A stretch of 64,000 nt of DNA. Source: an uncultured delta proteobacterium. Its GTDB lineage: Bacteria; Myxococcota_A; Polyangia; Polyangiales; Polyangiaceae. The position numbers and the translations under genes were made by a program. Where the stretch lies: NCBI GenBank assembly GCA_963782055.1, contig CAWAIF010000003.1, positions 5,312,001 to 5,376,000 of the forward strand, in the 5' to 3' direction. Below are positions 1 to 64,000 of the stretch, in pieces. Below the pieces are notes generated by a model that saw nothing but the letters and a program-made list of their open reading frames with translations, had not been told where the DNA came from and made no database searches. Positions within the stretch are counted from its first letter, which is position 1, and the number at the start of each line of letters is the position of its first letter.

Positions 1-134
1 GGCCGTACGGGACAAGTTGTCATACTCCCTAGGGAGTATTGCCAGGCGCCTACACATCTGCTGCCATCTAGGCACGGGGCGGTCATCGGACGGGCGCAGG
101 GTCTCGACGTCGACAACGCGGCGCAACCTTCCCA

Positions 135-3100
135 ATGCGGGGGCAAATCATGGAAGCTCGAACGGCGTGGCGGGAGTGGATCAAGCGGACGAACGTGCGA
201 CGGTGGGTGCTCTTCGGCACGCTCGTGTTCCTCGGCGGGTGCGTCGCCACCTTTCAGGCGTGCAGCTCGAACGACGAGGCTGCGGTGACCTCGTCACAGG
301 GCCAGCCGCTCACCGACGACGGCGGCGCGACGGTTCTGGGTGCGAATCCGAGCCGCACGGGCGAGTACTACGACGAGAGTAACACGCTGACCGTCGCGCA
401 CGTCGGCAGCGGCAGCTTCAAGCGGTACAAGTCATACATCGTGGACGGTCCCGTGTACGCCCAACCGCTGGTCATCCCCGGCGTGAACACCGCGCAGTAC
501 GGGCTACGAAACATCCTGCTCGTCGCGACGACGAGGAACAACCTGTATGCGTTCGATGCGGACCGGCCCGACGCACCAGTGCTGTGGTCCGTCGGCCCCG
601 CGCAATTCGGAACGCCGCCCCAGATTGGCGTGGTGAAGCTGGCGGGCGACGCCGGCAACGGCCTCATCGACCCGAACACGCCTCTCGCCCCGGACGGGTG
701 CGGGAACGTGGGGCAGCTCGGCATCCTCTCCACGCCGACCATCGTCGGAAACACGGCCTTCGTCGTCGCCGGGAAGATCGCGACCACCGGTCCGGAGACG
801 TACGTCTACCAAGTCTGGGCCATCAATCTCACGACCGGCTACGTCGTCGGTGGCCCCACGGCCATCACGGCGAGTACGGGTGGCGTCAGCTTCACCGGCG
901 AGGGCGGCACGCTGACCTACACCCACCAGCCGCACTCGTACTACATCCAGCGTCCGGGACTGACGACAGTGACCGTTGGGGGGAACACCTTCCTGCTCGT
1001 CGGTTTCTCCAGCAGCTGCGACGCTCCGAGTCCTTACTACGGGTGGCTCGTCTCGATGAACGTGACCAACCCCGCGAGCATGACCCAGGCCGGGGTGTAC
1101 TGTCCCACCTGCTCGGCGCAGACGAACGGTAACGTCCATGGGTATCCGGGAGGGACAATCTGGCAATCCGGAGCAGCGCCGGCGGTCGACGGCGCGAACG
1201 TCTTCGTCGAGACCGCGAACGGGAACTACGAGGCGGGCACCGCCCTGTCGGACTCACTGGTGCGGCTTACGGTCCAATCCGACGGCTCCCTTGCGGTCGC
1301 GGACTACTTCACTCCGTGGAACGAAACGACGCTCGCCCAGCACAACTACGATCTCGGCTCGGCCGGCCCAATGATCCTTCCGGGGAGCATGGTCCTCGCC
1401 GGGAGCAAGGCCGGCACACTCTACCTGACGAACGAGCTCGGGCTCGGCGGCTACCAGCAAGGACCGGACGGCGGCGACAACGTCCTCAGCGAGGTGCAGG
1501 GCTCCTGCCCGCAGAACAACAACGCGACGCCGTCGGCCAACTGCTTCGGGACCCAGGTTCCATTCGATGCGGACGACGGCGACTGGGCCCAGATGCACGG
1601 GTCGGGCGTGTACTGGTCGGAGAACCACTGGGTCTACTTCAACGGCCAGTGGGATACCTTGCGGCGCCTGCAGGTCGACCCTGTCGGCAAGACCATCCTC
1701 ACGACCCAGGGAGTCGGCGATCTCGCTTACCAGCCTTTCGTGAACGACGCGGGACAGACGATCTACCCGGGCGTCGGGATGGCGTCGTTGTCCGTGCCCG
1801 CGAGCAATCCCAGCGCGAACGGCATCCTCTGGGGAAACCGTCTCTATCGCAACATCCTGGGCCAGCAGGACTACGGCTTCAACCGGACCGACATGGCGAA
1901 CGCCGGCGCGCCGGACGCGGGAGACTATCGCACGCCCGAAGGTCTGACCGCCGGTGAGACCTGGTACGGCTACTTCGTCGCGGTGGACGCCACCAACATG
2001 ACAAAGCTCTACGAGGACAAGGATCAATTCATCGGCGCGAAGTTCACGGCGCCGGAGATCTACAACGGGCGGATCTACCTCGCCACGTTCTCCGACGAGG
2101 TCCGGACCTACGGGTGGGACTCGGACGGGGACGGCGTCCCGGACACGATGGACAACTGTCCGACGGTGCCGAACGCGGACCAGGCGGACAGCAACGAGGA
2201 CGCCGAGCGGCTCAAGAGCATGCCCCTGCTGGGCGACGCGTGCGATCCCAACGCCACCACCTCGCTCGCCCCGCTCCCGGTCAACGGGCAGCACAACGAC
2301 ATCGCGACCGACGACGTCCACGTTCCCTGCACGGACGAGTACATCGGCTGCGGCTCGTCGAGCACCACGTCGGACACGTGCCCGAGGCTCTTCAACACCA
2401 ACCTCACCTTCAGCGCGCACATCGGAAACGACGCAGGCACGGCGCCGGCAGCGTTCGGCACCACGGGCCCCGCGTTTTGCAAGTGCCCTTTCGCGAACCA
2501 GTACAAGTGCCTGCAACAGGCTGGCGGCGGCTGCGATGGCGCGGACGACAGTCTATTTCCGGCTCTGGATAGTGGCGTGCCGGCAACATGGAACGCCATC
2601 AGCAACCTTCCCACGCCCGACGCGTCCGCGCAGTGGTTCTCGCCGATCGGGCTAACCCACGAGGAGCCGTGGAACGCCGACCACGCGAGCACGACCCAGC
2701 AGGTGTGGGACTACCCGAACGACCTCGCGCGCTTCGGCGCCAACTCCGACGCGGGGGCCTGCGACGCGAGCCAGTGTGGTCTGCAAGGCGAGCTCTGGTC
2801 TCACGTGATGGGCTTCACGCCAAACGGGTCGACCGAGAACGCGTACAGCGACGCCAGCATCAACAACAGCTATGTGAACGCCACGGCTCAGTTCGTCCCC
2901 ATGCCGTACCGCTTCTTCCCGCTTCCGTGCCTGCAGCCGGCCTACTTCCCGTGGTGGATCTGGGTCGAGGGCTCGCAGATCTGGTCGCCGGATCCCACGT
3001 GGCTCTTCCCCCTCAGCTCCGGCGCAGGCATGCAGACGGCGTCGTTCGGGTTCGACGCGACCCCCGGCTTCACGTCCAGCGCGCTCTCGGTCCTCGAGCC

Positions 3101-4382
3101 GCTCACCGGCGGCGGTTCGACCAGCTTCCTCGTTCAGAGCGACGGCGCACGCACCCTCGGCACCTCCAAGGTGCTGGCGGCCGTCGCCACTCCGCTCGTC
3201 GGCACGTCCGGCGTGCAGATCGCCAGCGCGCTCCTGTCGAGCGCGGGCCAGGTGGACGCCCGGATCGCCATCAGCGGGGACAGCCACAACACCCTCTCGT
3301 ACGCGGTCGCCGAGGCGCTCGATCCGGAGGCCGGCAAGCTCTATGCGCTGACGCAGAACGGTCCGACGGAGACCCTGGTGACGGCGGACGTGGTCGGCGC
3401 GCTGGGCAACTACCCCTACGCGCAGAGCTCGGTCAGCATCACCGGGACGACCTTCTCGACGGCGCTCGCGCTCCAGTACTCCGACGCCAACGGCAAGCTG
3501 TACCTGCTCGATCGCGTCGCGTCCGGGGACGTCTACGAGCTCCGCCTGTCCGCGATCACCACGGGCGGCGTGATGACCGAGCTGTGGCACACCACCACCA
3601 TGCCGCTCAGCACGTTCCCAGCGGCCTTCCTCTCGGCCACGGCGCAGGGATCCGTCGTGGTGTCGATCCAGGCGGGCTCGACCACCGCGGAGGCCATGGT
3701 CGTCGACGGCAGCGGGACGCCGGCCGGCTCGTACGACGAGGCCGGAAGCATGCGCACGCGCGCGCTCATCGGGACGGGCGGCGGCGTGTGGTTCCCGCTG
3801 GAGGTCCCCGACACGGGCGGGCACGTGCTGCTGGCTCCGGTCTTCCAGCAGCGGCTGGTCACCGGCATCTGCGGCGCGGCGTGGTTCAAGAGCCACGCCG
3901 GCGCGAGCGGGGCGCTCGCGACCGCGGTCTCCGCGTGCAACCCCATCACCAACGGTGGCTTCGAGACGGGCACGCTCTTGGACTGGGCCGCGTCCGGCCA
4001 GTCGGAGAGCATCTCCTCGACGGCGCACTCCGGCTCCTTCAGCGCGATGCTCGGGAGCACGTCCCCCACCAACGGCGACAGCACAGTGCAGCAGACGTTC
4101 ACCGTGCCCTCGAGCGGCGGCACGCTCAACGTGTGGTACTCCAACGTCTGCCCCGACACCGTCTACTACGACTGGTTCACGGCCACCTTGCAGGATACGC
4201 TGGGTAGGACGCTCGCGACCATCGTGAGCAAGACGTGCGCGAGCTCGAGCGCGTGGACGCACGCGACGCTCAACCTCAGCTCGTGGGAGAACCAGTCCGT
4301 CGTCGTCGTGCTCACGAGCCACGACGACGGGTACTACTACGACCCCACCTACACCTTCGTCGACGACGTGAGCGTGAACTGA
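135..4382 (+). CDS. Large exported/surface protein (1415 aa): N-terminal hydrophobic/lipoprotein-like signal, PQQ-like beta-propeller region, thrombospondin type-3 Ca-binding repeat, Cys-rich middle, C-terminal carbohydrate-binding-like domain
   Basis: Long ORF with high-GC3 codon usage; WVLFGTLVFLGGC signal; DGPVYAQPL/GILSTP/DLGSAGP propeller motifs; DSDGDGVPDTMDNCPTVPNADQADS TSP3 repeat; NPITNGGFETG...VDDVSV C-terminal domain. Confidence 0.8.
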   Translation: MRGQIMEARTAWREWIKRTNVRRWVLFGTLVFLGGCVATFQACSSNDEAAVTSSQGQPLTDDGGATVLGANPSRTGEYYDESNTLTVAHVGSGSFKRYKSYIVDGPVYAQPLVIPGVNTAQYGLRNILLVATTRNNLYAFDADRPDAPVLWSVGPAQFGTPPQIGVVKLAGDAGNGLIDPNTPLAPDGCGNVGQLGILSTPTIVGNTAFVVAGKIATTGPETYVYQVWAINLTTGYVVGGPTAITASTGGVSFTGEGGTLTYTHQPHSYYIQRPGLTTVTVGGNTFLLVGFSSSCDAPSPYYGWLVSMNVTNPASMTQAGVYCPTCSAQTNGNVHGYPGGTIWQSGAAPAVDGANVFVETANGNYEAGTALSDSLVRLTVQSDGSLAVADYFTPWNETTLAQHNYDLGSAGPMILPGSMVLAGSKAGTLYLTNELGLGGYQQGPDGGDNVLSEVQGSCPQNNNATPSANCFGTQVPFDADDGDWAQMHGSGVYWSENHWVYFNGQWDTLRRLQVDPVGKTILTTQGVGDLAYQPFVNDAGQTIYPGVGMASLSVPASNPSANGILWGNRLYRNILGQQDYGFNRTDMANAGAPDAGDYRTPEGLTAGETWYGYFVAVDATNMTKLYEDKDQFIGAKFTAPEIYNGRIYLATFSDEVRTYGWDSDGDGVPDTMDNCPTVPNADQADSNEDAERLKSMPLLGDACDPNATTSLAPLPVNGQHNDIATDDVHVPCTDEYIGCGSSSTTSDTCPRLFNTNLTFSAHIGNDAGTAPAAFGTTGPAFCKCPFANQYKCLQQAGGGCDGADDSLFPALDSGVPATWNAISNLPTPDASAQWFSPIGLTHEEPWNADHASTTQQVWDYPNDLARFGANSDAGACDASQCGLQGELWSHVMGFTPNGSTENAYSDASINNSYVNATAQFVPMPYRFFPLPCLQPAYFPWWIWVEGSQIWSPDPTWLFPLSSGAGMQTASFGFDATPGFTSSALSVLEPLTGGGSTSFLVQSDGARTLGTSKVLAAVATPLVGTSGVQIASALLSSAGQVDARIAISGDSHNTLSYAVAEALDPEAGKLYALTQNGPTETLVTADVVGALGNYPYAQSSVSITGTTFSTALALQYSDANGKLYLLDRVASGDVYELRLSAITTGGVMTELWHTTTMPLSTFPAAFLSATAQGSVVVSIQAGSTTAEAMVVDGSGTPAGSYDEAGSMRTRALIGTGGGVWFPLEVPDTGGHVLLAPVFQQRLVTGICGAAWFKSHAGASGALATAVSACNPITNGGFETGTLLDWAASGQSESISSTAHSGSFSAMLGSTSPTNGDSTVQQTFTVPSSGGTLNVWYSNVCPDTVYYDWFTATLQDTLGRTLATIVSKTCASSSAWTHATLNLSSWENQSVVVVLTSHDDGYYYDPTYTFVDDVSVN

Positions 4383-4427
4383 GGCCGCCGTGGACGTTCG
4401 GGCGCCTTCGTGGCACGGTGAGCAGAG

Positions 4428-5789
4428 ATGAGCGCGCGGGCGGTCGTGGTCGTCGGCGTGGTGGTCGCCGTGGTCGGAGCGGCGGCGGTGCTCGTCCAAT
4501 GCACGGGGGACGACGCAGCCGGTGGCGCGGACGCGGCCGGCGACGTGCGGTACGGCGTGTGGCCGCCGCGTGACGCCGGTGGCGACGGCGCTGCGGGCGA
4601 CGCCAACGCCGACGGGAGTGGAGCTTGCAGCGTGACGAGCGACTGGCCGGGGTTCCGGCGGCTGACGGAGTTCGACCCGTGCGCGCCGGCGGACGTGCTC
4701 GTGGATCCGGACGCCGGGTACACCATGAGCTGGACGGATTGCGGGGACGCGGGGATAGCGGGATGCGAACAGATCACGCGCGTCGTCCCGCAGCAATTCA
4801 TGTACGCGTACGCGACACACGACGGGTCTGGATCTGGCAAGGCTCTTTATCTCGTCCAGGGCTTCAACCAGTCTTCGACCGTGCGACAATTTGACATCGT
4901 CGACATCGCAACATCATCAAGATTGGGTGAATGGCGCATCGACGAAGATCCTGTCGATATCGAGGTGGTGCTCGCGAACGCACCCGACTACACCACCGCG
5001 TTCCTCGGATGGCACTCGGGCAACATGTATGCGGACTTCGCCCCTGCGCAGACACTCTTCAACGCCAACCCCATGACGCTCAAGCAGTACCCGGCGCCAG
5101 GCCAGGACATCAACTGGGCCGTCTCCCCCCAGGTCATGGCGTTTCAGCCATTCTCCGCACAGGACACCATCTGCAAGGTCGAGGCGGGCACCTGCGCGCC
5201 GCTCGACATCAAGAGCATGCCCGGCACGCCTTACTACGCCTTCGCGTGGCACGACGTGGTGTTCGCGGTGGACGAGCACGGCTCCGCGGGCTGGGCGCAG
5301 GAGTACGTGATCCACGCCGACGGATCCATCGCCTTGCTGCGCAGCAACCCGAACGCCCACATCTGGGGCATGACCACCGACGGCACGACGCTCGTCTGGG
5401 AGGAGACCTACGGCACGACCGATCTCAACGGCACGCAGACGAGGACGGAGATCTGGAAGGCGCCCTTCACCACCGACAAGGCGACGCTGGACGCGACCGC
5501 CACGAAGGTCACCACGCTCCCGACGGCAGGGCTGGGCGGCGTCGGAATCTCCGGGCTCGACTTCTTCAACGGTCTCTACGCCACATACTTGAAGGCGCCC
5601 GCCGACGTCATCTACGTCGTTGACGTCGCCACGGGCAAGACGCAGTCGGTACCAAAGGGTCCGGGCGGGACCTTGGTCGGGATCGTTGGCCTTCCCTACG
5701 TCGACAGGAACGAATTGTGGGAGATCACGATCGGACTGAAGTACGTCTACTACCTCACGCGCATCCCGTTCGCGCAGCCGTGGAAGTGA
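4428..5789 (+). CDS. Putative lipoprotein/secreted beta-rich protein, copy 1 (453 aa)
   Basis: Hydrophobic signal ending in ...LVQC, low-complexity DAG linker; follows the large gene. Confidence 0.75.
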   Translation: MSARAVVVVGVVVAVVGAAAVLVQCTGDDAAGGADAAGDVRYGVWPPRDAGGDGAAGDANADGSGACSVTSDWPGFRRLTEFDPCAPADVLVDPDAGYTMSWTDCGDAGIAGCEQITRVVPQQFMYAYATHDGSGSGKALYLVQGFNQSSTVRQFDIVDIATSSRLGEWRIDEDPVDIEVVLANAPDYTTAFLGWHSGNMYADFAPAQTLFNANPMTLKQYPAPGQDINWAVSPQVMAFQPFSAQDTICKVEAGTCAPLDIKSMPGTPYYAFAWHDVVFAVDEHGSAGWAQEYVIHADGSIALLRSNPNAHIWGMTTDGTTLVWEETYGTTDLNGTQTRTEIWKAPFTTDKATLDATATKVTTLPTAGLGGVGISGLDFFNGLYATYLKAPADVIYVVDVATGKTQSVPKGPGGTLVGIVGLPYVDRNELWEITIGLKYVYYLTRIPFAQPWK

Positions 5790-5874
5790 CGCCGACGGGT
5801 TACAGTGCCGCTGACCCCGGCGCGCACGCAAGCCGCCAGCGCGTCGCTCTCGAGCGCGTGCCCTGTGGGGCCGT

Positions 5875-7017
5875 GTGGGTCAACTGGACGCGCAGCGGAG
5901 CGCGCTCGGCGGCGACAGCCACAACACCCTCGCCTACGCGGTCGCCGAGGCGCTCGATCCGGAGACCGGTAGACTCTACGCGCTCACGCAGAACGGTCCG
6001 ACGGAGACCCTGGTGACGGCCGACGTGGTCGGCGCGCTGGGCAACTACCCCTACGCGCAGAGCTCGGTCAGCATCACCGGGACGACCTTCTCGACGGCGC
6101 TCGCGCTCCAGTACTCCGACGCCAACGGCAAGCTGTACCTGCTCGATCGCGTCGCGTCCGGAGACGTCTACGAGCTCCGCCTGTCCGCGATCACCACGGG
6201 CGGCGTGATGACCGAGCTGTGGCACACCACCACCATGCCGCTCAGCACGTTCCCAGCGGCCTTCCTCTCGGCCACGACGCAGGGAGCCGTCGTCGTGTCG
6301 ATCCAGGCGGGCTCGACCACCGCGGAGGCCATGGTCGTCGACGGCAGCGGGACTCCGGCCGGCTCGTACGACGAGGCCGGGAGCATGCGCACGCGCGCGC
6401 TCATCGGGACGGGCGGCGGCGTGTGGTTCCCGCTCGAGACCCCCGACACGGGCGGGCACGTGCTGCTGGCTCCGGTCTTCCAGCAGCGGCTGGTCACCGG
6501 CATCTGCGGCGCGGCGTGGTTCAAGAGCCACGCCGGCGCGAGCGGGGCGCTCGCGACCGCGGTCTCCGCGTGCAACCCCATCACCAACGGTGGCTTCGAG
6601 ACGGGCACGCTCTTGGACTGGGCCGCATCCGGCCAGTCGGAGAGCATCTTGACGACGGCGCACTCCGGCTCCTTCAGCGCGATGCTCGGGAGCACGTCCC
6701 CCACCAACGGCGACAGCACAGTGCAGCAGACGTTCACCGTGCCCTCGAGCGGCGGCACGCTCAACGTGTGGTACTCGAACGTCTGCCCCGACACCGTCTA
6801 CTACGACTGGTTCACGGCCACCTTGCAGGATACGCTGGGTAGGACGCTCGCGACCATCGTGAGCAAGACGTGCGCCTCGTCGAGCGCGTGGACGCACGCG
6901 ACGCTCAACCTCAGCTCGTGGGAGAACCAGTCCGTCGTCGTCGTGCTCACGAGCCACGACGACGGGTACTACTACGACCCCACCTACACCTTCGTCGACG
7001 ACGTGAGCGTGAACTGA
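5875..7017 (+). pseudogene. 5'-truncated duplicate of the C-terminal ~370 aa of the 135..4382 protein
   Basis: Near-identical translation (DSHNTL...VDDVSVN), no signal peptide. Confidence 0.85.
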
Positions 7018-7062
7018 GGCCGCCGTGGACGTTGGGGCGCCTTCGTGGCACGGTGAGCAGAG

Positions 7063-8421
7063 ATGAGCGCGCGGGCGGTCGTGGTCGTCGGCGTGGTGGT
7101 CGCCGTGGTCGGAGCGGCGGCGGTGCTCGTCCAATGCACGGGGGACGACGCAGCCGGTGGCGCGGACGCGGCCGGCGACGTGCGGTACGGCGTGTGGCCG
7201 CCGCGTGACGCCGGTGGCGACGGCGCTGCGGGCGACGCCAACGCCGACGGGAGTGGAGCTTGCAGCGTGACGAGCGACTGGCCGGGGTTCCGGCGGCTGA
7301 CGGAGTTCGACCCGTGCGCGCCGGCGGACGTGCTCGTGGATCCGGACGCCGGGTACACCATGAGCTGGACGGATTGCGGGGACGCGGGGATAGCGGGATG
7401 CGAACAGATCACGCGCGTCGTCCCGCAGCAATTCATGTACGCGTACGCGACACACGACGGGTCTGGATCTGGCAAGGCTCTTTATCTCGTCCAGGGCTTC
7501 AACCAGTCTTCGACCGTGCGACAATTTGACATCGTCGACATCGCAACATCATCAAGATTGGGTGAATGGCGCATCGACGAAGATCCTGTCGATATCGAGG
7601 TGGTGCTCGCGAACGCACCCGACTACACCACCGCGTTCCTCGGATGGCACTCGGGCAACATGTATGCGGACTTCGCCCCTGCGCAGACACTCTTCAACGC
7701 CAACCCCATGACGCTCAAGCAGTACCCGGCGCCAGGCCAGGACATCAACTGGGCCGTCTCCCCCCAGGTCATGGCGTTTCAGCCATTCTCCGCACAGGAC
7801 ACCATCTGCCAGGTCGAGGCGGGCACCTGCGCGCCGCTCGACATCAAGAGCATGCCCGGCACGCCTTACTACGCCTTCGCGTGGCACGACGTGGTGTTCG
7901 CGGTGGACGAGCACGGCTCGGCGGGCTGGGCGCAGGAGTACGTGATCCACGCCGACGGATCCATCGCCTTGCTGCGCAGCAACCCGAACGCACACATCTG
8001 GGGCATGACCACGGACGGCACCACGCTCGTCTGGGAAGAGACCTACGGCACGACCGATCTCAACGGCACGCAGACGAGGACGGAGATCTGGAAGGCGCCC
8101 TTCACCACCGACAAGGCGACGCTGGACGCGACCGCCACGAAGGTCACCACGCTCCCGACCGCAGGGCTGGGCGGCGTCGAAATCTCCGAGCTCGACTTCT
8201 TCAACGGTCTCTACTCGACATTCTTTGGCGGCTACCCGTATCAGTACAAGATCTACACGGTCGACATTGCGACTGGACAGGTTCAAAGCTCACCGACGGG
8301 CCCCGGTGGCATCGTCCTCGGCCTTCCGTACGTTGACCGGAACGAGCTCTGGGAGGTCACGAGCACACTGAACTATCACGACTACCTCACGCGCATCCCG
8401 TTCGCGCAGCCGTGGAAGTGA
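7063..8421 (+). CDS. Putative lipoprotein, copy 2 (452 aa) with variant C-terminus
   Basis: Essentially identical to copy 1 until ~aa 370, then divergent until YLTRIPFAQPWK. Confidence 0.75.
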   Translation: MSARAVVVVGVVVAVVGAAAVLVQCTGDDAAGGADAAGDVRYGVWPPRDAGGDGAAGDANADGSGACSVTSDWPGFRRLTEFDPCAPADVLVDPDAGYTMSWTDCGDAGIAGCEQITRVVPQQFMYAYATHDGSGSGKALYLVQGFNQSSTVRQFDIVDIATSSRLGEWRIDEDPVDIEVVLANAPDYTTAFLGWHSGNMYADFAPAQTLFNANPMTLKQYPAPGQDINWAVSPQVMAFQPFSAQDTICQVEAGTCAPLDIKSMPGTPYYAFAWHDVVFAVDEHGSAGWAQEYVIHADGSIALLRSNPNAHIWGMTTDGTTLVWEETYGTTDLNGTQTRTEIWKAPFTTDKATLDATATKVTTLPTAGLGGVEISELDFFNGLYSTFFGGYPYQYKIYTVDIATGQVQSSPTGPGGIVLGLPYVDRNELWEVTSTLNYHDYLTRIPFAQPWK

Positions 8422-8699
8422 CGCCGACGGGTTACAGTGCCGCTGACCCCGGCGCGCACGCAAGCCGCCAGCGCGTCGCTCTCGAGCGCGTGCCCTGTGG
8501 GGCCGTGTGGGTCAACTGGACGCGCAGCGGAGCGCGCTCGGCGGCGACAGCCACAACACGCATTCCCATCGCCCATCGCGGCGGGTGCAAAGGCGCGTCC
8601 GCGACGGGGCAAGCGGGCGACGGGCCCGAAGCGGCCGTCGACGGACATCGCGGCGCTCGGCGAGCGCTTCCACCGGGCGGTGTGCGCGAAGCCCGGCGA

Positions 8700-8962
8700 G
8701 ACGATGAGTGTGCTTGCCGCCGTGTACGCCTCCTGGGCGTCCTTCGCCATCTGGCCGACGTTGTTGGTCGCCTCCGCCGTCTTCGACGTCTTGAGGTAGG
8801 TGTCGATGCCAGCGATGCCCATGACCGCGAGGAGACCGACAAGACCGACCGCTACGAGCACGATGATGATCACCACCGCCATCATGAATCCGCCCCCCTT
8901 CTTGCCTTCTTGGGGGCTTGACGTTGAGGGTACGACTGCTGGGGCGGCTGCGCGTAGCTCAT
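8700..8962 (-). pseudogene. Type IV pilin-like gene fragment, frameshifted and 3'-truncated
   Basis: KKGGGF + hydrophobic helix + YLKTSKTAEATNNVGQMAKDA pilin-like alpha1 segment; frame restored by removing one 8-bp repeat at 8897-8912. Confidence 0.55.
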
Positions 8963-9059
8963 GCCATCGATGATGGCAGGAAGGCGCCGAGCCCGGCAAG
9001 CGCAACCGAGACTGCTCGTCTTCGTCGCCCCGCAAATCCGAAGGGCGAACGCCGTCGAC

Positions 9060-9320
9060 TCCAGGAGCTTCGCCACCGTGGCGTAGACGTGGTCGCGAAA
9101 ACGCCGGCCCGTTCCCTCTGCTTGTCGGCCAGCAGCGCAGCACAGATCGCTCGGAGCGAGTGACCGTCGCTTCGGAGCTGCCGGATTCGGGTGACGGCGC
9201 GCTCCTCATCGGGGTCGCCCATCAACATCGAGGGGTCGTCGTCGGCGCGGCGTCGACCGTAGCGAGGCTCCCTGCTGTAGATCCGGTTCCCCGAAGAAGC
9301 GGAGCGCCGGGTACGCATCG
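9060..9320 (-). pseudogene. Remnant of serine recombinase C-terminal (recombinase) domain
   Basis: PRYGRRR...DPDEERAVTRIRQLRSDGHSLRAICAAL resembles the P.YG...P.E...I..LR..G.SLR.IA..L motif. Confidence 0.5.
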
Positions 9321-9344
9321 GCACGGTGATGATGCCGAGCAGGG

Positions 9345-9596
9345 TCACTTCTTCGACAGAAGCTTGATGCTGACGACCGTGCCCACGCCGATGACGACGG
9401 CCGCGAAGCCGTACGCGCGGCCGAGCGCGCGCGCCTTCCGCGACCACTCGTCGGCAACGACGTAGGTGCCTTGGGCGTCCGCGAGCGAACGCGGCTCCGT
9501 CACCGGAGGCAACGCCAAGCCGGTGATCGCGGGCGGCGCCATGGTCTCGCCCAGCGCGCGGACACCTCCGCCGACCGAGGGAAGGGAGAGCTTCAC
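9345..9596 (-). CDS. Small membrane protein (83 aa), C-terminal TM helix + basic tail
   Basis: Overlaps upstream ORF by 4 bp; GFAAVVIGVGTVVSIKLLSKK. Confidence 0.6.
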   Translation of the reverse strand: MKLSLPSVGGGVRALGETMAPPAITGLALPPVTEPRSLADAQGTYVVADEWSRKARALGRAYGFAAVVIGVGTVVSIKLLSKK

Positions 9597-9946
9597 GACT
9601 TCACCGCCTGCACGACCAGGGCGACGCCGCCGACGACCACCAGGCCGACGAGCGCGCCTTGGACCATGCCCATCATGAAGTCGTAGTTGCCGCGGCTGCG
9701 CTTGATGCCGGCGTGCACGTCGTAGGCGTTCGTCGCCTGCGCGACGAGCTCCTGGCGCTGCTGGTTGTCCTCCTCGAGCTGGTGCTGGTGCTCCCTAGCC
9801 CGTCGCTCGTCGGCGAGCTCCGCATCGCGTCCGCGCGCGTCCTTGGCGGCTGCGAGCAAGAGCTCGTCGGTGGAGGACGAACGCTCGCCCGGCCGCGACG
9901 CGGGCGGTCCATCGAAGGGGAGTCGAGTGAGATCGTGGTCGTTCAT
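9593..9946 (-). CDS. Small coiled-coil protein with C-terminal TM helix (117 aa)
   Basis: Translationally coupled; GALVGLVVVGGVALVVQAV. Confidence 0.6.
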   Translation of the reverse strand: MNDHDLTRLPFDGPPASRPGERSSSTDELLLAAAKDARGRDAELADERRAREHQHQLEEDNQQRQELVAQATNAYDVHAGIKRSRGNYDFMMGMVQGALVGLVVVGGVALVVQAVKS

Positions 9947-10338
9947 GATGCCTTCTCCGCCTTCTCTTCTGCCACCAATCTATCCCGGAAGCTCGGCCTG
10001 GTTGCGGTCTGCTCGTCTCCGTCGCTGCGCTCCGTGCTTGGCGTCAGGACGGCGATGAGTTCCCGGCGGAACGTCTCGATCGTGCGGTCCTGCTCGGCCT
10101 TGTACTCGGGCCTCGTGTCTCTCCACTCCAGCATCTTCGCGGTGAGCGCGGGCAGCACCGCAGCCCCGCGCAGCGCGCGCGCCGTGGCGTAGAAGGTTTT
10201 TGTGGAGCAAATTTCGCATGTACTATACAATTTTTGGCGCTTGTCGAGTCGGTAGACCATCCCGTCTGGGGCGAAGCAGTGCGGGCATGGTTGCGGCGCG
10301 AAGATCCTAGGTACCATCGGGCTGCTCCTTCGCGGCAT
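9943..10338 (-). CDS. Zn-ribbon protein
   Basis: CPHC...CEIC; coupled to neighbours. Confidence 0.6.
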   Translation of the reverse strand: MPRRSSPMVPRIFAPQPCPHCFAPDGMVYRLDKRQKLYSTCEICSTKTFYATARALRGAAVLPALTAKMLEWRDTRPEYKAEQDRTIETFRRELIAVLTPSTERSDGDEQTATRPSFRDRLVAEEKAEKAS

Positions 10339-11143
10339 CGGGAACGATGCTGAGCGGTTGCGGCGTCCGTGTCGGCGCCGGCGTCGTGTCGGCCGCCTGC
10401 GGAGGCTGCGGAGGCTGCGGGAGCACGGGACGCCACGAGGTGATCGCCTCGTAGCGCGACTTGTTCACGCGCCACCGCAGATCCTCGACCTCGATCTCCA
10501 CATCGCACTCGTGGAGGAGCGCGGTCGGTCCTGCGGGTGCGCCCGTCGCGTTCACTTGGCTGGTCACGAACAACACGCGCAGGTGCGGGAGCACGCTCAG
10601 GATGTGCCGGAGCTCGCCCGAGGTCCACGCGCTCTGCTGCGCCGAATCGATGCAGGCGCCGACGCACTTCCAGTCGTGCAGCAGCCTGCACACATCGTCG
10701 ACCGACGCGCCGCGCCCGACGACGTAGAAGTCCTCGCGCTTCACGGCGGTGCGGACCAGCAGCTCGCGGACGGCTGGCCCCACGCCGCTCTCCGTTGCGA
10801 CGAGGGCGACGGCGCCGCCCTGCAGCGTGTCGAGAGAACGGCAGGCCATCGTGCTCTTCCCCATCCCGGGGCGACCCCACAACAGCACCATCGCCTTCTG
10901 CACGAGGCGCAGCATCGGGTACGCCGCGACGTGTAGCTCTTGCCACGACTGGCCGACGAGCTCCCTCGCTGACGCGGCCTCGACGACGGAATCGATCCGG
11001 GCCGTCGGCCGATGGCCACGTAGCACACAGAGCCCGGCCTCCTGACATCCGCCGCAAAACCGCACGTGCGACGGGTACCTCCTTGCGCAGCCGAGGCACA
11101 CCCAGGGCCAAGTACGCGGGTCGCCGGCGCCAGTCGCGCTCAT
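10307..11143 (-). CDS. RadA/Sms-like Zn-finger + P-loop ATPase lacking the Lon-like C-terminal domain
   Basis: WVCLGC...FCGGC Zn finger, GRPGMGKST Walker A, CIDSAQ Walker B, AGPTALLHECD resembles RadA AGP..LEH.VD. Confidence 0.7.
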   Translation of the reverse strand: MSATGAGDPRTWPWVCLGCARRYPSHVRFCGGCQEAGLCVLRGHRPTARIDSVVEAASARELVGQSWQELHVAAYPMLRLVQKAMVLLWGRPGMGKSTMACRSLDTLQGGAVALVATESGVGPAVRELLVRTAVKREDFYVVGRGASVDDVCRLLHDWKCVGACIDSAQQSAWTSGELRHILSVLPHLRVLFVTSQVNATGAPAGPTALLHECDVEIEVEDLRWRVNKSRYEAITSWRPVLPQPPQPPQAADTTPAPTRTPQPLSIVPDAAKEQPDGT

Positions 11144-11189
11144 CCTGCGCGCCCGGCGGATCTGGCCGGCACCTGCGGCCTGCCCCTCG

Positions 11190-11345
11190 GGGATGAATTC
11201 ATCGCATTCATCACGTTCATCTATTGGGGAAGCTACCCGAACGCCGCGGTCGTCGCCACTAAATTAACAGTATTATCATAGCGTTATGGTCACACGCGGA
11301 AAGTCATATACAGGCGCCTACGGGAGTGGTATGCTACGCGCTAGT
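11190..11345. promoter_or_regulatory. AT-rich divergent promoter region
   Basis: Non-coding between divergent ORFs; three TTCATC repeats; TGGTATGCT extended -10-like site upstream of 11362. Confidence 0.4.
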
Positions 11346-11361
11346 TAGCGGGACGGGCTGA

Positions 11362-11784
11362 ATGACGAACGACGAATTCCAGTACGAGTACGCGCGGTTC
11401 CTCGCGGAGCCGCCGGCCCCGCCCATCTGCGAGGAGGACTGGGACCTCTACCTGCGGATCGCGGACGGGTGGCTGCCGCATCCCACGCTGCTGTTGGCCA
11501 TGCTCCGCGACGGGCGCCTCCGATCGCAGGGCTTCGAGAGCGCGTTCCGCGTCCAGAAGGCCCGGCGGTCAGCTCGTCGCCGACTCCGTCCTCGCCTCTG
11601 CTCTCTCGCGCGCGATCGCGCGGCGGCGAGGCGGCCCAGTGCGGTGCGGCGCGCGCGCCAGCCCGGGCGTGCGCGTGCTCGCCGCGTAAGCCGATGTCGG
11701 GTGCGGACTGCGCCTGACGACCCAGCGCCACCCGCATCACACCGAGGTGGGGCACCCGTCCGTCCTCGTGGGGGCCCGGCGTGA
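11362..11784 (+). CDS. Hypothetical protein
   Basis: First ORF of rightward operon, overlaps next by 4 bp. Confidence 0.45.
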   Translation: MTNDEFQYEYARFLAEPPAPPICEEDWDLYLRIADGWLPHPTLLLAMLRDGRLRSQGFESAFRVQKARRSARRRLRPRLCSLARDRAAARRPSAVRRARQPGRARARRVSRCRVRTAPDDPAPPASHRGGAPVRPRGGPA

Positions 11785-12098
11785 GGCCCGCGTACGAGGC
11801 TCTGTGCGGCGCGGTCGACGATGCGCTGTGTGCCTGCTCTGCGCGACCGCCGCTGCATGAGTCTCCGGCTGGCAGGCGCCGGGCTGCACTGTGGCTCCTC
11901 GCGCGCCGCCTCGACGCGCTGCGTGCCGCTCATCGGATGCTCGGCATCTACGCGCGCGCCGGAAACGTCGGGGCGGCACTGCGCGCTCTGCGTGTGCTCG
12001 GCCAGCGCCTCCGCCGTGCCCTCCGTGCTGCCGAGCGCGTCCGGGAGCTGCACGCTCCGGCCCGCCCCTGGACACATGCGGATCAGGAGGCGGCATGA
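11781..12098 (+). CDS. Hypothetical protein
   Basis: Coupled to both neighbours (GTGA/ATGA overlaps). Confidence 0.45.
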   Translation: MRPAYEALCGAVDDALCACSARPPLHESPAGRRRAALWLLARRLDALRAAHRMLGIYARAGNVGAALRALRVLGQRLRRALRAAERVRELHAPARPWTHADQEAA

Positions 12099-13249
12099 GC
12101 ACCGACCACCTCGCACGAGAGAGCCATGCCGAGTCCGACATCCGCAACGCGGAGCGTCTCGTCGAGCTGCGCGGCGATGACCTGCGCTACATCCCGGAGC
12201 AGAAGCGGTGGCTCGTATGGGACGGGCGGCGATGGCGGACCGGTGCCACGGAGCAGGCCTATGCCCTCGCGGTGGACACCGCGCGGGTCTTGCTGGCGTC
12301 AGCAAAGCAGGAGCTGGTGAGGCGGACGGAGGATCACGCGGTCGCGTCCGCGCACGGCAGCAACGACGCAAGGAAGAACATCAAGGAGGCGGAGCGCACG
12401 CTTCGCTGGGCGGCGAGGAGCCAGCTAGCGCCCCGCCTGCACGCGATGCTGGACGTAGCCAGGTCCCACGCCCACCTCATCGTCGCTCCGACCAATCTCG
12501 ACAGCGACCCGTTCCTGCTCAACGTTCTGAACGGCACGGTGGACCTGCGCACCGGCAGTCTGCTGCCCCATCGGCGGGAGGAGCTCCTCACCAAGCTCGC
12601 GCCGGTGCCGTACGATCCGGACGCCACGTGCCCCCGCTTCGACGCGTTCGTTCGACGCGTCCAGAACGGCGACGTCGAACGCATCGCCTTCCTGCGCCAG
12701 TTCCTCGGCTACTGCCTTTCGGGCGATGTTCGCGAGCACATCCTCACGTTCTGGTTCGGTCCCGGCGGCAATGGGAAGAGCGTGCTGGCGAAGCTGATCA
12801 TGCACGCGATGGGCGACTACGCCGTGAAGGCGGCGCCGGACCTGCTCTTCCGTGGCCGGACCGAGCGGCACCCGACCGAGCTCGCGGACCTCCACGGAGC
12901 GCGACTGGTCGTGTGCAACGAGACGCAACGTCTCAAGCAGTGGGATGAGGCGACGGTCAAGGACATCACCGGCGGCGACACGATCAAGGCGAGGCGCATG
13001 CGGGAGGACTGGTGGTCATACGATCCTACCTTCAAGCTGGCGGTCCTCGGCAATCACAAGCCCCACTTCATCGGGCCTCCGGACGGCGGGATCCAACGGC
13101 GCCTTCGACTCATCCCGTTCGACGTGACGATCCCGCAGGACGAGATCGACCGCGAGCTGGACAGGAAGCTCTGGGCCGAGGCAGGCGGCGTGCTCGCCTG
13201 GCTCGTGCGCGGCTGCCTCGAGTGGCAGCAGCACGGTCTCCGGGAACCG

Positions 13250-14694
13250 CATGCCCGATCTCTTAAGCACCGATCGCCCCAAGTTTGAGGGCGATTCGTT
13301 TCCTGGAGCGTGAAGGTTGTCGTTCGCGTGCCAGAGCGACGAGTGCCGCGCCCACGGTGGTCACGACGGCAGTCCACGCGGCGGTGCTCAGGGAGACGAG
13401 GGCGTCGACCAGGTCCCGCGCGTAGGCGCGCACGACGTGCAACGTCGCCAGGGGGCGCAGTTGCTCGAGAGGGACGTCGCGCGCGAGTGCAGCCTGGATC
13501 CTGACCGAGCGCACGAGCGCGTGGGCGAGCATCGCGCCGTAGGTGAGCGCCTTGATCGCGTGGGGATCGGCGGTGAAGGAGCGGCCGAGGTCGGCGGTCT
13601 GCTTCAGCTCGCGAAAGAGCAGCTCGATCAGCCAGCGGAGTCGGTAGGTCTGGATGATCTGCCGTGGCGAGAGCACGCTGCGCGGCACGGTGGTCAGGTA
13701 CCAGCGGATGACGGTCGACTTGTGCGCGAGTCCCACGAGCCGCAATGCGACGGTGTCCTTGCCCTTGCCCCACGTCACGTCGAGGTCGAAGATCGTCCCG
13801 CGCTTGCGCGACACGCTCTGCAGGTAGTAGCCAAGCGACCAGTTGTGGAGCGGGGTGTGGCCGTTCTCCGAGATGTGCGCGGTCACGCGTACCTTCGCCG
13901 TGGTCTTGAGGCGCATCAGCACGTGCGCGCCGGCAGCCTTCGCCTGCGTGAACAGAGCGCGCTCGAAAAAGCCGAGGTCGAAGAGGTAGAGCACCCCGCG
14001 CGTGAAGCTCGGGACCAGCTTCCGCCACAGCGGCGTCTCCGACGCGGTCTCCGCGTCGGAGACGCCGTGCTCGAGCAGGCCGGTCTTGATGCTGTAGCCC
14101 ATCACCCACTTGGTGCCGGCCTTGCCCTTGGTGCATCCCGGCAGCAGCTCGCGCCCGCGCGGTGGCACGCGCTGCCCCGTACCGTCGTAGACCCGCACGT
14201 CCTCGAAGCGGGCGAGCGGCCCGCTCAGCTCCAGGCCCGCCGCCTTCGTCACTGACGCCACGAGGTGCTCGAGCGCCGCGCGGAAGAACGCCGCCGCCGA
14301 CTCCTGCTTGAACCGCTTCTGGAACGGGCACGGGCGCATGAAGCCGAAGCGCCTCACGAAGATCGCCCGCAGCGACTCGAACGACAGCGTCTGGCCCGCG
14401 AGGAACCCCTCGACGACCGTGAGCACCAGGCGGAACGCGGTGGCGCGCCGCTGCCGCGGGTTGTAGCCGGTGCGGCCCCGAAGCTCGTCGATGACCGCCG
14501 GCGTGAAGGTCCGCTGCAGCTGCTCCTCCACCGCGCTCGCCTCTTCGCTCGGGTCTGGACGGCTGCTCGTGGCTCGGGTAGCTCTCGTCGTCATCGGGCG
14601 TCCTCTCCTTGTTGGTGTCGCAACCGAACAACGAGAAAGGCGCCCGATTTATTTCCATCATTCCGCCACGTTATGTCCAAAGGATCTGGCCATG
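13250..14694 (-). mobile_element. IS4-family insertion sequence, 10-bp TSD CCGGGAACCG (13240-13249, 14695-14704)
   Basis: Exact TSD; imperfect ends CATGCCCGATC / GATCTGGCCATG. Confidence 0.9.
13263..14594 (-). CDS. IS4-family DDE transposase
   Basis: YDGT, FDLGF, YRLRWLIELLFRELK (YREK motif). Confidence 0.9.
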   Translation of the reverse strand: MTTRATRATSSRPDPSEEASAVEEQLQRTFTPAVIDELRGRTGYNPRQRRATAFRLVLTVVEGFLAGQTLSFESLRAIFVRRFGFMRPCPFQKRFKQESAAAFFRAALEHLVASVTKAAGLELSGPLARFEDVRVYDGTGQRVPPRGRELLPGCTKGKAGTKWVMGYSIKTGLLEHGVSDAETASETPLWRKLVPSFTRGVLYLFDLGFFERALFTQAKAAGAHVLMRLKTTAKVRVTAHISENGHTPLHNWSLGYYLQSVSRKRGTIFDLDVTWGKGKDTVALRLVGLAHKSTVIRWYLTTVPRSVLSPRQIIQTYRLRWLIELLFRELKQTADLGRSFTADPHAIKALTYGAMLAHALVRSVRIQAALARDVPLEQLRPLATLHVVRAYARDLVDALVSLSTAAWTAVVTTVGAALVALARERQPSRSRKRIALKLGAIGA

Positions 14695-15212
14695 CCGGGA
14701 ACCGTCGGCGGTGGCCGCGGCGACGCAAGCGTACTTCGCCGACGAGGACGTCATCGGGGCGTACCTCGCGGCGCGATGCGTCCTCGACGAGGGAGGCCGC
14801 GTCGGCCGGACAGTGCTGCGGGACGACTATGAGGAGTGGTGTGCGGATCGAGGCGAGGCTCCTCGAGACGCGCGCGCACTCAGCGAGGCCGTTCGGGACC
14901 GCGGCGTGCGTCCGGCAAAGGTCAAGGTGGACGGGGTGTCTCGCGAGGGCTGGCGCGGCCTGCGACTCCGGACACAAGCGGAGTCCGAGGTGCATGACGC
15001 GGTGGTGGCGAGCGGTGGTGGTGGTGGTGTTTCTACGGCATCGATCGATCCGCGACGCACGCACGATCCCGCCGATCCGGAAGTCGACCGCCACGACCAC
15101 CACACCACCACCCGCGACGAGCGCCCCGCGGCGTCTTGGCCACGACGCGAGGCGGGGCAGAGCTAGCGCAGACGATCCAGCAAGCAGAACAACGCGAAAC
15201 GAGGAACCCATC

Positions 15213-15524
15213 ATGACCAACGACAACGACGAGACCAACGAGACCCGGCCGGAGGCCATCGCGGCCAAGGCCACGCCTCCGCGCAAGCCCAAGGCGCACC
15301 ACGCCCCTCCCCGGCTTCCGCCCAGCCGCACACCGAGTCCGCTTCTCAGCGTCGAGGAGGCCGCCGTCGTCCTGCGCATGACGCCCGAGGGCCTTCGCGC
15401 GCGCCTGCGCCGCGCGGCGGAGAAGCGGGGCGACACGGTGATCGCCAGGCTGGGCGCGGCCGCCGTCGGGATGCGGATCGGGAGGCACTGGAGGATCCGC
15501 GTGACGGCGCAAGACGTGAAGTGA
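15213..15524 (+). CDS. Excisionase-like HTH protein
   Basis: LLSVEEAAVVLRMT...RIGRHWRI; directly upstream of integrase. Confidence 0.7.
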   Translation: MTNDNDETNETRPEAIAAKATPPRKPKAHHAPPRLPPSRTPSPLLSVEEAAVVLRMTPEGLRARLRRAAEKRGDTVIARLGAAAVGMRIGRHWRIRVTAQDVK

Positions 15525-15572
15525 GGCGGCGGCAAGTCACGGCGTGCTACGCTTCGTAGCGTCACGTCGTAC

Positions 15573-16721
15573 GTGTCGCCGCCCACGATGGAGTTCATCA
15601 TCATGGGCAAGAGAAACGACGGCGGCGTCCGCACCGAGACTCGGCGCGGCGTCCACACCCTGGTCATTGACTTTACCTTTCGTGATTCGGACGGTCGCGC
15701 GCAGCGCTACCGGCGCGATGCGACCGTCCAGCAACGCGGCTCCGCGCTCGCGGAGGCCGCGCGGTTGCGACGGCTGGCCGTTGCGAACGGCACGCTCGAC
15801 ATCGCTCCGCAGGTGCAGACCTTTGCGGCGTTCGTCGCGACCGACTTCCGTCCGCTGGCCATGGCGAGGTACTCGCCGGCCACACGAGAGCGCTACGAGC
15901 GCGTTCTCACAGCGCCCGGCGGCCTGATCGAGCTTCTCGGCTCGGTGCGCATCGACGCCATCGGCGCTCGCGAGCTGAGGCTGGTCGAGGCAGAGCACCA
16001 TCGGCGTGGCACGAGCCCACGTCAGGCGCTCATCCTGGCGCACGGCATCATCCGGGTCGCCGTCGAGCACGGCAAGCTCACGCAGATGCCGGTGCTGCCC
16101 AAGCATCCGAAGGCACCGCGCAAGCTCCCTGCGTGCCCGAGTGTTGGCGATGTCCGTCGCCTTCTGGAGTCGGCGACCGGATGGCTTCGCGTTGCCGTCG
16201 CCGTCGCGGCACTTGGCGGGCTGCGCAACGGAGAGGCGCGGGCGCTGCGTGCCGGCGACGTCGACATCCAGACGGGCTTGCTCTGCGTGAGGCGGGCCTA
16301 CTCGCACCACGAGATCCGCAGCCCGAAGAGCAAGCTGGAGCGCGTGATCCCGATGGGCGACCTCCTCCGCGGCATCCTCGCGGAGGCGGTGCGCGGCAAG
16401 CGCCCGACGGACACGCTGGTGGTGACGGAGGACGGGCGCACGCCGAGCAGGCAAGCGCTGTACAAGTCCTTCACGTCGCTCTGCCGTCGCGCGGGCCTCG
16501 CGAGGACGTGGTCCTTCCACTCGCTGCGCCACGCCTTCGGCACGCACGCGCTCCGCGCCGGCGCCAACGTCGAGGCGGTGCGCGAGCTCCTCGGCCACCG
16601 CGACCTCGCGACCACGAGCGGTTACCTGCACGCTCTCGCTGCGGACAAACCGTCCGCTACCGAGGCGCTCAACAGGCAACTGGTCGGAAACGCCACCGAG
16701 CCGAATCACGTAACCGCTTAG
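15573..16721 (+). CDS. Tyrosine recombinase/integrase (true start perhaps 15588 or 15603)
   Basis: GLRNGEARAL (R), PKS (K), HSLRH, LLGH, GY catalytic residues; ends next to tRNA-derived att. Confidence 0.93.
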   Translation: MSPPTMEFIIMGKRNDGGVRTETRRGVHTLVIDFTFRDSDGRAQRYRRDATVQQRGSALAEAARLRRLAVANGTLDIAPQVQTFAAFVATDFRPLAMARYSPATRERYERVLTAPGGLIELLGSVRIDAIGARELRLVEAEHHRRGTSPRQALILAHGIIRVAVEHGKLTQMPVLPKHPKAPRKLPACPSVGDVRRLLESATGWLRVAVAVAALGGLRNGEARALRAGDVDIQTGLLCVRRAYSHHEIRSPKSKLERVIPMGDLLRGILAEAVRGKRPTDTLVVTEDGRTPSRQALYKSFTSLCRRAGLARTWSFHSLRHAFGTHALRAGANVEAVRELLGHRDLATTSGYLHALAADKPSATEALNRQLVGNATEPNHVTA

Positions 16722-16746
16722 AATTACGTTTCTTTCTTGGCTTCGA

Positions 16747-16767
16747 GAGCGGGAGAAGGGATTCGAA
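16747..16767 (-). repeat. att core copy 1: 21 bp of tRNA-Gly 3' end, repeated at 16893-16913
   Basis: GAGCGGGAGAAGGGATTCGAA exact direct repeat. Confidence 0.85.
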
Positions 16768-16891
16768 TCCGAGTGCACGAGTGCATCGGCCGCCGCCCAC
16801 CGTGTGCCCTCCGCGCTGGCCGATGCACGAGTGCGGGAGGACGAAGGGCATGCGCAACAGAAGCCACGCCCTGCCGGTCGCCATGCCTGTC

Positions 16892-16959
16892 GGAGCGGGA
16901 GAAGGGATTCGAACCCTCGACGTCCACCTTGGCAAGAGGGCTCCCCTGCGTTTTCCCGC
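16892..16959 (-). pseudogene. tRNA-Gly(GCC) remnant / att site: intact 3' half, degenerate 5' half
   Basis: Minus strand reads GCGGGAAAACGCAGGGGAGCCCT-CTTGCCAAG-GTGGACGTC-GAGGGTTCGAATCCCTT-CTCCCGCTCC; D arm and anticodon stem broken. Confidence 0.8.
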
Positions 16960-17030
16960 GTGTCAGGCCGTTACAAGTATCGAGAAACACACACACGGGC
17001 GTGACTCAGGCGGTCCAGCCGTGACGCTCA

Positions 17031-17073
17031 AGTGGTGCTCCAGGTGGTGCTCCGGAAGCTGGAGCACCACCTG
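17031..17073. repeat. Three GTGGTGCTCC motifs including a perfect 13-bp inverted repeat; candidate integrase arm sites or terminator
   Basis: CAGGTGGTGCTCC-ggaagct-GGAGCACCACCTG. Confidence 0.6.
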
Positions 17074-17151
17074 TGGCCCAACGTGTGGAACTGCCAGCCG
17101 AATTCGGAGTGAAGCGCGCGGCGATGCGACAAATCGTGGGGCATCACCGAA

Positions 17152-18075
17152 TCATCGCTTCCACGCGGGTCCCTTCGGCGCCCATTCCGCCGCGAGCTCG
17201 CGTCCATCTCGTGCGGCCTCGAGCGGAGGCCAGAGGAACGGCGCGATGAAGTCCACGACGTGCGCCAGTGGGAGGTTGGCCGGCGCCAGCCTCCCACGCG
17301 TCATGAACGCCTTCCACTGCGTCGCTTTGGTTGCGTCGGCCGAGAAGGCCGGCGTCAGGGCCGTCGGCATCGCGTCGGGGATGGCGGTCCCGCGACGCGC
17401 GAACGTGGCGCGCATCGCGCCGCTCAGCACGGTGCCCTCGAACGCGAACGTCTGCGCCAGGAACCAGACGTCGAAGAAGTCCTTCATCCGGCTGTTCGCG
17501 ATGCCCAGATTGACCATCGCCTCGAGCTTCTCGGCGATGACGGACTCGCGCGGGTAGGCGCACAGCCTGGGCGGTGGCGCACCGAGCAGCGTCGGGAACT
17601 CGACCTCGACGACGGCGGGCGTGACGGCGTCGCCAAAGCCGACGTCGACCTGGAGCTCGAGCCGCGCGCTGCCGATGCGAGCGGTCACGTTGACACGGAC
17701 CCCCTCATACTCGGCGTCCTCCTTGATGCGCGCCGCGTGGACGCTCTTCGGGTCGAACGTGACGCCGTCGTCGTCCACCGCGACCGCGCACAGGTCTCGA
17801 AAGATGCCCTCGAGGCGGGGTATGTCGGGGGCACCCGTGCCGAGCAGGTCGAGGTCCTTCGTCGGTCGATGCAGTGCCGGCGACCAGACGCGGAAGAGCA
17901 TCGCCCCCTTCAGCGTGAACGCCTTGCGGTACGTCGACCGCTCGAGCCGCGCGAGCAGACGCTCCAGGGCGTAGCGCGTGAGCACGTACGTGAAGTCCTC
18001 GCCGCTCGCCTTCGACACGTTGAGCAGGCGCGCCCGAACCGACGCGGCCATGTTCGTCGGCTTGCCGGTCTTCAC
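17152..18075 (-). CDS. abiEii: AbiEii nucleotidyltransferase toxin (type IV TA)
   Basis: ASVRARLLN, LKGA, RPTKDLDL, IAEKLEAM, NSRMKDFFD; GTG start overlaps antitoxin stop. Confidence 0.9.
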   Translation of the reverse strand: MKTGKPTNMAASVRARLLNVSKASGEDFTYVLTRYALERLLARLERSTYRKAFTLKGAMLFRVWSPALHRPTKDLDLLGTGAPDIPRLEGIFRDLCAVAVDDDGVTFDPKSVHAARIKEDAEYEGVRVNVTARIGSARLELQVDVGFGDAVTPAVVEVEFPTLLGAPPPRLCAYPRESVIAEKLEAMVNLGIANSRMKDFFDVWFLAQTFAFEGTVLSGAMRATFARRGTAIPDAMPTALTPAFSADATKATQWKAFMTRGRLAPANLPLAHVVDFIAPFLWPPLEAARDGRELAAEWAPKGPAWKR

Positions 18076-18677
18076 GCGAGCGACTCGAGGTAGGGGCGCA
18101 TCACGTTCGTGACGCGCGAAGCCGCGGCGGCCTTCATGAGCGCGTCCACGGAGCGGCGCTTCGAGCGGAGGTAGTCCCGCAGCGCCTCGAGCGCGACGTC
18201 GAGGCCAATCTTGTTGCGGTACTTGAAGCAGTCGGCGACCGTCTTCTCCTTCGAGGTGACGCGGACCGTCACCCCCTCGAGCTCGTGCTCCTCGACGCCA
18301 AACCGGAGGGCGACGCCCGAGAAGCGCACGATACGGAGGGGAGGCCAGTCGGTCTTGGGCTTGCGCGCCTTCACGTCGATGGCCAGCCAGACCTCGTGCG
18401 GACTCTGCGTCGTCAGGCCATGGAAGCGCAGCGCCGACAGCAGGCACACGACGCCGTGCGGGACGCGCGTGGCGGCCTCGACGAGCGTGTGGTGCTCGGT
18501 CGCCTTCACCTTCGCCGGGACGTAGAGCCCGCGCCCAACCCGCTCGAGCTGGCCCTGCTCCACGAGGCGCCCGAGTGCCGTGCGCGAGACGCCGCCGGCT
18601 ACGTCGCGCGGACGCAGAGCGCCGTGGCCATGGAGGGCAGCGGCGGCGCCGTTTGCTCGTTTGCGCTTCGTCGGCAC
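18072..18677 (-). CDS. abiEi: AbiEi antitoxin
   Basis: LERVGRGLY wHTH, CLLSALRFHGLT, TVADCFKYRNKIGLDVALEAL. Confidence 0.9.
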   Translation of the reverse strand: MPTKRKRANGAAAALHGHGALRPRDVAGGVSRTALGRLVEQGQLERVGRGLYVPAKVKATEHHTLVEAATRVPHGVVCLLSALRFHGLTTQSPHEVWLAIDVKARKPKTDWPPLRIVRFSGVALRFGVEEHELEGVTVRVTSKEKTVADCFKYRNKIGLDVALEALRDYLRSKRRSVDALMKAAAASRVTNVMRPYLESLA

Positions 18678-18731
18678 AAATCGATATATACCAACGTTTT
18701 GTAACGCGCGCCTCTCCTTCCGCCTGGCCGC

Positions 18732-18950
18732 CTACCTCCGCCACCGCGCGACCCGCTTCGAGAACGTCGCGAGCTTCCTATTCACCGCGGACAGGTCGAA
18801 CTTCGCGGCGTCGAACCCGCGTGGTGCCCACTGCTTCATCTCCACGTGCTCGTCGTCCTTGGGGTTCGCGAGCACGTCGACCAGGTGCGCGTAGCCGGGC
18901 GGGCCGCCGCAGTCCTCGGGTGGGCACGCGCGCGCGCCGCCGGTGCATCG
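18732..18950 (-). pseudogene. C-terminal fragment of pRiA4b ORF-3 family protein
   Basis: Manual translation CTGGARACPPEDCGGPPGYAHLVDVLANPKDDEHVEMKQW...FDAAKFDL; no start. Confidence 0.75.
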
Positions 18951-19136
18951 GATGGTCGTTCGACATGGCGACGCCCGGGACGAGCGACATCACCGAAGTG
19001 CAGGTGGACGCCATCACCTGCGCGGTCGTATCGGTCGACAGGGAGACGCCGGCCCAGCAGCAGGCCGAGAAGAAGTAGGGGTCACCAGTAGCGTCCGTTC
19101 TGGCCCCCCGGGCACCACCTGAGTACGTTCTCCCGT

Positions 19137-19502
19137 GTGATTCGCCTCCGCTTCGTCCAGGAGTACCGCGGCCGGCGCATCGTCACCAACGGCAAGCTCT
19201 ACGGCATCCAGGGCGAGCTCGTGACCGACTGCCGGTACTTGGACGTCGAGGGCGCGAGGGCCGCCATCAACTCCGAGGCGGGCGTCGCGGAACGCCGGAA
19301 GTACTTCGCGGCGCAGCGGCGGCACTTCGCGGCGCTCAGCGTGCAGGAGGGCGAGAAGTACGCCTTCGCCTGCGACTGCGGATGGCGCGGTCAGTACAAC
19401 CAGCCGGCGAAGGAGGGGCGCGATGTCGTCGTCGTGCGATGCCCGAAGTGCGCGAGCGACGACATCTACCTGGCCGTCCACGACGCTGCGGCCGAGCAGT
19501 GA
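19137..19502 (+). CDS. Hypothetical Zn-ribbon protein
   Basis: CDCGW...CPKC; good codon usage. Confidence 0.6.
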   Translation: MIRLRFVQEYRGRRIVTNGKLYGIQGELVTDCRYLDVEGARAAINSEAGVAERRKYFAAQRRHFAALSVQEGEKYAFACDCGWRGQYNQPAKEGRDVVVVRCPKCASDDIYLAVHDAAAEQ

Positions 19503-19524
19503 GCGCTCGTGGTAGACAGCCGCC

Positions 19525-19878
19525 ATGCTCGTCGTCGACCCCTGGCACTGGCTCACCGAGGACGGTCACTTCCTCGTCGACAACCCACGCCTCTACCGCC
19601 AGATGCTGCGCATCGCGCGGTTCATCGAGTACGGCGGCGAGGTCCGGAAGAACGAGACGCGCGAGACCCTCATCGAGTGCAAGCGCCGGCCGAAGAGCAA
19701 GGCGTGCACCGGACTCATGTGGGTGGTGAAGACCGCCGACGACGGCATCCTCGCGCACTGCATGGTCTGCAAGACCCAGGAGGTGTTCATCCACAACTGG
19801 CAGGAGACCGAGTGGGCTGCCGGCATGATGGAGCCGGTGCCGGTAGCTCTGGGCCTGCGGGACAAGACGTTGAATTGA
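19525..19878 (+). CDS. Hypothetical Cys-containing protein
   Basis: MLVVDPWHWL..., CKRRP..CTG, CMVC, HNWQETEWA. Confidence 0.65.
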   Translation: MLVVDPWHWLTEDGHFLVDNPRLYRQMLRIARFIEYGGEVRKNETRETLIECKRRPKSKACTGLMWVVKTADDGILAHCMVCKTQEVFIHNWQETEWAAGMMEPVPVALGLRDKTLN

Positions 19879-20006
19879 CCCCACACCACCAGAACAATCT
19901 CGAGCACGTTGTAGTAATTCAACCGAGGCAGACTTGCCGCCGACCCTCTACACATGCCCGATTTGTTGGACCGCGCGCGCCGGCCGTGAATACAATCGCG
20001 CCCACC

Positions 20007-20450
20007 ATGCCCACCCTCCAGCAGCAGCTCCAAGCCCTCGCCAGCTCCTTCGCCCACGATGTTCTCGCCGCCATGCGCGGGGCGTCGCTCGAGGACCTGG
20101 TCGCCGAGTCCAGTCATGGGGGAACAGCAACGTCGCGGGCTCCTGGCGCGGCGAAGCGGTCGGCCAGGACGAAGGCCGCCGCCACGCAAGTTCCGGTTGC
20201 CACCACGAGGGCTCCGCGCACGGGCAAGGGTGGTCGCCTCTGGCGCCGGTCGCCCGAGGAGATTGAAGCCGTCGTCGGCAAGATTGCCGCCCTTCTGAAG
20301 ACGAAGAAGGATGGTCTTCGCGCGGAGCAGATTCAGGCCGCCCTGGGCCTGACGCGCAAGGAGCTGCCCAAGCCTCTCGCCGCCGGTCTGGCGGAGAAGA
20401 CGCTGAAGAAGAAGGGCAAGAAGCGGGCGACGATCTACTACGCGGCGTAG
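20007..20450 (+). CDS. Basic DNA-binding (nucleoid-associated-like, wHTH) protein
   Basis: Lys/Arg rich; GLRAEQIQAALG...KKGKKRATIYY. Confidence 0.65.
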   Translation: MPTLQQQLQALASSFAHDVLAAMRGASLEDLVAESSHGGTATSRAPGAAKRSARTKAAATQVPVATTRAPRTGKGGRLWRRSPEEIEAVVGKIAALLKTKKDGLRAEQIQAALGLTRKELPKPLAAGLAEKTLKKKGKKRATIYYAA

Positions 20451-20707
20451 AGCGGGTTCGCCGTCAGTTCGCAGCCTGCCGACCGAAGTAGTCCTCCAGC
20501 GCCGTCTTCACCGCGGTGACGCCGTAGCCGAGACGCACCCGGATGACCGGGACGGGAGCGCTCTCCAGCATGCGCGTCTCCTTGTGGTTGACGAACATGT
20601 TCACCAGGATGCTGCTTTCCGAGGAGCTGCGGCCTTCAATGGCGGGGTAGTGCCCGGCCAAAAAAGTGCACCACGAGGCCTGCGCCCTCCGGTGCTAGGG
20701 TAGAAGC

Positions 20708-21442
20708 GTGGAGTCCGGAACGCATACCAGCATGGGCCCTGGCGGCGTCCTCGGAGCCGGCATCTACCCGGCTGGGGAGGCTGCGCGCCTGGCCCAGCTT
20801 GAGCCGCAGCGCCTACGCCGATGGGTTGCCGGCTACACGTTCCGCGCCCGCACGGGCGAGCGGCGGGCCTCCGGCCCCGTCTTCAAGGGCGACACGAGAC
20901 GTGACGGCCAACACCTCGTGTTGTCGTTCCTCGACCTCATCGAGGCATGCTTTGTGAAGGTGTTCCTCGACCATGGGGTCAGTCTGCACACCATCCGTCT
21001 CGTCGCCGAAGAGGCCGAGGTGATGTTCAAGACGACGCATCCCTTCTGTGTGAGGAAGTTCGAGACAGATGGGGAAACCATCCTGGCCCGGCTCCGTGAC
21101 GACCGCGTCGACGGAGAGCGCCTGCTCGATTTGAAGCGCAAGCACTTCGTCTTCCCCGTCGTGTTCAACCCCCTTTTGAAAACACTCGACTACGACGCCT
21201 CGGGCAACGCCATCCGCTGGTGGCCCCGCGGCAAGGGCACGCCCGTGGTCCTCGACCCGAACCGCGCGTTCGGCGCCGCCATCGTCGAGCGCTCCTGCGT
21301 CCCAACGCGTGCCTTGTTCGACGCACACCTTGCAGGTGAAACCCCCGAGAGTATCGCGAAGTGGTTTCGCGTCGAGCTCGACGAGGTACGGGCCGCCATC
21401 GCCTTCGAGAAGTTGCTCCGGCGCACTACGTCGCGCGCGTGA
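20708..21442 (+). CDS. HTH + DUF433 antitoxin
   Basis: GIYPAGEAARL, LSFLDLIE, VVLDPNRAFGAAIV...VRAAIAFE. Confidence 0.8.
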   Translation: MESGTHTSMGPGGVLGAGIYPAGEAARLAQLEPQRLRRWVAGYTFRARTGERRASGPVFKGDTRRDGQHLVLSFLDLIEACFVKVFLDHGVSLHTIRLVAEEAEVMFKTTHPFCVRKFETDGETILARLRDDRVDGERLLDLKRKHFVFPVVFNPLLKTLDYDASGNAIRWWPRGKGTPVVLDPNRAFGAAIVERSCVPTRALFDAHLAGETPESIAKWFRVELDEVRAAIAFEKLLRRTTSRA

Positions 21443-21840
21443 GCCACTACTTCTTCGACAACAACATCGCGCCGGCCATCCCGGAGGCGCTCCGAGCTCT
21501 GAACCAAAGGGCCATCCACATCTGCGACTGCGCTGGACACGACATCGCACGCGATGCCATGGACATCGACTGGATGCCGAAGGTCGCGAAACTCGGGTGG
21601 GTCGCGGTCACGGTCGACAACAACATCCAGCGGCGCCGCGAGGAGAGGAACGTGCGCCAGGGCTGCGCGCTGCGCGTTGTCTACTTACCGGGCAAGTTTG
21701 GGCGGAATTTACGGTTCTTTCAACAAGCGGTCTTTATCATCCGCGCCTGGGAGAATATCATCGAGGCGACGAACGACGCGCGGTCGGGGCAGTGCTTCTC
21801 CGTGAGCGAGAAGAATCACAGGGTCAGCTTGATGAGGTGA
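21439..21840 (+). CDS. PIN-like toxin (VapC45/DUF5615-like)
   Basis: YFFDNNI, DIDW, GWVAVTVDNNI; GTGA overlap with DUF433 gene. Confidence 0.75.
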   Translation: MSHYFFDNNIAPAIPEALRALNQRAIHICDCAGHDIARDAMDIDWMPKVAKLGWVAVTVDNNIQRRREERNVRQGCALRVVYLPGKFGRNLRFFQQAVFIIRAWENIIEATNDARSGQCFSVSEKNHRVSLMR

Positions 21841-22668
21841 AGGACCCGATAGCCGTAGTCTCGGCTGTCGACGTTTACGGGTCCAGCGCTGCCGGGAAGT
21901 CACCGAACCCGTTCGCCGTCGCATTCCACGCGCGAATGTCGCTCCCAAACGTCGCGACGTAGGCCGCGACCATTTGTGCGAGTTCCTCTCCGGATTGGCG
22001 ACCGACGACGCAGATGTCTGTCTCCTCATGTCGTTCGCGGCGACAGCGAAGGCTGTCGCGCAGGAGCTCGCGCAGGTGGACGTCTGCGGGAGGCAGGCTG
22101 TACCCAATGAAGACCCAACGCGAGGCCCGAACGAACTCCTCGGCGGCCCGGCCCCAAACAAGTTGAAGGGCCGGGTCGTTGTAACTGCGCAGAAACGACG
22201 GGTACACCATCACGTACCCGAGTCGCTCCCGTGCGCACGCCCAGCACCGCGCCGCCTCTGCGACGTTCGCGTGTCTGTCCACGGTGGTGAAGACACTGTG
22301 GCATGCAAGACAACGGACCCAGTTAAGGGCCCCATGCAAGCGGAGAAGCAATATTGCTCGGTCGGGTCGTGGTTGTGCAAACTGAGGGGCCTCTGGGCAC
22401 CGGCCGTTGGAGAGAGTGATGCCATAGTCGAGGTCAACGTCTGCGACGCCGCCTCTCATATTCAAAAGGCACCGGTCAAGATTGATGTCGTAGTTCATCG
22501 TCACCAGTACATGCTGCCGTGCCGTACCGGCTCGAGCATCGGGCAGTAGCTTTTCCAACAACTCGGCGTATGGCGAGCGGGTCCGTGTGGGCTCTCACGA
22601 GCATGGGACCCCCGCTTCTCAGAAGCATTCCCCCCGGGGTCCTTGCGTGACTGCCCTATCTCCTTCTC

Positions 22669-23454
22669 CTAATTCGGGTCCTTCTGTCCAGCCCTACCGC
22701 CCTTCTTCAGCGAGGGCTTGAGGCGGCGGCGGTACGACTCGCCTTCGATGACGAGGTCGTAGGCGTTGCTGGTGAAGCGATCGATCGCGGCCTGGGCGCG
22801 GATGGGATCGGTGAACGTGGCGAGCCATTCGTCAGGTCCGCGGTTGGAGGTCACGATCATCGAGCCGCTCCGATGTCGTTCGGTCATGATCTCGTAGGCG
22901 TCGCGGCTCTCGGTCGCGTCCATCGCATCGAGACCGAAGTCGTCGACGATGAGGAGGTCGACGGCGATGAGGCGACGGAGCTCGGTCTCGTAGCTGTTGT
23001 CGAGGCGCGCGTGGCGCAGGGTCTTGAGCATGCGGTCTGCGCGCAGGACGAGAACGGAGTGGCCACGGCGACACGCCGCGTGGCCGAGCGCGTGCGCGAG
23101 GAACGTCTTTCCGACGCCGACGGGGCCGACGAGCGCGACGTGCGCGTGGGCCTCGACGAAGCGGAGCGAGATGAGCTCGTTGAGCAGCGCTTGGTCGTAG
23201 GTCACCTTCGAGCTCGGATCCCACTGCTCGATCTGCATCTGCGGATCGAGCTGGGCGCGAGCGGCGCGCATCGTGACCGACGCGCTGTCGCGACGCGACA
23301 CCTCGTCGGAGAGCAGGAGAAGGAGGAAGTCCTGGTGCGCCATCTTCTGCTGGCGCGCGAGCGTCAGCCTCTCGGGCAGCGTGTCGATGAGGCGCCCCAA
23401 TTTCAGGCGCTTCAGCGTGGTCGTGAGGTCGGGGCCGATCACATCGATGGTCAT
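22669..23454 (-). CDS. istB: IS21 helper ATPase IstB
   Basis: GPVGVGKT, LLIVDDFG, TSNR, AAIDRF. Confidence 0.92.
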   Translation of the reverse strand: MTIDVIGPDLTTTLKRLKLGRLIDTLPERLTLARQQKMAHQDFLLLLLSDEVSRRDSASVTMRAARAQLDPQMQIEQWDPSSKVTYDQALLNELISLRFVEAHAHVALVGPVGVGKTFLAHALGHAACRRGHSVLVLRADRMLKTLRHARLDNSYETELRRLIAVDLLIVDDFGLDAMDATESRDAYEIMTERHRSGSMIVTSNRGPDEWLATFTDPIRAQAAIDRFTSNAYDLVIEGESYRRRLKPSLKKGGRAGQKDPN

Positions 23455-25019
23455 GCGGTATCTCCTTCTTTCTTCGGTTGCACGGCGTAGGTTTCGGCCG
23501 GGCGCAGGTAGCGTCCGAGCGGGATCACATTGGTGGGCGTCGGCGCGCTCGCAGGCGTCGTACCGAGCTCGAGCATCCGCGCGAGGCGATGCACGCTGAC
23601 CATGTCGGCCGCGAGGGCACGCGCGCACGCGTCGTCGACGCGCGTAGCGCCGAAGCGACGCACGAGGCCGAGCAGCGCGCGGACGCCGCGCATCTTGGTC
23701 CAGGGGAGCGGCGCCTCGAGCAAGCGGCCGGCGAACAGGCAGATGGACTCGCCGTGCTTGCGCGCTTGCTCGTGGAGGAACGTCACGTCGCGCATCGCAT
23801 AGGGGCGACGGTCCTCGGGGAAGTCGCTCGGATCGGTCGAGCGCCCGCCACGCTGTTGCCGCGGGTGAGTCTTGACCAGGACGCCGGCGTCGTAGAAGCG
23901 CACGAGCTGCGAGTCGGCGCGGGAGCGCAGGCGCTTGCCGATCAGGCGCGTGGGCAACGAGTAGAGCGCACACTCCACCTGGGCGAAGTGGTCGCGCGCC
24001 ACTTTGGGATCGCCCCAGGAGGGCACGTCGAAGGGAGCCGTCGGGGCGGGCAGGAGCGCGGGCTTCTCGACGGCTTCGAAGTGCTCGCGTGGAAGACGGT
24101 ACGTCGTCGAATGCCTGCGCATCCCGTACTCGCGCTCGCACCAGCGGAGCGCGTGCACGCGGGTCATCTCGAGGTCGAGCATCCGCTCGCCGCCGAAGCA
24201 GTCGTCGCGGACATCTCGCACGCTCCGCTCGACGCGGCCCTTGTCCGTCGGCGTGCGCACCCGCGCGGGGTCGATGTGGAAGCCGCGTGCCTGGGCGTAC
24301 TCGAGGAACGCCGTGGTGATCGTCGGCTCGAGCGGGTCCGCCGTCTGCACGATCGCCTTGGTGTTGTCGGGCAGCAGGACGCGGAAGACGCCGCCGTAGA
24401 ACTCCCACGCGGCCTCGCACGCCTCGATCGCCGTCGCGGTGGACTCCGACCAGCAGGGGTAGACGAATCGGTAGCGCGAGACGTTGGGCGTGAAGATCCA
24501 CGCGCGGAAGCGGTGGCGACGGCCCGAGCCATCGGGCTCGAGCAACGTCATCCAGCCGGTGTCGACCTGGAGCTCCTCACCGGGCTGCCCGTCGACGACG
24601 GGCAGCGTCACGGTCTTGCGGCCGAAGCCGAGCTCGACGGCGGCAAAGCGATGCAGCGTCGAGTACGGAATGTCCACGCCGTCGCGGAGCAACAGGCGCC
24701 GCACCTTCGACAGCCGGACGCGACCGTCGAGCTTCTCCTCGATGAATGGGCGATGCTCCTGGCATCGCTTCCACGCCTCGCCGTGCAGCCGCGTGGGCGC
24801 GCCGCAGAGCGTCGCGAGGATCGCGTTGAGGACCTCGTCCGTCAGCGCGCTCTCGCCCTGTCCGGCGGCAAGCCCGCACTGCTCGGCGGCCCGCGCGTAG
24901 CGCCGCACGGTCTTCGGGTCGAGCCCTACGCGTGCCGCCACTCGCTTCTTCCCGACCCCGGCCAGCCACTGCCGGAGCACCTCCTTGACCTCGATCATCG
25001 TGACCTCGCGGAATGCCAT
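23451..25019 (-). CDS. istA: IS21 transposase IstA
   Basis: LDPKTVRRY HTH, PGEELQVDTG, PDNTKA, KGRVER. Confidence 0.92.
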   Translation of the reverse strand: MAFREVTMIEVKEVLRQWLAGVGKKRVAARVGLDPKTVRRYARAAEQCGLAAGQGESALTDEVLNAILATLCGAPTRLHGEAWKRCQEHRPFIEEKLDGRVRLSKVRRLLLRDGVDIPYSTLHRFAAVELGFGRKTVTLPVVDGQPGEELQVDTGWMTLLEPDGSGRRHRFRAWIFTPNVSRYRFVYPCWSESTATAIEACEAAWEFYGGVFRVLLPDNTKAIVQTADPLEPTITTAFLEYAQARGFHIDPARVRTPTDKGRVERSVRDVRDDCFGGERMLDLEMTRVHALRWCEREYGMRRHSTTYRLPREHFEAVEKPALLPAPTAPFDVPSWGDPKVARDHFAQVECALYSLPTRLIGKRLRSRADSQLVRFYDAGVLVKTHPRQQRGGRSTDPSDFPEDRRPYAMRDVTFLHEQARKHGESICLFAGRLLEAPLPWTKMRGVRALLGLVRRFGATRVDDACARALAADMVSVHRLARMLELGTTPASAPTPTNVIPLGRYLRPAETYAVQPKKEGDTA

Positions 25020-25679
25020 CGACGCCTCCCGGAACGGCCACCCGTGCCGGTCCTTCTGCGTCGTTACGAGCAATCACGCGAGGGGGGGGAATGCTTCTGA
25101 GAAACTCGCCTCCCGAGGGGGGGAAAGGTCCTGAGAAACTTTCAGCCCCGAGGGGGGAATCCTTCTGAGAAAAACGTCATGCCGGGGTCCCTAGGTCGTG
25201 AGAACTGACAGTCCGCTCGCGAGCGTGCGGTTTCCATTTCAACGAGTCGCCTCGACCGTAGCTCATTGTTGCTCGTCGCAAGGCCTCGCGAAGCCTGTCC
25301 AGTGCTACTTCGGCAGCGCGACGGCTCTCGGGCGACGTCCGCGTTTCGAAAAGTGCCAGCTCGTACGCCGAGAAGACCTCCTCCAGACTCAGACGAGGGT
25401 CGTCCATTGCCAGGCCTGGCTGCACGCGCGCGCAGAGCTGGCGAACGGTCTCCTGTAGTTCCGCGAGACCGCCGGGCTCGTCCGCAGGTCGACCCGCGGG
25501 CTGCATCCCCGCGAGCCGCTTGAGCATGTGAACCTGCGCGGGAATGGTGTAGGGCGGTGGTGCGGACGCGCCCGCACCAAAGACCCATACCGTTCGAGCA
25601 TGACCCAGCGCGAGCCGGTCAAAGGTCGCCATCGTCTCCCGCCCATCCTTTGCGTGGCCCGAAGGTGCCGACGCGGGTG

Positions 25680-26408
25680 TCACGCGCCGACCCACTCCGC
25701 AAGCGGGGCGAGGAAGCTCTGCCAAATGTGGTCCGACGTCCACACGTTCTCCGTTCGGCGTCGCTCCGAGCATTGGAACGTGGCGCCGACGTAGGCATCG
25801 ACCCACGTGAAGCCGTCGACGTCCTGAAGTGCAGACGCGAGCGCTGCGTCGCTTGCTACCGACCCGAACAGCTTGTGATATCGGGAGCGCTTGGGCTCGA
25901 GTTGAACGGCGAGCTGTCCACCGTTCCCAAGTGCCACGGACAAGACCTCGCGGTCGCCGCGGGGTGAGCCCGGCGAAAGAATCGGCCCGAGAACGAAGCA
26001 AAGCGTCACGTCGAGCCCAGTGGTGCGCCCGACATCGCGAATCCTCTCCGTGACGCGCCCCGAACGGAGGTCCCTCAAGAAGCGCGACCACATCCAGTCG
26101 CCGGTTACAACTACGCTCTGCCCGGCGTCGAGTGCGGCGGCAGCGTCCTTCGACAAGCCCTTCTCAACGTAGAGCGCAACGTCGAGCGTGTCCGGCTCGT
26201 CGCCGAACTCGAACGCGTACTTGCCGAGGTGGTAGGCCGGCCAGTCGCCACGCTCGTCCTGCGGAACGAGCCACCAGAGCGTCTCCCGCGGCTCGTATTG
26301 GTTCCACAGCCGCGCGGAGAGCTTGCCGAGGCGCTCACGAAGCGCCGGGACTCCCTGCAACTCCTTGCAGGCATCCTCCGGACAGGCGAACGACACCCAC
26401 GGTTCCAT
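25680..26408 (-). CDS. Hypothetical protein
   Basis: Open frame with plausible start MEPWVSF; co-oriented in defence cluster. Confidence 0.6.
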   Translation of the reverse strand: MEPWVSFACPEDACKELQGVPALRERLGKLSARLWNQYEPRETLWWLVPQDERGDWPAYHLGKYAFEFGDEPDTLDVALYVEKGLSKDAAAALDAGQSVVVTGDWMWSRFLRDLRSGRVTERIRDVGRTTGLDVTLCFVLGPILSPGSPRGDREVLSVALGNGGQLAVQLEPKRSRYHKLFGSVASDAALASALQDVDGFTWVDAYVGATFQCSERRRTENVWTSDHIWQSFLAPLAEWVGA

Positions 26409-26544
26409 CGACCACCTCTTCGTTGACGGCCCTGACCATGCTGCTCTCACGTCCGGCCCGAGACAAGGGCAAGGAGCCAAGCAGCCCGCGTCCATGCACC
26501 GGTGGCATCGGTCGGACTTCCCCGGACAAGCGAAGGCGGGGCAA

Positions 26545-27666
26545 TCAGCTCGCCGCCGCCTTGATGCGGCCGACCTCGTGGACAAACCCCGCCACGTCCC
26601 GCGGGAACTCCGGCGAGCCCACCCTTCCGACCACCACCACCCGGCTCGGCTCCTCCCGGTCGGGCTCCCGCATCTTCACGCCGCCGCGGAAACGCTTCCA
26701 GAACAGGTCCGGACCGATGCCCTTCTGGCCGCCGCCGATGCGACCGCGGTGGACGAGGTAGATGTCTCCGGTGTGCGGGTCGCGGGCGAAGGCGCCGCCC
26801 ATCTTCCGGTCCACGCCCTCCAGCGGCGGGTTCACCTCCACCGTGATTTGCAGCGACCTGGCCGGGTCCGGCCGCGAGATGCCGAAGGCGTTCCAGTAGC
26901 GGTTGTCGAGCTTCTTGAAGAGCGCCCACATCTTGAGGGGCGGGGACCAGTGGATGGTGTAGATGCCGCTGCCCCCGTGGTAGCCCACCTTCTGCTGGCG
27001 CTTCCCGGCTGCGACGCCTGCGAGCTGGTCCTGGACGTCCTTCATCGCCTTGCGCACCGTCTTGCCGTCGACGATGAGCTCGAGCTCCGGCATGTCCGCG
27101 TCGGGTGCCGTCGACCGGATGAACGGCGCGCCCAGCTCCATGAGCTCGTCCCAGAGCTCCACGCCGTCGTAGAACGCCGTCGCGTAGTACTCGAGCTCCG
27201 AGGCGGACGGGACGTGGGCCCTCGCGCGCGCCTTCCTGAGGAGCGCTTCGACGGATGCGGCGAAGGGGTCGAGGGCGGCGCCCTGCCAGTGGACCATCCC
27301 GTCGAGCGGAGCCATCAGGCCGGCGGGGGCGAGCCGCCCCGCGCCCATCAGCACCCGCGCCTCGTTCCCACGCTGGAAGCGATAGACGTTTGCGCGGAAG
27401 GAGCCGTCGGCGGCGGGCACGAAGCGCAGGCAGTCGTGGTCCTGCAGCCACTCCAGCGCGGCGGGCTCCGACCGCAGGCCGTCGACCGCGACGAAGGCGG
27501 CCTCAATCTTCGTGGCGTTCCTCTCCAGGGCGGCCCAGAGCGACCACTTGCCGGCGCTCGAGGCCGCCGCCGGCGTGGCGAACGACATCCTCTCGCACCA
27601 GTCGCACGCCTCCTCGAACGCCGTGTGCACCGCGGCCGGGGTGGTGAGAACGCGCAGCTCGCTCAT
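26545..27666 (-). CDS. Protein with degenerate PLD-like N-terminal domain and unknown C-terminal domain
   Basis: FRANVYRF...VLMGAGRLAPAGL aligns to FHxKxYxF...GSxNxTxxGL but lacks catalytic H/K. Confidence 0.65.
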   Translation of the reverse strand: MSELRVLTTPAAVHTAFEEACDWCERMSFATPAAASSAGKWSLWAALERNATKIEAAFVAVDGLRSEPAALEWLQDHDCLRFVPAADGSFRANVYRFQRGNEARVLMGAGRLAPAGLMAPLDGMVHWQGAALDPFAASVEALLRKARARAHVPSASELEYYATAFYDGVELWDELMELGAPFIRSTAPDADMPELELIVDGKTVRKAMKDVQDQLAGVAAGKRQQKVGYHGGSGIYTIHWSPPLKMWALFKKLDNRYWNAFGISRPDPARSLQITVEVNPPLEGVDRKMGGAFARDPHTGDIYLVHRGRIGGGQKGIGPDLFWKRFRGGVKMREPDREEPSRVVVVGRVGSPEFPRDVAGFVHEVGRIKAAAS

Positions 27667-27668
27667 GG

Positions 27669-30029
27669 TTACAGGTCCATTCCCGTGCCCGGCTTCTTGT
27701 GGGCGTAGTAGCGGGTGAAGGTGTCGAAGAACATGTCCGCCCGCACGCGCCAGAAGTCCGGGCTGGCGTTGGGGCCCGGCTTGACGCCCCGCCGCTGGGC
27801 GTCCTCGAGCGCATCCAGCGACGGCGCGTAGGCGCGCTCCCGCTGCCGGAAGTCACGGTTGTGCCCGGCGCTCGGCATGTCGGCGTGGAGCATCTCGTGG
27901 AACATCAGAAACTCCACGACGAAGAGCGGGACGTCCGGCGAGTTCAGGACGCAGTTGAGGGTGATGCTCTTGTCGGAGTAGCGGCAGAATCCCCAGAGGC
28001 TGGTGGTCACCCGCGTGGACCACCGCATGTCGCCGATGAGCGGCGAGCCGTTCGGGAAGTGCTTCTTCACGCTGAGCACGCCGTCACGGAGCGCCGTCAG
28101 GGAGTAGCCCCGCTCACCCTCCGGCCACCCGCGCGGCGCATCGGTCGGCACCACCTTCACCACCTCCGGCGCGGCCGGCGGCTTGGGCGGGCTCAGGATG
28201 TTGTTCAGCTCCCGGCTGACGTCTTCGATGAACGCGTGCTGGTCGTCCCGGTAGACGCCCCGGCACGCCGGTTTGGCGTCCCAGATGTCCTGCATGAACT
28301 TCTGCTGCGCCAGCAGGGCGAGGTTCTGGTCGACCATGGCGCGCGCCACCGTGCGGGGGTCGAACGCCTTCTTCTCCTCGAAGGTGTAGCTGTGGATGGT
28401 GCAGCCCTTCCGCCGCGCGTCGAGCAGGCCCTTGATATCGGCCCAGCGGGGGAGCGGGTCGGGTACGTCGGCGAAGTACTTGCGGAGCAGGTCGCGCGCG
28501 ATGTCTTCGGTCACGTCCTCGGGGACGGACTCGGGCGTGGGGAAGGCGGCGAGGAGCGCGGCGAGCTGCTCGTGCTGGTTGTCGAAGACCATCACCGACC
28601 GGCGCTGCAGGTCGTCCTCGAAGGTCTCCTCCCACGTGTACCAGCTGTGCGGAAGGCACTGAAAGACGCCCTCCAGCTGGCCGCGGACGTTGCTCTGCAG
28701 CAGCCGGTACGCCTCGCGCACCAGCTCCACGGGGATGGGGATGCGCTGGGTGTCCGTCGGTGCCGCGGTCTCCTTCGAGACATCGAGCGGCTCGCTCAGC
28801 ACGTACTCGGCGTCGAGCACGTTGAACTGCTCCCAGGTGTCGAGGAAGGTGACCAGGTACGCCGTCTCGTTGCCGCTCGACTCCTTGCCGCGCAGCGCCC
28901 GGCCGACCATCTGCGCCAGCAGCCCCTCCGAGTGTGTCGGCCGGGCGATGAAGACGGTGCGCGTGTGCGGGGCGTCGAAGCCCTCGGTCAGCATCTCGAC
29001 ATTGACCAGCACGTCGGGCTTCTTCTTCTCCTGGTACCTGACGATGATGTCCTGCGCGTCGTCGCGGCTATAGTCGACGTAGTCCGCGTCCACGCCCTTC
29101 TTCTGGAACTCGCCGGCGAGGGTCTGCGCGTGCAGCGTGTCCGCGGCGAAGACGATGGTCGGCCCGTACGTCCCGCGCTTCTTCAGGTAGTGCTCGACGA
29201 TGAGCTGGTTGCGCGAGGCGTTCTTGGCGAGCCGGCCGAGCACGTTGGGGGCCAGCTCCCCGAAGCGCTCCAGGTGCTTGTAGTCCTCCGGCGTGAAGTC
29301 CTTCTCCAGATTCACGTTGGTCTTCACCGTCTCGAAGCTGGGGGCCGCGAGGATGCCGCGCTCGGTGAGCTCCCGGCGGGTGACCTGGTAGACGACAGTC
29401 TTGTCGAAGAGCGCGCTCAGGCGCTTCTCGTCCTCCTCGTCCGAGCGCACCGGCGTCGCGGTGAGGCCGAGCAGGGGCGCGCCGGCCTTCTTCAGCTTCT
29501 TGAGCAGGTCGTAGGAGCGGGGGGCTGGCGCGTGGTGCGCCTCGTCCAGCACGACGAAGAGGCCGCCGGGCGAGCCGTCCTGGAGCTCCGCGAGGAAGCC
29601 GGTGTTGAGCACCGCGCTCTGCATCGACGAGAAGACGACCTCGTGCTCCGGGCTCACCGCCGACCACTTGCCGAAGACGGAGGAGATGGCGATGAAGTTC
29701 AGCGACTCCTTGCGCGGGTGGGCGACGTTGGCGATGCGCCGGAAGGCGTTGAAGGCCTGGCGGAGGAGACTGCGCCGGTGGGCGAGCCAGAGCACCCGCC
29801 CGCCGTTGGCGATGTGGTTGCTGAGGAGCCAGTGCGCGGCGAGCAGGGTCTTGCCGCCGCCGGTGGGGACGACGACGAGGCCCGCCTGCTTCCTGTTGTT
29901 CAAGAAGTGGGCGCTGAGGCGGTCCTGCGCCGCGAGCTGGTGGTGATGCAGCGTCACGGGGCTCGGCTGCGCGCGCAGCTTCAGGCGGACGTCGTGCTCC
30001 CAGGTGGAGGAATCAGTGGTCGTGATCAT
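27669..30029 (-). CDS. SF2 (Res III-like DEAH) helicase fused to C-terminal YgjP/SprT-like Zn metallopeptidase
   Basis: PTGGGKT, DEAHH, GLTATP, LTEGFD, QMVGRALR; WG.C...ITLN..L...HEMLH...GH...F. Confidence 0.85.
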   Translation of the reverse strand: MITTTDSSTWEHDVRLKLRAQPSPVTLHHHQLAAQDRLSAHFLNNRKQAGLVVVPTGGGKTLLAAHWLLSNHIANGGRVLWLAHRRSLLRQAFNAFRRIANVAHPRKESLNFIAISSVFGKWSAVSPEHEVVFSSMQSAVLNTGFLAELQDGSPGGLFVVLDEAHHAPAPRSYDLLKKLKKAGAPLLGLTATPVRSDEEDEKRLSALFDKTVVYQVTRRELTERGILAAPSFETVKTNVNLEKDFTPEDYKHLERFGELAPNVLGRLAKNASRNQLIVEHYLKKRGTYGPTIVFAADTLHAQTLAGEFQKKGVDADYVDYSRDDAQDIIVRYQEKKKPDVLVNVEMLTEGFDAPHTRTVFIARPTHSEGLLAQMVGRALRGKESSGNETAYLVTFLDTWEQFNVLDAEYVLSEPLDVSKETAAPTDTQRIPIPVELVREAYRLLQSNVRGQLEGVFQCLPHSWYTWEETFEDDLQRRSVMVFDNQHEQLAALLAAFPTPESVPEDVTEDIARDLLRKYFADVPDPLPRWADIKGLLDARRKGCTIHSYTFEEKKAFDPRTVARAMVDQNLALLAQQKFMQDIWDAKPACRGVYRDDQHAFIEDVSRELNNILSPPKPPAAPEVVKVVPTDAPRGWPEGERGYSLTALRDGVLSVKKHFPNGSPLIGDMRWSTRVTTSLWGFCRYSDKSITLNCVLNSPDVPLFVVEFLMFHEMLHADMPSAGHNRDFRQRERAYAPSLDALEDAQRRGVKPGPNASPDFWRVRADMFFDTFTRYYAHKKPGTGMDL

Positions 30030-30050
30030 CGTCTTGCCTCCTGAGGACGA

Positions 30051-30066
30051 TGCCAGCGCCGTGCCA
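30051..30066 (-). promoter_or_regulatory. Sigma54 (-24/-12) promoter
   Basis: TGGCAC-GGCGC-TGGCA just upstream of AGGAGG RBS of the helicase gene. Confidence 0.75.
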
Positions 30067-30167
30067 ACAAGTGACCCCCTGATTTCCCGCCAACAAGGGC
30101 TCGCTGCCGTAAGGAACCTACCGAGATCGGAAGCTTCCTTCTCCCCCAGTACATGTCGGCCAAACAG

Positions 30168-31865
30168 CTACCTGAGGCCCGACAGCGACACGCCTCGCAG
30201 CGCCGCGGCAAACTCGGAGCACGTGTCGAAACGCTCGTCAAAGTCCGGGCTCAGCGCTCGGAGGAGCGCATCGTTCTGCGGCTCGCTCAATCGCGCGAAC
30301 GTCCGCGGTCGGTAGGGCGCCGTGAAGACCCGGCCCTCGAGCATCGAGGAGAAGACGAGCGCCAGGGAATACTGGTCGGACTTCTTGTGAGCCTGGGCGC
30401 CCTCCCGCTGCTCGGGTGCGGCGTAGGCCGGGGTGTATCCGCGTGGGTGCGTCGCCAGGACGGTGTGCTTCCCGACCGTGTTCTTCCCAGCGGTGCCCTT
30501 CAGCGCGATCCCGAAGTCCGTCACCCGCACGTTCCAGGTGGCTCCCCGCGTCTCCACGAGAATGTTCCCCGGCTTCACGTCCTGGTGGATCACGCTGCAG
30601 CGGTGCGCGAAGTCGAGCCCGGCCGCCACCTGCGTGACCACGTCCACCGCACGCCCGATGCTCAGCTCCCCGATCTCCGTGAGCACGTCCTCGAGGGACC
30701 GGCCTCCATGCTGCAGGACGAGGTAGGTCCCGTGGATCGGGTCACGGCCGTAGTCCTTGTAGGCACAGATGTTCTGGTGGCTCAGATCGTACGCCACGCC
30801 AATCTCCTCCCGCAGTGACTCGTGGGCCTCGGGCAGCCCCAGCTTGACCACCACACGGTGCTCGGGCAGGTCTACGCGCGTCGCTTCGAAGACTCTCCCA
30901 AACCCTCCTGCGCCAAGCTCACGCCCGAGCTTGTACTTACCGCCGAGGAGCGGCGCCGGCGGGTTGGTTGGTGCGGGGGATGCGGGGGCCGCCGCCGGCG
31001 CACTCGGTGGCGCGGCAGGGGGCCGTTCCGGACGCCTCCCCCTCGGCCGTAGCTCCGGCACGAGCGTATCCACGCGCGTGTTGCCCTGAGCGTCGGCAAG
31101 GCGCTGCCACACTTCACTCGGGGGTAGCTCCACGACATCGGCGATCAGCCGCACCAGCGATGGCGAGCGTCTCGCCCCCGCCGAGGTAAGTGATCCCAGC
31201 ACGTCCCGAGGCACGTCCCCCAGCTCGTCCGGTGGCCACCTGGCATCGAATACGTTCCGCAACAGGGTTCGGCCATGCGCGACACGCAGTCGCTTGCCGG
31301 CCGAGGCGGGCGTGATGCCCAGCAGCTCCGCGAGCCAGCCGATGAACGCTCCGGATCCTCGAACGGACACGGCGCGTACAGCCGCGAGAAGCTCCACAGC
31401 GGAGAATCGCCTCCGGCCGTCACGGAACGCGGCGTCGTCGTGGACCACTGGCCTGTCGCGCTCTTCCCCCTCGTCCTCGTCGTCGTCCTCGTCGTCGTCC
31501 TCGTCGTCGTCCTCGTCGTCGTCGTACTCCACCAGCTCGGGGAACGTGTTTCCAACGAGCGCGTTGCCGTGGGTGTGGTTCAGGCGCTGCCGGACGGTCC
31601 GCATGCTGAGACCCGCTGCAACAGCTATCTCCCGGTCGAGCGCCGCCTCGCGCGCCAAGGCCACCGTGAGCGGCCCGAGGGTGTCCACGTCCGTCGGCCA
31701 ATCGTCCCACAGCGCGTTGCGCACCAGCATGTTGCCGCGTGCGCTACGAATCCGGCTACGGATAGCGCGCTGGGACAGACCGGTGACCGCCGCTAGGAGA
31801 GGGGCATAGTCTTCGTCCAGATCCTCCACCTCGGAGCAGCGCAGGTCGCCGATTCCGGTACCCAT
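30168..31865 (-). CDS. Hanks-type Ser/Thr kinase with four N-terminal HTH-like repeats and acidic linker
   Basis: GAGGFG, VVVK, HQDVKPGNIL, DFG, APE; repeats of A...G.....V..RL....GN..V. Confidence 0.88.
   Translation of the reverse strand: MGTGIGDLRCSEVEDLDEDYAPLLAAVTGLSQRAIRSRIRSARGNMLVRNALWDDWPTDVDTLGPLTVALAREAALDREIAVAAGLSMRTVRQRLNHTHGNALVGNTFPELVEYDDDEDDDEDDDEDDDEDEGEERDRPVVHDDAAFRDGRRRFSAVELLAAVRAVSVRGSGAFIGWLAELLGITPASAGKRLRVAHGRTLLRNVFDARWPPDELGDVPRDVLGSLTSAGARRSPSLVRLIADVVELPPSEVWQRLADAQGNTRVDTLVPELRPRGRRPERPPAAPPSAPAAAPASPAPTNPPAPLLGGKYKLGRELGAGGFGRVFEATRVDLPEHRVVVKLGLPEAHESLREEIGVAYDLSHQNICAYKDYGRDPIHGTYLVLQHGGRSLEDVLTEIGELSIGRAVDVVTQVAAGLDFAHRCSVIHQDVKPGNILVETRGATWNVRVTDFGIALKGTAGKNTVGKHTVLATHPRGYTPAYAAPEQREGAQAHKKSDQYSLALVFSSMLEGRVFTAPYRPRTFARLSEPQNDALLRALSPDFDERFDTCSEFAAALRGVSLSGLR
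31471..31524. repeat. 12-bp microsatellite encoding (DDDE)n linker
   Basis: (TCGTCGTCGTCC) about four copies. Confidence 0.85.
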
Positions 31866-31939
31866 GGCACCACAACATACAACAGACCGTGGCGGGAGTG
31901 GTGCACCCGGAGGCGGGAAACCGAGCGGCGAGCCGGACG

Positions 31940-32431
31940 CTACCGCCAGCCCGCACCCCGACGAAGCCGCTCCACCAGCTTCTTGAGCCGGATGGTCACC
32001 TCCGCACCCGTCCTGGGGTCGCCGTCTTCCTTCGCGATGTCGTTCCGTGCACGCACGAAGGAAAGGACCGCGGAGTCCGCGCTGAGGAGATCATCGACCA
32101 GTGGTTTCAGCTCAGCCGGGACCGGGCGCGCAGTGGGCCCAGAGAAGGCTGCCCGCAGACCGTGAGCCAGCGCCCCGGCCATAGCCTTCCGGAAGCTCGG
32201 CTTCCCTCCGCCGCGAGCCGGCGCGAGATAGTACTCTGGACCTCGGCCCTCCCTGGTGGCGAGCTCGAGCACGACAGCGCGAAGGAACTTCTCCAGCGCC
32301 GTGCTCGCCTTCACCATCCGACCAACGAGATGGCTTCCCGTTTTCGCTGGTGGGCCGTCCTCCCCGCGGGAAAGACGCTCGAGAAGGACACGCGACGACT
32401 CCTCTATTTTCGTTCCACGTGCATCCGGCAT
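31940..32431 (-). CDS. Small helical protein, HEPN-like with His replaced (RNDIAK)
   Basis: ALEKFLR...RARNDIAK. Confidence 0.5.
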   Translation of the reverse strand: MPDARGTKIEESSRVLLERLSRGEDGPPAKTGSHLVGRMVKASTALEKFLRAVVLELATREGRGPEYYLAPARGGGKPSFRKAMAGALAHGLRAAFSGPTARPVPAELKPLVDDLLSADSAVLSFVRARNDIAKEDGDPRTGAEVTIRLKKLVERLRRGAGWR

Positions 32432-32447
32432 GGCTCCCTCGAGCAGC

Positions 32448-33116
32448 TCACGGCGTGGTGGTCGTGGTTTGCGTCATTTCCACGAACGAGGTTGGGTCAA
32501 TCACGGGCCCGGTGACCGCGTAAAAGTCGAGAGTACTCGGGGCCGTGCCGATCAGCGAGCAGTTGTTGCCGGACTTGATATACCAGTTCGTCGGAGAGAG
32601 CTTGCTCCCCACGAGCATCAAGTCGTTCTGCGAACAGCCCGCGACAACGGTCGCCTGGGATGCGTACTTCGGCACGTAGGAAGCAGCCCCGCAGGAGGGC
32701 GCCGACGAGACGTCAACGACCGGGTTGGCGCACTGCGCGTCAACGAAGTACAATCCTGTCGGTGACGCGCCGGGTAGACACCGTGTCTTGCCATCCCCGG
32801 CAAGCGCTGGGCTGCACGCCTCCTTCCTCTGCGAGTCCCACCAGCCGGCGAAGTACTTCGTGACCTGCTTTGAGCCGTCGACCCCGGTGGTCATCGTGGT
32901 GGTGTACCGAGCCTTCAGCCGCGTCCCATCCGTCTCCCCGACCCCCGACGCCCCAGAGTCGCCAGAGGAGCCCGCGTCGGGGCTCAGGCCGGCCTCACCG
33001 TTCAGCCCGTTCGCCCCCGGCGGGCCCTCCGGTCCAGCCGGACCTGCCGGTCCAGTCGGCCCCTCAGGACCGCTGCACGCCACGAGCGCTACCATCACGA
33101 AACCCCACCTATTCAT
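32448..33116 (-). CDS. Lipoprotein with collagen-like Gly-X-Y repeats and Cys-rich domain
   Basis: VALVAC lipobox; GPEGPTGPAGPAGPEGPPGANGLNGEAG; GTRLKARY...DGKTRCLP. Confidence 0.75.
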   Translation of the reverse strand: MNRWGFVMVALVACSGPEGPTGPAGPAGPEGPPGANGLNGEAGLSPDAGSSGDSGASGVGETDGTRLKARYTTTMTTGVDGSKQVTKYFAGWWDSQRKEACSPALAGDGKTRCLPGASPTGLYFVDAQCANPVVDVSSAPSCGAASYVPKYASQATVVAGCSQNDLMLVGSKLSPTNWYIKSGNNCSLIGTAPSTLDFYAVTGPVIDPTSFVEMTQTTTTTP

Positions 33117-33189
33117 ATTCCCACCTCCGCCAGCGCCCAACTCATGCCGGTGCGCCATTCGTCGCCGAGCGACTCTCCGCTACTCGCCG

Positions 33190-34359
33190 TCATGAGGAGG
33201 CGCCAGACGCCCGGCGCGACGTCGGTGCATGGATGCGCGACACGCAGAAGAACAGCTGGTCGAGCGTCAGGAACAATCGCAAGGCGTACGCCGGCTTCTT
33301 GAGCTCTTCGTCCGGGCCGACTCCGTGGAGGAAGGCGTGACGGCTCGGCGGCACATCGCCCGCGCCGAGCTCGAAGCTCGCGTAGTAGTAAGCCTCGAGG
33401 TACTGCGCGAACGCCTCGGGCAGCAGGGCGGTGTACCCGCCCACGCTTGCGCGTACCCGGCCGACAAGATTCCGGCGGAGCTCCGGCGCTCGCGGGCTTG
33501 CGCTCTGGCCGTTGTAGAGGTGGCGGAGGACCCCCTCCACCTTCGGCATGATGGTGCTCGCGGCGGCCACGTACTCCCCGGCCGCGAACAAGCGGGCGCC
33601 CGTCCGCAACACGTCGAGGTGCGGCGCAAACGCAGGCCTCGATGCCCAACCGTCCACGATTGCCGGCAGCTGGGGCCCCACCTCGTCGACAATGCGCTGC
33701 TCAGTCTTGTCGTAGTCCCAGTCATTGACGAAGTCTTGATAGAGGGCCATCGCCAGTGCCTGCGTAAGGCGAGTGAACGGGAACCAGCCCGCGCGGGCCA
33801 TCTTCCCAAGCATGTCCGGCGTCATGCGGACACGGTCGCGGAGCATGAGCGCCGCGTGAAGAGAGCCAAGCAGCACGCCGATGTCACCCAACGGCTTGAA
33901 CTGGTCGGCGCCGGGAGCGTGCGCGGTGAGGTCGAAATAGAAGCCCCTGCGCCAGCCGTGCTGGAAGATGTAGGCAAAAGCGCCGCGGTCGGGGAACGAA
34001 AAACCTGGGATACTGGCCTTGGCGATGTCAGCGACGTCGTCGAGGCCCACAGTACGTCCGGCCTGTATCGCGACCTTCCCAATCACGTCGAGCTGCACGG
34101 GTGGGTTCAGTATAAGGGTCGCTGACGTACCATCCAAGATGCTGACAAAGGCCGTCTGAATGTCCTCGGGCCGAACGAGGCCAGCGTGACCGATGACGGC
34201 GTCGAAGAACGAGTCGAGGAAGGTGTAGAGGATGGCGCCGTCGTCGGAGGTGAAGAACCCCCGACCCAAGACGCCAAGCTGCTCCCCCGGCCGCGCAGCC
34301 GTCAGGGCCATGCCGGCCGGCGCTCCCGGCAGCGTGAAGCCGCGGCGTACGAGATTCAT
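33190..34359 (-). CDS. Putative HEPN-domain protein coupled to hsdS
   Basis: ATGA overlap with hsdS; KVEGVLR and SRHAFLHG (RxxxxH). Confidence 0.65.
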   Translation of the reverse strand: MNLVRRGFTLPGAPAGMALTAARPGEQLGVLGRGFFTSDDGAILYTFLDSFFDAVIGHAGLVRPEDIQTAFVSILDGTSATLILNPPVQLDVIGKVAIQAGRTVGLDDVADIAKASIPGFSFPDRGAFAYIFQHGWRRGFYFDLTAHAPGADQFKPLGDIGVLLGSLHAALMLRDRVRMTPDMLGKMARAGWFPFTRLTQALAMALYQDFVNDWDYDKTEQRIVDEVGPQLPAIVDGWASRPAFAPHLDVLRTGARLFAAGEYVAAASTIMPKVEGVLRHLYNGQSASPRAPELRRNLVGRVRASVGGYTALLPEAFAQYLEAYYYASFELGAGDVPPSRHAFLHGVGPDEELKKPAYALRLFLTLDQLFFCVSRIHAPTSRRASGASS

Positions 34360-35612
34360 CCGGCCGCCTCGGACATCCCGAGCTGCCGCTTGCCGACCGA
34401 CGCAGTCAGCTCACCCCGAAACGCCAGCTGCACCAGCGTCCCAAACAAGTCGTCGCTCGCGCCGCGTGCATCGGCAAATCGTTCCCTGACCTGGTAGGTC
34501 TGCCAGACAAGCACCGAAAAGCGCTTCTGCAGCACGATGGGCGGGACGGGCATCTCCATCGAGCGCACCTTCTCCATCGAGATATTGAGCATCGACCCGC
34601 TCGTCCCCGTGGCGCGCTTCGTAAATTCGCCACGAAAGCGCCCATGCCCAAGGAGGAACTTCAGGTACTCCGGCGTCGCAAGGCGCCCATCGGCGACGAT
34701 GCGCCAGAGCTTGTCCGGCAAGAACAGCCTCGGCTCATCTTGCTCGACGAGGCAGCATGCGGCGACCAGTTCGCGCGTGTTCGCTCGGCTAAAGAGGAGG
34801 TCACCGCGGCGGGGCGTGACGAGCTCGCGGTCGACGTCCGTCGCTGCGACGGCCTTGTGCTCCTGGGGCCGGAAGTACCCCGACGTCACCGCGCTCACCT
34901 TGAGCACACCGTATTCGTCGCCCGCTCGCTCCCGAGCCTCCCCGTTCGCGCTCCAGCCGGCCTCAAAGCGGTCGACTGCCTGCCCCAACGCCTTCACCGG
35001 CCACCCCTTCGGGTTCGTCACCGGGTCCCCGAACATCTCCAAAAACGCCGACCGCAGCAGCTCCTCGGTGAGCGCGATGGCCTCCTTGCGCTTGCGCCGA
35101 ACCGCGTCGGCCTTGTCGAGGATGTCGGCGATGCGGCGCTGCTCGGGGAGCGGGGGTGTTGGCACCTCCAGCGCAAGTAACGCCTCCTTTCGTACGGACG
35201 CCTGGTTCACCCATTGATTGCACAGGAGCGCGAAGCGACCCTGCTTCCATTGCCAGTTCAACCAACGCGCGAGGAACCTCGGCTCGAGAGCGCGGGGCTT
35301 TACGCGGACGCGGGTGAAGTGATTGCTGAAGACGACCGGCTCTTGGTGCCCACCAAAGACCGCCGACTTGCCGACCAGCTCGGGACTGTTCGTGTTGTTA
35401 AACATCACGTCGTCCGCCCTCAGTCCGAAGCGGTCAAGGTCCGCCAACGACCGCGGTACACGACGTGGCGTTCCGAGGTCAATATGTCCCTCGGTGTCGA
35501 CGTTGTTCATGCGGAGCTGAATGACACCATCCGCAGCCTTCTCGCCACAGGCAAAGCCCGTCTGCAGGTCGTCGATTAGCTCAGCGAGCGGGCGAGCGGA
35601 GGACGTTGTCAC
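34356..35612 (-). CDS. hsdS: Type I R-M specificity subunit
   Basis: Two TRDs; [38 protein letters not shown]. Confidence 0.95.
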
Positions 35613-37111
35613 AGCATCCCCTCCAGCGCCTTCAGGTCCTTCGCAATCTCCGCCTCGAGCTCGCGCAGCTTCCCGAGGATGACCTTCGGCGGCTCGTACT
35701 TCACCTCCTCGTGCACGGCCTCCTTGTAGCGGTTGATGGAGAGGTCGAAGTTCTTCTCCCGAATCTCGGCAACCGGGACCATGAAGTGCTTCGCGGTCCG
35801 GTCGGCGTCCTTCTTCGGGTTCTTCTTCCGCCAGCGTTCGAGCGCCCCGGGCAGGTCGTTGTCCTGGACCGGGTCGCGCTTGTCGTCGAGGGAGAAGCCG
35901 TCGGCCTGCACGTCGTAGAAGAAGACGTGGTCGGTCTCGCCGCCCTTCGTGAACACGAGAATCGCCGTCGACACGCCGGCGTACGGCCGGAACACGCCCG
36001 ACGGCAGCGAGATGACCGCCTCGAGCTGATTGTCGTCGACGAGCATCTCGCGCAGCGCCACGTGCGCCTTCGATGAGCCGAAGAGCACGCCGTCGGGGAC
36101 GATGGTCGCGCTCCGCCCACCCTTCTTCAGCATCCGCAGGATGAGCGCGACGAAGAGGAGCTCGGTCTTCTTTGTCTTCACCTTGTGCGTGAGCGAGGGG
36201 TGGACGTCCTCGGCGTCCAGGCTGCCCTTGAAGGGCGGGTTGGCCAGCACGACGTCGAAGTGGCGCTCCGCCTGCTGCGGGAACTTCTCCGGGAAGGAGT
36301 TGGAGAGAGTGTCCTGGTAGTGGATGTCCGGGTTGTCGACGCCGTGGAGCATCAGGTTCATCGACGCGATGCGGAGCATCGTGCTGTCGAAGTCGAACCC
36401 GTGGAACATCTCCTTCTGGATGTGCTTGCGGTAGGGCTCCAGCTTGTCGCCGGTGTAGACCTTGTCGCCGGTGTCCGTCGTGTAGATGCCCTTGGGCGAG
36501 CTGTACTTCTCCAGGAGGTACTGCATGACGCCGACCAGGAAGCCGGCGGTGCCGCAGGCGGGGTCGCCCACGGTCTCGGTGGGCTTGGGGTCGAGCATCT
36601 CCACCATGAAGCGGATGATGTGGCGGGGCGTGCGGAACTGGCCGTTGATGCCCGCCGTCGTCAGCTTGCTGAGCAGGTACTCGTAGAGGTCCCCCTTGGC
36701 GTCGCCCTCGGTGATGGGGAGGGCGTCAATCATGTTCACGGCGGAGACGAGCAGGCTCGGCTTCTGAATCATGAGCTGCGCGTCGGCCATGTACTCGCCG
36801 AAGGTGGTGCCCCCGTTCAGCTTCCGGAAATGCGGGAAGACGCCGTCGCGCACCACCTTGAGCATCTCCTCGGCCTTGAGGTGCTTGAAGTGCGACCACC
36901 GGAGCTGCTGCTCCCGCTTGCCGAAGACGGGCGTGAAGGGCTTCTTGGTGCGCGCGGCGCGTGCCTCGTTCGTCGTCTCCTTCACGTCGAGCAGGCGCGC
37001 GAACATGAGGAAGGAGATTTGCTCGATGACCGTGAGCGGGTTGGTGATGCCGCCGGTCCAGAACTCTTCCCAGAGTTTGTCGATGTCGCTTCTCAGCTTG
37101 CCGGTAATCAT
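35609..37111 (-). CDS. hsdM: Type I R-M m6A methyltransferase
   Basis: [23 protein letters not shown]. Confidence 0.97.
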
Positions 37112-40100
37112 GCGTGCTTGCTCTCAGGGGGCGGCGTCGAGGGCGACGCCTTGCGTGGCTGGAAGGCCTGAAGGATGACGAGGAGCTCGTCGACCTGGCC
37201 CTTCTCGGTGAACAGGCCGTCGATACTGCTGGCGCTGAGGGTTGTAAACGGCGGCTCGTAGAGGCGGTCGATGTCGATGCCGCCGTTCTGGGCGATGTGG
37301 TGCTTGAGCAGCTGCAGGAAGCGGAGCTGCTGCGCCGAGAGGTGCGGGTGCTTGTGCACGAAGCCGGTGAAGGCCGCGTTCACCGCCTCCGGGTCCAGCC
37401 CCACGAGGCCGCGGAGCACGTCGGCGAGCGACTGCTTGGTCTCCGGCTGGACGAGGTGCCGGAGGTTTGCCTTGTCGTCCACCTCGAGGACCAGCTTCGC
37501 GAGCCCGTCGAGGTCCTCGTCGCGCACCGCCTTGCCGGCGCGGATGCGTTGCAGGGTGGGGTCGCTCATGAAGTGCTCGCGGAGCACCTTCTCGACGCGT
37601 TGCCGGTAAGCGACCTCGTCGAGCCCCTCCAGCTTGGGTATGTGGTCGGCGCCGAAGGCGCCCTCGTCGGCCACGTCGTAGACGCTCGGGAGGAGCCGGC
37701 CGCCAGACGGCTGCTGCTGGTACTTCATGATGCCGCGCAGCTCGGTGCGGACCCATTCGAGCTTGGGCACGGTGACGGTGGCCCAGAAGTCCTTGCTCTC
37801 GACGGCCTTGATGGCCTCGGTCTTCGCCTTGACCGGGTTCTGGTTTCTCATGAGCAGGGCGACGGCCGCTTCCACGCCAGCCTTCAGGTCGGCGGCGCTC
37901 GACGACCCCTTGAGGACGGCGCCCTCGAGCCGGGTCACCAGAAGGTCGAAGCGGTAGGCGTCCTCCTCGCCCCGGATGTTGCGCCACTGCATGAGCGGCG
38001 CCGCGATGGAGAGGAGGTCCGCCTTGGTGGCCGCGGCGAACTGCGCGACCGTATCGCGGTTGGACAGCAGCTCCAGCTCCTTGCGCCTGTCGCGCACGTC
38101 GATGGCGTTGGAGTCCATCGCGCCGCGGATGTCTCCGACGAGCAGGTCGACCGTTTCCTGAAAGACGGGCTCCTCCATCTTGTCGAGGGCGGCCTCGGCG
38201 ACGGCGATGCGTGTCTCGAACAGCTGCTGCAGGAGAGACTTCTGCGGCGACGGTTGCTTCTCCTTGTACTTCTCCTCGAAGAACTCGAAGTTCTTGCCGT
38301 GGTCGAAGATGACGAACTCCGTCTTGTTCTTCCCGGGCTCGAAGAGGTCTCGGCATAGCCGGGTGCCGCGGCCAATCATCTGCCAGAACTTCGTCGGGGT
38401 CTTGACCGCCTTGGCGAAGACGAGGTTGACCACCTCGGGGACGTCGATGCCGGTGTCGAGCATGTCGACCGAGATGGCGATGACCGGGTCGGAGTCCTTG
38501 CTCTTGAAGTCGTCGATGAGCTGGTCCGCGCGCGGCTCCCGGTTGTCGATGACCCGGCAGAAGCTGCCGCCGTACTGCGGGTACATCTCGTCGAAGAGGC
38601 CGGCGAGGTGCACGGCGTGCAGGTGGCTCTTGGCGAAGAGGATGGTCTTGCCCAGGCGGCTGCCCGTGGCGTCCCGGATGCCCTCGTCCATGAGGCTCCG
38701 CAGGACGATGCGGCTCGTGTCCTTGTTGAAGACCTCGCGGTCGAGCTGCCCTGCGTCGTATTCGACGTCCTCCGGCGTGTCCTCCTGCTCCTCCAGCTCG
38801 GCGCGCTGCGCGCCGGACATCTCGGAGTACTTGAAGCCGCCCTCCCGGAACTTGGAGGTGAACTTCCGCACCCGGAAGGGCACGAGGAAACTTTCGCGCA
38901 CGGCCTCGTCGTAGCTGTAGTTGGAGGTGGGGTCGTTGTGCTCGCAGCCGAAGAGCTTGAAGGTGTCGCGGTCGGCGTACTTGAGGGGCGTGGCGGTGAG
39001 GCCTACCTGCAGCGCGTCGAAGTACATCGAGAGCTGCCGGTACTTCTTGTAGATGCTGCGGTGCGACTCGTCGAAGATGACCAGGTCGAAGAAGCCGACG
39101 TCGAAGGTCTCGTAGCACGCCAGCATCGCCGGGTAGGTGGCGAGGTAGATGCGCTTGTCGCGCTCGGAGGAGGTGGTGCTGCCGACGATGACGCGTGGCT
39201 CGCCCGGCAGGAACTCCTTGAAGACGTTGTTGGCTTGCTTGCGTAGCTCCCGCCGGTCGCAGAGAAAGAGGATGCGCTTCGCCCACCCGGCGCGCATCAG
39301 CAGGTCGCAGAGGGAGATGGCGACGCGCGTCTTGCCAGTGCCCGTGGCCTGCACCAGCAGCGCTCGCCGGAACTTCTGCTCGAAGCGCTCGCTCACGCGG
39401 GTGATGGCCTCGAGCTGGTAGATGCGGTCGGCGATGGCGAGGTCGGGGGCGACGGTGGCGAGGGGCTTCTTGTTCTTCCGCTGGTGCAGCAGGTACTCGA
39501 GGCTGTCCTTGGAGTAGAAGCCGTAGACCTTGCGGGGCGTGTAGCCCTGCGCGTCGTCCCAGACGTGAATCTCGATGCCGTTGGTGTAGAAGATGACCGG
39601 GCGCTGGCCGGTCTCCTTCTCGAGGCAGGTGGCGTAGATGCGCGCTTGCTCTTGCCCCTCGCGCGCGTCCTTGGAGGTTCTCTTCGCCTCCACCACCGCG
39701 AGCGGCTTGCCGTCGTCGCCGTAGAGAACGTAGTCGGCGTAGCCCTCGCGTGACTCGGTGGGCATCGTCGAGAGCTCCACCTCCTGCTTCACCAGGGCGG
39801 TGTCCGCGCCGTTGGGGCCGACGTCCCACCCCGCCTGGGTGAGCTGCTCGTCGATGAGCCGGTGGCGCGTCGCCTCCTCGCTCAGCTGCAGGATGTTGGC
39901 GGCTCGCTGGCCTTCGAGACGCAGGGCCGCGAGCTGCTCCTTCGACTGCGCGACGAACTGCTCCGCGGCTTCCCGCTGGCGGCGCTCCTGCTCCAGGTCG
40001 GCGAGCACCTTCGCGAGCTGCGCCTCGTGCCGGGCCGCCTTCTCGAGCGCGGCCTTCTTCTCCTTCTCGAGCGCCGCGGCGTCGGGAGGCGCCGGCGGCT

Positions 40101-40527
40101 CCTTGTAGGTGGGGCAGTCGGCGCGCTGCCCGCCATCGACGCGAAGGAAGACCCACTGCGCGATGTCGAAGGTCTCGCGCAGGCACCGGAGCGCGTCGTG
40201 CGCGCTCACGGGCTTGCCGTGGGCGGCCTTGTTGCCCGTGATGCGCACGAGATGGAGCTTGTCGAGCACGACGGCGGGCACCGCGCTCATGAACGGCTGC
40301 TCGTTGAGCAGGTCGTAGATGTTGTCGCTGTACGGGCGCGGCAGTCGGTAGGTCTCGTAGATGATGGCGACGACGGTCTCGGCGAACCTCCGGAGGTTGA
40401 AGAGCGCACTCCCCGGGTCCGGCCGGGCGTACGCCTCCGCGAACCCGCCCAGGTCGGCGAGCTCGGCGTGTCTGCGTCGCAGGAACTCGAAGTTCTGCGA
40501 CTTCATGAGCGCGTCCACCGGGGCCAT
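37108..40527 (-). CDS. hsdR: Type I R-M restriction subunit (EcoAI/EcoEI-like, DUF4145-like N-terminus; start may be 40506)
   Basis: ADYVL...VEAKR nuclease, [25 protein letters not shown]. Confidence 0.95.
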
Positions 40528-40555
40528 GCGCAGCCCTTGAGCACGTCCCGTTCCA

Positions 40556-42061
40556 TCAGCTCTCCACCTCGTACTTCTGGAGCCAGTTCTTGAGGGTCTG
40601 GTAGCTCGGCAGGCCGACGAGAGACGCGGCTTTGGTCATGTTGTCCGGCGCCTCCTTCACGGCGCGCGAGAGGTAGTGGCGGGCGACATCTCCGAGCAGG
40701 TCCGCGAGCTTGAAGCCGTCGCCGAGCGGGCGGCCAAGCACCTCGTCGTCCGCGCCGCCTGGGACGGTGCGCAGGGCATCGCGAGCCTCGGCCTCGTCGA
40801 CGATGGGCCCCTTCGACCAGATGAAGGCGCGGCGCAGCGACGCGTCCAGCTCCCGGACGTTGCCCGGCCAGCGGTACCGGAGAAGAAGATTCCTCGCCCC
40901 GACAGAAAGCTTCTTCTGCACCGCGCCAGGCCGCTTGCCGAGCTCGGTGTTGAGCTTGTCGAGGAGGCGGTCGATGAGGAAGCCCACGTCCCCTTCGCGC
41001 GCGCGGAGCGGCGGGACCTGCAGCGGCAGGATGCTCAGGCGGTAGTAGAGGTCCTCGCGGAAGCGACCTGCACCCACTTCCTCGAGGAGGTTGCGGTTGG
41101 TCGCGGCGATGACGCGGACGTTCACCGAGATGTCCATCTTGCCGCCCACCTGGCGCACCTTCTTCTCCTGCAGCGCGCGGAGCAGCTTCACTTGATGCTG
41201 CGGCGCGAGCTCGCCGACCTCGTCCAGGAAGAGCGTGCCGCCGTCCGCCTGCTGGAAGTAGCCGGTGTGGGGCGCGGTGGCGCCGGTGAAGGAGCCCTTG
41301 GTGTGGCCGAAGAACTGCGACTCGAAGAGCTCACTGGGGATGGCGCCGCAGTTCACCTCGGTGAAGGGGCCGGCCCTGCGCGGGCTCTCCGCGTGTATCG
41401 CCGCGGCGAGCAGCTGCTTGCCGGTGCCCGACTCTCCCTCGATGAGGATGGCCTCCGAGAACGGCGCGGCCTGGCGGGCGCGCCGTACCAGGCCCTTCAT
41501 CACCTCGCTCCGGTGCAGGATGTCGCCGAACCTCGGCTCCTCCGGGCGCTGCTCCTCGGCGAGGCGGGCGAGGTCCTCGCTCGTCTGCTGCACCGCCGCC
41601 GGGATGAACTCCGCCGCCAGCTCGAAGGGCACCTCCACGGTGGCGACCCCCTTCTGCCTGGACGACTCGATGAGCTCCGCCTCGAAGCGGGTCTTGGCGA
41701 CGATGATCCAGATGGCCGCCATCGCCGGCGTGCCGGGGCTCAGGTGGAAGGTGAGCCGGGTCTTCTGCCCGTACTTCGCGAGCGTCCACGCGACCGCCGC
41801 GGTGACCGCGCCGTAGATGTCCCTGTAGTGGGTGGGAGAAGAGAGCGGGTACTTGCGGACGACCACGCTCGCCTTGGTCTTCTTCTTCACCCAGCGCTCG
41901 AAGCCGCCGAGCTTGTCCGCCGGCATGTCGTTCAGGAGCACGACGTGGTCGAAGGTCCGCGCGGCGAGGGCCTGCCCGATGGGCCCGAGCTCGCCGGGCG
42001 CGTCGCTCTTGGCCGCGTTGACGTCCGCCGTTCCTATCCACGCCAGAAGAACGCCCGCCAT
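40556..42061 (-). CDS. Sigma54-dependent activator with RtcR/CARF-like N-terminal sensor domain
   Basis: LAWIG..D, FHLSPGTPAM (CARF-like); GESGTGK, GSFTGA, LFLDEVGE, RFREDLYYRL, WPGNVREL, C-terminal HTH. Confidence 0.88.
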   Translation of the reverse strand: MAGVLLAWIGTADVNAAKSDAPGELGPIGQALAARTFDHVVLLNDMPADKLGGFERWVKKKTKASVVVRKYPLSSPTHYRDIYGAVTAAVAWTLAKYGQKTRLTFHLSPGTPAMAAIWIIVAKTRFEAELIESSRQKGVATVEVPFELAAEFIPAAVQQTSEDLARLAEEQRPEEPRFGDILHRSEVMKGLVRRARQAAPFSEAILIEGESGTGKQLLAAAIHAESPRRAGPFTEVNCGAIPSELFESQFFGHTKGSFTGATAPHTGYFQQADGGTLFLDEVGELAPQHQVKLLRALQEKKVRQVGGKMDISVNVRVIAATNRNLLEEVGAGRFREDLYYRLSILPLQVPPLRAREGDVGFLIDRLLDKLNTELGKRPGAVQKKLSVGARNLLLRYRWPGNVRELDASLRRAFIWSKGPIVDEAEARDALRTVPGGADDEVLGRPLGDGFKLADLLGDVARHYLSRAVKEAPDNMTKAASLVGLPSYQTLKNWLQKYEVES

Positions 42062-42093
42062 GGTCCACCGGGCAGAGTAACAAGTGTTCTGGC

Positions 42094-42190
42094 AGTAGAA
42101 GTGTTCTTCTTCTACTTTCCGCGCGTTCTGTCAGAACAACCGGGCAAACCGCTACTTCTCACCGCGCGGCGCGCTGGCACGGGACGTGAA
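42094..42190 (+). promoter_or_regulatory. Two palindromes (candidate activator sites) and sigma54-like promoter
   Basis: AGTAGAAG-N7-CTTCTACT (42094-42116), GTTCTG-T-CAGAAC (42125-42137), TGGCAC-GGGAC-GTGAA (42175-42190; -12 imperfect). Confidence 0.6.
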
Positions 42191-42202
42191 ATAGGGGTCG
42201 GC

Positions 42203-43879
42203 ATGAACACGCAAGCCCCTCTCACCGTCCTGGTCGATGTCGACGCCGACGCCGTCGAAGCCCACATCCGCGACCACCGCGCCGACGCCCTCGCGGTGTT
42301 CGCCCCGCTCAACGAGTCGCAGCGCACCGGCCTGGTCACCGACGCGTGGTCCATCGGCCTGCGCGCGCTCACCAACGCCTACAAACAGGCGGAGGAGTCG
42401 CGCCTCTCCGACATCAGCAGGACGCTGAAGGAGGACCTGGACAAGCAGCTCGACGCCTACATCGAGCGGCAGCAGGACGGCTTCGTCCAGGTGCTCGCCC
42501 GCTACTTCGACCCGCAGGACGGCCAGGTGGTCGCGCGGCTCGAGGGCTTCCTGCGCGACGAGGGCGAGCTCTCCCGGACCATGGCCCGCTTCCTCGCGCC
42601 GGAGCACGGCGCCCTCGCGCAGACGCTCGCCCGCGAGGTGGGCCAGAACAGCCTGCTAGTGAAACGGCTCAGTCCGACCGACAGCGAGGGAGTGGTCTTC
42701 CTGCTGGAGACCAAGCTGCGCGAGGCGCTCGCCGAGAACAAGCGGCAGGTCTCCCACGCGCTCGACCCCGTCGCCGAGGATGGCGCGGTCGCCCGGTTCC
42801 TGCGCGCGCTCCGGCAGGAGCTGGAGAAGGCGGACAACGACCGGAGCAAGCAGCTGGCGCTCGCGACCAAGGCGCTCGACGCCAACGACGAGAGCTCTCT
42901 CCTCAGCCGGCTGATGCGGGAGACGGCGGAGGCGAAGAACGCGTTCGTCGCCGCGATGAACCCGGAGCTCCCGAGCTCGCCGATGGCGGTGCTCAAGACC
43001 ACCCTCTCCACGCTGCTCCAGGACCACGTGAAGTCGCAGCACGAGGTGATGGTGCTCATGCAGGAGCGGCAGACGAAGTTCGAGCAGGACGTGCGCGAGT
43101 CGCTCGTGCGGCTCGAGGAGCGCAAGCGCGGGGACGCCAAGTCCACCCGTGGCGGCTTCACCTACGAGGAGGCGGTCTTGCGCTTCGTCCAGCACACCGT
43201 CCAGGGGGCGCCTGTCACCGTCGACACGACGGGCAGCACCGTCGGCGCCAAGCCCGGCTGCAAGGTGGGCGACCAGGTCGTCCGCTTCACGCCGGAGAGT
43301 ATCTACGCCGGCGGCGCGCTCGTCATCGAGGCGAAGCACGATTCCAGCTACTCGGTCACCAAGGCCCTGCAGGAGCTGGAGGTGGCGCGCGGCAACCGCA
43401 CCGCCGGCGCGGGACTGTTCGTGATGGCCCGGAGCCACGCCCCGGCGGCGTTCCCCGCGTTCGCGCGGTACGGCAACGACATCCTGGTCGTGTGGGACGA
43501 GGAGGACGAGGCGACCGACCCCTACCTGCAGGCCGCGGTCTTCCTGGGCGTGGCTCTCGCCAGCCGGCAGCGCCGGCCCGACGACGCCGGCGATATCGAG
43601 GCGCTCGCGGACATCGAGCATCGCATCCAGAAGCAGCTCGAGCGGCTCGACCGGATGCGCAAGCTGGTCGAGTCCATCCAGGGCGACGCCAAGAAGCTGG
43701 GCGACGAGGTCGACAAGGGCGGCAAGGCGCTGGGGGTCCTGCTCAAGAACGCGAAGTCGACCCTCAAGGCGCTGAACGTCGAGCTGACCGAGGCGGAGGA
43801 GGCGAAGTCGGAGCCGGTGATGCTCCCCGTGGCGTCCCTCGCCGAGGCGCGGACTGCGCTTGCCAGCGCCGGGGAGTGA
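42203..43879 (+). CDS. Long coiled-coil protein with central PD-(D/E)xK-like nuclease domain (RmuC/DUF2130-like architecture)
   Basis: G..YEEAV, VGDQVV, VIEAKH; heptad-rich flanks. Confidence 0.7.
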   Translation: MNTQAPLTVLVDVDADAVEAHIRDHRADALAVFAPLNESQRTGLVTDAWSIGLRALTNAYKQAEESRLSDISRTLKEDLDKQLDAYIERQQDGFVQVLARYFDPQDGQVVARLEGFLRDEGELSRTMARFLAPEHGALAQTLAREVGQNSLLVKRLSPTDSEGVVFLLETKLREALAENKRQVSHALDPVAEDGAVARFLRALRQELEKADNDRSKQLALATKALDANDESSLLSRLMRETAEAKNAFVAAMNPELPSSPMAVLKTTLSTLLQDHVKSQHEVMVLMQERQTKFEQDVRESLVRLEERKRGDAKSTRGGFTYEEAVLRFVQHTVQGAPVTVDTTGSTVGAKPGCKVGDQVVRFTPESIYAGGALVIEAKHDSSYSVTKALQELEVARGNRTAGAGLFVMARSHAPAAFPAFARYGNDILVVWDEEDEATDPYLQAAVFLGVALASRQRRPDDAGDIEALADIEHRIQKQLERLDRMRKLVESIQGDAKKLGDEVDKGGKALGVLLKNAKSTLKALNVELTEAEEAKSEPVMLPVASLAEARTALASAGE

Positions 43880-43949
43880 CGCGCCAGCGGCGCCGTCTCG
43901 GCGAGCGCCGCGTCAACATTTGCACCGCCACCACGTCTACAATCAGACC

Positions 43950-44837
43950 ATGCCGCTACAACTACTTCCTACCCTCACGACCTGGACGGCTCGATGCGAC
44001 CCCCAACCAGGGCTCGACCTCGAATTGCGAATGGAGGCCCTTGCCCCGGACCGTACGAACAGCTGGGCGTTCGGCGGCTGCTTTCCATCGGTGACCTTCG
44101 GTGGCAGCTCCGGGGAGGCGGTGGGATTCCCAGTGTGGCTCTCTCGCGCCATTCCGGCAGTCATCGACCCCGCGCAGGACGCGGCGTTCGCGCTGAGCTT
44201 CCACATCGACACCCCCTACGAGCTGCTTGAGCGGTTCGAACGCGTCCGCGCGGGCAAGGGCGACGTGGTGGTACGCCTCTCGCTGCACGTGCAACTCTTC
44301 CCCGTGCTACCGCCCCTGAATGGCCACCCCGTCCTCGGGGTACCGCGGGACTTCTACGAGAACCACGTCTTGTCGCCCAATCTCAACCTGTCAGCCGACC
44401 AGTGGCGGGAGCTTCTCTCGAAGCTTCGCTTCGTCGATGTGCTCATCGCCGAATTTCCATTGCTCCAGTTTGGGCGTCCACCCTCTGCGCGCCTGGTGGC
44501 CGCTCGCCAGGAGCTGGACGTTGCGCGCAAGGCCTACCACGACCACCGCTACGACGACGCGGCGGTCCATTCGCGCAAGGCTCTGGATGCTCTCGTCGAG
44601 AATGGGCGCGCCGCACTCGCGGACCGCATCGTCGACGGTTACTTCGGCCGCGCGCACGACGAGGTTCGCACCCGTGCCCGCGCCGCCATCAACGGCATCC
44701 TGCGGGTGTTCCAATTGGGGCCCCACGCCGTCGGCGACGACGCCTTCCCGACCGTGCCGGTTACGCGGCAGCTTGCTGCCTTCGTCTTTGGCACCGCGCA
44801 GCTCATCGTCGGCTGGTGCGGCGACGGTGCCGTCTGA
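43950..44837 (+). CDS. Hypothetical protein, C-terminal helical DUF4145/HEPN-like segment
   Basis: ELDVARKAY..YDDAAVHSRKALDAL...GPH. Confidence 0.55.
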   Translation: MPLQLLPTLTTWTARCDPQPGLDLELRMEALAPDRTNSWAFGGCFPSVTFGGSSGEAVGFPVWLSRAIPAVIDPAQDAAFALSFHIDTPYELLERFERVRAGKGDVVVRLSLHVQLFPVLPPLNGHPVLGVPRDFYENHVLSPNLNLSADQWRELLSKLRFVDVLIAEFPLLQFGRPPSARLVAARQELDVARKAYHDHRYDDAAVHSRKALDALVENGRAALADRIVDGYFGRAHDEVRTRARAAINGILRVFQLGPHAVGDDAFPTVPVTRQLAAFVFGTAQLIVGWCGDGAV

Positions 44838-45080
44838 GTCACCGCTACCAGCGAAACGCTGAAGCGTTCCAGTTTCCGTCTTTGTCGTAGCAGAGGTTAT
44901 GCGCATCGCCCGCGGTACGTCCGCGTCGAGCTGCTCCCAGCAGAACGTTCGGAAGAATGAGAGTGTCGCGCCCGACCTGCTCGACCGCGCGCTCCTCGTC
45001 ACGCTCCGTGAACGCACGAAGCGCATCACGGAGGAGGAGCTGATGGGCAAGTTCGACGAGCTCCCCCCCCCCCCGCGTCT

Positions 45081-46596
45081 GTGTCTGCTTAGCGGTGTCG
45101 CACACTGTGGGTCCATTCTTCGTTCCTGATGCGAGAAGTTCTTTCCATGGGACCTGATCGGGAGCATCCCGGATCACGTGACGCCCGAGCAGCGGATCCA
45201 GGAGCTGGAGCAGGAGAACGCCGCGCTTCGCGAAGAGCTGGCGAAGCTGCGCAAGGAGATCGAGGAGTGGAAGCGCGGGTTCCGGGAGCGCGGGAAGCGG
45301 CGGACGTCGCGTTCCGAGGGTCGGCGGGCGGCCTCGGGCAAGCCACGCGGCCGCAAGGCGGGGCATGTCGGATCGCGGCCCGCCGCACCGGCCCACGTCG
45401 ACGACGAAGTCGTGCACGAGATGCCGGCGACGTGCAGCTGTGGCGGGGCAGTCGTGGCGACGGGCGAGACGGACAGCACAGTCGTCACCGACATCCCAGT
45501 GGTGCAGCCGCGGCAGACGCATCACGTGGCGCACGTCGGCAGCTGCGAGGTGTGCCACAAGCGCGTGGTCGCGAAGCTGCCGGGCGCGCCGGCGGCGGGC
45601 AAGAGCGTCGCCGCGGTGTCGTTCGGCCCCAACGTGCAGGCGATGGCGCTGGACCTGCGCTTCGAGCGGGACATGCCGCTGGGCAAGATCCGTGCGTTCC
45701 TCGGACAGTGGCTCGGCATCTCGATCACGACGGGCGGCCTGGCGCAGATGTTCGACCGATTGCGACGCCGCTCGGCGCCGAGCTACGACGAGCTGGTCGA
45801 CGCGGTGCGCGCATCGCCCGTGGCGGGCCTCGACGAGAGCGGCCATCGACAGGACGGCGTGCCGGGTTGGATGTGGCTGATGCGCACCGACCGCGTCTCG
45901 GTCTTCCGCGCCGAGCTGTCGCGCGGCGCGTGGGTCGCCGAGTCGATGCTCGGCGCGGGCTTCAAAGGCGTCCTGTGCACCGACTTCTACGGCGTGTACA
46001 CGAGTCACGACGGTTGGACCCACGCCTACTGCGGTGCGCACACCATCCGCGAGGCCAAGAAGATCGCCGAGCTCACCCCGTGCGCCGCGACCGAGGAGTT
46101 CCGCGACCGACTCATCGGCTTCTACGTCGCGGGCAAGCAGGCCGCGGCGAGCGGCGATCCCGAGCAGCGCCGAGGCGCGCGCATCCGCCTCGGCCATCTC
46201 ATCAGCAGCACCAACTTCGTGGAGTTCCCGGACATCGTCCGGCTGCAGGAGCGCCTCGACGAGCACAAGGTGGGGGTGACGCTCTTCATCGACCGCCCCG
46301 ACGTCCCGGCCACGAACAACGCGACCGAACGCGACATCCGCGCCCACGGGCGGCACCGCGCGATGACCGGCGGCACGCGCTCGGCCGCCGGCAGCGCCAC
46401 CCTGGCGCACTGGATGAGCATCACGCAGACGCGGCGCAAGTGCCGGCTCCCGCTTCGGGGCTTCGTCATCGGGCTGTACGAAAGTCACCTCCACGGCAAG
46501 CCGCCTCCGTCTGTCTTTGCCCACTAGCCGGCGAGTCCTCCGACGGTCGACGTCACGCCCGGGCCGCGGGCCGTCTTCCGGCCGCTAAGCAGAGAC
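45081..46596 (+). mobile_element. Compact single-ORF IS66-family element, 8-bp TSD CCGCGTCT (45073-45080, 46597-46604)
   Basis: IR GTGTCTGCTTAGCGG / CCGCTAAGCAGAGAC; exact TSD. Confidence 0.92.
45178..46527 (+). CDS. IS66-family transposase
   Basis: Leucine zipper, CSCGG/CEVC, DESG, TDFYGVY, CGAH..RE, TNNATERDIR. Confidence 0.92.
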   Translation: MTPEQRIQELEQENAALREELAKLRKEIEEWKRGFRERGKRRTSRSEGRRAASGKPRGRKAGHVGSRPAAPAHVDDEVVHEMPATCSCGGAVVATGETDSTVVTDIPVVQPRQTHHVAHVGSCEVCHKRVVAKLPGAPAAGKSVAAVSFGPNVQAMALDLRFERDMPLGKIRAFLGQWLGISITTGGLAQMFDRLRRRSAPSYDELVDAVRASPVAGLDESGHRQDGVPGWMWLMRTDRVSVFRAELSRGAWVAESMLGAGFKGVLCTDFYGVYTSHDGWTHAYCGAHTIREAKKIAELTPCAATEEFRDRLIGFYVAGKQAAASGDPEQRRGARIRLGHLISSTNFVEFPDIVRLQERLDEHKVGVTLFIDRPDVPATNNATERDIRAHGRHRAMTGGTRSAAGSATLAHWMSITQTRRKCRLPLRGFVIGLYESHLHGKPPPSVFAH

Positions 46597-46764
46597 CCGC
46601 GTCTGATGGGCTCGCTGACGCCCTAGTTCAACGCGACGACTTCGTCCACGGGCCCGCGCGCCGCCGTGCAACTTCCATTGGATTCCGGGGATAAGAACTA
46701 CGAGCGACGCCGCATCCGGCAATCCCGCCGGGTGCGGCGTTCTTCTTTCCGGAGGAATCCCATC

Positions 46765-46902
46765 ATGACCGAGCCCACCGTCCCCCCGTCCTTCTTCCGC
46801 CGCGTCGCCGGCAACGACTCCGCCCGCAAGGGCTTCGCCGCCGCGATCGCCGGCGTGCTCGTGGCCGCCATCAGCGAGGTGCTTTGGCCGCACGCGGGGT
46901 GA
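46765..46902 (+). CDS. Small hydrophobic protein
   Basis: GGAGG RBS; MTEPTVPPSFF...; coupled to next ORF. Confidence 0.5.
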   Translation: MTEPTVPPSFFRRVAGNDSARKGFAAAIAGVLVAAISEVLWPHAG

Positions 46903-47204
46903 GCCTGCACGTCGGCGACGCGCTCGTCGCCCTGCTCGACTGGGCCTGGCCCCACATCGAGCCCAGGGTGGAGGCCGCCGCCGAGTTCATCGCCGACGCA
47001 GTACGGCCCGAGCCACCGATGAGCATCCGCACCCTGGACGGCGAGACCGTCACCGGGCTGCTCGTCGCGGACCGCGGCCGGGTGCTCGCCTTCATCGGCA
47101 TCCGTCAGCCGCCGCCGGCGACGGCGCCCATGCGGCACGAGCGGTTCGAGGAGCCGCTCTGGCCGCGCGACGTGCAAGTCGACCCGTACCGCCGGCCGCC
47201 CTGA
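46899..47204 (+). CDS. Hypothetical protein
   Basis: GTGA overlap, good codon usage. Confidence 0.5.
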   Translation: MSLHVGDALVALLDWAWPHIEPRVEAAAEFIADAVRPEPPMSIRTLDGETVTGLLVADRGRVLAFIGIRQPPPATAPMRHERFEEPLWPRDVQVDPYRRPP

Positions 47205-47305
47205 GGGCGCCGGACTTCCACAACAAGAGCTCCCAACCCGAAGAAGGGCACCTGCGCCGCAGCCAGCGTGGGTGCCCTTCTTCATTTTCCAGAGAGGTTC
47301 ACACC

Positions 47306-47566
47306 ATGCGCGTTCAAGGTCGTCTTCTTCGCCCCGCCACCCTCGCCGAGCGGCGCCTGTTGAAGTCCATCGGCATCGACTTCATCCGCGTGCCCCGGAA
47401 GTACAACCCCTTCGCCGTCGCCCGCCTGGTGCGGCGCATGTCGTTCGGCGGCGCCGACATGCCCAAGCTCCGCACGATGGTCATGAAGCGGCCGGAGCCC
47501 AGGCCCGTGCCCGCCGAGCTGCCCGACTCCACGCCGGAGCCGCGGGATGCGGAGCGCGCGGCCTGA
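47306..47566 (+). CDS. Small basic hypothetical protein
   Basis: GAGG RBS, good codon usage. Confidence 0.55.
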   Translation: MRVQGRLLRPATLAERRLLKSIGIDFIRVPRKYNPFAVARLVRRMSFGGADMPKLRTMVMKRPEPRPVPAELPDSTPEPRDAERAA

Positions 47567-48203
47567 GCTTCGCGAGCTCGCGCTGCTTGCCCGGACGCCA
47601 GAAGAAGGGGGCTACAACCTCGGCGCCTACCTGTCCGAGCACGCGGCCGAGCTCGCGCCGCTTCTTCTGACCACGCCGGCGGACCTCGAGGCGGGCGCCG
47701 CGCTGACCGACGACCAGGTCGTCGTGCGGCTGCGGCCTCGCCTGGAGCGCGCCCTCGCAGGGCAGCAGCAAGGGCAAGCGCAACGGCGAGAACAAGAAGC
47801 CCGCGCCGCTGCCGAGCGGCTCGCGCTCTCGGTCCGGTGGGACGAGGGGCGCGCCGTGCTGGACGAGAGCATCTTGCTCTCGCGCGAGCTCTGGGCCGGC
47901 AGGAACAAGTACGCGGTCTTCGTCGCCGACGACTTCGAGACGGCGGTGCGGCGAGACCTCGTCACCGGCGCGCGCGCCGCGCTGCGCACCTTCATCGACA
48001 CGGCCGCGTGGGTGGACCGGGAGGGACTCCACCTCGCGTGGCGCGCCGGCCGCGGGAGGCTCAACTTCTTCCCGCAAGGGTTGTCCCCCGCCGACCGCGG
48101 CAAGGCACTGGTCATCGCGCTGCCGGGCCCCGCGCGCGTGGCCACCGTGCGCCATGCCCGCCGTCCCATTCCCATCGGCGATGGGCTCGCCGACCTCGCC
48201 TAG
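47547..48203 (+). CDS. Hypothetical protein
   Basis: 218 aa ORF in co-oriented cluster. Confidence 0.55.
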   Translation: MRSARPELRELALLARTPEEGGYNLGAYLSEHAAELAPLLLTTPADLEAGAALTDDQVVVRLRPRLERALAGQQQGQAQRREQEARAAAERLALSVRWDEGRAVLDESILLSRELWAGRNKYAVFVADDFETAVRRDLVTGARAALRTFIDTAAWVDREGLHLAWRAGRGRLNFFPQGLSPADRGKALVIALPGPARVATVRHARRPIPIGDGLADLA

Positions 48204-48280
48204 TTCTGACCGCGGACGTCTGCACGTCGCGCGGCACCACCACGACGGGCTGCGCCTCCGACGAGAGCGCGCCCGCTGGA

Positions 48281-49018
48281 ATGTCCATGGCCAACGTGCA
48301 CACCATCAAGGACAGCGCCGGGTCTTCGTCCCGGCTGCGCTCCGCCCCGACACCCGCCCATCGCGCCGCCGTCGAGGGCGCCCACGTGCTGGGCGACGCC
48401 GACCTGCTCGGCATCCTCCTCGGGACCGGAGGAGGCGGCGCACCTCTCTCGGCCCTCGCTGCAGGTCTGCTCGACGACCATGGCGGTGTCGGCGGCCTGT
48501 TGCGCGCCGGCGTGGACGAGCTTGCTCAGCGCCGCGGCATGGGACCGGCCAAGGCCGCGAGGCTCGTGGCCGCCATCGAGCTCGGACGGCGGGCCGTGCA
48601 GGCTGCGTCCCTCGAGGCCGCGCCCATCCTGTCCGACTTCACCGCCGTCGCCGCGTGGGCCCGCCCCAGGCTCGCCACCCTCGACCACGAGGAGCTCTGG
48701 GTGCTCGGGCTCGACGGACGCAACGGCCTGCGAGCCGCACGGCGTGTCGCCTCCGGCGGCATCCACGGCCTGCACGTCGGCGTGCGCGATGTGCTTCGCG
48801 CCGCCCTCCGCGAGGCGGCGAGCGCCATCGTGCTGGTGCACAACCACCCGAGCGGCGATCCGCAGCCGAGCGAGCAGGACGTGACCTTCACGAGGGCGGT
48901 GGCGGAGGGCGCCGCCGCCGTGGGCACCCCGCTCGTCGACCACGTGATCATCGCCCGCGAGAGGGCGAGCTCGCTGCTGGAGCTCGGGCTGCTCGCTGCC
49001 GGCAGCGACCGACGCTGA
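48281..49018 (+). CDS. radC: RadC/JAB-domain protein
   Basis: LLGILLGTG, GMGPAKA HhH, HNHPSGDPQPSEQD, LVDHVII. Confidence 0.92.
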   Translation: MSMANVHTIKDSAGSSSRLRSAPTPAHRAAVEGAHVLGDADLLGILLGTGGGGAPLSALAAGLLDDHGGVGGLLRAGVDELAQRRGMGPAKAARLVAAIELGRRAVQAASLEAAPILSDFTAVAAWARPRLATLDHEELWVLGLDGRNGLRAARRVASGGIHGLHVGVRDVLRAALREAASAIVLVHNHPSGDPQPSEQDVTFTRAVAEGAAAVGTPLVDHVIIARERASSLLELGLLAAGSDRR

Positions 49019-49119
49019 CCGATGCGCCCGCGGACGGCCCTCGCCGTCGCCGGGTCTCTCCCACCGCTTGCGCGGGCGTGACGACGGCCCCGCGTCTGCA
49101 CGCCCCGCCCCCAGCAACC

Positions 49120-49482
49120 ATGCTCATCATCCGAAACCCGCAGCACTTCGACGCCGTCGTGGACTTCGCCAGGTCCCACGCCCTCTACGAGCCCGACCCT
49201 TCCAGGCCCGACCTGCACTGCCTGCGCCGGTCTCTCGGCCGCCTCGAGTCCTTCTGCCGCACGGGCCCCGACGGTGAGCCCACCGTGCGCGTCGTCCTGG
49301 TCCCGGACAGCGCTCCCCACTCCTTCGGCTTCTCGGTGGAGGTGGCCGTGGACGGCGGCTGGGAGGCGACCCTCATCGGGGGCCTGCTCTTCCACGGTCC
49401 CGCCGACGGCTTCGGCAGCGGCTCCGCGCCGAGCTTCGCCTGCACCCTCACCCCGACCCTCGGCTGGTCGCTCCACACCTGA
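49120..49482 (+). CDS. DUF4120-like protein
   Basis: DSAPHSFGF...GGLLFHG...GWSLHT. Confidence 0.65.
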   Translation: MLIIRNPQHFDAVVDFARSHALYEPDPSRPDLHCLRRSLGRLESFCRTGPDGEPTVRVVLVPDSAPHSFGFSVEVAVDGGWEATLIGGLLFHGPADGFGSGSAPSFACTLTPTLGWSLHT

Positions 49483-49559
49483 CGACGCCTCCCGCGTCCG
49501 CAGGGTTGCTCTCGCCCGGGCTGCGCTGCAGCGCGCCCCACCACTCCAGAAAGAACATC

Positions 49560-50642
49560 ATGACCAACGGAACCACCGTGATGGGCGGACGGACTCTCCC
49601 GCCGCCGCTACGCACCGCGCCCGACATGCCCGCGCGCTGGGAGGACGTCGAGCTCAGCTTCGACGAAGCCGCCGAGCGCATCATCGCCGCCCACAAGAAG
49701 GATGGCGACGCCGAGGACCTGCCCATCGGCGACCTCAAGACCTGGGTGGTCGCGCCCGAGGACGGGCACTTCGCGCTCGTACCGCTCGCCCGCCACCACG
49801 CGCCCAAACCGCTGCGCACCAACGCCTTCTCCAATCTGATGGCGCGCATCGGCGCACCGGCCGACTTCATCCGGCGGCTGCCCGCGCCGCTGCAGCTCGC
49901 CAACATCAACTACATGATGAGCGAGCACGCCGAGACGTCCGCCGCCACCCTGCGCCTGCGCGGGCACGAGGTGGCCGCCGTCGTCAGCGGCCGGTACGCG
50001 CCGCTCGACCCGGAGGAGCTCCTGTCGTCGGTGCGCGATGCGCTGGTGCGCTTCGACCTGGTGCGCCAGGTGCGCGTCCGGGGCGTCGCCACCGGCCTCA
50101 TCGACAACATGCGCCTCATCCTGCCGGGCGAGTCGGTCGCGGTGAAGCCCGGCGACGTCTCCAACGTCGGCCTCGACATCTCGACCTCCAGCTTCGGCCG
50201 GAGCGCCATCCACCTGTCGCCCGTGGTGTGGCGCCTGGTCTGCACCAACGGCCTGCGCTCCCCCGAGCGCCGCGGGCAGCTGTCCTTCCGCCACATCGGC
50301 GACACGGACAGGCTGCGTGCCGGCATCGCCGAGGCCATCCCGTCCGCCCTCGCCCATGCGCGCGGGCTCATGACCCAGTGGCAGCGCGCGGTCACCTTCA
50401 TGGTGGAGGACGTGGCGCGCCAGGTGGAGGAGATGCGCGAACTCACCAATCCCGAGCGCAACGCGCTCGCGGCGGAGGTGAAGCGCGAGGCGCAGACGCC
50501 GGAGCTGCCCGAGCACATGCCGCTCTACTCGCTGGTCAACGCGCTCACCTCGACGGCCAGGAGCGCGCAGCCGGCGCGAAGGCTGGAGCTCGAGGGCCTG
50601 GCCGGCGAGCTGCTCACCCGGCACGTGGGGAGGTCGTCATGA
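49560..50642 (+). CDS. DUF932-family protein
   Basis: VVSGRY, WRLVCTNGL, FRH, LYSLVNALT. Confidence 0.8.
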   Translation: MTNGTTVMGGRTLPPPLRTAPDMPARWEDVELSFDEAAERIIAAHKKDGDAEDLPIGDLKTWVVAPEDGHFALVPLARHHAPKPLRTNAFSNLMARIGAPADFIRRLPAPLQLANINYMMSEHAETSAATLRLRGHEVAAVVSGRYAPLDPEELLSSVRDALVRFDLVRQVRVRGVATGLIDNMRLILPGESVAVKPGDVSNVGLDISTSSFGRSAIHLSPVVWRLVCTNGLRSPERRGQLSFRHIGDTDRLRAGIAEAIPSALAHARGLMTQWQRAVTFMVEDVARQVEEMRELTNPERNALAAEVKREAQTPELPEHMPLYSLVNALTSTARSAQPARRLELEGLAGELLTRHVGRSS

Positions 50643-51247
50643 AGAAGGAGCTACTCACGAAGCCGTTCCCGCCCGAGGCCATCCGCCAGCGTCAGGGTCA
50701 GGGCGGCAAGACCCTGAACTACGTCGAGGCCCACGCCGTCGTCGCCCGGCTCAATGAAGCGAGTGACTTCGGCTGGAGCTTCGAGGTGGTGCGGCACGAG
50801 GTCCTGGCCGACGAGGTCATCGTGCTCGGCAAGCTCACCATCGACGGCGTCACCAAGATGGCGTTCGGGGGCAGCGGCGTCACCCGCGACCAGTCCGGCA
50901 AGGACGTGTCGCTGGCGGACGACCTGAAGGCCGCAGCGAGCGATTGCATCAAGAAGTGCGCGTCCCTCTTCGGCATCGGCCTGGAGCTCTACGGCGGCGC
51001 GGCAGCTGCACCGGCGCAGGCGCACACCGCCATGACGCGCGGTGGTCCGCCCGAGCCGCTCGACCGCCTCACCAGCCGGCAGCTCGCGGCGATTCATGCG
51101 GCCGCGCGCCGGCGGGGCATCGCGCTGCCTGCGCTGGGCGCGGCGCTCATCGAGCGGACGGGCAAGGACGCGCCGCAGCACCTGACCCGGCGGGAGGCGA
51201 GCGCCCTGCTCGACGAGTGGTCGGGCGCGAACGGGACGCGGTCGTAG
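50639..51247 (+). CDS. Rad52/Rad22-family single-strand annealing protein
   Basis: PFPPEAI, YVEAHAVVARLNE, KAAASDCIKKCASLFGIGLELY. Confidence 0.85.
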   Translation: MKKELLTKPFPPEAIRQRQGQGGKTLNYVEAHAVVARLNEASDFGWSFEVVRHEVLADEVIVLGKLTIDGVTKMAFGGSGVTRDQSGKDVSLADDLKAAASDCIKKCASLFGIGLELYGGAAAAPAQAHTAMTRGGPPEPLDRLTSRQLAAIHAAARRRGIALPALGAALIERTGKDAPQHLTRREASALLDEWSGANGTRS

Positions 51248-51353
51248 AAGAGAGCGGCGGAGGGCGGCGGGGGTCTCCGATGGACGCCTCCGCCGTGGCT
51301 CCAGCCGGCGGTCTCCGGCGCCGAGTCTACGCAAGAGGGCCGTTTGATGTGTT

Positions 51354-51656
51354 TCAGACGCCCTTCAGCGCGATGCGCTTGTTGTCGAACACTGCGACGA
51401 CCTCGAGCTCTCCACCGAGGGCCGTCACGTAGCGTCGTAGCGTCGAGATGAGGTGGTCTTCCCGGCGCTCGAACTTCGACAGCTCGGCCTGCGTCATCTC
51501 GGCGATCTCGCCGACTTCCGCCTGGGTCTTGCCGGCCTCCTCGCGCAGCTCGCGCAGCTCCATCGTGAGAAGCTCTCGGCGGACAGCCGCGTCCACCCGC
51601 GCCCTGCGCGCGGGCGCCATCTTGCCCTTCAACTCGCTCCACTTGTGCGTGGCCAT
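51354..51656 (-). CDS. XRE-family HTH antitoxin
   Basis: LRELREEAGKTQAEV...STLRRYVTALGGELEV. Confidence 0.85.
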   Translation of the reverse strand: MATHKWSELKGKMAPARRARVDAAVRRELLTMELRELREEAGKTQAEVGEIAEMTQAELSKFERREDHLISTLRRYVTALGGELEVVAVFDNKRIALKGV

Positions 51657-51701
51657 AATGCTGCTCCTAAAAATACGTCCGCCGTCTCGGCGGGTCATGG
51701 G

Positions 51702-52064
51702 TCACTTCTTCTTGGGCTTGTTCTGGTCGGTCTCCTCCAGGTATTCGGTCCAGAGCCGTTCGGCGAGGGGGATCATCCTCGCGTAGAAGCGGTCATCTCC
51801 GGTCTTGTCGCCGCCGATGAGCAGGACGGCGTGCCTCGACGGGTCGAAGGCGTACAGGGTTCGCAGAGGGTCACCTTCCGCCTGCGTGCGCAGCTCTCGA
51901 AGGGCGAACGACGCGCCCTTGATGGAGCTGGAGTAGGGGTGCGGCAACGTCACGCCGCGCTCCTCGAGCAGCCCAATCGTGAAGGCCACACGGTCCTGTT
52001 CCGACTCGGAGAGGCCCTCGTACCAGGCCGCAAACGCGTCCGTGACGACCACCTCTACGCCCAT
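51702..52064 (-). CDS. RelE/HigB-like (Gp49) toxin
   Basis: LPHPYS, LRELR, LRTLYAFDP, LLIGGDK; toxin-first order. Confidence 0.88.
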   Translation of the reverse strand: MGVEVVVTDAFAAWYEGLSESEQDRVAFTIGLLEERGVTLPHPYSSSIKGASFALRELRTQAEGDPLRTLYAFDPSRHAVLLIGGDKTGDDRFYARMIPLAERLWTEYLEETDQNKPKKK

Positions 52065-52114
52065 CGCCTACCTCTCCAATCCAAGCGCTCCTGCTTCGGC
52101 ACCGTCGCCTCGGC

Positions 52115-52147
52115 GCACAATATGTGCCTGATGGCATAGTCTGTCAA
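52115..52147 (-). promoter_or_regulatory. Sigma70 promoter of TA operon with overlapping operator palindrome
   Basis: TTGACA-N17-CATATT; GCACA-ATA-TGTGC. Confidence 0.7.
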
Positions 52148-52224
52148 GTGACTGCGCTTCGCGCTTCATCCATTCAACCCCGCGCTGCGGCCCAGGCCGC
52201 GCGCTCCACGAACGAGGTCCCCTC

Positions 52225-53028
52225 ATGGATTCATCGCTCGCCGAGCTGCGCGCTCGGCCGCACACGTCCGTCTCCCAGGTGAAGTGCTACCTGCAGTGCC
52301 CGCGGAAGTACTTCTACCAGTACATCCAGCGGGCCACGCCCGCGTTCCGGCCGCTCGCCCTGGTGTTCGGCACGGCGTGGCACGCCACCATCGGCGAGCA
52401 CCTGCTCCGGTCGCGTCCCGGGTCTCCCGTCCCCGTCGACGAGCTGCGCGCCCACCTGCGCGACGACATCGTCCGCGGCATCGAGGGTGACGGCGTGCCC
52501 GTCCTGTTCGAGGAAGAAGAACAAGACGCCGCCACGGTCGTCGACGTCGCCCTCTCGATGCTGGATGTATTTCTCGCCCGCGTCCCGCTCCCGGAGAAGG
52601 TGCACGGGGTGGAAGTACCTTTCAGCCTCGAGCTCGCACACCCCGTCACGGGGGAGATACATCCGCTGCCGCTCGTCGGCGCGATGGACGCGGTTGTAGA
52701 AATACAACACCACCCCGTCGTCTGGGAGCTCAAGACGGGGAAGAAGAAGTGGTCGGCGGACCAGCTGGACTGGGACCTGCAGCCGACGGCGTACGGGATG
52801 GCGGCGCGGGCGCTCGGCTACGGCGACGCGGGCGTGACGCTGGTTGTTACAACCAAGACGAGGAAGCCCGACGTGCAGGTAGAACAACTGGTCCGGCACC
52901 GGCGCGACGAGAGGGAGCTCGCGGAGGTGGCGCTCGCCGTGCATCACGCGGTGGAGGCCGGGGTGGAGTACCCGCTGCGGGGCTGGCAGTGCCGCACGTG
53001 CGGCTATGCGGACGTGTGCGGATCATGA
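52225..53028 (+). CDS. PD-(D/E)xK (RecB/Cas4-like) nuclease
   Basis: SVSQ..YLQCPRKY, FGTAWH, GAMDAV, ELKTG, QPTAY, CRTCGYADVC. Confidence 0.88.
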   Translation: MDSSLAELRARPHTSVSQVKCYLQCPRKYFYQYIQRATPAFRPLALVFGTAWHATIGEHLLRSRPGSPVPVDELRAHLRDDIVRGIEGDGVPVLFEEEEQDAATVVDVALSMLDVFLARVPLPEKVHGVEVPFSLELAHPVTGEIHPLPLVGAMDAVVEIQHHPVVWELKTGKKKWSADQLDWDLQPTAYGMAARALGYGDAGVTLVVTTKTRKPDVQVEQLVRHRRDERELAEVALAVHHAVEAGVEYPLRGWQCRTCGYADVCGS

Positions 53029-53270
53029 GCTGGCCGAAGGAGGACATCTTCGCGGTCACGCTGGACGGCAAGGTGTTGCTCAACGCCCGCGCGCTCGACG
53101 GCGTGGACCTCGGCGAGCTCGCGAAGAAGAAGAACATCTTCGTCGGCGTTGTTCTGACCAAGCGGGAGGTGCGGAGCCTCAGCGAGTCCTTCTACGACGC
53201 CTCGTCGGAGGCGGCGGCGGTCATCGTGGGCGCGCGGCGGAAGAAGAAGCTCAACAAGAAGAAGAAGTAG
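53025..53270 (+). CDS. Small hypothetical protein
   Basis: ATGA overlap; good codon usage. Confidence 0.5.
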   Translation: MSWPKEDIFAVTLDGKVLLNARALDGVDLGELAKKKNIFVGVVLTKREVRSLSESFYDASSEAAAVIVGARRKKKLNKKKK

Positions 53271-53275
53271 AACCC

Positions 53276-53608
53276 CTACTTCTTCCGCGCCGCCGTCAGC
53301 TCCTTCACCAGCTTGCGCAGCGCGCCCGGCGGCAGTCCGCGCGTGAGCTCCAGGAGCTTCGCACGGTCACCTTCCCTTGGGTCGGCGACGAGGTCTGCGA
53401 CAAGGACGCCGAGCCCATCGGCGATGACCTTCAGGGTCGCGACCGTCGGCATGACCAGGCCCGCCTCGATGTTCGAGAGGTGGCCCTTCGAGCCCAGCTC
53501 CGAGGTGTACGCGAGCGCCTCCTGGGTCAGGCCCGCCTCCTCGCGCAGCGCCCGGATGCGCCGCCCGATGGTGAGGGCGAGAGCGTCCGGCTTGGTGCGG
53601 CGCGGCAT
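53276..53608 (-). CDS. XRE-family transcriptional regulator
   Basis: IGRRIRALREEAGLTQEALA...LSNIEAG. Confidence 0.88.
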   Translation of the reverse strand: MPRRTKPDALALTIGRRIRALREEAGLTQEALAYTSELGSKGHLSNIEAGLVMPTVATLKVIADGLGVLVADLVADPREGDRAKLLELTRGLPPGALRKLVKELTAARKK

Positions 53609-53643
53609 GACGGTCGACCGTACGAGGGCAGGCACACGCCGTA

Positions 53644-53659
53644 GTTTGTCGTGACAAAC
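53644..53659. promoter_or_regulatory. Palindromic operator candidate
   Basis: GTTTGTC-GT-GACAAAC between XRE gene and divergent ORFs. Confidence 0.55.
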
Positions 53660-54073
53660 CACTCCCAGCTGGCGACAATGAAAGGGACAACATCATGGTG
53701 AATCTCCCGCTCGGCATCCGCGCACTCGTACTAGTCCGACGCCACTCCGCGACCGCGACGGCCATGGGTCTGGCCACGCTCGTGCTCGTGACTCTCCCGG
53801 CCACGGGCTGCAAGAAGCTCCTTTCGAGGTTGTCGGAAGGGCACGCAGACGCCGGAGACGCGGGGCCGGTCGGGCCCGTCGTCGACTTCGTGGGAAGGTG
53901 CGCGAACGAGACTGCAGGCACCCCGGACACACTCGTCGCGGCGGCTCCCAGCTTGAAGTCGTGAATCACGGTCGCCGGACGGCCGAGGTGAGCCGGCGCT
54001 GCGCGCGGCCGCCGACGGCGCCACAAATCAATGCGAATCGCAGGACACCGAAAGGTTGCTTAGGAGGTGACAC

Positions 54074-54760
54074 GTGACGAGAAGTACGCCGATAGCACGA
54101 GCGCTGGTGGCTGCCGCCACTGGCCTACTCCTTCTGCCCGGCTGCGGAAAGTTGTCGAAAGCGGACGCGACGAGAACGCTGCAGGCTGGCGAGTATGACC
54201 ACGTCTACTGCTACATGCCGGACATGTCAGTGCACAGCGAGCCCGACGCACATGGCAGCGCCCGGTACTCGTTCGACACGAAGAACGTGAAGTGCCTGAA
54301 CGAACTCACGCGCGCTGGCCTGCTCAAGCAGGACGAATGTCTAAAGCATCACGACAGCGAGGCGGACCTCGCCCGCCTCAGAAGCCGCGGACTCCTGGAT
54401 GCAAACAACAAGCCGACCGTGGATGGGAATGCGACGCTGGACGAGGCCACGAGGGCTTACGTGAAAGAGGCAATAGAGCTTGCCGTGTCGTGCCTCTCGT
54501 ACGCATACATCCCCGGCGGCGGTGCGCGCGTTCACGAGCAAACCTTCGAGGTCGAGTGTGGCAGTGGAAAGGTCGACACCGTGAGCTCGGTAACGACCGC
54601 AGGGAGTACCGCGACCGCCAACTTCACCCTCACGGTGACGCGAAACGAGGCGCTATCGAGGTCGCTGCCGGATTGTTCGCTACACGACAAATATCACGAC
54701 GCCCAGCGCCGGCAGTTTCGTCGAGGCGCAGACGGCAAGTGGGAACTGGCCCCCGAGTAG
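54074..54760 (+). CDS. Cys-containing lipoprotein
   Basis: AGGAGG RBS; LLLLPGC lipobox. Confidence 0.7.
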   Translation: MTRSTPIARALVAAATGLLLLPGCGKLSKADATRTLQAGEYDHVYCYMPDMSVHSEPDAHGSARYSFDTKNVKCLNELTRAGLLKQDECLKHHDSEADLARLRSRGLLDANNKPTVDGNATLDEATRAYVKEAIELAVSCLSYAYIPGGGARVHEQTFEVECGSGKVDTVSSVTTAGSTATANFTLTVTRNEALSRSLPDCSLHDKYHDAQRRQFRRGADGKWELAPE

Positions 54761-54796
54761 ACGAGCGAACGCGTCCATGACTGAAGGAGAACGCCC

Positions 54797-55370
54797 ATGG
54801 CTTGTTGGTACGTTCAATATCCAGGTGCCGCGCCGGTTGGGCCCATCGATGCCGCCGAGCTTCGGGCGGCGTGGGGTCGGCAGGCCGCCCCGGCCGGTAC
54901 GATGGTGGCCGCCGAGGGGACTTCCCAGTGGGTGCCGTTTCACTCGGTCGCGGAACTTGTAGGAGCGGCCCCTGTAGTGGCAACGGCGGGCGTTTGCGGC
55001 CCGCCGAGAAAGCGCAACGCGGCAGTCCGCGCCGCGGGCGTCACCGCCGTCATCGGAGTCGCCGTGCTACTTATCGGCGGCGGCGCCTACTGGCTGTTTG
55101 TCGCCTCAACAATTGAGTTCGAGCGCGCCCAGACTCATGACTAGGACTGCCGCAAGCTTCGGGAGAGCCTGCGAGGCTTCAAGCTCACGGGGCCGTTGAG
55201 TGTCGCGGACGACTGCAGAGTCATGGGCGAGAACTGTGCGTTCACGAGCCCAGCGTCCTCTGCGGACGTGGTGAAGAAGTTTGCGTGCACGGACATCACC
55301 GCGAGCGATGGCTACTATTGCTGCACCGCAACGGAGAGCAAGTCGCGGCCAGATCGAGTAAGGGAAGAGT
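54797..55370 (+). pseudogene. GYF_2 (DUF4339)-like membrane protein with premature TAG at 55142-55144
   Basis: WYV...VGPIDAAEL...W..F..V.EL, TM helix; Cys-rich frame continues past the stop to 55370. Confidence 0.55.
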
Positions 55371-55567
55371 AGCCGCCGCCGACCAGGCGGCGCCAAACTC
55401 TTTGTCGTCCCGAACCGCGATTCGCCCGCGAGAATTCGGGCCGCGCCAACCCCACGTGCTGAGCGACAATTACGTCTCCCCAGCGACGACGATTAGATCG
55501 CCCCATCCCGAGAGGCGTGGTTGGTCGGCCAGGCGCCGGCCCTCTCCGGGATGGAGAGGCGGTAGCC

Positions 55568-57061
55568 GTGCGGCCGGTGAGCGACGCGCAAGTGAGGAAG
55601 CTGATGGAGGAAATGAGCAAGCACGGGCAGGTCGGCCGTGCCGCCTTGAAGGCGGACATGGACCGAAAGACGGCCCGCAAGTACGTGTCGGCGGGCAAGC
55701 TGCCCTCCGAGATGGCGGCGCCGCATGACTGGCGCACGAGGCCCGATCCTTTCGAGGAGCACTGGCCGGAGGTCGAGCAGCGGCTGGTCGAGACACCCGA
55801 GCTCGAGGCCAAGACGCTCTTCGAGTGGCTGACGGACAGCTACCCCGGTCGCTACGAGCCGGGGCAGCTACGGACGATGCAGCGGCACGTGCGGGCATGG
55901 CGGGCGGAGCGCGGGCCCGACAAGCTCGTGGTGCTCGCGCAGGCGCACCGGCCGGGCGAGGCGGCGCAGACCGACTTCACGTGGGCGAAGGAGCTGTCGA
56001 TCACGATCGCCGGCGAGGTCTTCGCGCACATGCTCTGCGACTTCGTGCTGCCGTACTCCAACTGGCAGTGGGCCACCGTGTGCCAGAGCGAGTCGATGCT
56101 GGCGCTGCGCCGCGGGGTGCAGCGGGCGCTGTTCCAGCTCGGGCGCGTGCCGCGCTACCACCAGACGGACAACTCCACGGCGGCGACGCACGACGTGCCC
56201 CCGGGGACGCCGGGGGAGAGGCGGCGGTTCAACGACGAGTACCTCGCGTTGATGCGCCACTTCGGCATGACGCCCAGGACGATCGAGGTCGGCGAGAAGG
56301 AGCAAAACGGCGACGTCGAGGCGAGCAACGGCGCGCTCAAGCGGCGGCTCGAGCAAGCTCTGCTCGTGCGCGCGAGCCGCGACTTCGAGAGCGTCGAGGC
56401 GTACCAGGCCTTCATCGACGGCGTCGTGCACAAGGCCAACCAGGCGCGCGGCCGGCGCGTCGCCGAGGACCTCGAGGCGATGCGCGAGCTGTCGGCGACC
56501 AAGCTCCCCGAGTTCCGCGAGGAGCCGGTCAAGGTCAGCGAGTGGAGCACCGTGCGCGTCAAGGGCTGCGCCTACTCGGTGCCGTCGAGGCTCATCGGCG
56601 AGCTCGTCCGTGTCCGCATCTTCGAGGAGCGCATCGAGGTGAGGTACGCTGGCAAACTCGAGCTCGCTTGCGAGCGTCTTCGCGGCGACCATCGCCATCG
56701 CATCGACTACCGGCACGTCATCTGGTCGCTCGTGCAGAAGCCCGGCGGCTTCGCCAGGTACGTCTACCGCGAGGAGATGTTCCCGTCGCTCGTCTTCCGC
56801 AAGGCGTACGACGCCATCCAGTCGCACGACGCCGGCACGCGCGGCGACCTCGAGTACCTGCGCATCCTGCACGTGGCCGCGAGCACGATGGAGGCCGATG
56901 TCCAGGCGGCGCTCGAGCTGCTGCTCGCCGGTGGGCTCGCCGTGACCGCCGACGCCGTCAAGGCGGTCGTCGGCCCGGCCCGCATCGAGGTGCCCGCGCT
57001 CGCTCCGCACGTGGTGGACCTCGCGAGCTACGACACGCTGTTCGAGGAGGTGGGGACGTGA
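55568..57061 (+). CDS. istA: IS21 transposase IstA
   Basis: MDRKTARKY, PGEAAQTDFT, TDNSTAA, NGDVE, YSVPSRLIG. Confidence 0.92.
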   Translation: MRPVSDAQVRKLMEEMSKHGQVGRAALKADMDRKTARKYVSAGKLPSEMAAPHDWRTRPDPFEEHWPEVEQRLVETPELEAKTLFEWLTDSYPGRYEPGQLRTMQRHVRAWRAERGPDKLVVLAQAHRPGEAAQTDFTWAKELSITIAGEVFAHMLCDFVLPYSNWQWATVCQSESMLALRRGVQRALFQLGRVPRYHQTDNSTAATHDVPPGTPGERRRFNDEYLALMRHFGMTPRTIEVGEKEQNGDVEASNGALKRRLEQALLVRASRDFESVEAYQAFIDGVVHKANQARGRRVAEDLEAMRELSATKLPEFREEPVKVSEWSTVRVKGCAYSVPSRLIGELVRVRIFEERIEVRYAGKLELACERLRGDHRHRIDYRHVIWSLVQKPGGFARYVYREEMFPSLVFRKAYDAIQSHDAGTRGDLEYLRILHVAASTMEADVQAALELLLAGGLAVTADAVKAVVGPARIEVPALAPHVVDLASYDTLFEEVGT

Positions 57062-57906
57062 GCGCCGTCGCCACCCCCGCATCGCCCGCCTCCTCACTCG
57101 CCATGATGCTGCGCGCGCTCAAGCTGCCCGCGTTCCAGCGCTACGGCGAGGAGGTGGCGCACAAGGCCGAGCGCGAGGGCTGGTCCTTCGGACAGTACCT
57201 GCTCCACCTCTCCGAGCTCGAGCTCCAGGAGCGTCGCCGCCGCCGCATCGAGCGCAACCAGAAGCACTCGGAGCTGCCGCTCGAGAAGACCCTCGCGACG
57301 CTCGATCGCGGGCGTCTGTCGCCCAAGGTCCAGAAGCTGCTCCCCGTCCTCTGCCAGGGCGGCTTCCTCGAGCGCGGCGACAACGTCCTCGCCTTCGGGC
57401 TGCCCGGCCGAGGCAAGACGCACCTGGTCTGCGCCATCGGCCACGAGCTGGTGCAGCGCGGCTACCGCGTGCTCTTCACCGCCACCTTCGCCCTCGTGCA
57501 GCGCCTGCTCGCCGCCAAGCGCGACCTGCGCCTCGAGCGCGAGCTGGACTCCCTCGACGGCTTCGATGCCGTCATCCTCGATGACCTCGGCTACGTGCAA
57601 CAGAGCCGCGAGGAGATGGAGGTCCTCTTCACCTTCCTCGCTCAGCGCTACGAGAGAAAGAGCGTGGTCATCACCAGCAACCTGGTCTTCAGCGAGTGGG
57701 ACCGCATCTTCAAGGACCCCATGACCACCGCCGCCGCCATCGACCGCCTCGTGCATCACTCGGTCATCCTGGAGATGACCGGCGGGAGCGTGAGGGCGGA
57801 TCAAGCGAAGAAGAGAGGAGCACCGACAGCCTCGACGACGACAACTACCCCAGCGACAACTACGAACGGAACGCAGTCAGGTAAGGACCTGGATGGGGAG
57901 ATGTAA
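57058..57906 (+). CDS. istB: IS21 helper ATPase IstB
   Basis: GLPGRGKT, ILDDLGY, TSNL, AAIDRLVHH. Confidence 0.93.
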   Translation: MSAVATPASPASSLAMMLRALKLPAFQRYGEEVAHKAEREGWSFGQYLLHLSELELQERRRRRIERNQKHSELPLEKTLATLDRGRLSPKVQKLLPVLCQGGFLERGDNVLAFGLPGRGKTHLVCAIGHELVQRGYRVLFTATFALVQRLLAAKRDLRLERELDSLDGFDAVILDDLGYVQQSREEMEVLFTFLAQRYERKSVVITSNLVFSEWDRIFKDPMTTAAAIDRLVHHSVILEMTGGSVRADQAKKRGAPTASTTTTTPATTTNGTQSGKDLDGEM

Positions 57907-57966
57907 TTGTCGTTGAGGGGAGAACGTAGTTGACGTCAGCCACCCACGCTGCCGTACGCTGGGCTC

Positions 57967-58583
57967 GTGGACCCCATCGGCATCTTCCCGTTCGGCCGCC
58001 CCGTCCTGCCTCGGCCTCCCTCCGCGGCGACGAAGCGGCGAAGCGGCGGGTGTTTCTCCTGGGCGCCTACCCAAGCGCGCTGCACGTCGCGTGGCGCCCG
58101 CCTGCGCGCAAGCCCGTCAGGGCGATGGCGGTCGACAACGAGCCCACGCCGTTCTGGAACGGCGCGGATGAGGATGAGCGCATCGCCCAGTGGAAGGCTG
58201 CCGTCGGGTCCCGGGACGGAGAGTGGGGCGAGGTCACCGGCGTGGGCGACCTGAACGGCTCTTCGGGCACCTGGGTCGATGACAACGTGCTCGCTCCGCT
58301 CGGGGTGGGTCGGGACGCGGCGTGCATCACCGATTGCATCGACACGTACTTCGCCAGCGAGGGCGGCGCCGCCCGCGTGGCCGACACCTGCGTGCCGTTC
58401 GTGAAGACCGTCGGGCTACCGGTGCCGCGCCTCGCGCCGCACCCCTCGGAGGGCGCCATCGTCGACGGGGCGCCGCACGCGCTCCGGCTCCTCGACCTTG
58501 AGCTCGCGCAAGGGCACGTCGCCGTGCCAGAACGGGACCGAGGACTCCGCGGTGCCGCGCGCGTTCACGGCTTCCTCTGGTAG
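57967..58583 (+). pseudogene. Frameshifted hypothetical gene (possibly UDG-fold)
   Basis: FPFGRPV.../VFLLGAYPSALHV join after removing one 8-bp repeat at 58031-58046. Confidence 0.55.
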
Positions 58584-59404
58584 TGCCCCTGCTGGGGACC
58601 GCCCCCGTGAGGAAACCACGTGTCCAGGAAGCCGGAGACGCCCATGTACCACTCGACGCCGCCCGAATCGTCGCGCCATACCGCCTGCACGTCGTCCAGC
58701 GGAACACAGAGGTTGAGGCCGCTCCTCAGCCGGAAGTGAACGGCGTTGGCTTTCGCGCTGAAGTCGAGCAGCGTGACCGGTTCCGGCAACGTGCGCACAC
58801 CCGGCGCTTGGTGGACCACGCACACCTTGCTGTAGTGCTCGCCCGGGATGCTCTCCAAGAGGACGAGCACCCTCCGAACGTGGGCGTTCATATACATCGG
58901 CATGACCTCCGGCGTCAGGGGAACGTTGTCGTCATCCACGCGCACGTAGAACTGCCACGCGTTCGCGCCCTCGGGCTCGCCACTCCCATTGAGGGTGTAG
59001 AACTGCGCGCCGACGAGCGCGTTGGGGTAAGCCTCCACGTTCACAGCGAGCATCTCGCGCCCGTCCTTCCACGGGATGACGTGCGGCACGGCAACGGGGG
59101 ACGGCCTGCAACGGTCACGCGCAATGTGCTCGTATGCGCGCCGAATGTCCGCGATGCGGTCCGGGGCGAGCCCGGCGAGGTTGGGGCAGCGCGTGGCCGG
59201 ATTCTCGAACGCGCCGACGAGTAGGACGCCGCCGACGTGATTGGCCAGCGCGGCGACGTCCTTCGCCAGCTCCCACCAGTGCTGCGGTTTGACGTCGCCC
59301 TTGTAGTCGAGCGTCGGCCCCTCGCGCTCGTCGTGCGTCGCTTCGACCTGTGCGCGCGTCGTGATGCGCCGGTTGATGACGCCGGTTGTCACGCGCGGGC
59401 TCAC
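58565..59404 (-). CDS. Schlafen/AlbA_2-domain protein
   Basis: EGPTLDYK...LAKDVAALANHVGGVLLVG...FYVR. Confidence 0.8.
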   Translation of the reverse strand: MSPRVTTGVINRRITTRAQVEATHDEREGPTLDYKGDVKPQHWWELAKDVAALANHVGGVLLVGAFENPATRCPNLAGLAPDRIADIRRAYEHIARDRCRPSPVAVPHVIPWKDGREMLAVNVEAYPNALVGAQFYTLNGSGEPEGANAWQFYVRVDDDNVPLTPEVMPMYMNAHVRRVLVLLESIPGEHYSKVCVVHQAPGVRTLPEPVTLLDFSAKANAVHFRLRSGLNLCVPLDDVQAVWRDDSGGVEWYMGVSGFLDTWFPHGGGPQQGHYQRKP

Positions 59405-59697
59405 GGCTCGGGCTCCGCGTGGGCGCGGCGCTTCGGGCCGAGGTCCGTCACGACCCCCACAAGGTCGTCTTGGTTTGGCGAGTCGTCGAGCCCTTCGGCG
59501 AAGGTGAGGAACATCTCCCCCACCTCCCCGCACGCCTGCGGGGTCGTACTGCTCGCGAGAGTCCTGAAGTAGCAGGCGTTCGCGTCGGTACCGGCGGCGA
59601 CGGGTGCCGGGTTCGAACGCGTTGCAGGTCGTGCGGCCGGGCCGCTCGGCCGCGTCGTGCGGAGCTTGAAGGGTCGCGGTTGGTTGTTGCTGCTCAT
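59401..59697 (-). CDS. Hypothetical protein
   Basis: 4-bp overlaps on both sides. Confidence 0.45.
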   Translation of the reverse strand: MSSNNQPRPFKLRTTRPSGPAARPATRSNPAPVAAGTDANACYFRTLASSTTPQACGEVGEMFLTFAEGLDDSPNQDDLVGVVTDLGPKRRAHAEPEP

Positions 59698-60344
59698 GGT
59701 GTCGGCGTTCCTCCGTCTGTCGGCTTCCTCTCGAGTCTTCTCCCATCAATGTCAGGCGTCGGGGCTTGGTGCACAGCTGCCGACACCGCAACGCCGACCT
59801 GAAGCAGCGGGATGACGACGAGCGCAAGCGTGTAGATTTTGAGCCACTTGGTGTGGTCGTTGAGCGCCTTCGCGGCCGCGACCTGCTCGCTCGCGAGCGC
59901 AGTGGCGCGGTCGGCGATCTCCTTGCTGGCCTTCGCGATGGCCACTTGGTCTCGCGCGAGCCGCGCGGACTCTGCGTCGTTCGCGGCGCGGCGCGCCTCG
60001 AAGTACTCCTCGCGCGCGTCCTCGTACTCCGCTCGCGCTTCCTCCTCGGCTAGCCTCGCCTGCTCGCGACGATGCGGGAGCGCGGGCCCGTTCTCGTCGC
60101 TTGCGACGAGCGTCCTACCGCCCGCTGTTCGGAACCTCCCCGAGATAGGCTCGAAGCGGCTCGCGGCCAAATGCTCGCCCGCGGGCTGCGTGCGTGTACT
60201 CGTAACCCATCGGGCAAGCACGGCCCTCTCGTGTGCCGCTCGCGCATCGCGGAGCTTCCTCCGTGCCGCTTCATGGGCTTCGCGCGCCGTGCGCACGTCG
60301 CTCGTTGCCAGCTCCGGTTCCTTCGCCTCGAGCTCTTCGCTCAT
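59694..60344 (-). CDS. Coiled-coil protein with C-terminal TM helix
   Basis: MSEELEAKEP start overlapping upstream ORF; IYTLALVVIPLLQVGVAV. Confidence 0.55.
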   Translation of the reverse strand: MSEELEAKEPELATSDVRTAREAHEAARRKLRDARAAHERAVLARWVTSTRTQPAGEHLAASRFEPISGRFRTAGGRTLVASDENGPALPHRREQARLAEEEARAEYEDAREEYFEARRAANDAESARLARDQVAIAKASKEIADRATALASEQVAAAKALNDHTKWLKIYTLALVVIPLLQVGVAVSAAVHQAPTPDIDGRRLERKPTDGGTPTP

Positions 60345-60526
60345 GGGCGCGCCTCGGGCGGCGTCGCCAGCGCGTCTACGGTGGCGGCGGCGAGCAGTGC
60401 GGCGCGGCGTTGGCGCTCGCCGTGAGGCTCCCACGCGTAGGCGTTGCTCGCGTCGAGCACGTCGGCCAGGAGCCGGCGCGCGGCGGTGCGGCGGTCGGCG
60501 TACGTGTGGGTCGGGGTCGTGTGCAT
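60341..60526 (-). CDS. Small hypothetical protein
   Basis: First ORF of coupled leftward operon. Confidence 0.4.
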   Translation of the reverse strand: MHTTPTHTYADRRTAARRLLADVLDASNAYAWEPHGERQRRAALLAAATVDALATPPEARP

Positions 60527-60738
60527 TGCGCAAGTATCCTAGTCCTCCTGCTGCGACTGAAAAAGCGACGCCAGTCCGCCGCACGAGGTCGGCGCGCCAC
60601 TCCGTCGGCACGTCGCCGGCTGCGGGCCAATGGAGGTTCCGCTGGCCCGCCCCTCCGCAAGTGCTAATGAGGAGCCGCCCCGCGTCGACGGTAATCGACC
60701 CGGGCGGGCTCTCAAGGGAGAGCGCCGGACCCAGGTAC

Positions 60739-62862
60739 ATGAGCAAGACCACGAAACTTCGCGCACGTGCGCTGCGCCTGCGGCCAGAGGTCGCGCGCTT
60801 GCGCGCCGCGGGCGGGCTCACTCCCCAGGTCCTGGTCGACGGCGCGTCCCTCGGGGTGTGGTCTGCCCGCGTCGGGGCCGACGTCCAGGCGGTTCTCGAG
60901 GTGCTTCGGGAGGCTGCTGACGTGGGCCGCCGTCAGCTCGTCCTCGTCGTCTCCGCACGCCTCGCGCCGGCAAGCTGGCCCGCACCGCACGCGCAAGTGC
61001 TGTCAGCTCCGGGTATCGCCGGCCTGCTTCGGGGGCACGCGTTTGGAGATGTAGACCTGCCTGCTCTTCCCAGCGTGGTCGTCGCGGGCGTGGAGCACGA
61101 CCGGCAGCTGCTGGACTGCCTGGAGGCCGGCGCGACCAGCGTTTTGGACATCGCCACCGGTCGCCTATGGACCGGCAGCCAGCGCGAGCACTACGACGCC
61201 GACTTCGCTGCCGCCGCGGGCAACGCCGCCGTCGACCAGGCACCCGCGGCCAGCAGGGCGCTCGCGGCCATGGTGACGGCTTCACCCGCAGCGCTGCGAA
61301 CTGGTCGCGTGCACGTAGTGTCCGCATTGCACCGTGAGGAGGGCCACGTGGTCCTGGACAGCGTCACTGTCGACGACGGCGCACGGCATCGCGCCGACGG
61401 CCACGTCGCAGGGCTACGACTCCTGCGCGGTGTTCTCGCCCGCGGTGCGTTGCCCGTGATGACGTCCTCGATGGACGTGCTCGACGCGCTCTACGACGCC
61501 GGAGAGCCGCTGCCTTTCCGTGTGGAGGACCCGGCACTCGCGTGCGCCGTGCTGGACCCCGACCTCCGCTCCCTGCCTCCCGGCGTCGGCTCGGCGTGGC
61601 ACGCGGTACTCTCTGGCCGGCGAAGTGAGCGCCCAGTCAAGCCGGCCGCGGACCTGCTGCTCGATGAACTGCCCACGCTTCACGACGAGCTCCGCGATGC
61701 GCTGCGAGCGGCCTCGCTCCTGCCGCTCTACGAGGAGGACGTCTGCGCGACGGCGCCGCTCTTCGCCGCGCTCGAGTCGGAAGGGTTTCGCGTCGACAAG
61801 GCGGGGCTGAGCACAGACCTCGCTGCCGTCGAAGCGGAGATGGTCCTGGCCCGCGCCGTCGTCCTGAAGGGCGTAGGGGACCACGCACTCCGCAACGCGG
61901 ACCTCGTCGGCGGGTCGAGGGTCCATATCGGTCAGCTCATCCGGATGGCCGACAGTTCGCTCCCCAGTGCATGGCGCAACGAAGACCAGCTGCTCGAGCG
62001 CTACGCGCTCTACCGCAATCCACGCGCGATGGCCGTCCTCCGACTCCGCGCGCTGGATGCGGTCTACTCGTGGATGAAGAAGCTGGAGGGGCTCGACCGG
62101 CTCCGCAGCACGCTCGACCCTTCCGCCACCGGCCGCTGGTACCCTCATGGAGAGGCGCTCTTCACCATCTCCAAGCGGGAGTCCGAGGCCATGAGACTCC
62201 GCGCGCACCTGGTTCCCGAGCCGGGCCACGTGCTTGTCGCAGGTGACTTCGCCGCGTTCGAGCCGCGCTTGCTCGCCCACCAGTCCGGCGACACCACGCT
62301 CGTTGCCGGCTGCCAGCCCGGCCGCGACATCTACACCCATCTGATGCCCCTGCTCGGCGTCACCGACCGCGACATCGCCAAGCAGGCCCTCCTCGCCTTC
62401 ATGTATGGGCGGTCCGCTCGGTCGTTCGCCGTGTCGCTGCCCCTCCCACTGCCGGAAGGGCATGCCGTGTTCAACAAGCTCGAGAGCCAGTTGACTGGCT
62501 CGCTCGCGTTCCGCAAATCGGTGCAAGAGAGCGACACCACGTCGGCCCGGTCGCTCCTCGGCTGGCGACGCCTGCGGAGCACCCAATCGCCCGCCAAGTT
62601 CGCGCGGCAGGCGTTCAACCTGCGGATGCAGGGGTCGGCCGCAGACCTTCTTCGCAAACTGCTGCGGGACCTGCATGCCGCGCTGCCCGCCTCGGTACGC
62701 GTCGTGCACCAGGAGTTCGACGCCGTGATTCTGACATGCCCGGCTCCGCAGGCGGTCGCCGTCGAGGCGTTGCTCAAGAACACGATGGAGAATGTCGCGA
62801 AGCTCACGGTGCCGCTCGTTGCCAAGACCAAGCATGGAGCTACTCTCGCCGCCGTATCGTGA
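60739..62862 (+). CDS. Highly divergent family A DNA polymerase (707 aa) with degenerate exonuclease-like N-terminal domains
   Basis: ATGRW, motif A GDFAAFEPRLLAH.SGD, motif B RDIAK..LAFMYG, AFNLRMQGSAAD, motif C variant HQEFDAV. Confidence 0.85.
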   Translation: MSKTTKLRARALRLRPEVARLRAAGGLTPQVLVDGASLGVWSARVGADVQAVLEVLREAADVGRRQLVLVVSARLAPASWPAPHAQVLSAPGIAGLLRGHAFGDVDLPALPSVVVAGVEHDRQLLDCLEAGATSVLDIATGRLWTGSQREHYDADFAAAAGNAAVDQAPAASRALAAMVTASPAALRTGRVHVVSALHREEGHVVLDSVTVDDGARHRADGHVAGLRLLRGVLARGALPVMTSSMDVLDALYDAGEPLPFRVEDPALACAVLDPDLRSLPPGVGSAWHAVLSGRRSERPVKPAADLLLDELPTLHDELRDALRAASLLPLYEEDVCATAPLFAALESEGFRVDKAGLSTDLAAVEAEMVLARAVVLKGVGDHALRNADLVGGSRVHIGQLIRMADSSLPSAWRNEDQLLERYALYRNPRAMAVLRLRALDAVYSWMKKLEGLDRLRSTLDPSATGRWYPHGEALFTISKRESEAMRLRAHLVPEPGHVLVAGDFAAFEPRLLAHQSGDTTLVAGCQPGRDIYTHLMPLLGVTDRDIAKQALLAFMYGRSARSFAVSLPLPLPEGHAVFNKLESQLTGSLAFRKSVQESDTTSARSLLGWRRLRSTQSPAKFARQAFNLRMQGSAADLLRKLLRDLHAALPASVRVVHQEFDAVILTCPAPQAVAVEALLKNTMENVAKLTVPLVAKTKHGATLAAVS

Positions 62863-64000
62863 GGTTGTACACCCCGTGGAGCAACTGCCAGCGCTGTGAG
62901 CGCGCGGAGTATCGATGGGGCATCTTCGCGCCGGCGACGACGAGGCCCAAGGTTCTGGTTCTAACCGCGGGCGCCTCGCGGGCGAGCCAGTGCATCGGGA
63001 AGCCCGACCCGCTCCCGGCGCTCATCGCGCGAGGCATCGCCTTCCTCTACCGGCTCCGGCCCGCGGACATCCATGTCGACACGCTCCTCGCGTGCGGGGC
63101 CTCCGGCGATGCTCACGCTCACGACGCGGCCGCGTGCGCGCAGCGGATCGAGGACCAGGCAGTACTTGGTGCCTGGCCGGTTGTTCTTGTTGTTCTGGTC
63201 GGTGAACGTGCCGCCAGGCTCGCTCGGTACGCCGGCTTGCTCACCACGTCAGGCTTTCGGCTCGCCGGTCAGCCTCGGCCGTTCGTCGTCGTGCACGAGC
63301 CCTGGGAGGTGGGGGTCGACGCTCCGTGGTCCGCCCTGGGCACTCGCCGCAGGCTACCCGAGTCGCTCCAGCTGTACCCTTCGGCGGAGGGCGTGCTTCT
63401 GGACGTGGTTGCCGGGCGCTGCGACGGACACGCTTGGCGTCCCATCGGCGGCGAGTGGCGCCGCTCCTATGAGCGACCGTCGGCCGAGCTCGTGGCGGCT
63501 CACGTCGGAGGGTACGGCTGGCTGTCTCCGTATCGCCCGGTCGGCGCCTGGCCCTACGTCGTCATCGACGTGGACCTGCACAACGCCATCCAGTACGCGC
63601 GCTACGACAGCGTGCTGAGGAAGCTCGACAAGCTCTTCAAGACGAGCCTGGTCTTCCAGAGCAGCCCCACCGGCGGCGCGCACATCTACGTGCGCCTGCC
63701 GCCCGATACGACGTACGCAGCCGGCGCGGTCTGGCTGACCGAGTTCCTTCTTGTCCACGGTCTACTCTTTGAGGGCACGGCACCCGGGCCGTCTGCGACC
63801 GTGCGTGGCAACGTTGCCACCCGGCTTGTCGATGTGCCGCTACATCCCCCGCGCCTTCCCTTCGGTATTGGCTCTTGGCTGCGCGGATTCCCTGACCCCG
63901 TCAAAGCCGTGGAGAGATTCAAGCGGTGGCTGGCGGCGCAGGACTTCGGCGACTTCGAAGGCGCGCGTAGCGCCGTCGAGGCGAAGCGGAAAGGGAGGGT
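62859..64000 (+). CDS. UDG-like N-terminal domain fused to archaeo-eukaryotic primase (AEP)-like domain; runs off window, absent from ORF track
   Basis: Manual translation from GTG overlapping polymerase stop, no stop to 64000: CQRC, DTLLAC...AAAC, VLVGERAA; VVIDVDLH, SSPTGGAHIYV, PRLPFG. Confidence 0.75.
   Translation, partial: MRLYTPWSNCQRCERAEYRWGIFAPATTRPKVLVLTAGASRASQCIGKPDPLPALIARGIAFLYRLRPADIHVDTLLACGASGDAHAHDAAACAQRIEDQAVLGAWPVVLVVLVGERAARLARYAGLLTTSGFRLAGQPRPFVVVHEPWEVGVDAPWSALGTRRRLPESLQLYPSAEGVLLDVVAGRCDGHAWRPIGGEWRRSYERPSAELVAAHVGGYGWLSPYRPVGAWPYVVIDVDLHNAIQYARYDSVLRKLDKLFKTSLVFQSSPTGGAHIYVRLPPDTTYAAGAVWLTEFLLVHGLLFEGTAPGPSATVRGNVATRLVDVPLHPPRLPFGIGSWLRGFPDPVKAVERFKRWLAAQDFGDFEGARSAVEAKRKGR

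Follow-up and report, generated by a model that had tools for sequence, protein, structure and literature searches.

Genes and control elements of the locus

The window is the whole stretch of DNA analysed here (64,000 nucleotides). The locus consists of a run of co-directional genes on the minus strand, headed by a sigma54 activator gene, and one divergent gene on the plus strand. The features are, in order of position:

26545..27666, minus: 373-aa helicase partner, which follows the helicase in several loci
27669..30029, minus: SF2 helicase with C-terminal YgjP-like metallopeptidase (Pfam ResIII, Helicase_C, YgjP-like)
30052..30066, minus: sigma54-type promoter, internal, of the helicase-peptidase unit (TGGCAC-N5-TGGC), 22 nt before the ATG
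30109..30142, no strand: tandem palindrome 3, predicted enhancer of the helicase promoter
30168..31865, minus: Ser/Thr kinase with repeated N-terminal region (Pfam Pkinase, E 1e-30)
31940..32431, minus: small HEPN-like protein; motif histidine absent here; travels with kinase and helicase
32448..33158, minus: collagen-repeat, lipoprotein-like passenger (Pfam Collagen, DUF7481, below cut-off)
33190..34359, minus: probable HEPN-type protein, by motif only
34356..35612, minus: hsdS (Pfam Methylase_S)
35609..37111, minus: hsdM (Pfam N6_Mtase, HsdM_N)
37108..40527, minus: hsdR, type I restriction subunit with N-terminal DUF4145 (Pfam; PADLOC REase_I, E 5e-276)
40541..40555, minus: sigma54-type promoter of hsdR, immediately behind the activator stop and 13 nt ahead of the hsdR ATG
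40556..42061, minus: CARF-AAA+-HTH sigma54 activator of the RtcR_PspF2 family, 501 aa, GSFTGA loop
40884..40917, no strand: tandem palindrome 2, in the activator coding sequence, predicted hsdR enhancer
42074..42082, minus: predicted sigma70-type extended -10 (TG-T-TACTCT) of the activator gene; it overlaps palindrome 1 at the first half-site
42077..42110, no strand: tandem palindrome 1 (GTAA-N6-TTCT-N6-AGAA-N6-TTCT), predicted enhancer of the divergent promoter, and operator over the activator promoter
42175..42189, plus: sigma54-type promoter of the divergent nuclease gene (TGGCAC-N5-GTGA, a -12 GA variant), 13 nt before the ATG
42203..43879, plus: coiled-coil protein with PD-(D/E)xK domain (aa ~314-455), no library family

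The genes hsdR, hsdM and hsdS are intact and adjacent and encode a type I restriction-modification (R-M) system with an EcoKI-like HsdR. As the sequence-only reading had stated, the activator heads this run; the gap of about 30 bp given there is 28 nt from the stop to the hsdR ATG. Among related loci with at least 3 kb of downstream sequence, 40 of 64 showed a co-directional R, M or S match. The helicase-peptidase has weak matches to type IV restriction enzymes in PADLOC, and its 373-aa partner has no Pfam, PADLOC, NCBIfam or PHROG match. The collagen-repeat gene was not found in related loci.

The HEPN motif is Rx4-6H with an upstream E. In the family of the 33190-34359 protein E275, R340 and H345 are invariant across 44 sequences, but the protein has no Pfam HEPN match, so that the earlier HEPN call stands as a conserved motif only. 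An atlas lead to DUF4209 (0.79) was obtained with a homologue, and hhalign comparisons to two DUF4209 stretches were not significant. We detected no homologue of this product in 92 related loci, nor in the fuller loci L176, L177 and L179. The gene is accessory and not a conserved partner of the activator; the earlier suggestion that it feeds the sensor thus finds no support. The motif RxxxxH occurs in 2 of 3 homologues of the small HEPN-like protein, whose gene is present in all four helicase-carrying activator loci. In the DUF4145 domain of HsdR, which we take to be a HEPN domain, an R/N/H motif is conserved in all 32 copies aligned.

For the divergent gene product we found 520 homologues and no library name. 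Residues D357, E376 and K378 are invariant in 74 sequences of the family. A single-sequence fold (pLDDT 44.6) was replaced by an alignment-based model with a pLDDT of 75.5, which aligned to McrC with Z 9.1 and an rmsd of 3.1 over 120 residues. Foldseek gave no match at E <= 0.001, with restriction-fold proteins as the top rows. In the fold comparison that gave McrC, neither RmuC nor ShdA turned up among the rows; kinship with either is conceivable. A sequence search of solved structures with the nuclease alignment returned nothing useful. Judged by the model, the product carries a PD-(D/E)xK core fold with the D...(D/E)xK residues. The family is a strong candidate for an anti-phage effector.

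The activator

The activator matches the PADLOC profile RtcR_PspF2 (PDLC01995) over aa 4-500 with 604 bits (E 6.7e-182), compared to 227 bits for RtcR and 181 for PspF1. By its sequence it is a member of this known CARF-AAA-HTH family. The N-terminal domain aligned with the RtcR CARF domain (hhalign 93.6%, E 2e-7, 21% identity) and aa 54-148 match CARF4 (E 3e-11), which bears out the earlier description of the N-terminus as CARF-like. The AAA+ domain matches PF00158 (E 2e-65) with the Walker A and B, GSFTGA (residue 256) and R-finger motifs all located; the C-terminal HTH match is weak. The genome encodes rpoN and has ~43 sigma54-activator matches.

The protein is not an RtcR in the narrow sense. 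It scored 314 bits against the NCBIfam RtcR model NF038308, below the cut-off of 650, and the RtcR domain PF06956 has no match in the activator nor elsewhere in the genome (97% complete). The absence of rtcB from the neighbourhood was confirmed: there is none in the window, and the sole match in the genome lies ~1.5 Mb away.

The profile search for the activator family in 301 genomes matched all of them through the AAA+ domain, and only the top loci were used. A sigma54 activator adjoining a helicase homologue in locus L137 was set aside as an unrelated type without a CARF match. A sequence search of solved structures with the CARF alignment yielded nothing useful.

Tandem palindromes and sigma54-type promoters

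We found one 34-bp tandem palindrome in three copies, namely at the activator promoter, in the activator coding sequence and upstream of the helicase promoter. Copies 1, 2 and 3 took genome ranks 1, 3 and 5 with a matrix from whose training this window was held out. Rank 2 is rank 1 read in reverse, so the copies are three of the four best distinct matches in the 7.6-Mb genome. Palindrome 1 scored 49.5 bits and palindrome 3 15.5 bits. The match at rank 4 (C3:5600592) is probably due to chance, being in an unrelated coding region with the nearest sigma54-like site weak and 446 bp off; scores of ~15-17 bits can therefore arise by chance. The sequence-only reading had placed two palindromes upstream of the nuclease gene. 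Both exist (42095-42115 and 42125-42137), but the conserved element is 42077-42110 and overlaps the first one alone. We rejected 42125-42137 as core enhancer, as by eye it is kept in just a few of the closest relatives.

The sigma54-type sites before the divergent gene and the helicase-peptidase unit, both reported earlier, are present and conserved in relatives, but a third and stronger site before hsdR had been missed. In a genome ranking with a sigma54 matrix trained without this window and without locus L044, the hsdR site ranked 2, the divergent site 8 and the helicase site 407 of 852 sites above 9 bits. A promoter of the hsdR type directly follows the activator stop in 54 of 84 relatives. 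The opposite strand gave a match in 2 of 84, and random windows did so in 12 of 3924 cases (0.3%). The divergent promoter gave a strict match in 15 of 21 nuclease-bearing loci, all ending in TGA, and none on the opposite strand; for loci without the nuclease gene the count was 16 of 76, again with none on the wrong strand. Here it has GA at -12 where GC is conserved. In the literature passages available we found no report of a functional -12 GA variant, the consensus alone being given. The helicase site is weak by itself and the case for it needs comparative evidence: promoter and palindrome-like element occur together in 4 of 4 activator-linked loci (this one and three others) and in none of 10 close helicase homologues that are not linked to the activator. 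The four loci are closely related to one another, and in one of them the palindrome scores just 3.1. We found no earlier description of the helicase promoter or of an enhancer inside the activator gene in the papers searched.

The distance from palindrome to promoter is 64 bp for the divergent gene, 42 bp for the helicase and 328 bp for hsdR, and these spacings recur in relatives. As the same tandem palindrome accompanies each promoter, all three are likely to be activator-dependent. The distances across loci form clusters at 53-54, 63-65, 74-79, 89-90, 97-100, 111 and 131 bp. Helical phasing is only suggested by these values (p ~0.02 on clusters drawn by eye, with 5 of 40 rows dropped as weak or off-pattern).

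A scan for sigma70 promoters and terminators gave results at chance level. At the activator's own promoter, the pattern TAnnnT was present at the -10 offset in 23 of 23 close loci, and its final T, which is outside the palindrome core, is invariant.

In 20 of 20 close genes a distance of 359-368 nt separates the copy inside the activator gene from the gene end, and the position of the copy is fixed across loci from several phyla. None of 100 synonymous shuffles matched the score of palindrome 2, and in 17 of the 20 close genes no shuffle of 100 equalled the real score. The 42 other sigma54-activator matches in the genome score at most 4.2 at this motif, against 21.1 here. Five plasmid loci outside the training set all have the copy (strong in four). 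We conclude from the shuffles that the intragenic copy is under synonymous constraint. We also compared copy and promoter in a sample of 80 of 525 genome loci. With a relaxed pattern the hsdR-type promoter is present in 64 of 70 loci with the copy and in 0 of 11 without it; with the strict pattern the numbers are 53 of 70 and 0 of 11, and in 48 of the 53 loci the spacing is 324-335 bp. Copy and promoter are both missing in 11 loci, spread over 4 branches, and Fisher values overstate the association as the loci are related by descent. In 6 of the 70 loci the copy persists, but the 90 nt next to the stop contain no match to the relaxed promoter pattern. The copy is very probably an enhancer for hsdR. 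Since it is constrained and lost together with the promoter, restriction itself is likely part of the regulon rather than a separate first layer.

A conserved peptide could in principle leave such a motif as a by-product: the site codes for a conserved stretch of the AAA+ lid, and shuffled codons of A/T-rich genes also score above zero. We regard this as very improbable, given that real DNA beats all its shuffles in most close genes, that the DNA motif is lost in genes without a downstream promoter and that the other activators of the genome do not have it.

Predicted regulon and known systems

The reading that we consider quite likely is a defence island headed by an RtcR_PspF2 protein. The activator, which is very likely the palindrome-binding protein, would bind the one palindrome type at three places and, gated by a CARF ligand, fire three sigma54 promoters. 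Its targets would be the coiled-coil nuclease gene on the divergent side, the run of type I R-M genes and the internal helicase-peptidase unit. Both the nuclease and the hsdR mRNA would have almost no leader, as their ATGs follow the -12 element by 13 nt. At 42077-42110 the palindrome probably also serves to repress the activator's own sigma70-type promoter. Basal R-M expression by read-through from the activator promoter has an even chance in our view. If the reading holds, type I restriction can act as a response induced by a signal.

As to the ligand, the RtcR CARF domain binds tRNA halves and nicked tRNA with a 2',3'-cyclic phosphate, according to the parts of PMC10159003 available to us. 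By analogy, RNA with such an end, e.g. nicked tRNA, has roughly equal odds of being the ligand here. The ligand may differ from that of RtcR because of the 21% identity and the NCBIfam score below cut-off. The same wiring with another CARF signal (a cyclic oligonucleotide, a nucleotide that is modified or made by phage, or products of DNA breakdown) is somewhat less than an even bet. This would fit the low CARF identity, the lack of linked RNA-repair genes and a cargo that is mostly DNA-directed and variable, and a phage-specific nucleotide is offered as an alternative in the part of PMC4012209 consulted. However, RtcR is the nearest of the relatives that have been tested, the two proteins have the strand-4 motif region in common (HLSPGT vs HITTGT), and the HsdR DUF4145 motif is kept in every aligned copy.

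Two further readings concern the circuit itself. In a version along the lines of the sequence-only reading R-M is a constitutive first layer, the HEPN gene makes the signal and just the nuclease and helicase units are induced. No terminator-like site lies between activator and hsdR (in the scan at chance level), which makes read-through possible, and the HEPN motif does not vary within its family. We consider this version unlikely: the strongest sigma54 site of the locus and a dedicated predicted enhancer belong to hsdR, so that induction of second-line effectors only is not supported, and the HEPN gene has no counterpart in the related and fuller loci. It was also objected that the GSFTGA loop, in place of GAFTGA, might leave the protein only an autorepressor; the sigma54 sites would then be relics or driven by the genome's other activators. 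The number of such activators and the overlap of the upstream palindrome with the activator's own -10 element are consistent with this. The objection fails on the loop: among 120 homologues 79 have GAFTGA and 15 GSFTGA, the working activator FleR has GSFTGA as its loop (PMC10696123), and PMC4641369 lists it as a variant expected to retain activity. GSFTGA is a working loop variant. With the same palindrome at all three promoters and spacings that recur in relatives, a pure autorepressor is highly implausible.

Within the three-promoter reading we put forward one extension, tentatively and as the more doubtful part: a portable RNA-damage-gated regulon in which nicked tRNA would induce restriction, a new nuclease family and the helicase-peptidase through three enhancers, of which one is double-coded in the activator gene and kept across phyla. 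The weaker sites (the -12 GA promoter and the degenerate helicase enhancer) would set later thresholds, and recruited genes would gain their own enhancer-promoter pair.

The circuit had been thought undescribed, but for such activators the R-M link, sensing of RNAs that bear a 2',3'-cyclic phosphate and HEPN feedback had been put forward in papers of 2014 and 2024 (PMC4012209, PMC11090510). The RtcR-like proteins linked to R-M in Makarova et al. 2014 (PMC4012209) have the same domain order, adjoining type I R-M and proposed ligand, and a supplement lists the HsdR DUF4145 architecture found here; in contrast to the predictions above, the parts consulted map no promoter, binding site or target and mention no divergent nuclease target. 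We found no test in the literature of the 2014 proposal that RtcR-like CARF proteins switch on restriction via sigma54, and nothing on restriction genes in the parts of the sigma54-regulon literature consulted. The present locus and its relatives supply the parts for such a test: a binding motif, three promoters and natural loss controls. The RtcR_PspF2 profile itself matches the activator over its whole length.

CoCoNuT superoperons (Bell et al. 2024, PMC11090510) likewise place an RtcR homologue first and type I R-M directly after it in a long co-directional run, and that paper proposes HEPN feedback and binding to an upstream activating sequence. Here, however, the 16 proteins scanned from 21875-46527 include no McrB/McrC coiled-coil tandem (CnuB/C), CnuH or TerY-P, and the gene for the coiled-coil nuclease is oriented divergently, with a product that matches neither an RmuC nor a ShdA model. 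Internal promoters are expected to be RtcR-independent in PMC11090510, whereas at the internal helicase promoter here we find the palindrome of the activator. RtcR of E. coli and Salmonella (rtcBA) is also a CARF-AAA+-HTH sigma54 activator with a divergent target and a homologous sensor domain; the activator here differs in falling below the NCBIfam cut-off, in the missing PF06956 match, and in having defence targets on both sides in place of RNA-repair genes. ShdA (Shield), described in PMC11090510, similarly combines a long coiled coil with a PD-(D/E)xK nuclease beside type I R-M, but there is no RmuC match in the 74 nuclease-family members, no PADLOC match and no N-terminal membrane helix evident in our model.

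Sigma54 control elements inside coding sequences are already known from Myxococcus xanthus Nla28, with intragenic sigma54 promoters and activator sites (PMC9765219). Here, by contrast, the predicted enhancer sits at a fixed position within the very gene that encodes the activator, and the promoter it would serve adjoins that gene's stop codon. Such an arrangement, if true, would make the gene a self-contained switch for defence cargo landing behind it.

The activator and its setting

Judged from its sequence, the locus is a real three-promoter regulon of a kind already known and predicted. RtcR-like proteins beside R-M systems have been proposed to sense 2',3'-cyclic-phosphate RNA or a phage nucleotide (PMC4012209), and to transcribe superoperons in which type I R-M comes first, with HEPN feedback and with internal promoters that are expected to be activator-independent (PMC11090510). 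The ligand of RtcR has been demonstrated (PMC10159003). Our search, which was light on subscription literature, found no paper with mapped promoters or binding sites or tests of RtcR_PspF2-type activators. The cis wiring is strongly supported by the comparisons below. The elements of the regulon are as follows.

40556-42061, minus strand: activator, first gene of the run
from 42203, plus strand: predicted 558-aa nuclease gene, divergent to the activator run
40541-40555, minus strand: predicted sigma54 promoter of hsdR
42175-42189, plus strand: predicted sigma54 promoter of the nuclease gene
30052-30066, minus strand: predicted sigma54 promoter of the helicase gene
42077-42110: tandem palindrome upstream of the activator
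40884-40917: tandem palindrome within the activator gene
30109-30142: tandem palindrome before the helicase promoter

The co-directional minus-strand run comprises the activator, hsdR, hsdM, hsdS, a 389-aa protein, a collagen-repeat passenger, a 163-aa protein, a Ser/Thr kinase, the helicase-metallopeptidase and a 373-aa protein. For both the activator and the divergent gene the closest named homologues came from myxobacteria (e.g. Sorangium, Polyangium, Minicystis).

The sequence-only reading had proposed a CARF-like N-terminus, and this was borne out: the activator matched the PADLOC model RtcR_PspF2--CARF_AAA_HTH from end to end with 604 bits (E 6.7e-182), the PspF1 and RtcR models scored far lower, residues 54-148 matched further CARF models, and a profile of the N-domain (12 sequences) aligned to an RtcR domain profile (8 sequences) with 93.6% probability and 21% identity. 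RtcR itself is ruled out as its identity (314 bits against 650 required). The genome contains one rpoN match and a single rtcB match distant from the locus, and no match to RtcR (PF06956) was found in it. The same reading had named as its counter-case a protein that the GSFTGA loop leaves an autorepressor only. Among 120 homologues the sigma54-contact loop read GAFTGA in 79, GSFTGA in 15 and GSFSGA in 7, with 8 unparsed and the rest other. FleR has GSFTGA as its loop (PMC10696123), another paper handles it as the functional motif (PMC11999139), and a third names it as one of the variants that would retain activity (PMC4641369); the autorepressor-only reading is therefore unlikely. Two related loci (L004 and L009) have activators with the loop GAATGV or GVATGT, yet they retain the intragenic palindrome and the downstream sigma54 site.

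Promoters and palindromes around the activator gene

The hsdR promoter (TGGAAC-N5-GTGC) begins at the first base past the activator stop codon, 13 nt ahead of the hsdR ATG. We surveyed 84 non-identical related loci, window included, from -30 to +90 of the stop and found the strict -24/-12 pattern in 54, compared to 2/84 on the opposite strand and 12/3924 random windows. On the nuclease side 15 of the 21 nuclease-bearing loci had a strict match, its -12 element reading GA in every case, and by eye five of the other six have near matches; loci with other divergent neighbours had a strict match in 16 of 76 cases. As 7 of these 21 loci were fetched using the nuclease as query, linkage is better judged from the activator-only search, where the nuclease gene accompanied the activator in 12 of 16 close loci. 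Across the genome, a matrix trained without the window and locus L044 placed the hsdR site at rank 2, the divergent site at 8 and the one before the helicase at 407, out of 852. The ATG lies 13 nt past the -12 element in 14/17 cases on the hsdR side and 13/18 on the nuclease side, and nearly leaderless mRNAs are therefore predicted for both genes. The GA at -12 before the nuclease gene is a conserved difference: on the hsdR side, promoters in these loci mostly have GC.

The predicted landing site 5' of the activator ATG spans 34 bp and consists of two palindromes (4-N6-4) with a 20-bp period. It was kept in 21/21 close and 58/72 distant loci, counted with matrices trained on those very loci, compared to 4/1405 random windows. 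Of the two palindromes reported earlier upstream of the nuclease gene, the first is overlapped by this element and the second lies outside it. When we scanned both strands of the genome (7.58 Mb) with a close-clade matrix built without the window and L044, the element upstream of the activator came first (42076, 49.5 bits) and its reverse reading second. Third was the copy within the activator gene (40918, 18.6 bits), fourth a site in unrelated coding sequence (17.1 bits), and fifth the copy preceding the helicase promoter (30108, 15.5 bits). A few bases 5' of the start codon stands a TAnnnT element, present in 23/23 close loci and, at a shifted offset, in 31/58 distant loci; the first half-site overlaps it, which would fit autorepression of a sigma70-type activator promoter.

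The intragenic palindrome and the helicase unit

Intragenic sigma54 elements are described as common in Myxococcus (PMC9765219). In leave-one-out scans the best in-gene palindrome lay 359-368 nt from the gene end in 20/20 complete close activator genes. Its score was reached by 0 of 100 synonymous shuffles in 17 of them and by 4, 4 and 5 in the remaining three. The 42 other activator matches of the genome scored at most 4.2. Across 81 complete activator genes the copy was present in 70, 64 of them with a promoter 3' of the stop codon (strict match in 53), and absent in 11, none of them with that promoter, although kinship of the loci inflates these co-occurrence statistics. The spacing from copy to promoter was 324-335 bp in 48/53. 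Six of the 70 loci kept the copy with no downstream promoter match. In a FastTree tree with the motif columns masked the 11 copy-less genes were spread over four branches, and seven of their loci retain a divergent promoter.

Five of six plasmid hits, not used in training, served as a test set. Their intragenic scores were 19.3, 8.4, 23.4, 30.7 and 25.6 (reached by 0-1 of 200 shuffles), with a promoter match 325-327 bp downstream of the copy in three and a near match after the stop in a fourth. The weakest case has a new intergenic copy 64 bp 5' of the promoter. At L154:10589-10700, on a plasmid with TerY-type cargo, the intragenic palindrome is decayed and a strong intergenic copy stands 64 bp before the sigma54 site, an apparent enhancer turnover.

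Close helicase homologues occurred in 15 other places; two were truncated and set aside, which left 13 with usable upstream DNA. In three of these (L176, L177 and L179, the last duplicating L044) the helicase follows a CARF activator, and there, as in the window, a palindrome-like element precedes a sigma54 site by 42-63 bp (scores 18.3, 11.7, 9.8, 3.1). For the other ten, the 6-20 kb fetched contained no CARF activator, and both elements were absent apart from one weak match 328 nt off; two of these ten are 65% identical to the window helicase and so no more distant from it than the linked homologues. The promoter noted earlier before the helicase-peptidase operon is thus conserved in 4/4 activator-linked and 0/10 unlinked loci; it was not found in more distant homologues. 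Additional downstream palindrome-promoter pairs occurred in three other loci (L077, L080, L090).

Effectors, cargo and flanking genes

In the divergent protein long coiled coils flank a domain whose D357, E376 and K378 are invariant (74 sequences). Its model (pLDDT 75.5) aligned to McrC (Z 9.1, rmsd 3.1, 120 residues) and also to other restriction-fold nucleases; Pfam, PADLOC and NCBIfam gave no family match. The ORF behind it (43860-44837, plus strand), which may be co-transcribed, had no match in four libraries or in related loci. Invariant residues of the 389-aa protein are E275, R340 and H345, which we take to be a HEPN-type motif; profile searches gave no confirmation, and 92 related loci contained no homologue. 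The N-terminal DUF4145 of HsdR (region 40390-40110) shows an R-x2-GN-x3-H type motif in 32/32 aligned N-termini. Should this domain have RNase activity, the signal would have a more constant source in it than in the accessory HEPN-like gene.

The cargo 3' of the activators is variable. A scan of 55 of 59 cluster representatives gave matches to families such as AriA/Gabija-like ATPases, OLD, SIR2-like, Fic and PDC, and no family match for the majority. By eye, the N-terminal half of the 373-aa protein (26545-27666, minus strand) resembles a phospholipase-D-type nuclease domain without the catalytic histidine, which no library match confirms. Downstream of the helicase unit, all in the same direction, follow a ~242-aa gene with no assigned function (25680-26408) and a SIR2-like gene (21875-25629, minus strand), apparently interrupted by an IS21-type element (transposase 23451-25073 plus helper gene); its C-terminal piece weakly matched SIR2_2. 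Immediately right of the island lies an IS66 transposase (45178-46527, plus strand), and further right are, by eye, RadC-like and DUF932-like genes, types typical of mobile islands.

Follow-up and report, generated by a model that had tools for sequence, protein, structure and literature searches.

The window analysed here is a stretch of 64,000 nt, and positions past 64000 continue its numbering (G000:C3 minus 5312000). Close to its right end lies a polymerase gene, polA, followed by a primase gene encoding a UDG-like/AEP fusion, and two inverted arms of ~68 bp begin at the primase stop codon (Table 1). The pair sits in a 58.5-kb island with a 44-bp tRNA-Gly repeat at both ends and a tyrosine integrase inside. 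The left repeat matched the tRNA end at G000:C3:5387335-5387378 at all 44 positions (100% identity). The first-pass annotation of this DNA had predicted a tRNA-Gly end, which was present 10.6 kb downstream. Repeats of 11 bp were also seen close to both att sites (17043; 75234, 75246 and 75267); this 11-mer has 39 occurrences on the contig, and the att-proximal copies may be integrase arm sites. The island carries two IS21-type, two IS66 and one group II intron insertion, and in sequencing reads one DNA run contained 7% of the words, with coverage mainly on IS66 and the intron. When five same-genus genomes were searched for an empty site, the tRNA-Gly and the right-flank gene were not neighbours in any.

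Table 1 Features of the polymerase-primase unit and its island in window numbering
Feature	Position	Strand	Remarks
attL	16893..16936	.	44-bp direct repeat of the tRNA-Gly(GCC) 3' end; left island end
GC-rich hairpin	60675..60707	.	~30 nt upstream of polA; candidate regulatory or priming element
PolA	60739..62862	+	707 aa, ATG start; pLDDT 87
PolA parts			residues 1-187, predicted docking helix at the N-terminus and a probable remnant of an eroded 5'-3' exonuclease; then inactive 3'-5' exonuclease fold and intact polymerase domain
Primase gene	62859-64766	+	635 aa, GTG start, 4-nt overlap with the polA stop; extends past the window
UDG-like domain	62859..63341	+	aa 1-161; family-4 type, four invariant Cys
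AEP catalytic domain	63366..63986	+	aa 170-376; motifs I-IV conserved
Helical bundle and winged helix	64011-64766	+	aa 385-635; beyond the window
Left arm	64771-64838		candidate origin; beyond the window
Right arm	64994-65061		candidate origin; beyond the window
MerR/HTH_17-type gene	72691-73368	+	Pfam match under cut-off
Tyrosine integrase	73938-75296	+	Pfam above cut-off; PHROG integrase E=1e-26
attR	75335-75378		3' 44 bp of tRNA-Gly(GCC)
tRNA-Gly(GCC)	75335-75407	-	beyond the window

PolA matched Pfam DNA_pol_A (E=1.4e-29), and residues 185-707 of its model superposed on the E. coli Klenow fragment with Z 33.7 (rmsd 3.1, 497 aligned). As first read, motifs A and B and the motif C Asp are kept: D503 and E508 of motif A in 20/20 family members, R544 and K548 of motif B in 19/20 and Y556 in 17/20, and D661 of motif C in all 17 rows covering that column. 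By its Klenow fold and catalytic motifs A, B and C, PolA is a family A DNA polymerase. The unusual motif C context HQEFDAV was real, and it is a subclade variant rather than a general trait, with F in this column in 9 rows and the canonical H (HDE/HDS) in 8. The 3'-5' exonuclease fold is present and its Exo I strand has no conserved acidic pair; the segment DPALACAVLDP, read earlier as an eroded exonuclease region, is a structural stretch that lies after Exo II and no catalytic motif. Proofreading deficiency was thus supported but overstated as a distinctive trait, since proofreading is absent in about half of bacterial Pol I (PMC12926913).

The N-terminal part of PolA is short (187 aa vs about 300 in canonical Pol I) and had no PF02739/PF01367 match and no Atlas match. 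D34 in this part is invariant (20/20), as an exonuclease remnant might have it, but profile-profile comparison (HHalign) with 5'-3' exonucleases gave a probability of only 0.5% for the whole family and 8% (E 0.004) for a longer subgroup, and the descent of residues 1-187 from a 5'-3' exonuclease is weakly supported. Canonical bacterial Pol I was rejected as the identity of the protein: a full FEN-like 5'-3' exonuclease with its acidic catalytic motifs is absent, the score is far under the TIGR00593 cut-off, and the protein belongs to a separate clade. In the tree, 18 element PolAs fell on one side of a branch (100/98) and 15 Pol I-type proteins on the other; the latter include that of the host genome, which has its own Pol I besides the element PolA. 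Searching plasmids and phages with PolA by tblastn gave only 37 distant partial phage matches. The hairpin upstream of polA, found in 5 of the 10 loci with upstream DNA, has a 13-pair stem in which 4 pairs are altered on both sides in some row; it had no Rfam match and was not flagged in a sigma-70 and terminator scan.

The UDG-like domain of the primase gene resembled UdgX (Z 11.5, rmsd 3.4, 153 aligned) and T. maritima UDG (Z 11.4). The four family-4-like Cys recognised earlier were invariant wherever covered (C10 45/45, C13 45/45, C79 55/55, C93 56/56), and by analogy with family 4 they probably form an Fe-S site. Family-4 UDGs are marked by the catalytic motifs GE[AG]PG, GxPF and HP[SA]. 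While the family-4 fold and the four Fe-S-type Cys are present, these catalytic and uracil-binding motifs were found in 0/58, 1/58 and 0/58 primase family members, respectively; the same script detected GE[AG]PG in 12/20 stand-alone UDG homologues. The domain thus appears catalytically inactive, and uracil repair by it is unlikely.

Downstream of this domain, the AEP motifs noted in the first pass were confirmed across the family (D237 and D239 55/58, H275 56/58, motif III acid 55/58, R332 55/58). The fold gave Z 13.6 (rmsd 3.6, 182 aligned) with CAPP Prim-Pol, its best matches including CAPP, Prim-PolC and LigD Pol, and with motifs I (DxD), II (His), III (acid) and IV (Arg) the protein is a member of the AEP superfamily. 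Fold matches of the C-terminal part were middling, with Z 5-7 for the winged helix and Z 5.2 for PriX. No PriCT or Replicase Pfam match was obtained for the primase gene, and all Atlas matches stayed under 0.9. At 50% identity, the near-full-length primases form about 45 clusters. Tblastn against plasmids and phages gave no match; alignment against viral contigs and genome contigs also showed no relative, a blank that is uninformative, as the genome search did find carriers. In the literature searched (mostly non-subscription, without supplements), no description was found of a UDG-like/AEP fusion beside PolA; such proteins may be among the members tabulated in PMC5862659 and PMC12926913 (group 'PolA1-like').

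We then modelled PolA with the UDG-like domain only, which was predicted to dock on the PolA N-terminus. The complex scored 0.68, and the best of 3 controls 0.00; the score mark used is reached by 116/157 solved complexes and 2/215 mismatched pairs (rough counts). Runs agreed in at least 68% of contacts, with a partner pLDDT of at least 85. Conservation of the contacting N-terminal residues of PolA was 0.69 vs a domain average of 0.50, matched by 0.015% of random draws, though buried structural residues may inflate this value. A motif in this N-terminal part occurred in 15/20 element PolAs and 0/15 Pol I-type proteins, and a partner motif on the UDG side in 40/58 family members and 0/20 stand-alone family-4 UDG homologues. 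Conservation was not above background for the whole UDG-side interface (34 residues; 24% of random draws) or for the exo/pol side of the PolA interface (58%). Part of the score may come from the predictor having memorised phage UDG-PolA fusions, in which the UDG lies between the exo and pol domains (PMC10201439). Overall, the evidence points to protein docking as the role of the UDG-like domain.

Each of the two arms contains two boxes, and their inner 23 bp (64816-64838 and 64994-65016) form a perfect inverted repeat. Twenty arms from 10 loci, a set picked by eye ahead of profiling, aligned near-gaplessly over about 65 nt. With a profile trained without this genome, its arms ranked 1 and 2 of 14,006,194 positions in the host genome; when the whole close clade was left out of the training, they were still the only convergent pair on the contig at the same threshold. 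In leave-one-locus-out profiling, the arms took the top two ranks within their own region in 8/11 loci, and they were weak or unclear in the remaining three (G388, G044 and G256). By plain local alignment, the arms exceeded the 99th percentile of genomic windows in only 4/11 loci. A paired 12-mer pattern with a gap of 110-170 nt, a range that left out this genome (173-nt gap), matched 1/383 genomes, the match being the G204a site; since that site had served in part to build the pattern, the match shows specificity only. A MITE was rejected as the nature of the inverted pair, which the genome contains only once. In ColE2-type plasmids the origin adjoins rep.

The convergent site pair and the winged helix fit origin recognition better than repair. 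A repair or recombination accessory, which would fill gaps during element recombination or excision repair like Prim-PolC or LigD Pol, possibly in an error-prone manner, and for which the arms would be operators, therefore seems unlikely to us. It agrees with the AEP fold matches, with the lack of a proofreading motif in PolA and with the RadC, Rad52-like annealing protein, PD-(D/E)XK nuclease or RecA present in islands of the family, but the UDG catalytic motifs are gone, the host already has its own Pol I, and conserved convergent sites downstream of the operon suit an origin better.

The polA and primase genes were adjacent and co-oriented in all 11 loci for which upstream DNA was available. 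A site-specific recombinase, of the tyrosine or large serine type, lay within about 10 kb in 8/9 genome loci (none was called within 16 kb at G204a), and the pair was beside a tRNA in 7/9. Three loci came from metagenomes. Primase matches, full-length or contig-truncated, were found in at least 7/383 family genomes, a lower bound from a stricter first look, and in 0/6 same-genus genomes; the distribution across the family is patchy. Within a phylum sample, 64/251 genomes had a match, of which only 2 were full-length, 61 were essentially the UDG-like domain alone and 1 was a short AEP stretch. The ratio dN/dS was 0.16-0.41 in 9/9 comparisons, with its minimum in the UDG-like domain, which indicates that the pair is under purifying selection. 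A second, divergent ATPase-like/PolA fusion occurs in two loci and could be the real replicase there. There is very little chance that the unit is a relic, that is, a decayed host polA copy or prophage remnant with no present function. Frameshifts in 2/11 loci (polA in G388, primase in G204c) and the IS and intron insertions in this island would suit decay, but purifying selection, the separate PolA clade and the many near-full-length primase clusters oppose it, and this copy retains two intact ORFs as well as intact arms, integrase and att sites at both ends. For the family, this reading is largely refuted already, and the decaying host copy that the first-pass annotation had allowed for is not what was found.

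No capsid, terminase, portal or tail gene was detected among 37 island ORFs against PHROGs, nor among 37 against Pfam, and a prophage, ordinary or otherwise, was rejected as the identity of the island. Likewise, conjugation genes, a relaxase and transfer machinery for island spread were not found among the ORFs scanned, which were the output of a home-made ORF caller. Such an element could move as single-stranded DNA, in which case the pair would only make the complementary strand from the arms on entry and there would be no vegetative replication. No conjugation or capsid gene was seen, and therefore a helper would be needed; a site on each strand would permit conversion of either strand, and no conserved helicase adjoins the pair. 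However, no relaxase was found, the winged helix suggests recognition of a double-stranded site, and one site would be enough, which makes this route quite improbable.

The island also carries defence cargo, namely AbiE, type I restriction-modification, a CARF-RtcR regulator and toxin-antitoxin pairs, and PolA gave a generic match to PADLOC RTasPolA (E=2e-13) in the polymerase core only. DNA synthesis against phages, like that of defence-associated polymerases, is nevertheless highly improbable: the primase had no PADLOC match, no effector gene is conserved beside the pair, and the pair lies near the recombinase end of the island in most loci. The earlier proposal that a primase and a proofreading-deficient PolA make up the replication module of a tRNA-integrated, defence-carrying island was supported, while its mutagenic-repair and defence readings are weaker than replication because of the paired inverted sites.

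We consider it likely that the two genes and the paired inverted site are the replicon of an integrative element family, in which the primase would bind both arms, prime on them and leave the extension to a strand-displacing PolA. Replication, excision and binding by the unit are what we infer from its sequence. The cycle would start from the unit as it is seen, in an island with att repeats, where a tyrosine or large serine recombinase and a tRNA are its usual neighbours. After excision, the winged helix and helical bundle of the primase would bind each inverted arm, and the A/T-rich inner arm ends would be opened without a helicase, as in ColE2-type Reps. The AEP domain, whose active site is conserved, would lay one primer per strand. 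According to the predicted complex, the N-terminal helix of the cognate PolA is where the catalytically dead UDG-like domain holds it, and we propose that the polymerase therefore receives the primer directly. PolA, which has an intact polymerase site but lacks a functional nuclease in either direction (5'-3' or 3'-5'), would extend both primers by strand displacement, leading-strand-only, like IncQ from ssiA/ssiB. Either the circle would be copied by PolA, or forks would be started and taken over by the host replisome; a non-proofreading polymerase without a helicase is a poor sole replicase for 58 kb.

ColE2 Rep, RepE/RepS and PrimHYQ resemble this primase in domain order, with an AEP domain, a helical PriCT-type bundle and an HTH in one Rep and no helicase, and primer extension falls to a family A polymerase, which in ColE2 is host Pol I (PMC5862659; PMC4538821). 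The ColE2-type domain order fits the primase, but PriCT/Replicase Pfam matches are absent and Atlas matches low. The element further differs by its N-terminal UDG-like domain, its own polymerase predicted to bind the Rep, its large integrative island and its convergent site pair, whereas ColE2 initiation is unidirectional. IncQ RSF1010 combines the RepB' AEP primase, with a helix bundle, and inverted ssiA/ssiB on opposite strands in leading-strand-only replication (PMC8567376), and the inverted arms here are candidates for such a pair of priming sites; RSF1010 needs RepA helicase, RepC initiator and host Pol III (PMC8567376), whereas neither gene is among the conserved neighbours here, and each arm spans about 68 bp and contains two boxes. 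CcPol-MP-Cch2 (SCC) and PolA-SSB/TV-Pol (PMC10061031; PMC7581432) are also integrative, with a site-specific recombinase, and their replication operon encodes a family A polymerase derived from Pol I that is bound to a partner protein. In CcPol/TV-Pol, however, a truncated PolA does the priming itself, its partner has an OB fold and the operon includes a helicase, while a full Klenow fold and a separate AEP occur here. The CcPol-type neighbourhood was not seen: the PolA neighbour was the UDG-AEP gene in 11/11 loci, and no helicase family was conserved among the neighbours of the loci compared.

The first-pass comparison with pipolins held for lifestyle and not for mechanism. Pipolins (PMC5695915) share tRNA integration, here by a tyrosine integrase, the absence of virion genes, restriction-modification and toxin-antitoxin cargo and an own polymerase, and some carry UDG genes (PMC5695915). 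They use a primer-independent PolB with proofreading, the sole replication gene conserved among them, and no primase (PMC5695915), whereas the element has a family A polymerase and an AEP primase, and a pipolin was rejected as its identity. By analogy, ColE2 Rep, IncQ RepB' and the SCC CcPol system are closer mechanistic counterparts. In N4-like and SPO1/SP15-like phage UDG-PolA proteins, a family-4 UDG domain, inactive in the N4-like enzymes, lies against the PolA exo and pol domains as a proposed processivity module (PMC10201439; PMC13697223); there it is fused to PolA, while here the primase gene downstream of the polA stop encodes it and its action would be in trans.

The unit looks like an undescribed helicase-free self-copying route for an island. 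It is possible, if somewhat doubtful, that it represents a class of self-synthesising integrative elements with a helicase-free two-protein replisome, an origin-binding primase whose Fe-S UDG domain is repurposed as a trans clamp for a strand-displacing PolA and a symmetric two-site, leading-strand-only origin, as well as a split in-trans counterpart of phage UDG-PolA fusions. If true, this would be a family A, AEP-primed addition to the short list of integrative elements with their own DNA synthesis. Catalytically dead UDG domains near polymerases, for which a processivity aid is only speculated in PMC10201439, would gain a testable role. Isothermal amplification or orthogonal replication could also make use of a primase that is coupled to a strand-displacing polymerase without proofreading and has a cognate origin. 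To our knowledge, replicating vectors are scarce in myxobacteria, and the two genes with the 290-bp site, 4.4 kb in all, would offer a candidate replicon for them.

The polA gene of the element, the primase gene that follows it and a pair of inverted sites (arms) behind them probably form together the replicon of the element. The analysis shows the genes with their motifs and folds, their synteny, the selection on them, the att sites and the paired arms. The observation of a PolA paired with a UDG-like/AEP primase is real, and the polymerase and primase motifs quoted in the first-pass annotation are present in the sequence. In a structure comparison, residues 185-707 of the PolA model (pLDDT 87) superposed on Klenow with Z 33.7 and rmsd 3.1 (497 aligned), and its catalytic residues were kept across 20 members of 24-63% identity; the canonical His of motif C was retained in 8 members. 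The Exo I acids are missing from the element PolA, and proofreading is, in the accessible part of PMC12926913, also missing in about half of bacterial Pol I. Residues 1-187 have an alpha/beta fold with an invariant Asp in the first strand and probably represent a reduced 5'-3' exonuclease, for which the profile support is weak. The element PolA is not a decaying host copy, an alternative that the first-pass annotation had raised. In a phylogeny built from 35 polymerase domains, from which 2 truncated members were excluded, the 18 element PolAs make up one side of a branch with support 100/98; two branches are long, and the midpoint root serves only for display. The host genome encodes a separate Pol I. 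By a pairwise counting method, with dS near 1 in most pairs, dN/dS ranged from 0.22 to 0.41 in polA and its parts and from 0.16 to 0.33 in the primase. Two loci are frameshifted, which we counted against the replicon reading; that the pair is a relic seems extremely improbable.

Positions of the features (window numbering, carried on along the contig beyond 64000, unless a residue range, contig or locus is named)
Feature	Position	Length	Remark
Element polA	60739-62862	707 aa	family A polymerase
Primase gene	start 4 nt before polA end, stop 64766	635 aa	runs past window
UDG-like domain	primase aa 1-161		matches family-4 UDGs, Z 11.5
AEP domain	primase aa 174-376		matches CAPP and other AEPs, Z 13.6
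Helical region	primase aa 385-500		predicted model
Winged helix matches	primase aa 502-625		Z 5-7, middling
Left arm	64771-64838		inverted vs right arm
Right arm	64994-65061		inverted vs left arm
tRNA-Gly(GCC) 3' repeat	16893-16936	44 bp	exact
CARF-RtcR/PspF-type sigma-54 activator	40556-42061		
IS66 transposase copies	45178-46527; L001:6697-8046		equal length and start
Tandem second island	G000:C3:5306005-5328770		window start to 16770
Its tyrosine integrase	15588-16721		
Its D5-type primase/helicase gene	12095-13288		abuts DDE_Tnp_1 transposase
Short PolA fragment locus (L007)	G000:C3:114156-117356		near tRNA-Ser
Second polymerase genes (genome G204)	L023:10435-14319 (-); L019:11440-14565 (-)	1041-1294 aa	

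The primase was modelled from 58 sequences (pLDDT 93, pTM 0.90). Its proposed UDG-like/AEP fusion held as regards the family-4 UDG fold, the four cysteines, which are invariant wherever covered, and the AEP motifs, retained in 55-56 of 58 family members; the UDG catalytic motifs were not found in the UDG-like domain of the family. A repair role for the pair is unlikely. Four stand-alone family-4 UDG homologues from other genomes of the phylum (L054, L056, L059, L063) are also without the catalytic motifs and are a possible source of the fused domain. A longer (670-860 aa), more distant group (P0105, P0109, P0110, P0115, P0128) has the AEP and helical region as in the primase and an apparently similar, Cys-rich N-terminus; two members gave weak AEP-TOTE matches.

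Interaction between the two proteins was predicted by modelling PolA residues 15-707 with primase residues 1-165, which scored 0.68 (best of 3 controls, 0.00). In a roughly applicable calibration, 116 of 157 solved complexes attained this mark, as did 2 of 215 mismatches. At least 68% of contacts agreed between runs, and partner pLDDT was at least 85. The closest predicted contacts lay between residues 19-27 of PolA and residues 87-95 and 124-126 of the UDG-like domain, with additional ones on the PolA exo and pol edges. Among the contact residues, those at the PolA N-terminus and the nine nearest on the UDG side were conserved above background; the whole UDG-side interface and the PolA exo/pol side were not. 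The PolA N-terminal contact motif occurred in 15/20 element PolAs versus 0/15 Pol I-type proteins, and the UDG-side partner motif in 40/58 primase family members versus 0/20 stand-alone family-4 UDG homologues. The modelling supports binding of the element PolA by the UDG-like domain, and this predicted contact enters the replicon reading. The prediction may also mirror phage UDG-PolA fusions, whose UDG lies between exo and pol (PMC10201439, PMC13697223).

The arms, a candidate origin, lie directly 3' of the primase stop codon and share 23 bp of perfect inverted repeat within ~68 bp. The repeat is single-copy in the genome, and the 173-nt gap between core motifs recurs with identical arm offset in the relative L009. 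Twenty arms from 10 loci align almost gap-free, even where the proteins are ~30% identical, each pairing a T-rich outer box with an inner one that ends in TAAA and an A-tract. A profile built without the genome under study ranked its two arms 1 and 2 of 14,006,194 main-contig positions; in a profile built without the four closest loci they ranked 3 and 128 and were, at that threshold, the sole pair in convergent orientation. With each locus left out in turn, its arms ranked 1 and 2 in 8/11 loci; the arms of three loci (G388, G044, G256) were weak in these profiles, which we counted against the replicon reading. A plain alignment test against genomic windows was significant in only 4/11 loci. 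Separate from the arms, 5/10 loci carry, upstream of polA, a hairpin that shows compensatory changes.

The genome is 7.6 Mb with 72% G+C, and the window spans G000:C3:5312001-5376000. As the first-pass annotation had expected beyond the window, a tyrosine integrase and then a tRNA-Gly(GCC) follow the primase gene, the tRNA at a distance of 10.6 kb; the 3' 44 bp of the tRNA are repeated exactly within the window, and the island is thus 58.5 kb long. The ordinary prophage weighed there found no counterpart, with virion genes in 0/37 island ORFs in a PHROGs scan (ORFs came from our own codon-score script, and some may be missed). Conjugation families were absent from the island ORFs in a Pfam scan, and the lack of a known transfer route was counted against the replicon reading. 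That the pair serves only single-strand conversion on transfer is quite unlikely. Cargo includes AbiE, type I restriction-modification, a CARF-RtcR regulator directly upstream of the restriction genes, a HigBA-like pair, a DUF433/PIN pair and a Schlafen domain, besides RadC, a Rad52-like protein, a PD-(D/E)XK nuclease and DUF932; that the pair is itself a defence system is very unlikely. A superfamily 2 helicase-like gene lies 30 kb away. The island carries two IS21-type elements, two IS66 and one group II intron, which adjoins the second IS66 copy. The tRNA-Gly site also holds a second, tandem island bounded by 24-bp repeats. Elsewhere, a short PolA fragment beside copies of the island's PD-(D/E)XK and HigBA-like genes is probably a remnant of another island.

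For the primase, word-indexed searches returned 17 relatives, and for PolA 10 close ones, with Sorangium and Polyangium among the sources of both; the host is therefore probably a myxobacterium from this group. A primase profile search gave 140 matches, 68 at <1e-30 and ~45 of these near full length (all 50%-identity representatives). Searches of whole genomes recovered copies, either full-length or truncated by the contig, in 7/383 genomes of the host family (one with three) and 0/6 of the same genus, and full-length copies in 2/251 genomes of the phylum. A related polA was directly upstream in the same direction in 11/11 loci with upstream DNA. Genes for RadC, RecA or MoxR/VWA, or small genes, lie upstream in several loci. 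A recombinase lay within ~10 kb in 8/9 genome loci (3 tyrosine, 5 large serine, two of the latter assigned by similarity grouping), and a tRNA (Gly, Ser, Glu, Asn) beside it in 7/9; the one locus without a nearby recombinase was counted against the replicon reading. It follows that the unit is a mobile module, associated with different integrases in different loci. At the five serine-recombinase loci (L024, L050, L045, L031, L034) the tRNA runs antisense to the recombinase gene and overlaps its 3' end. Related islands (L021, L025, L030, L046) bear VgrG and RHS-repeat genes, ECF sigma factors and an extra recA. The second polymerase gene type lies 2 kb upstream of the pair, divergently; its product joins a P-loop-like N-terminal region without family matches to a 3'-5' exonuclease and a PolA with partly eroded-looking motifs. 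This ATPase-like/PolA fusion groups apart from element PolAs in the tree, and its presence in two loci was counted against the replicon reading.

For the replicon, we infer arm binding, priming, displacement, excision and replication. The primase would bind the arms, open the site and make one primer on each strand; the UDG-like domain, as a clamp, would pass the primer to PolA, which would extend it by strand-displacement synthesis. No published description of a UDG-like/AEP fusion beside PolA was found in a literature search, supplements aside, and the word 'uracil' is absent from PMC5862659. The pipolin analogy holds for lifestyle and breaks down at the polymerase, pipolins being defined by PolB (PMC5695915). 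SCC elements are known integrative elements with PolA; according to excerpts of PMC10061031 and PMC7581432, their truncated PolA is itself the primase and a helicase is co-encoded. As far as the available text of PMC5862659 and PMC4538821 goes, ColE2-type Reps unwind their own origin, prime for Pol I and have a layout of AEP, helical bundle and HTH, with no helicase, which the predicted domain order of the element primase fits. The arm geometry resembles that of RSF1010, where the sites ssiA and ssiB are inverted, lie on opposite strands and permit leading-strand-only replication (PMC8567376, in part). Of the known systems, the element would come closest in mechanism to ColE2/IncQ replicons, with a polymerase of its own.
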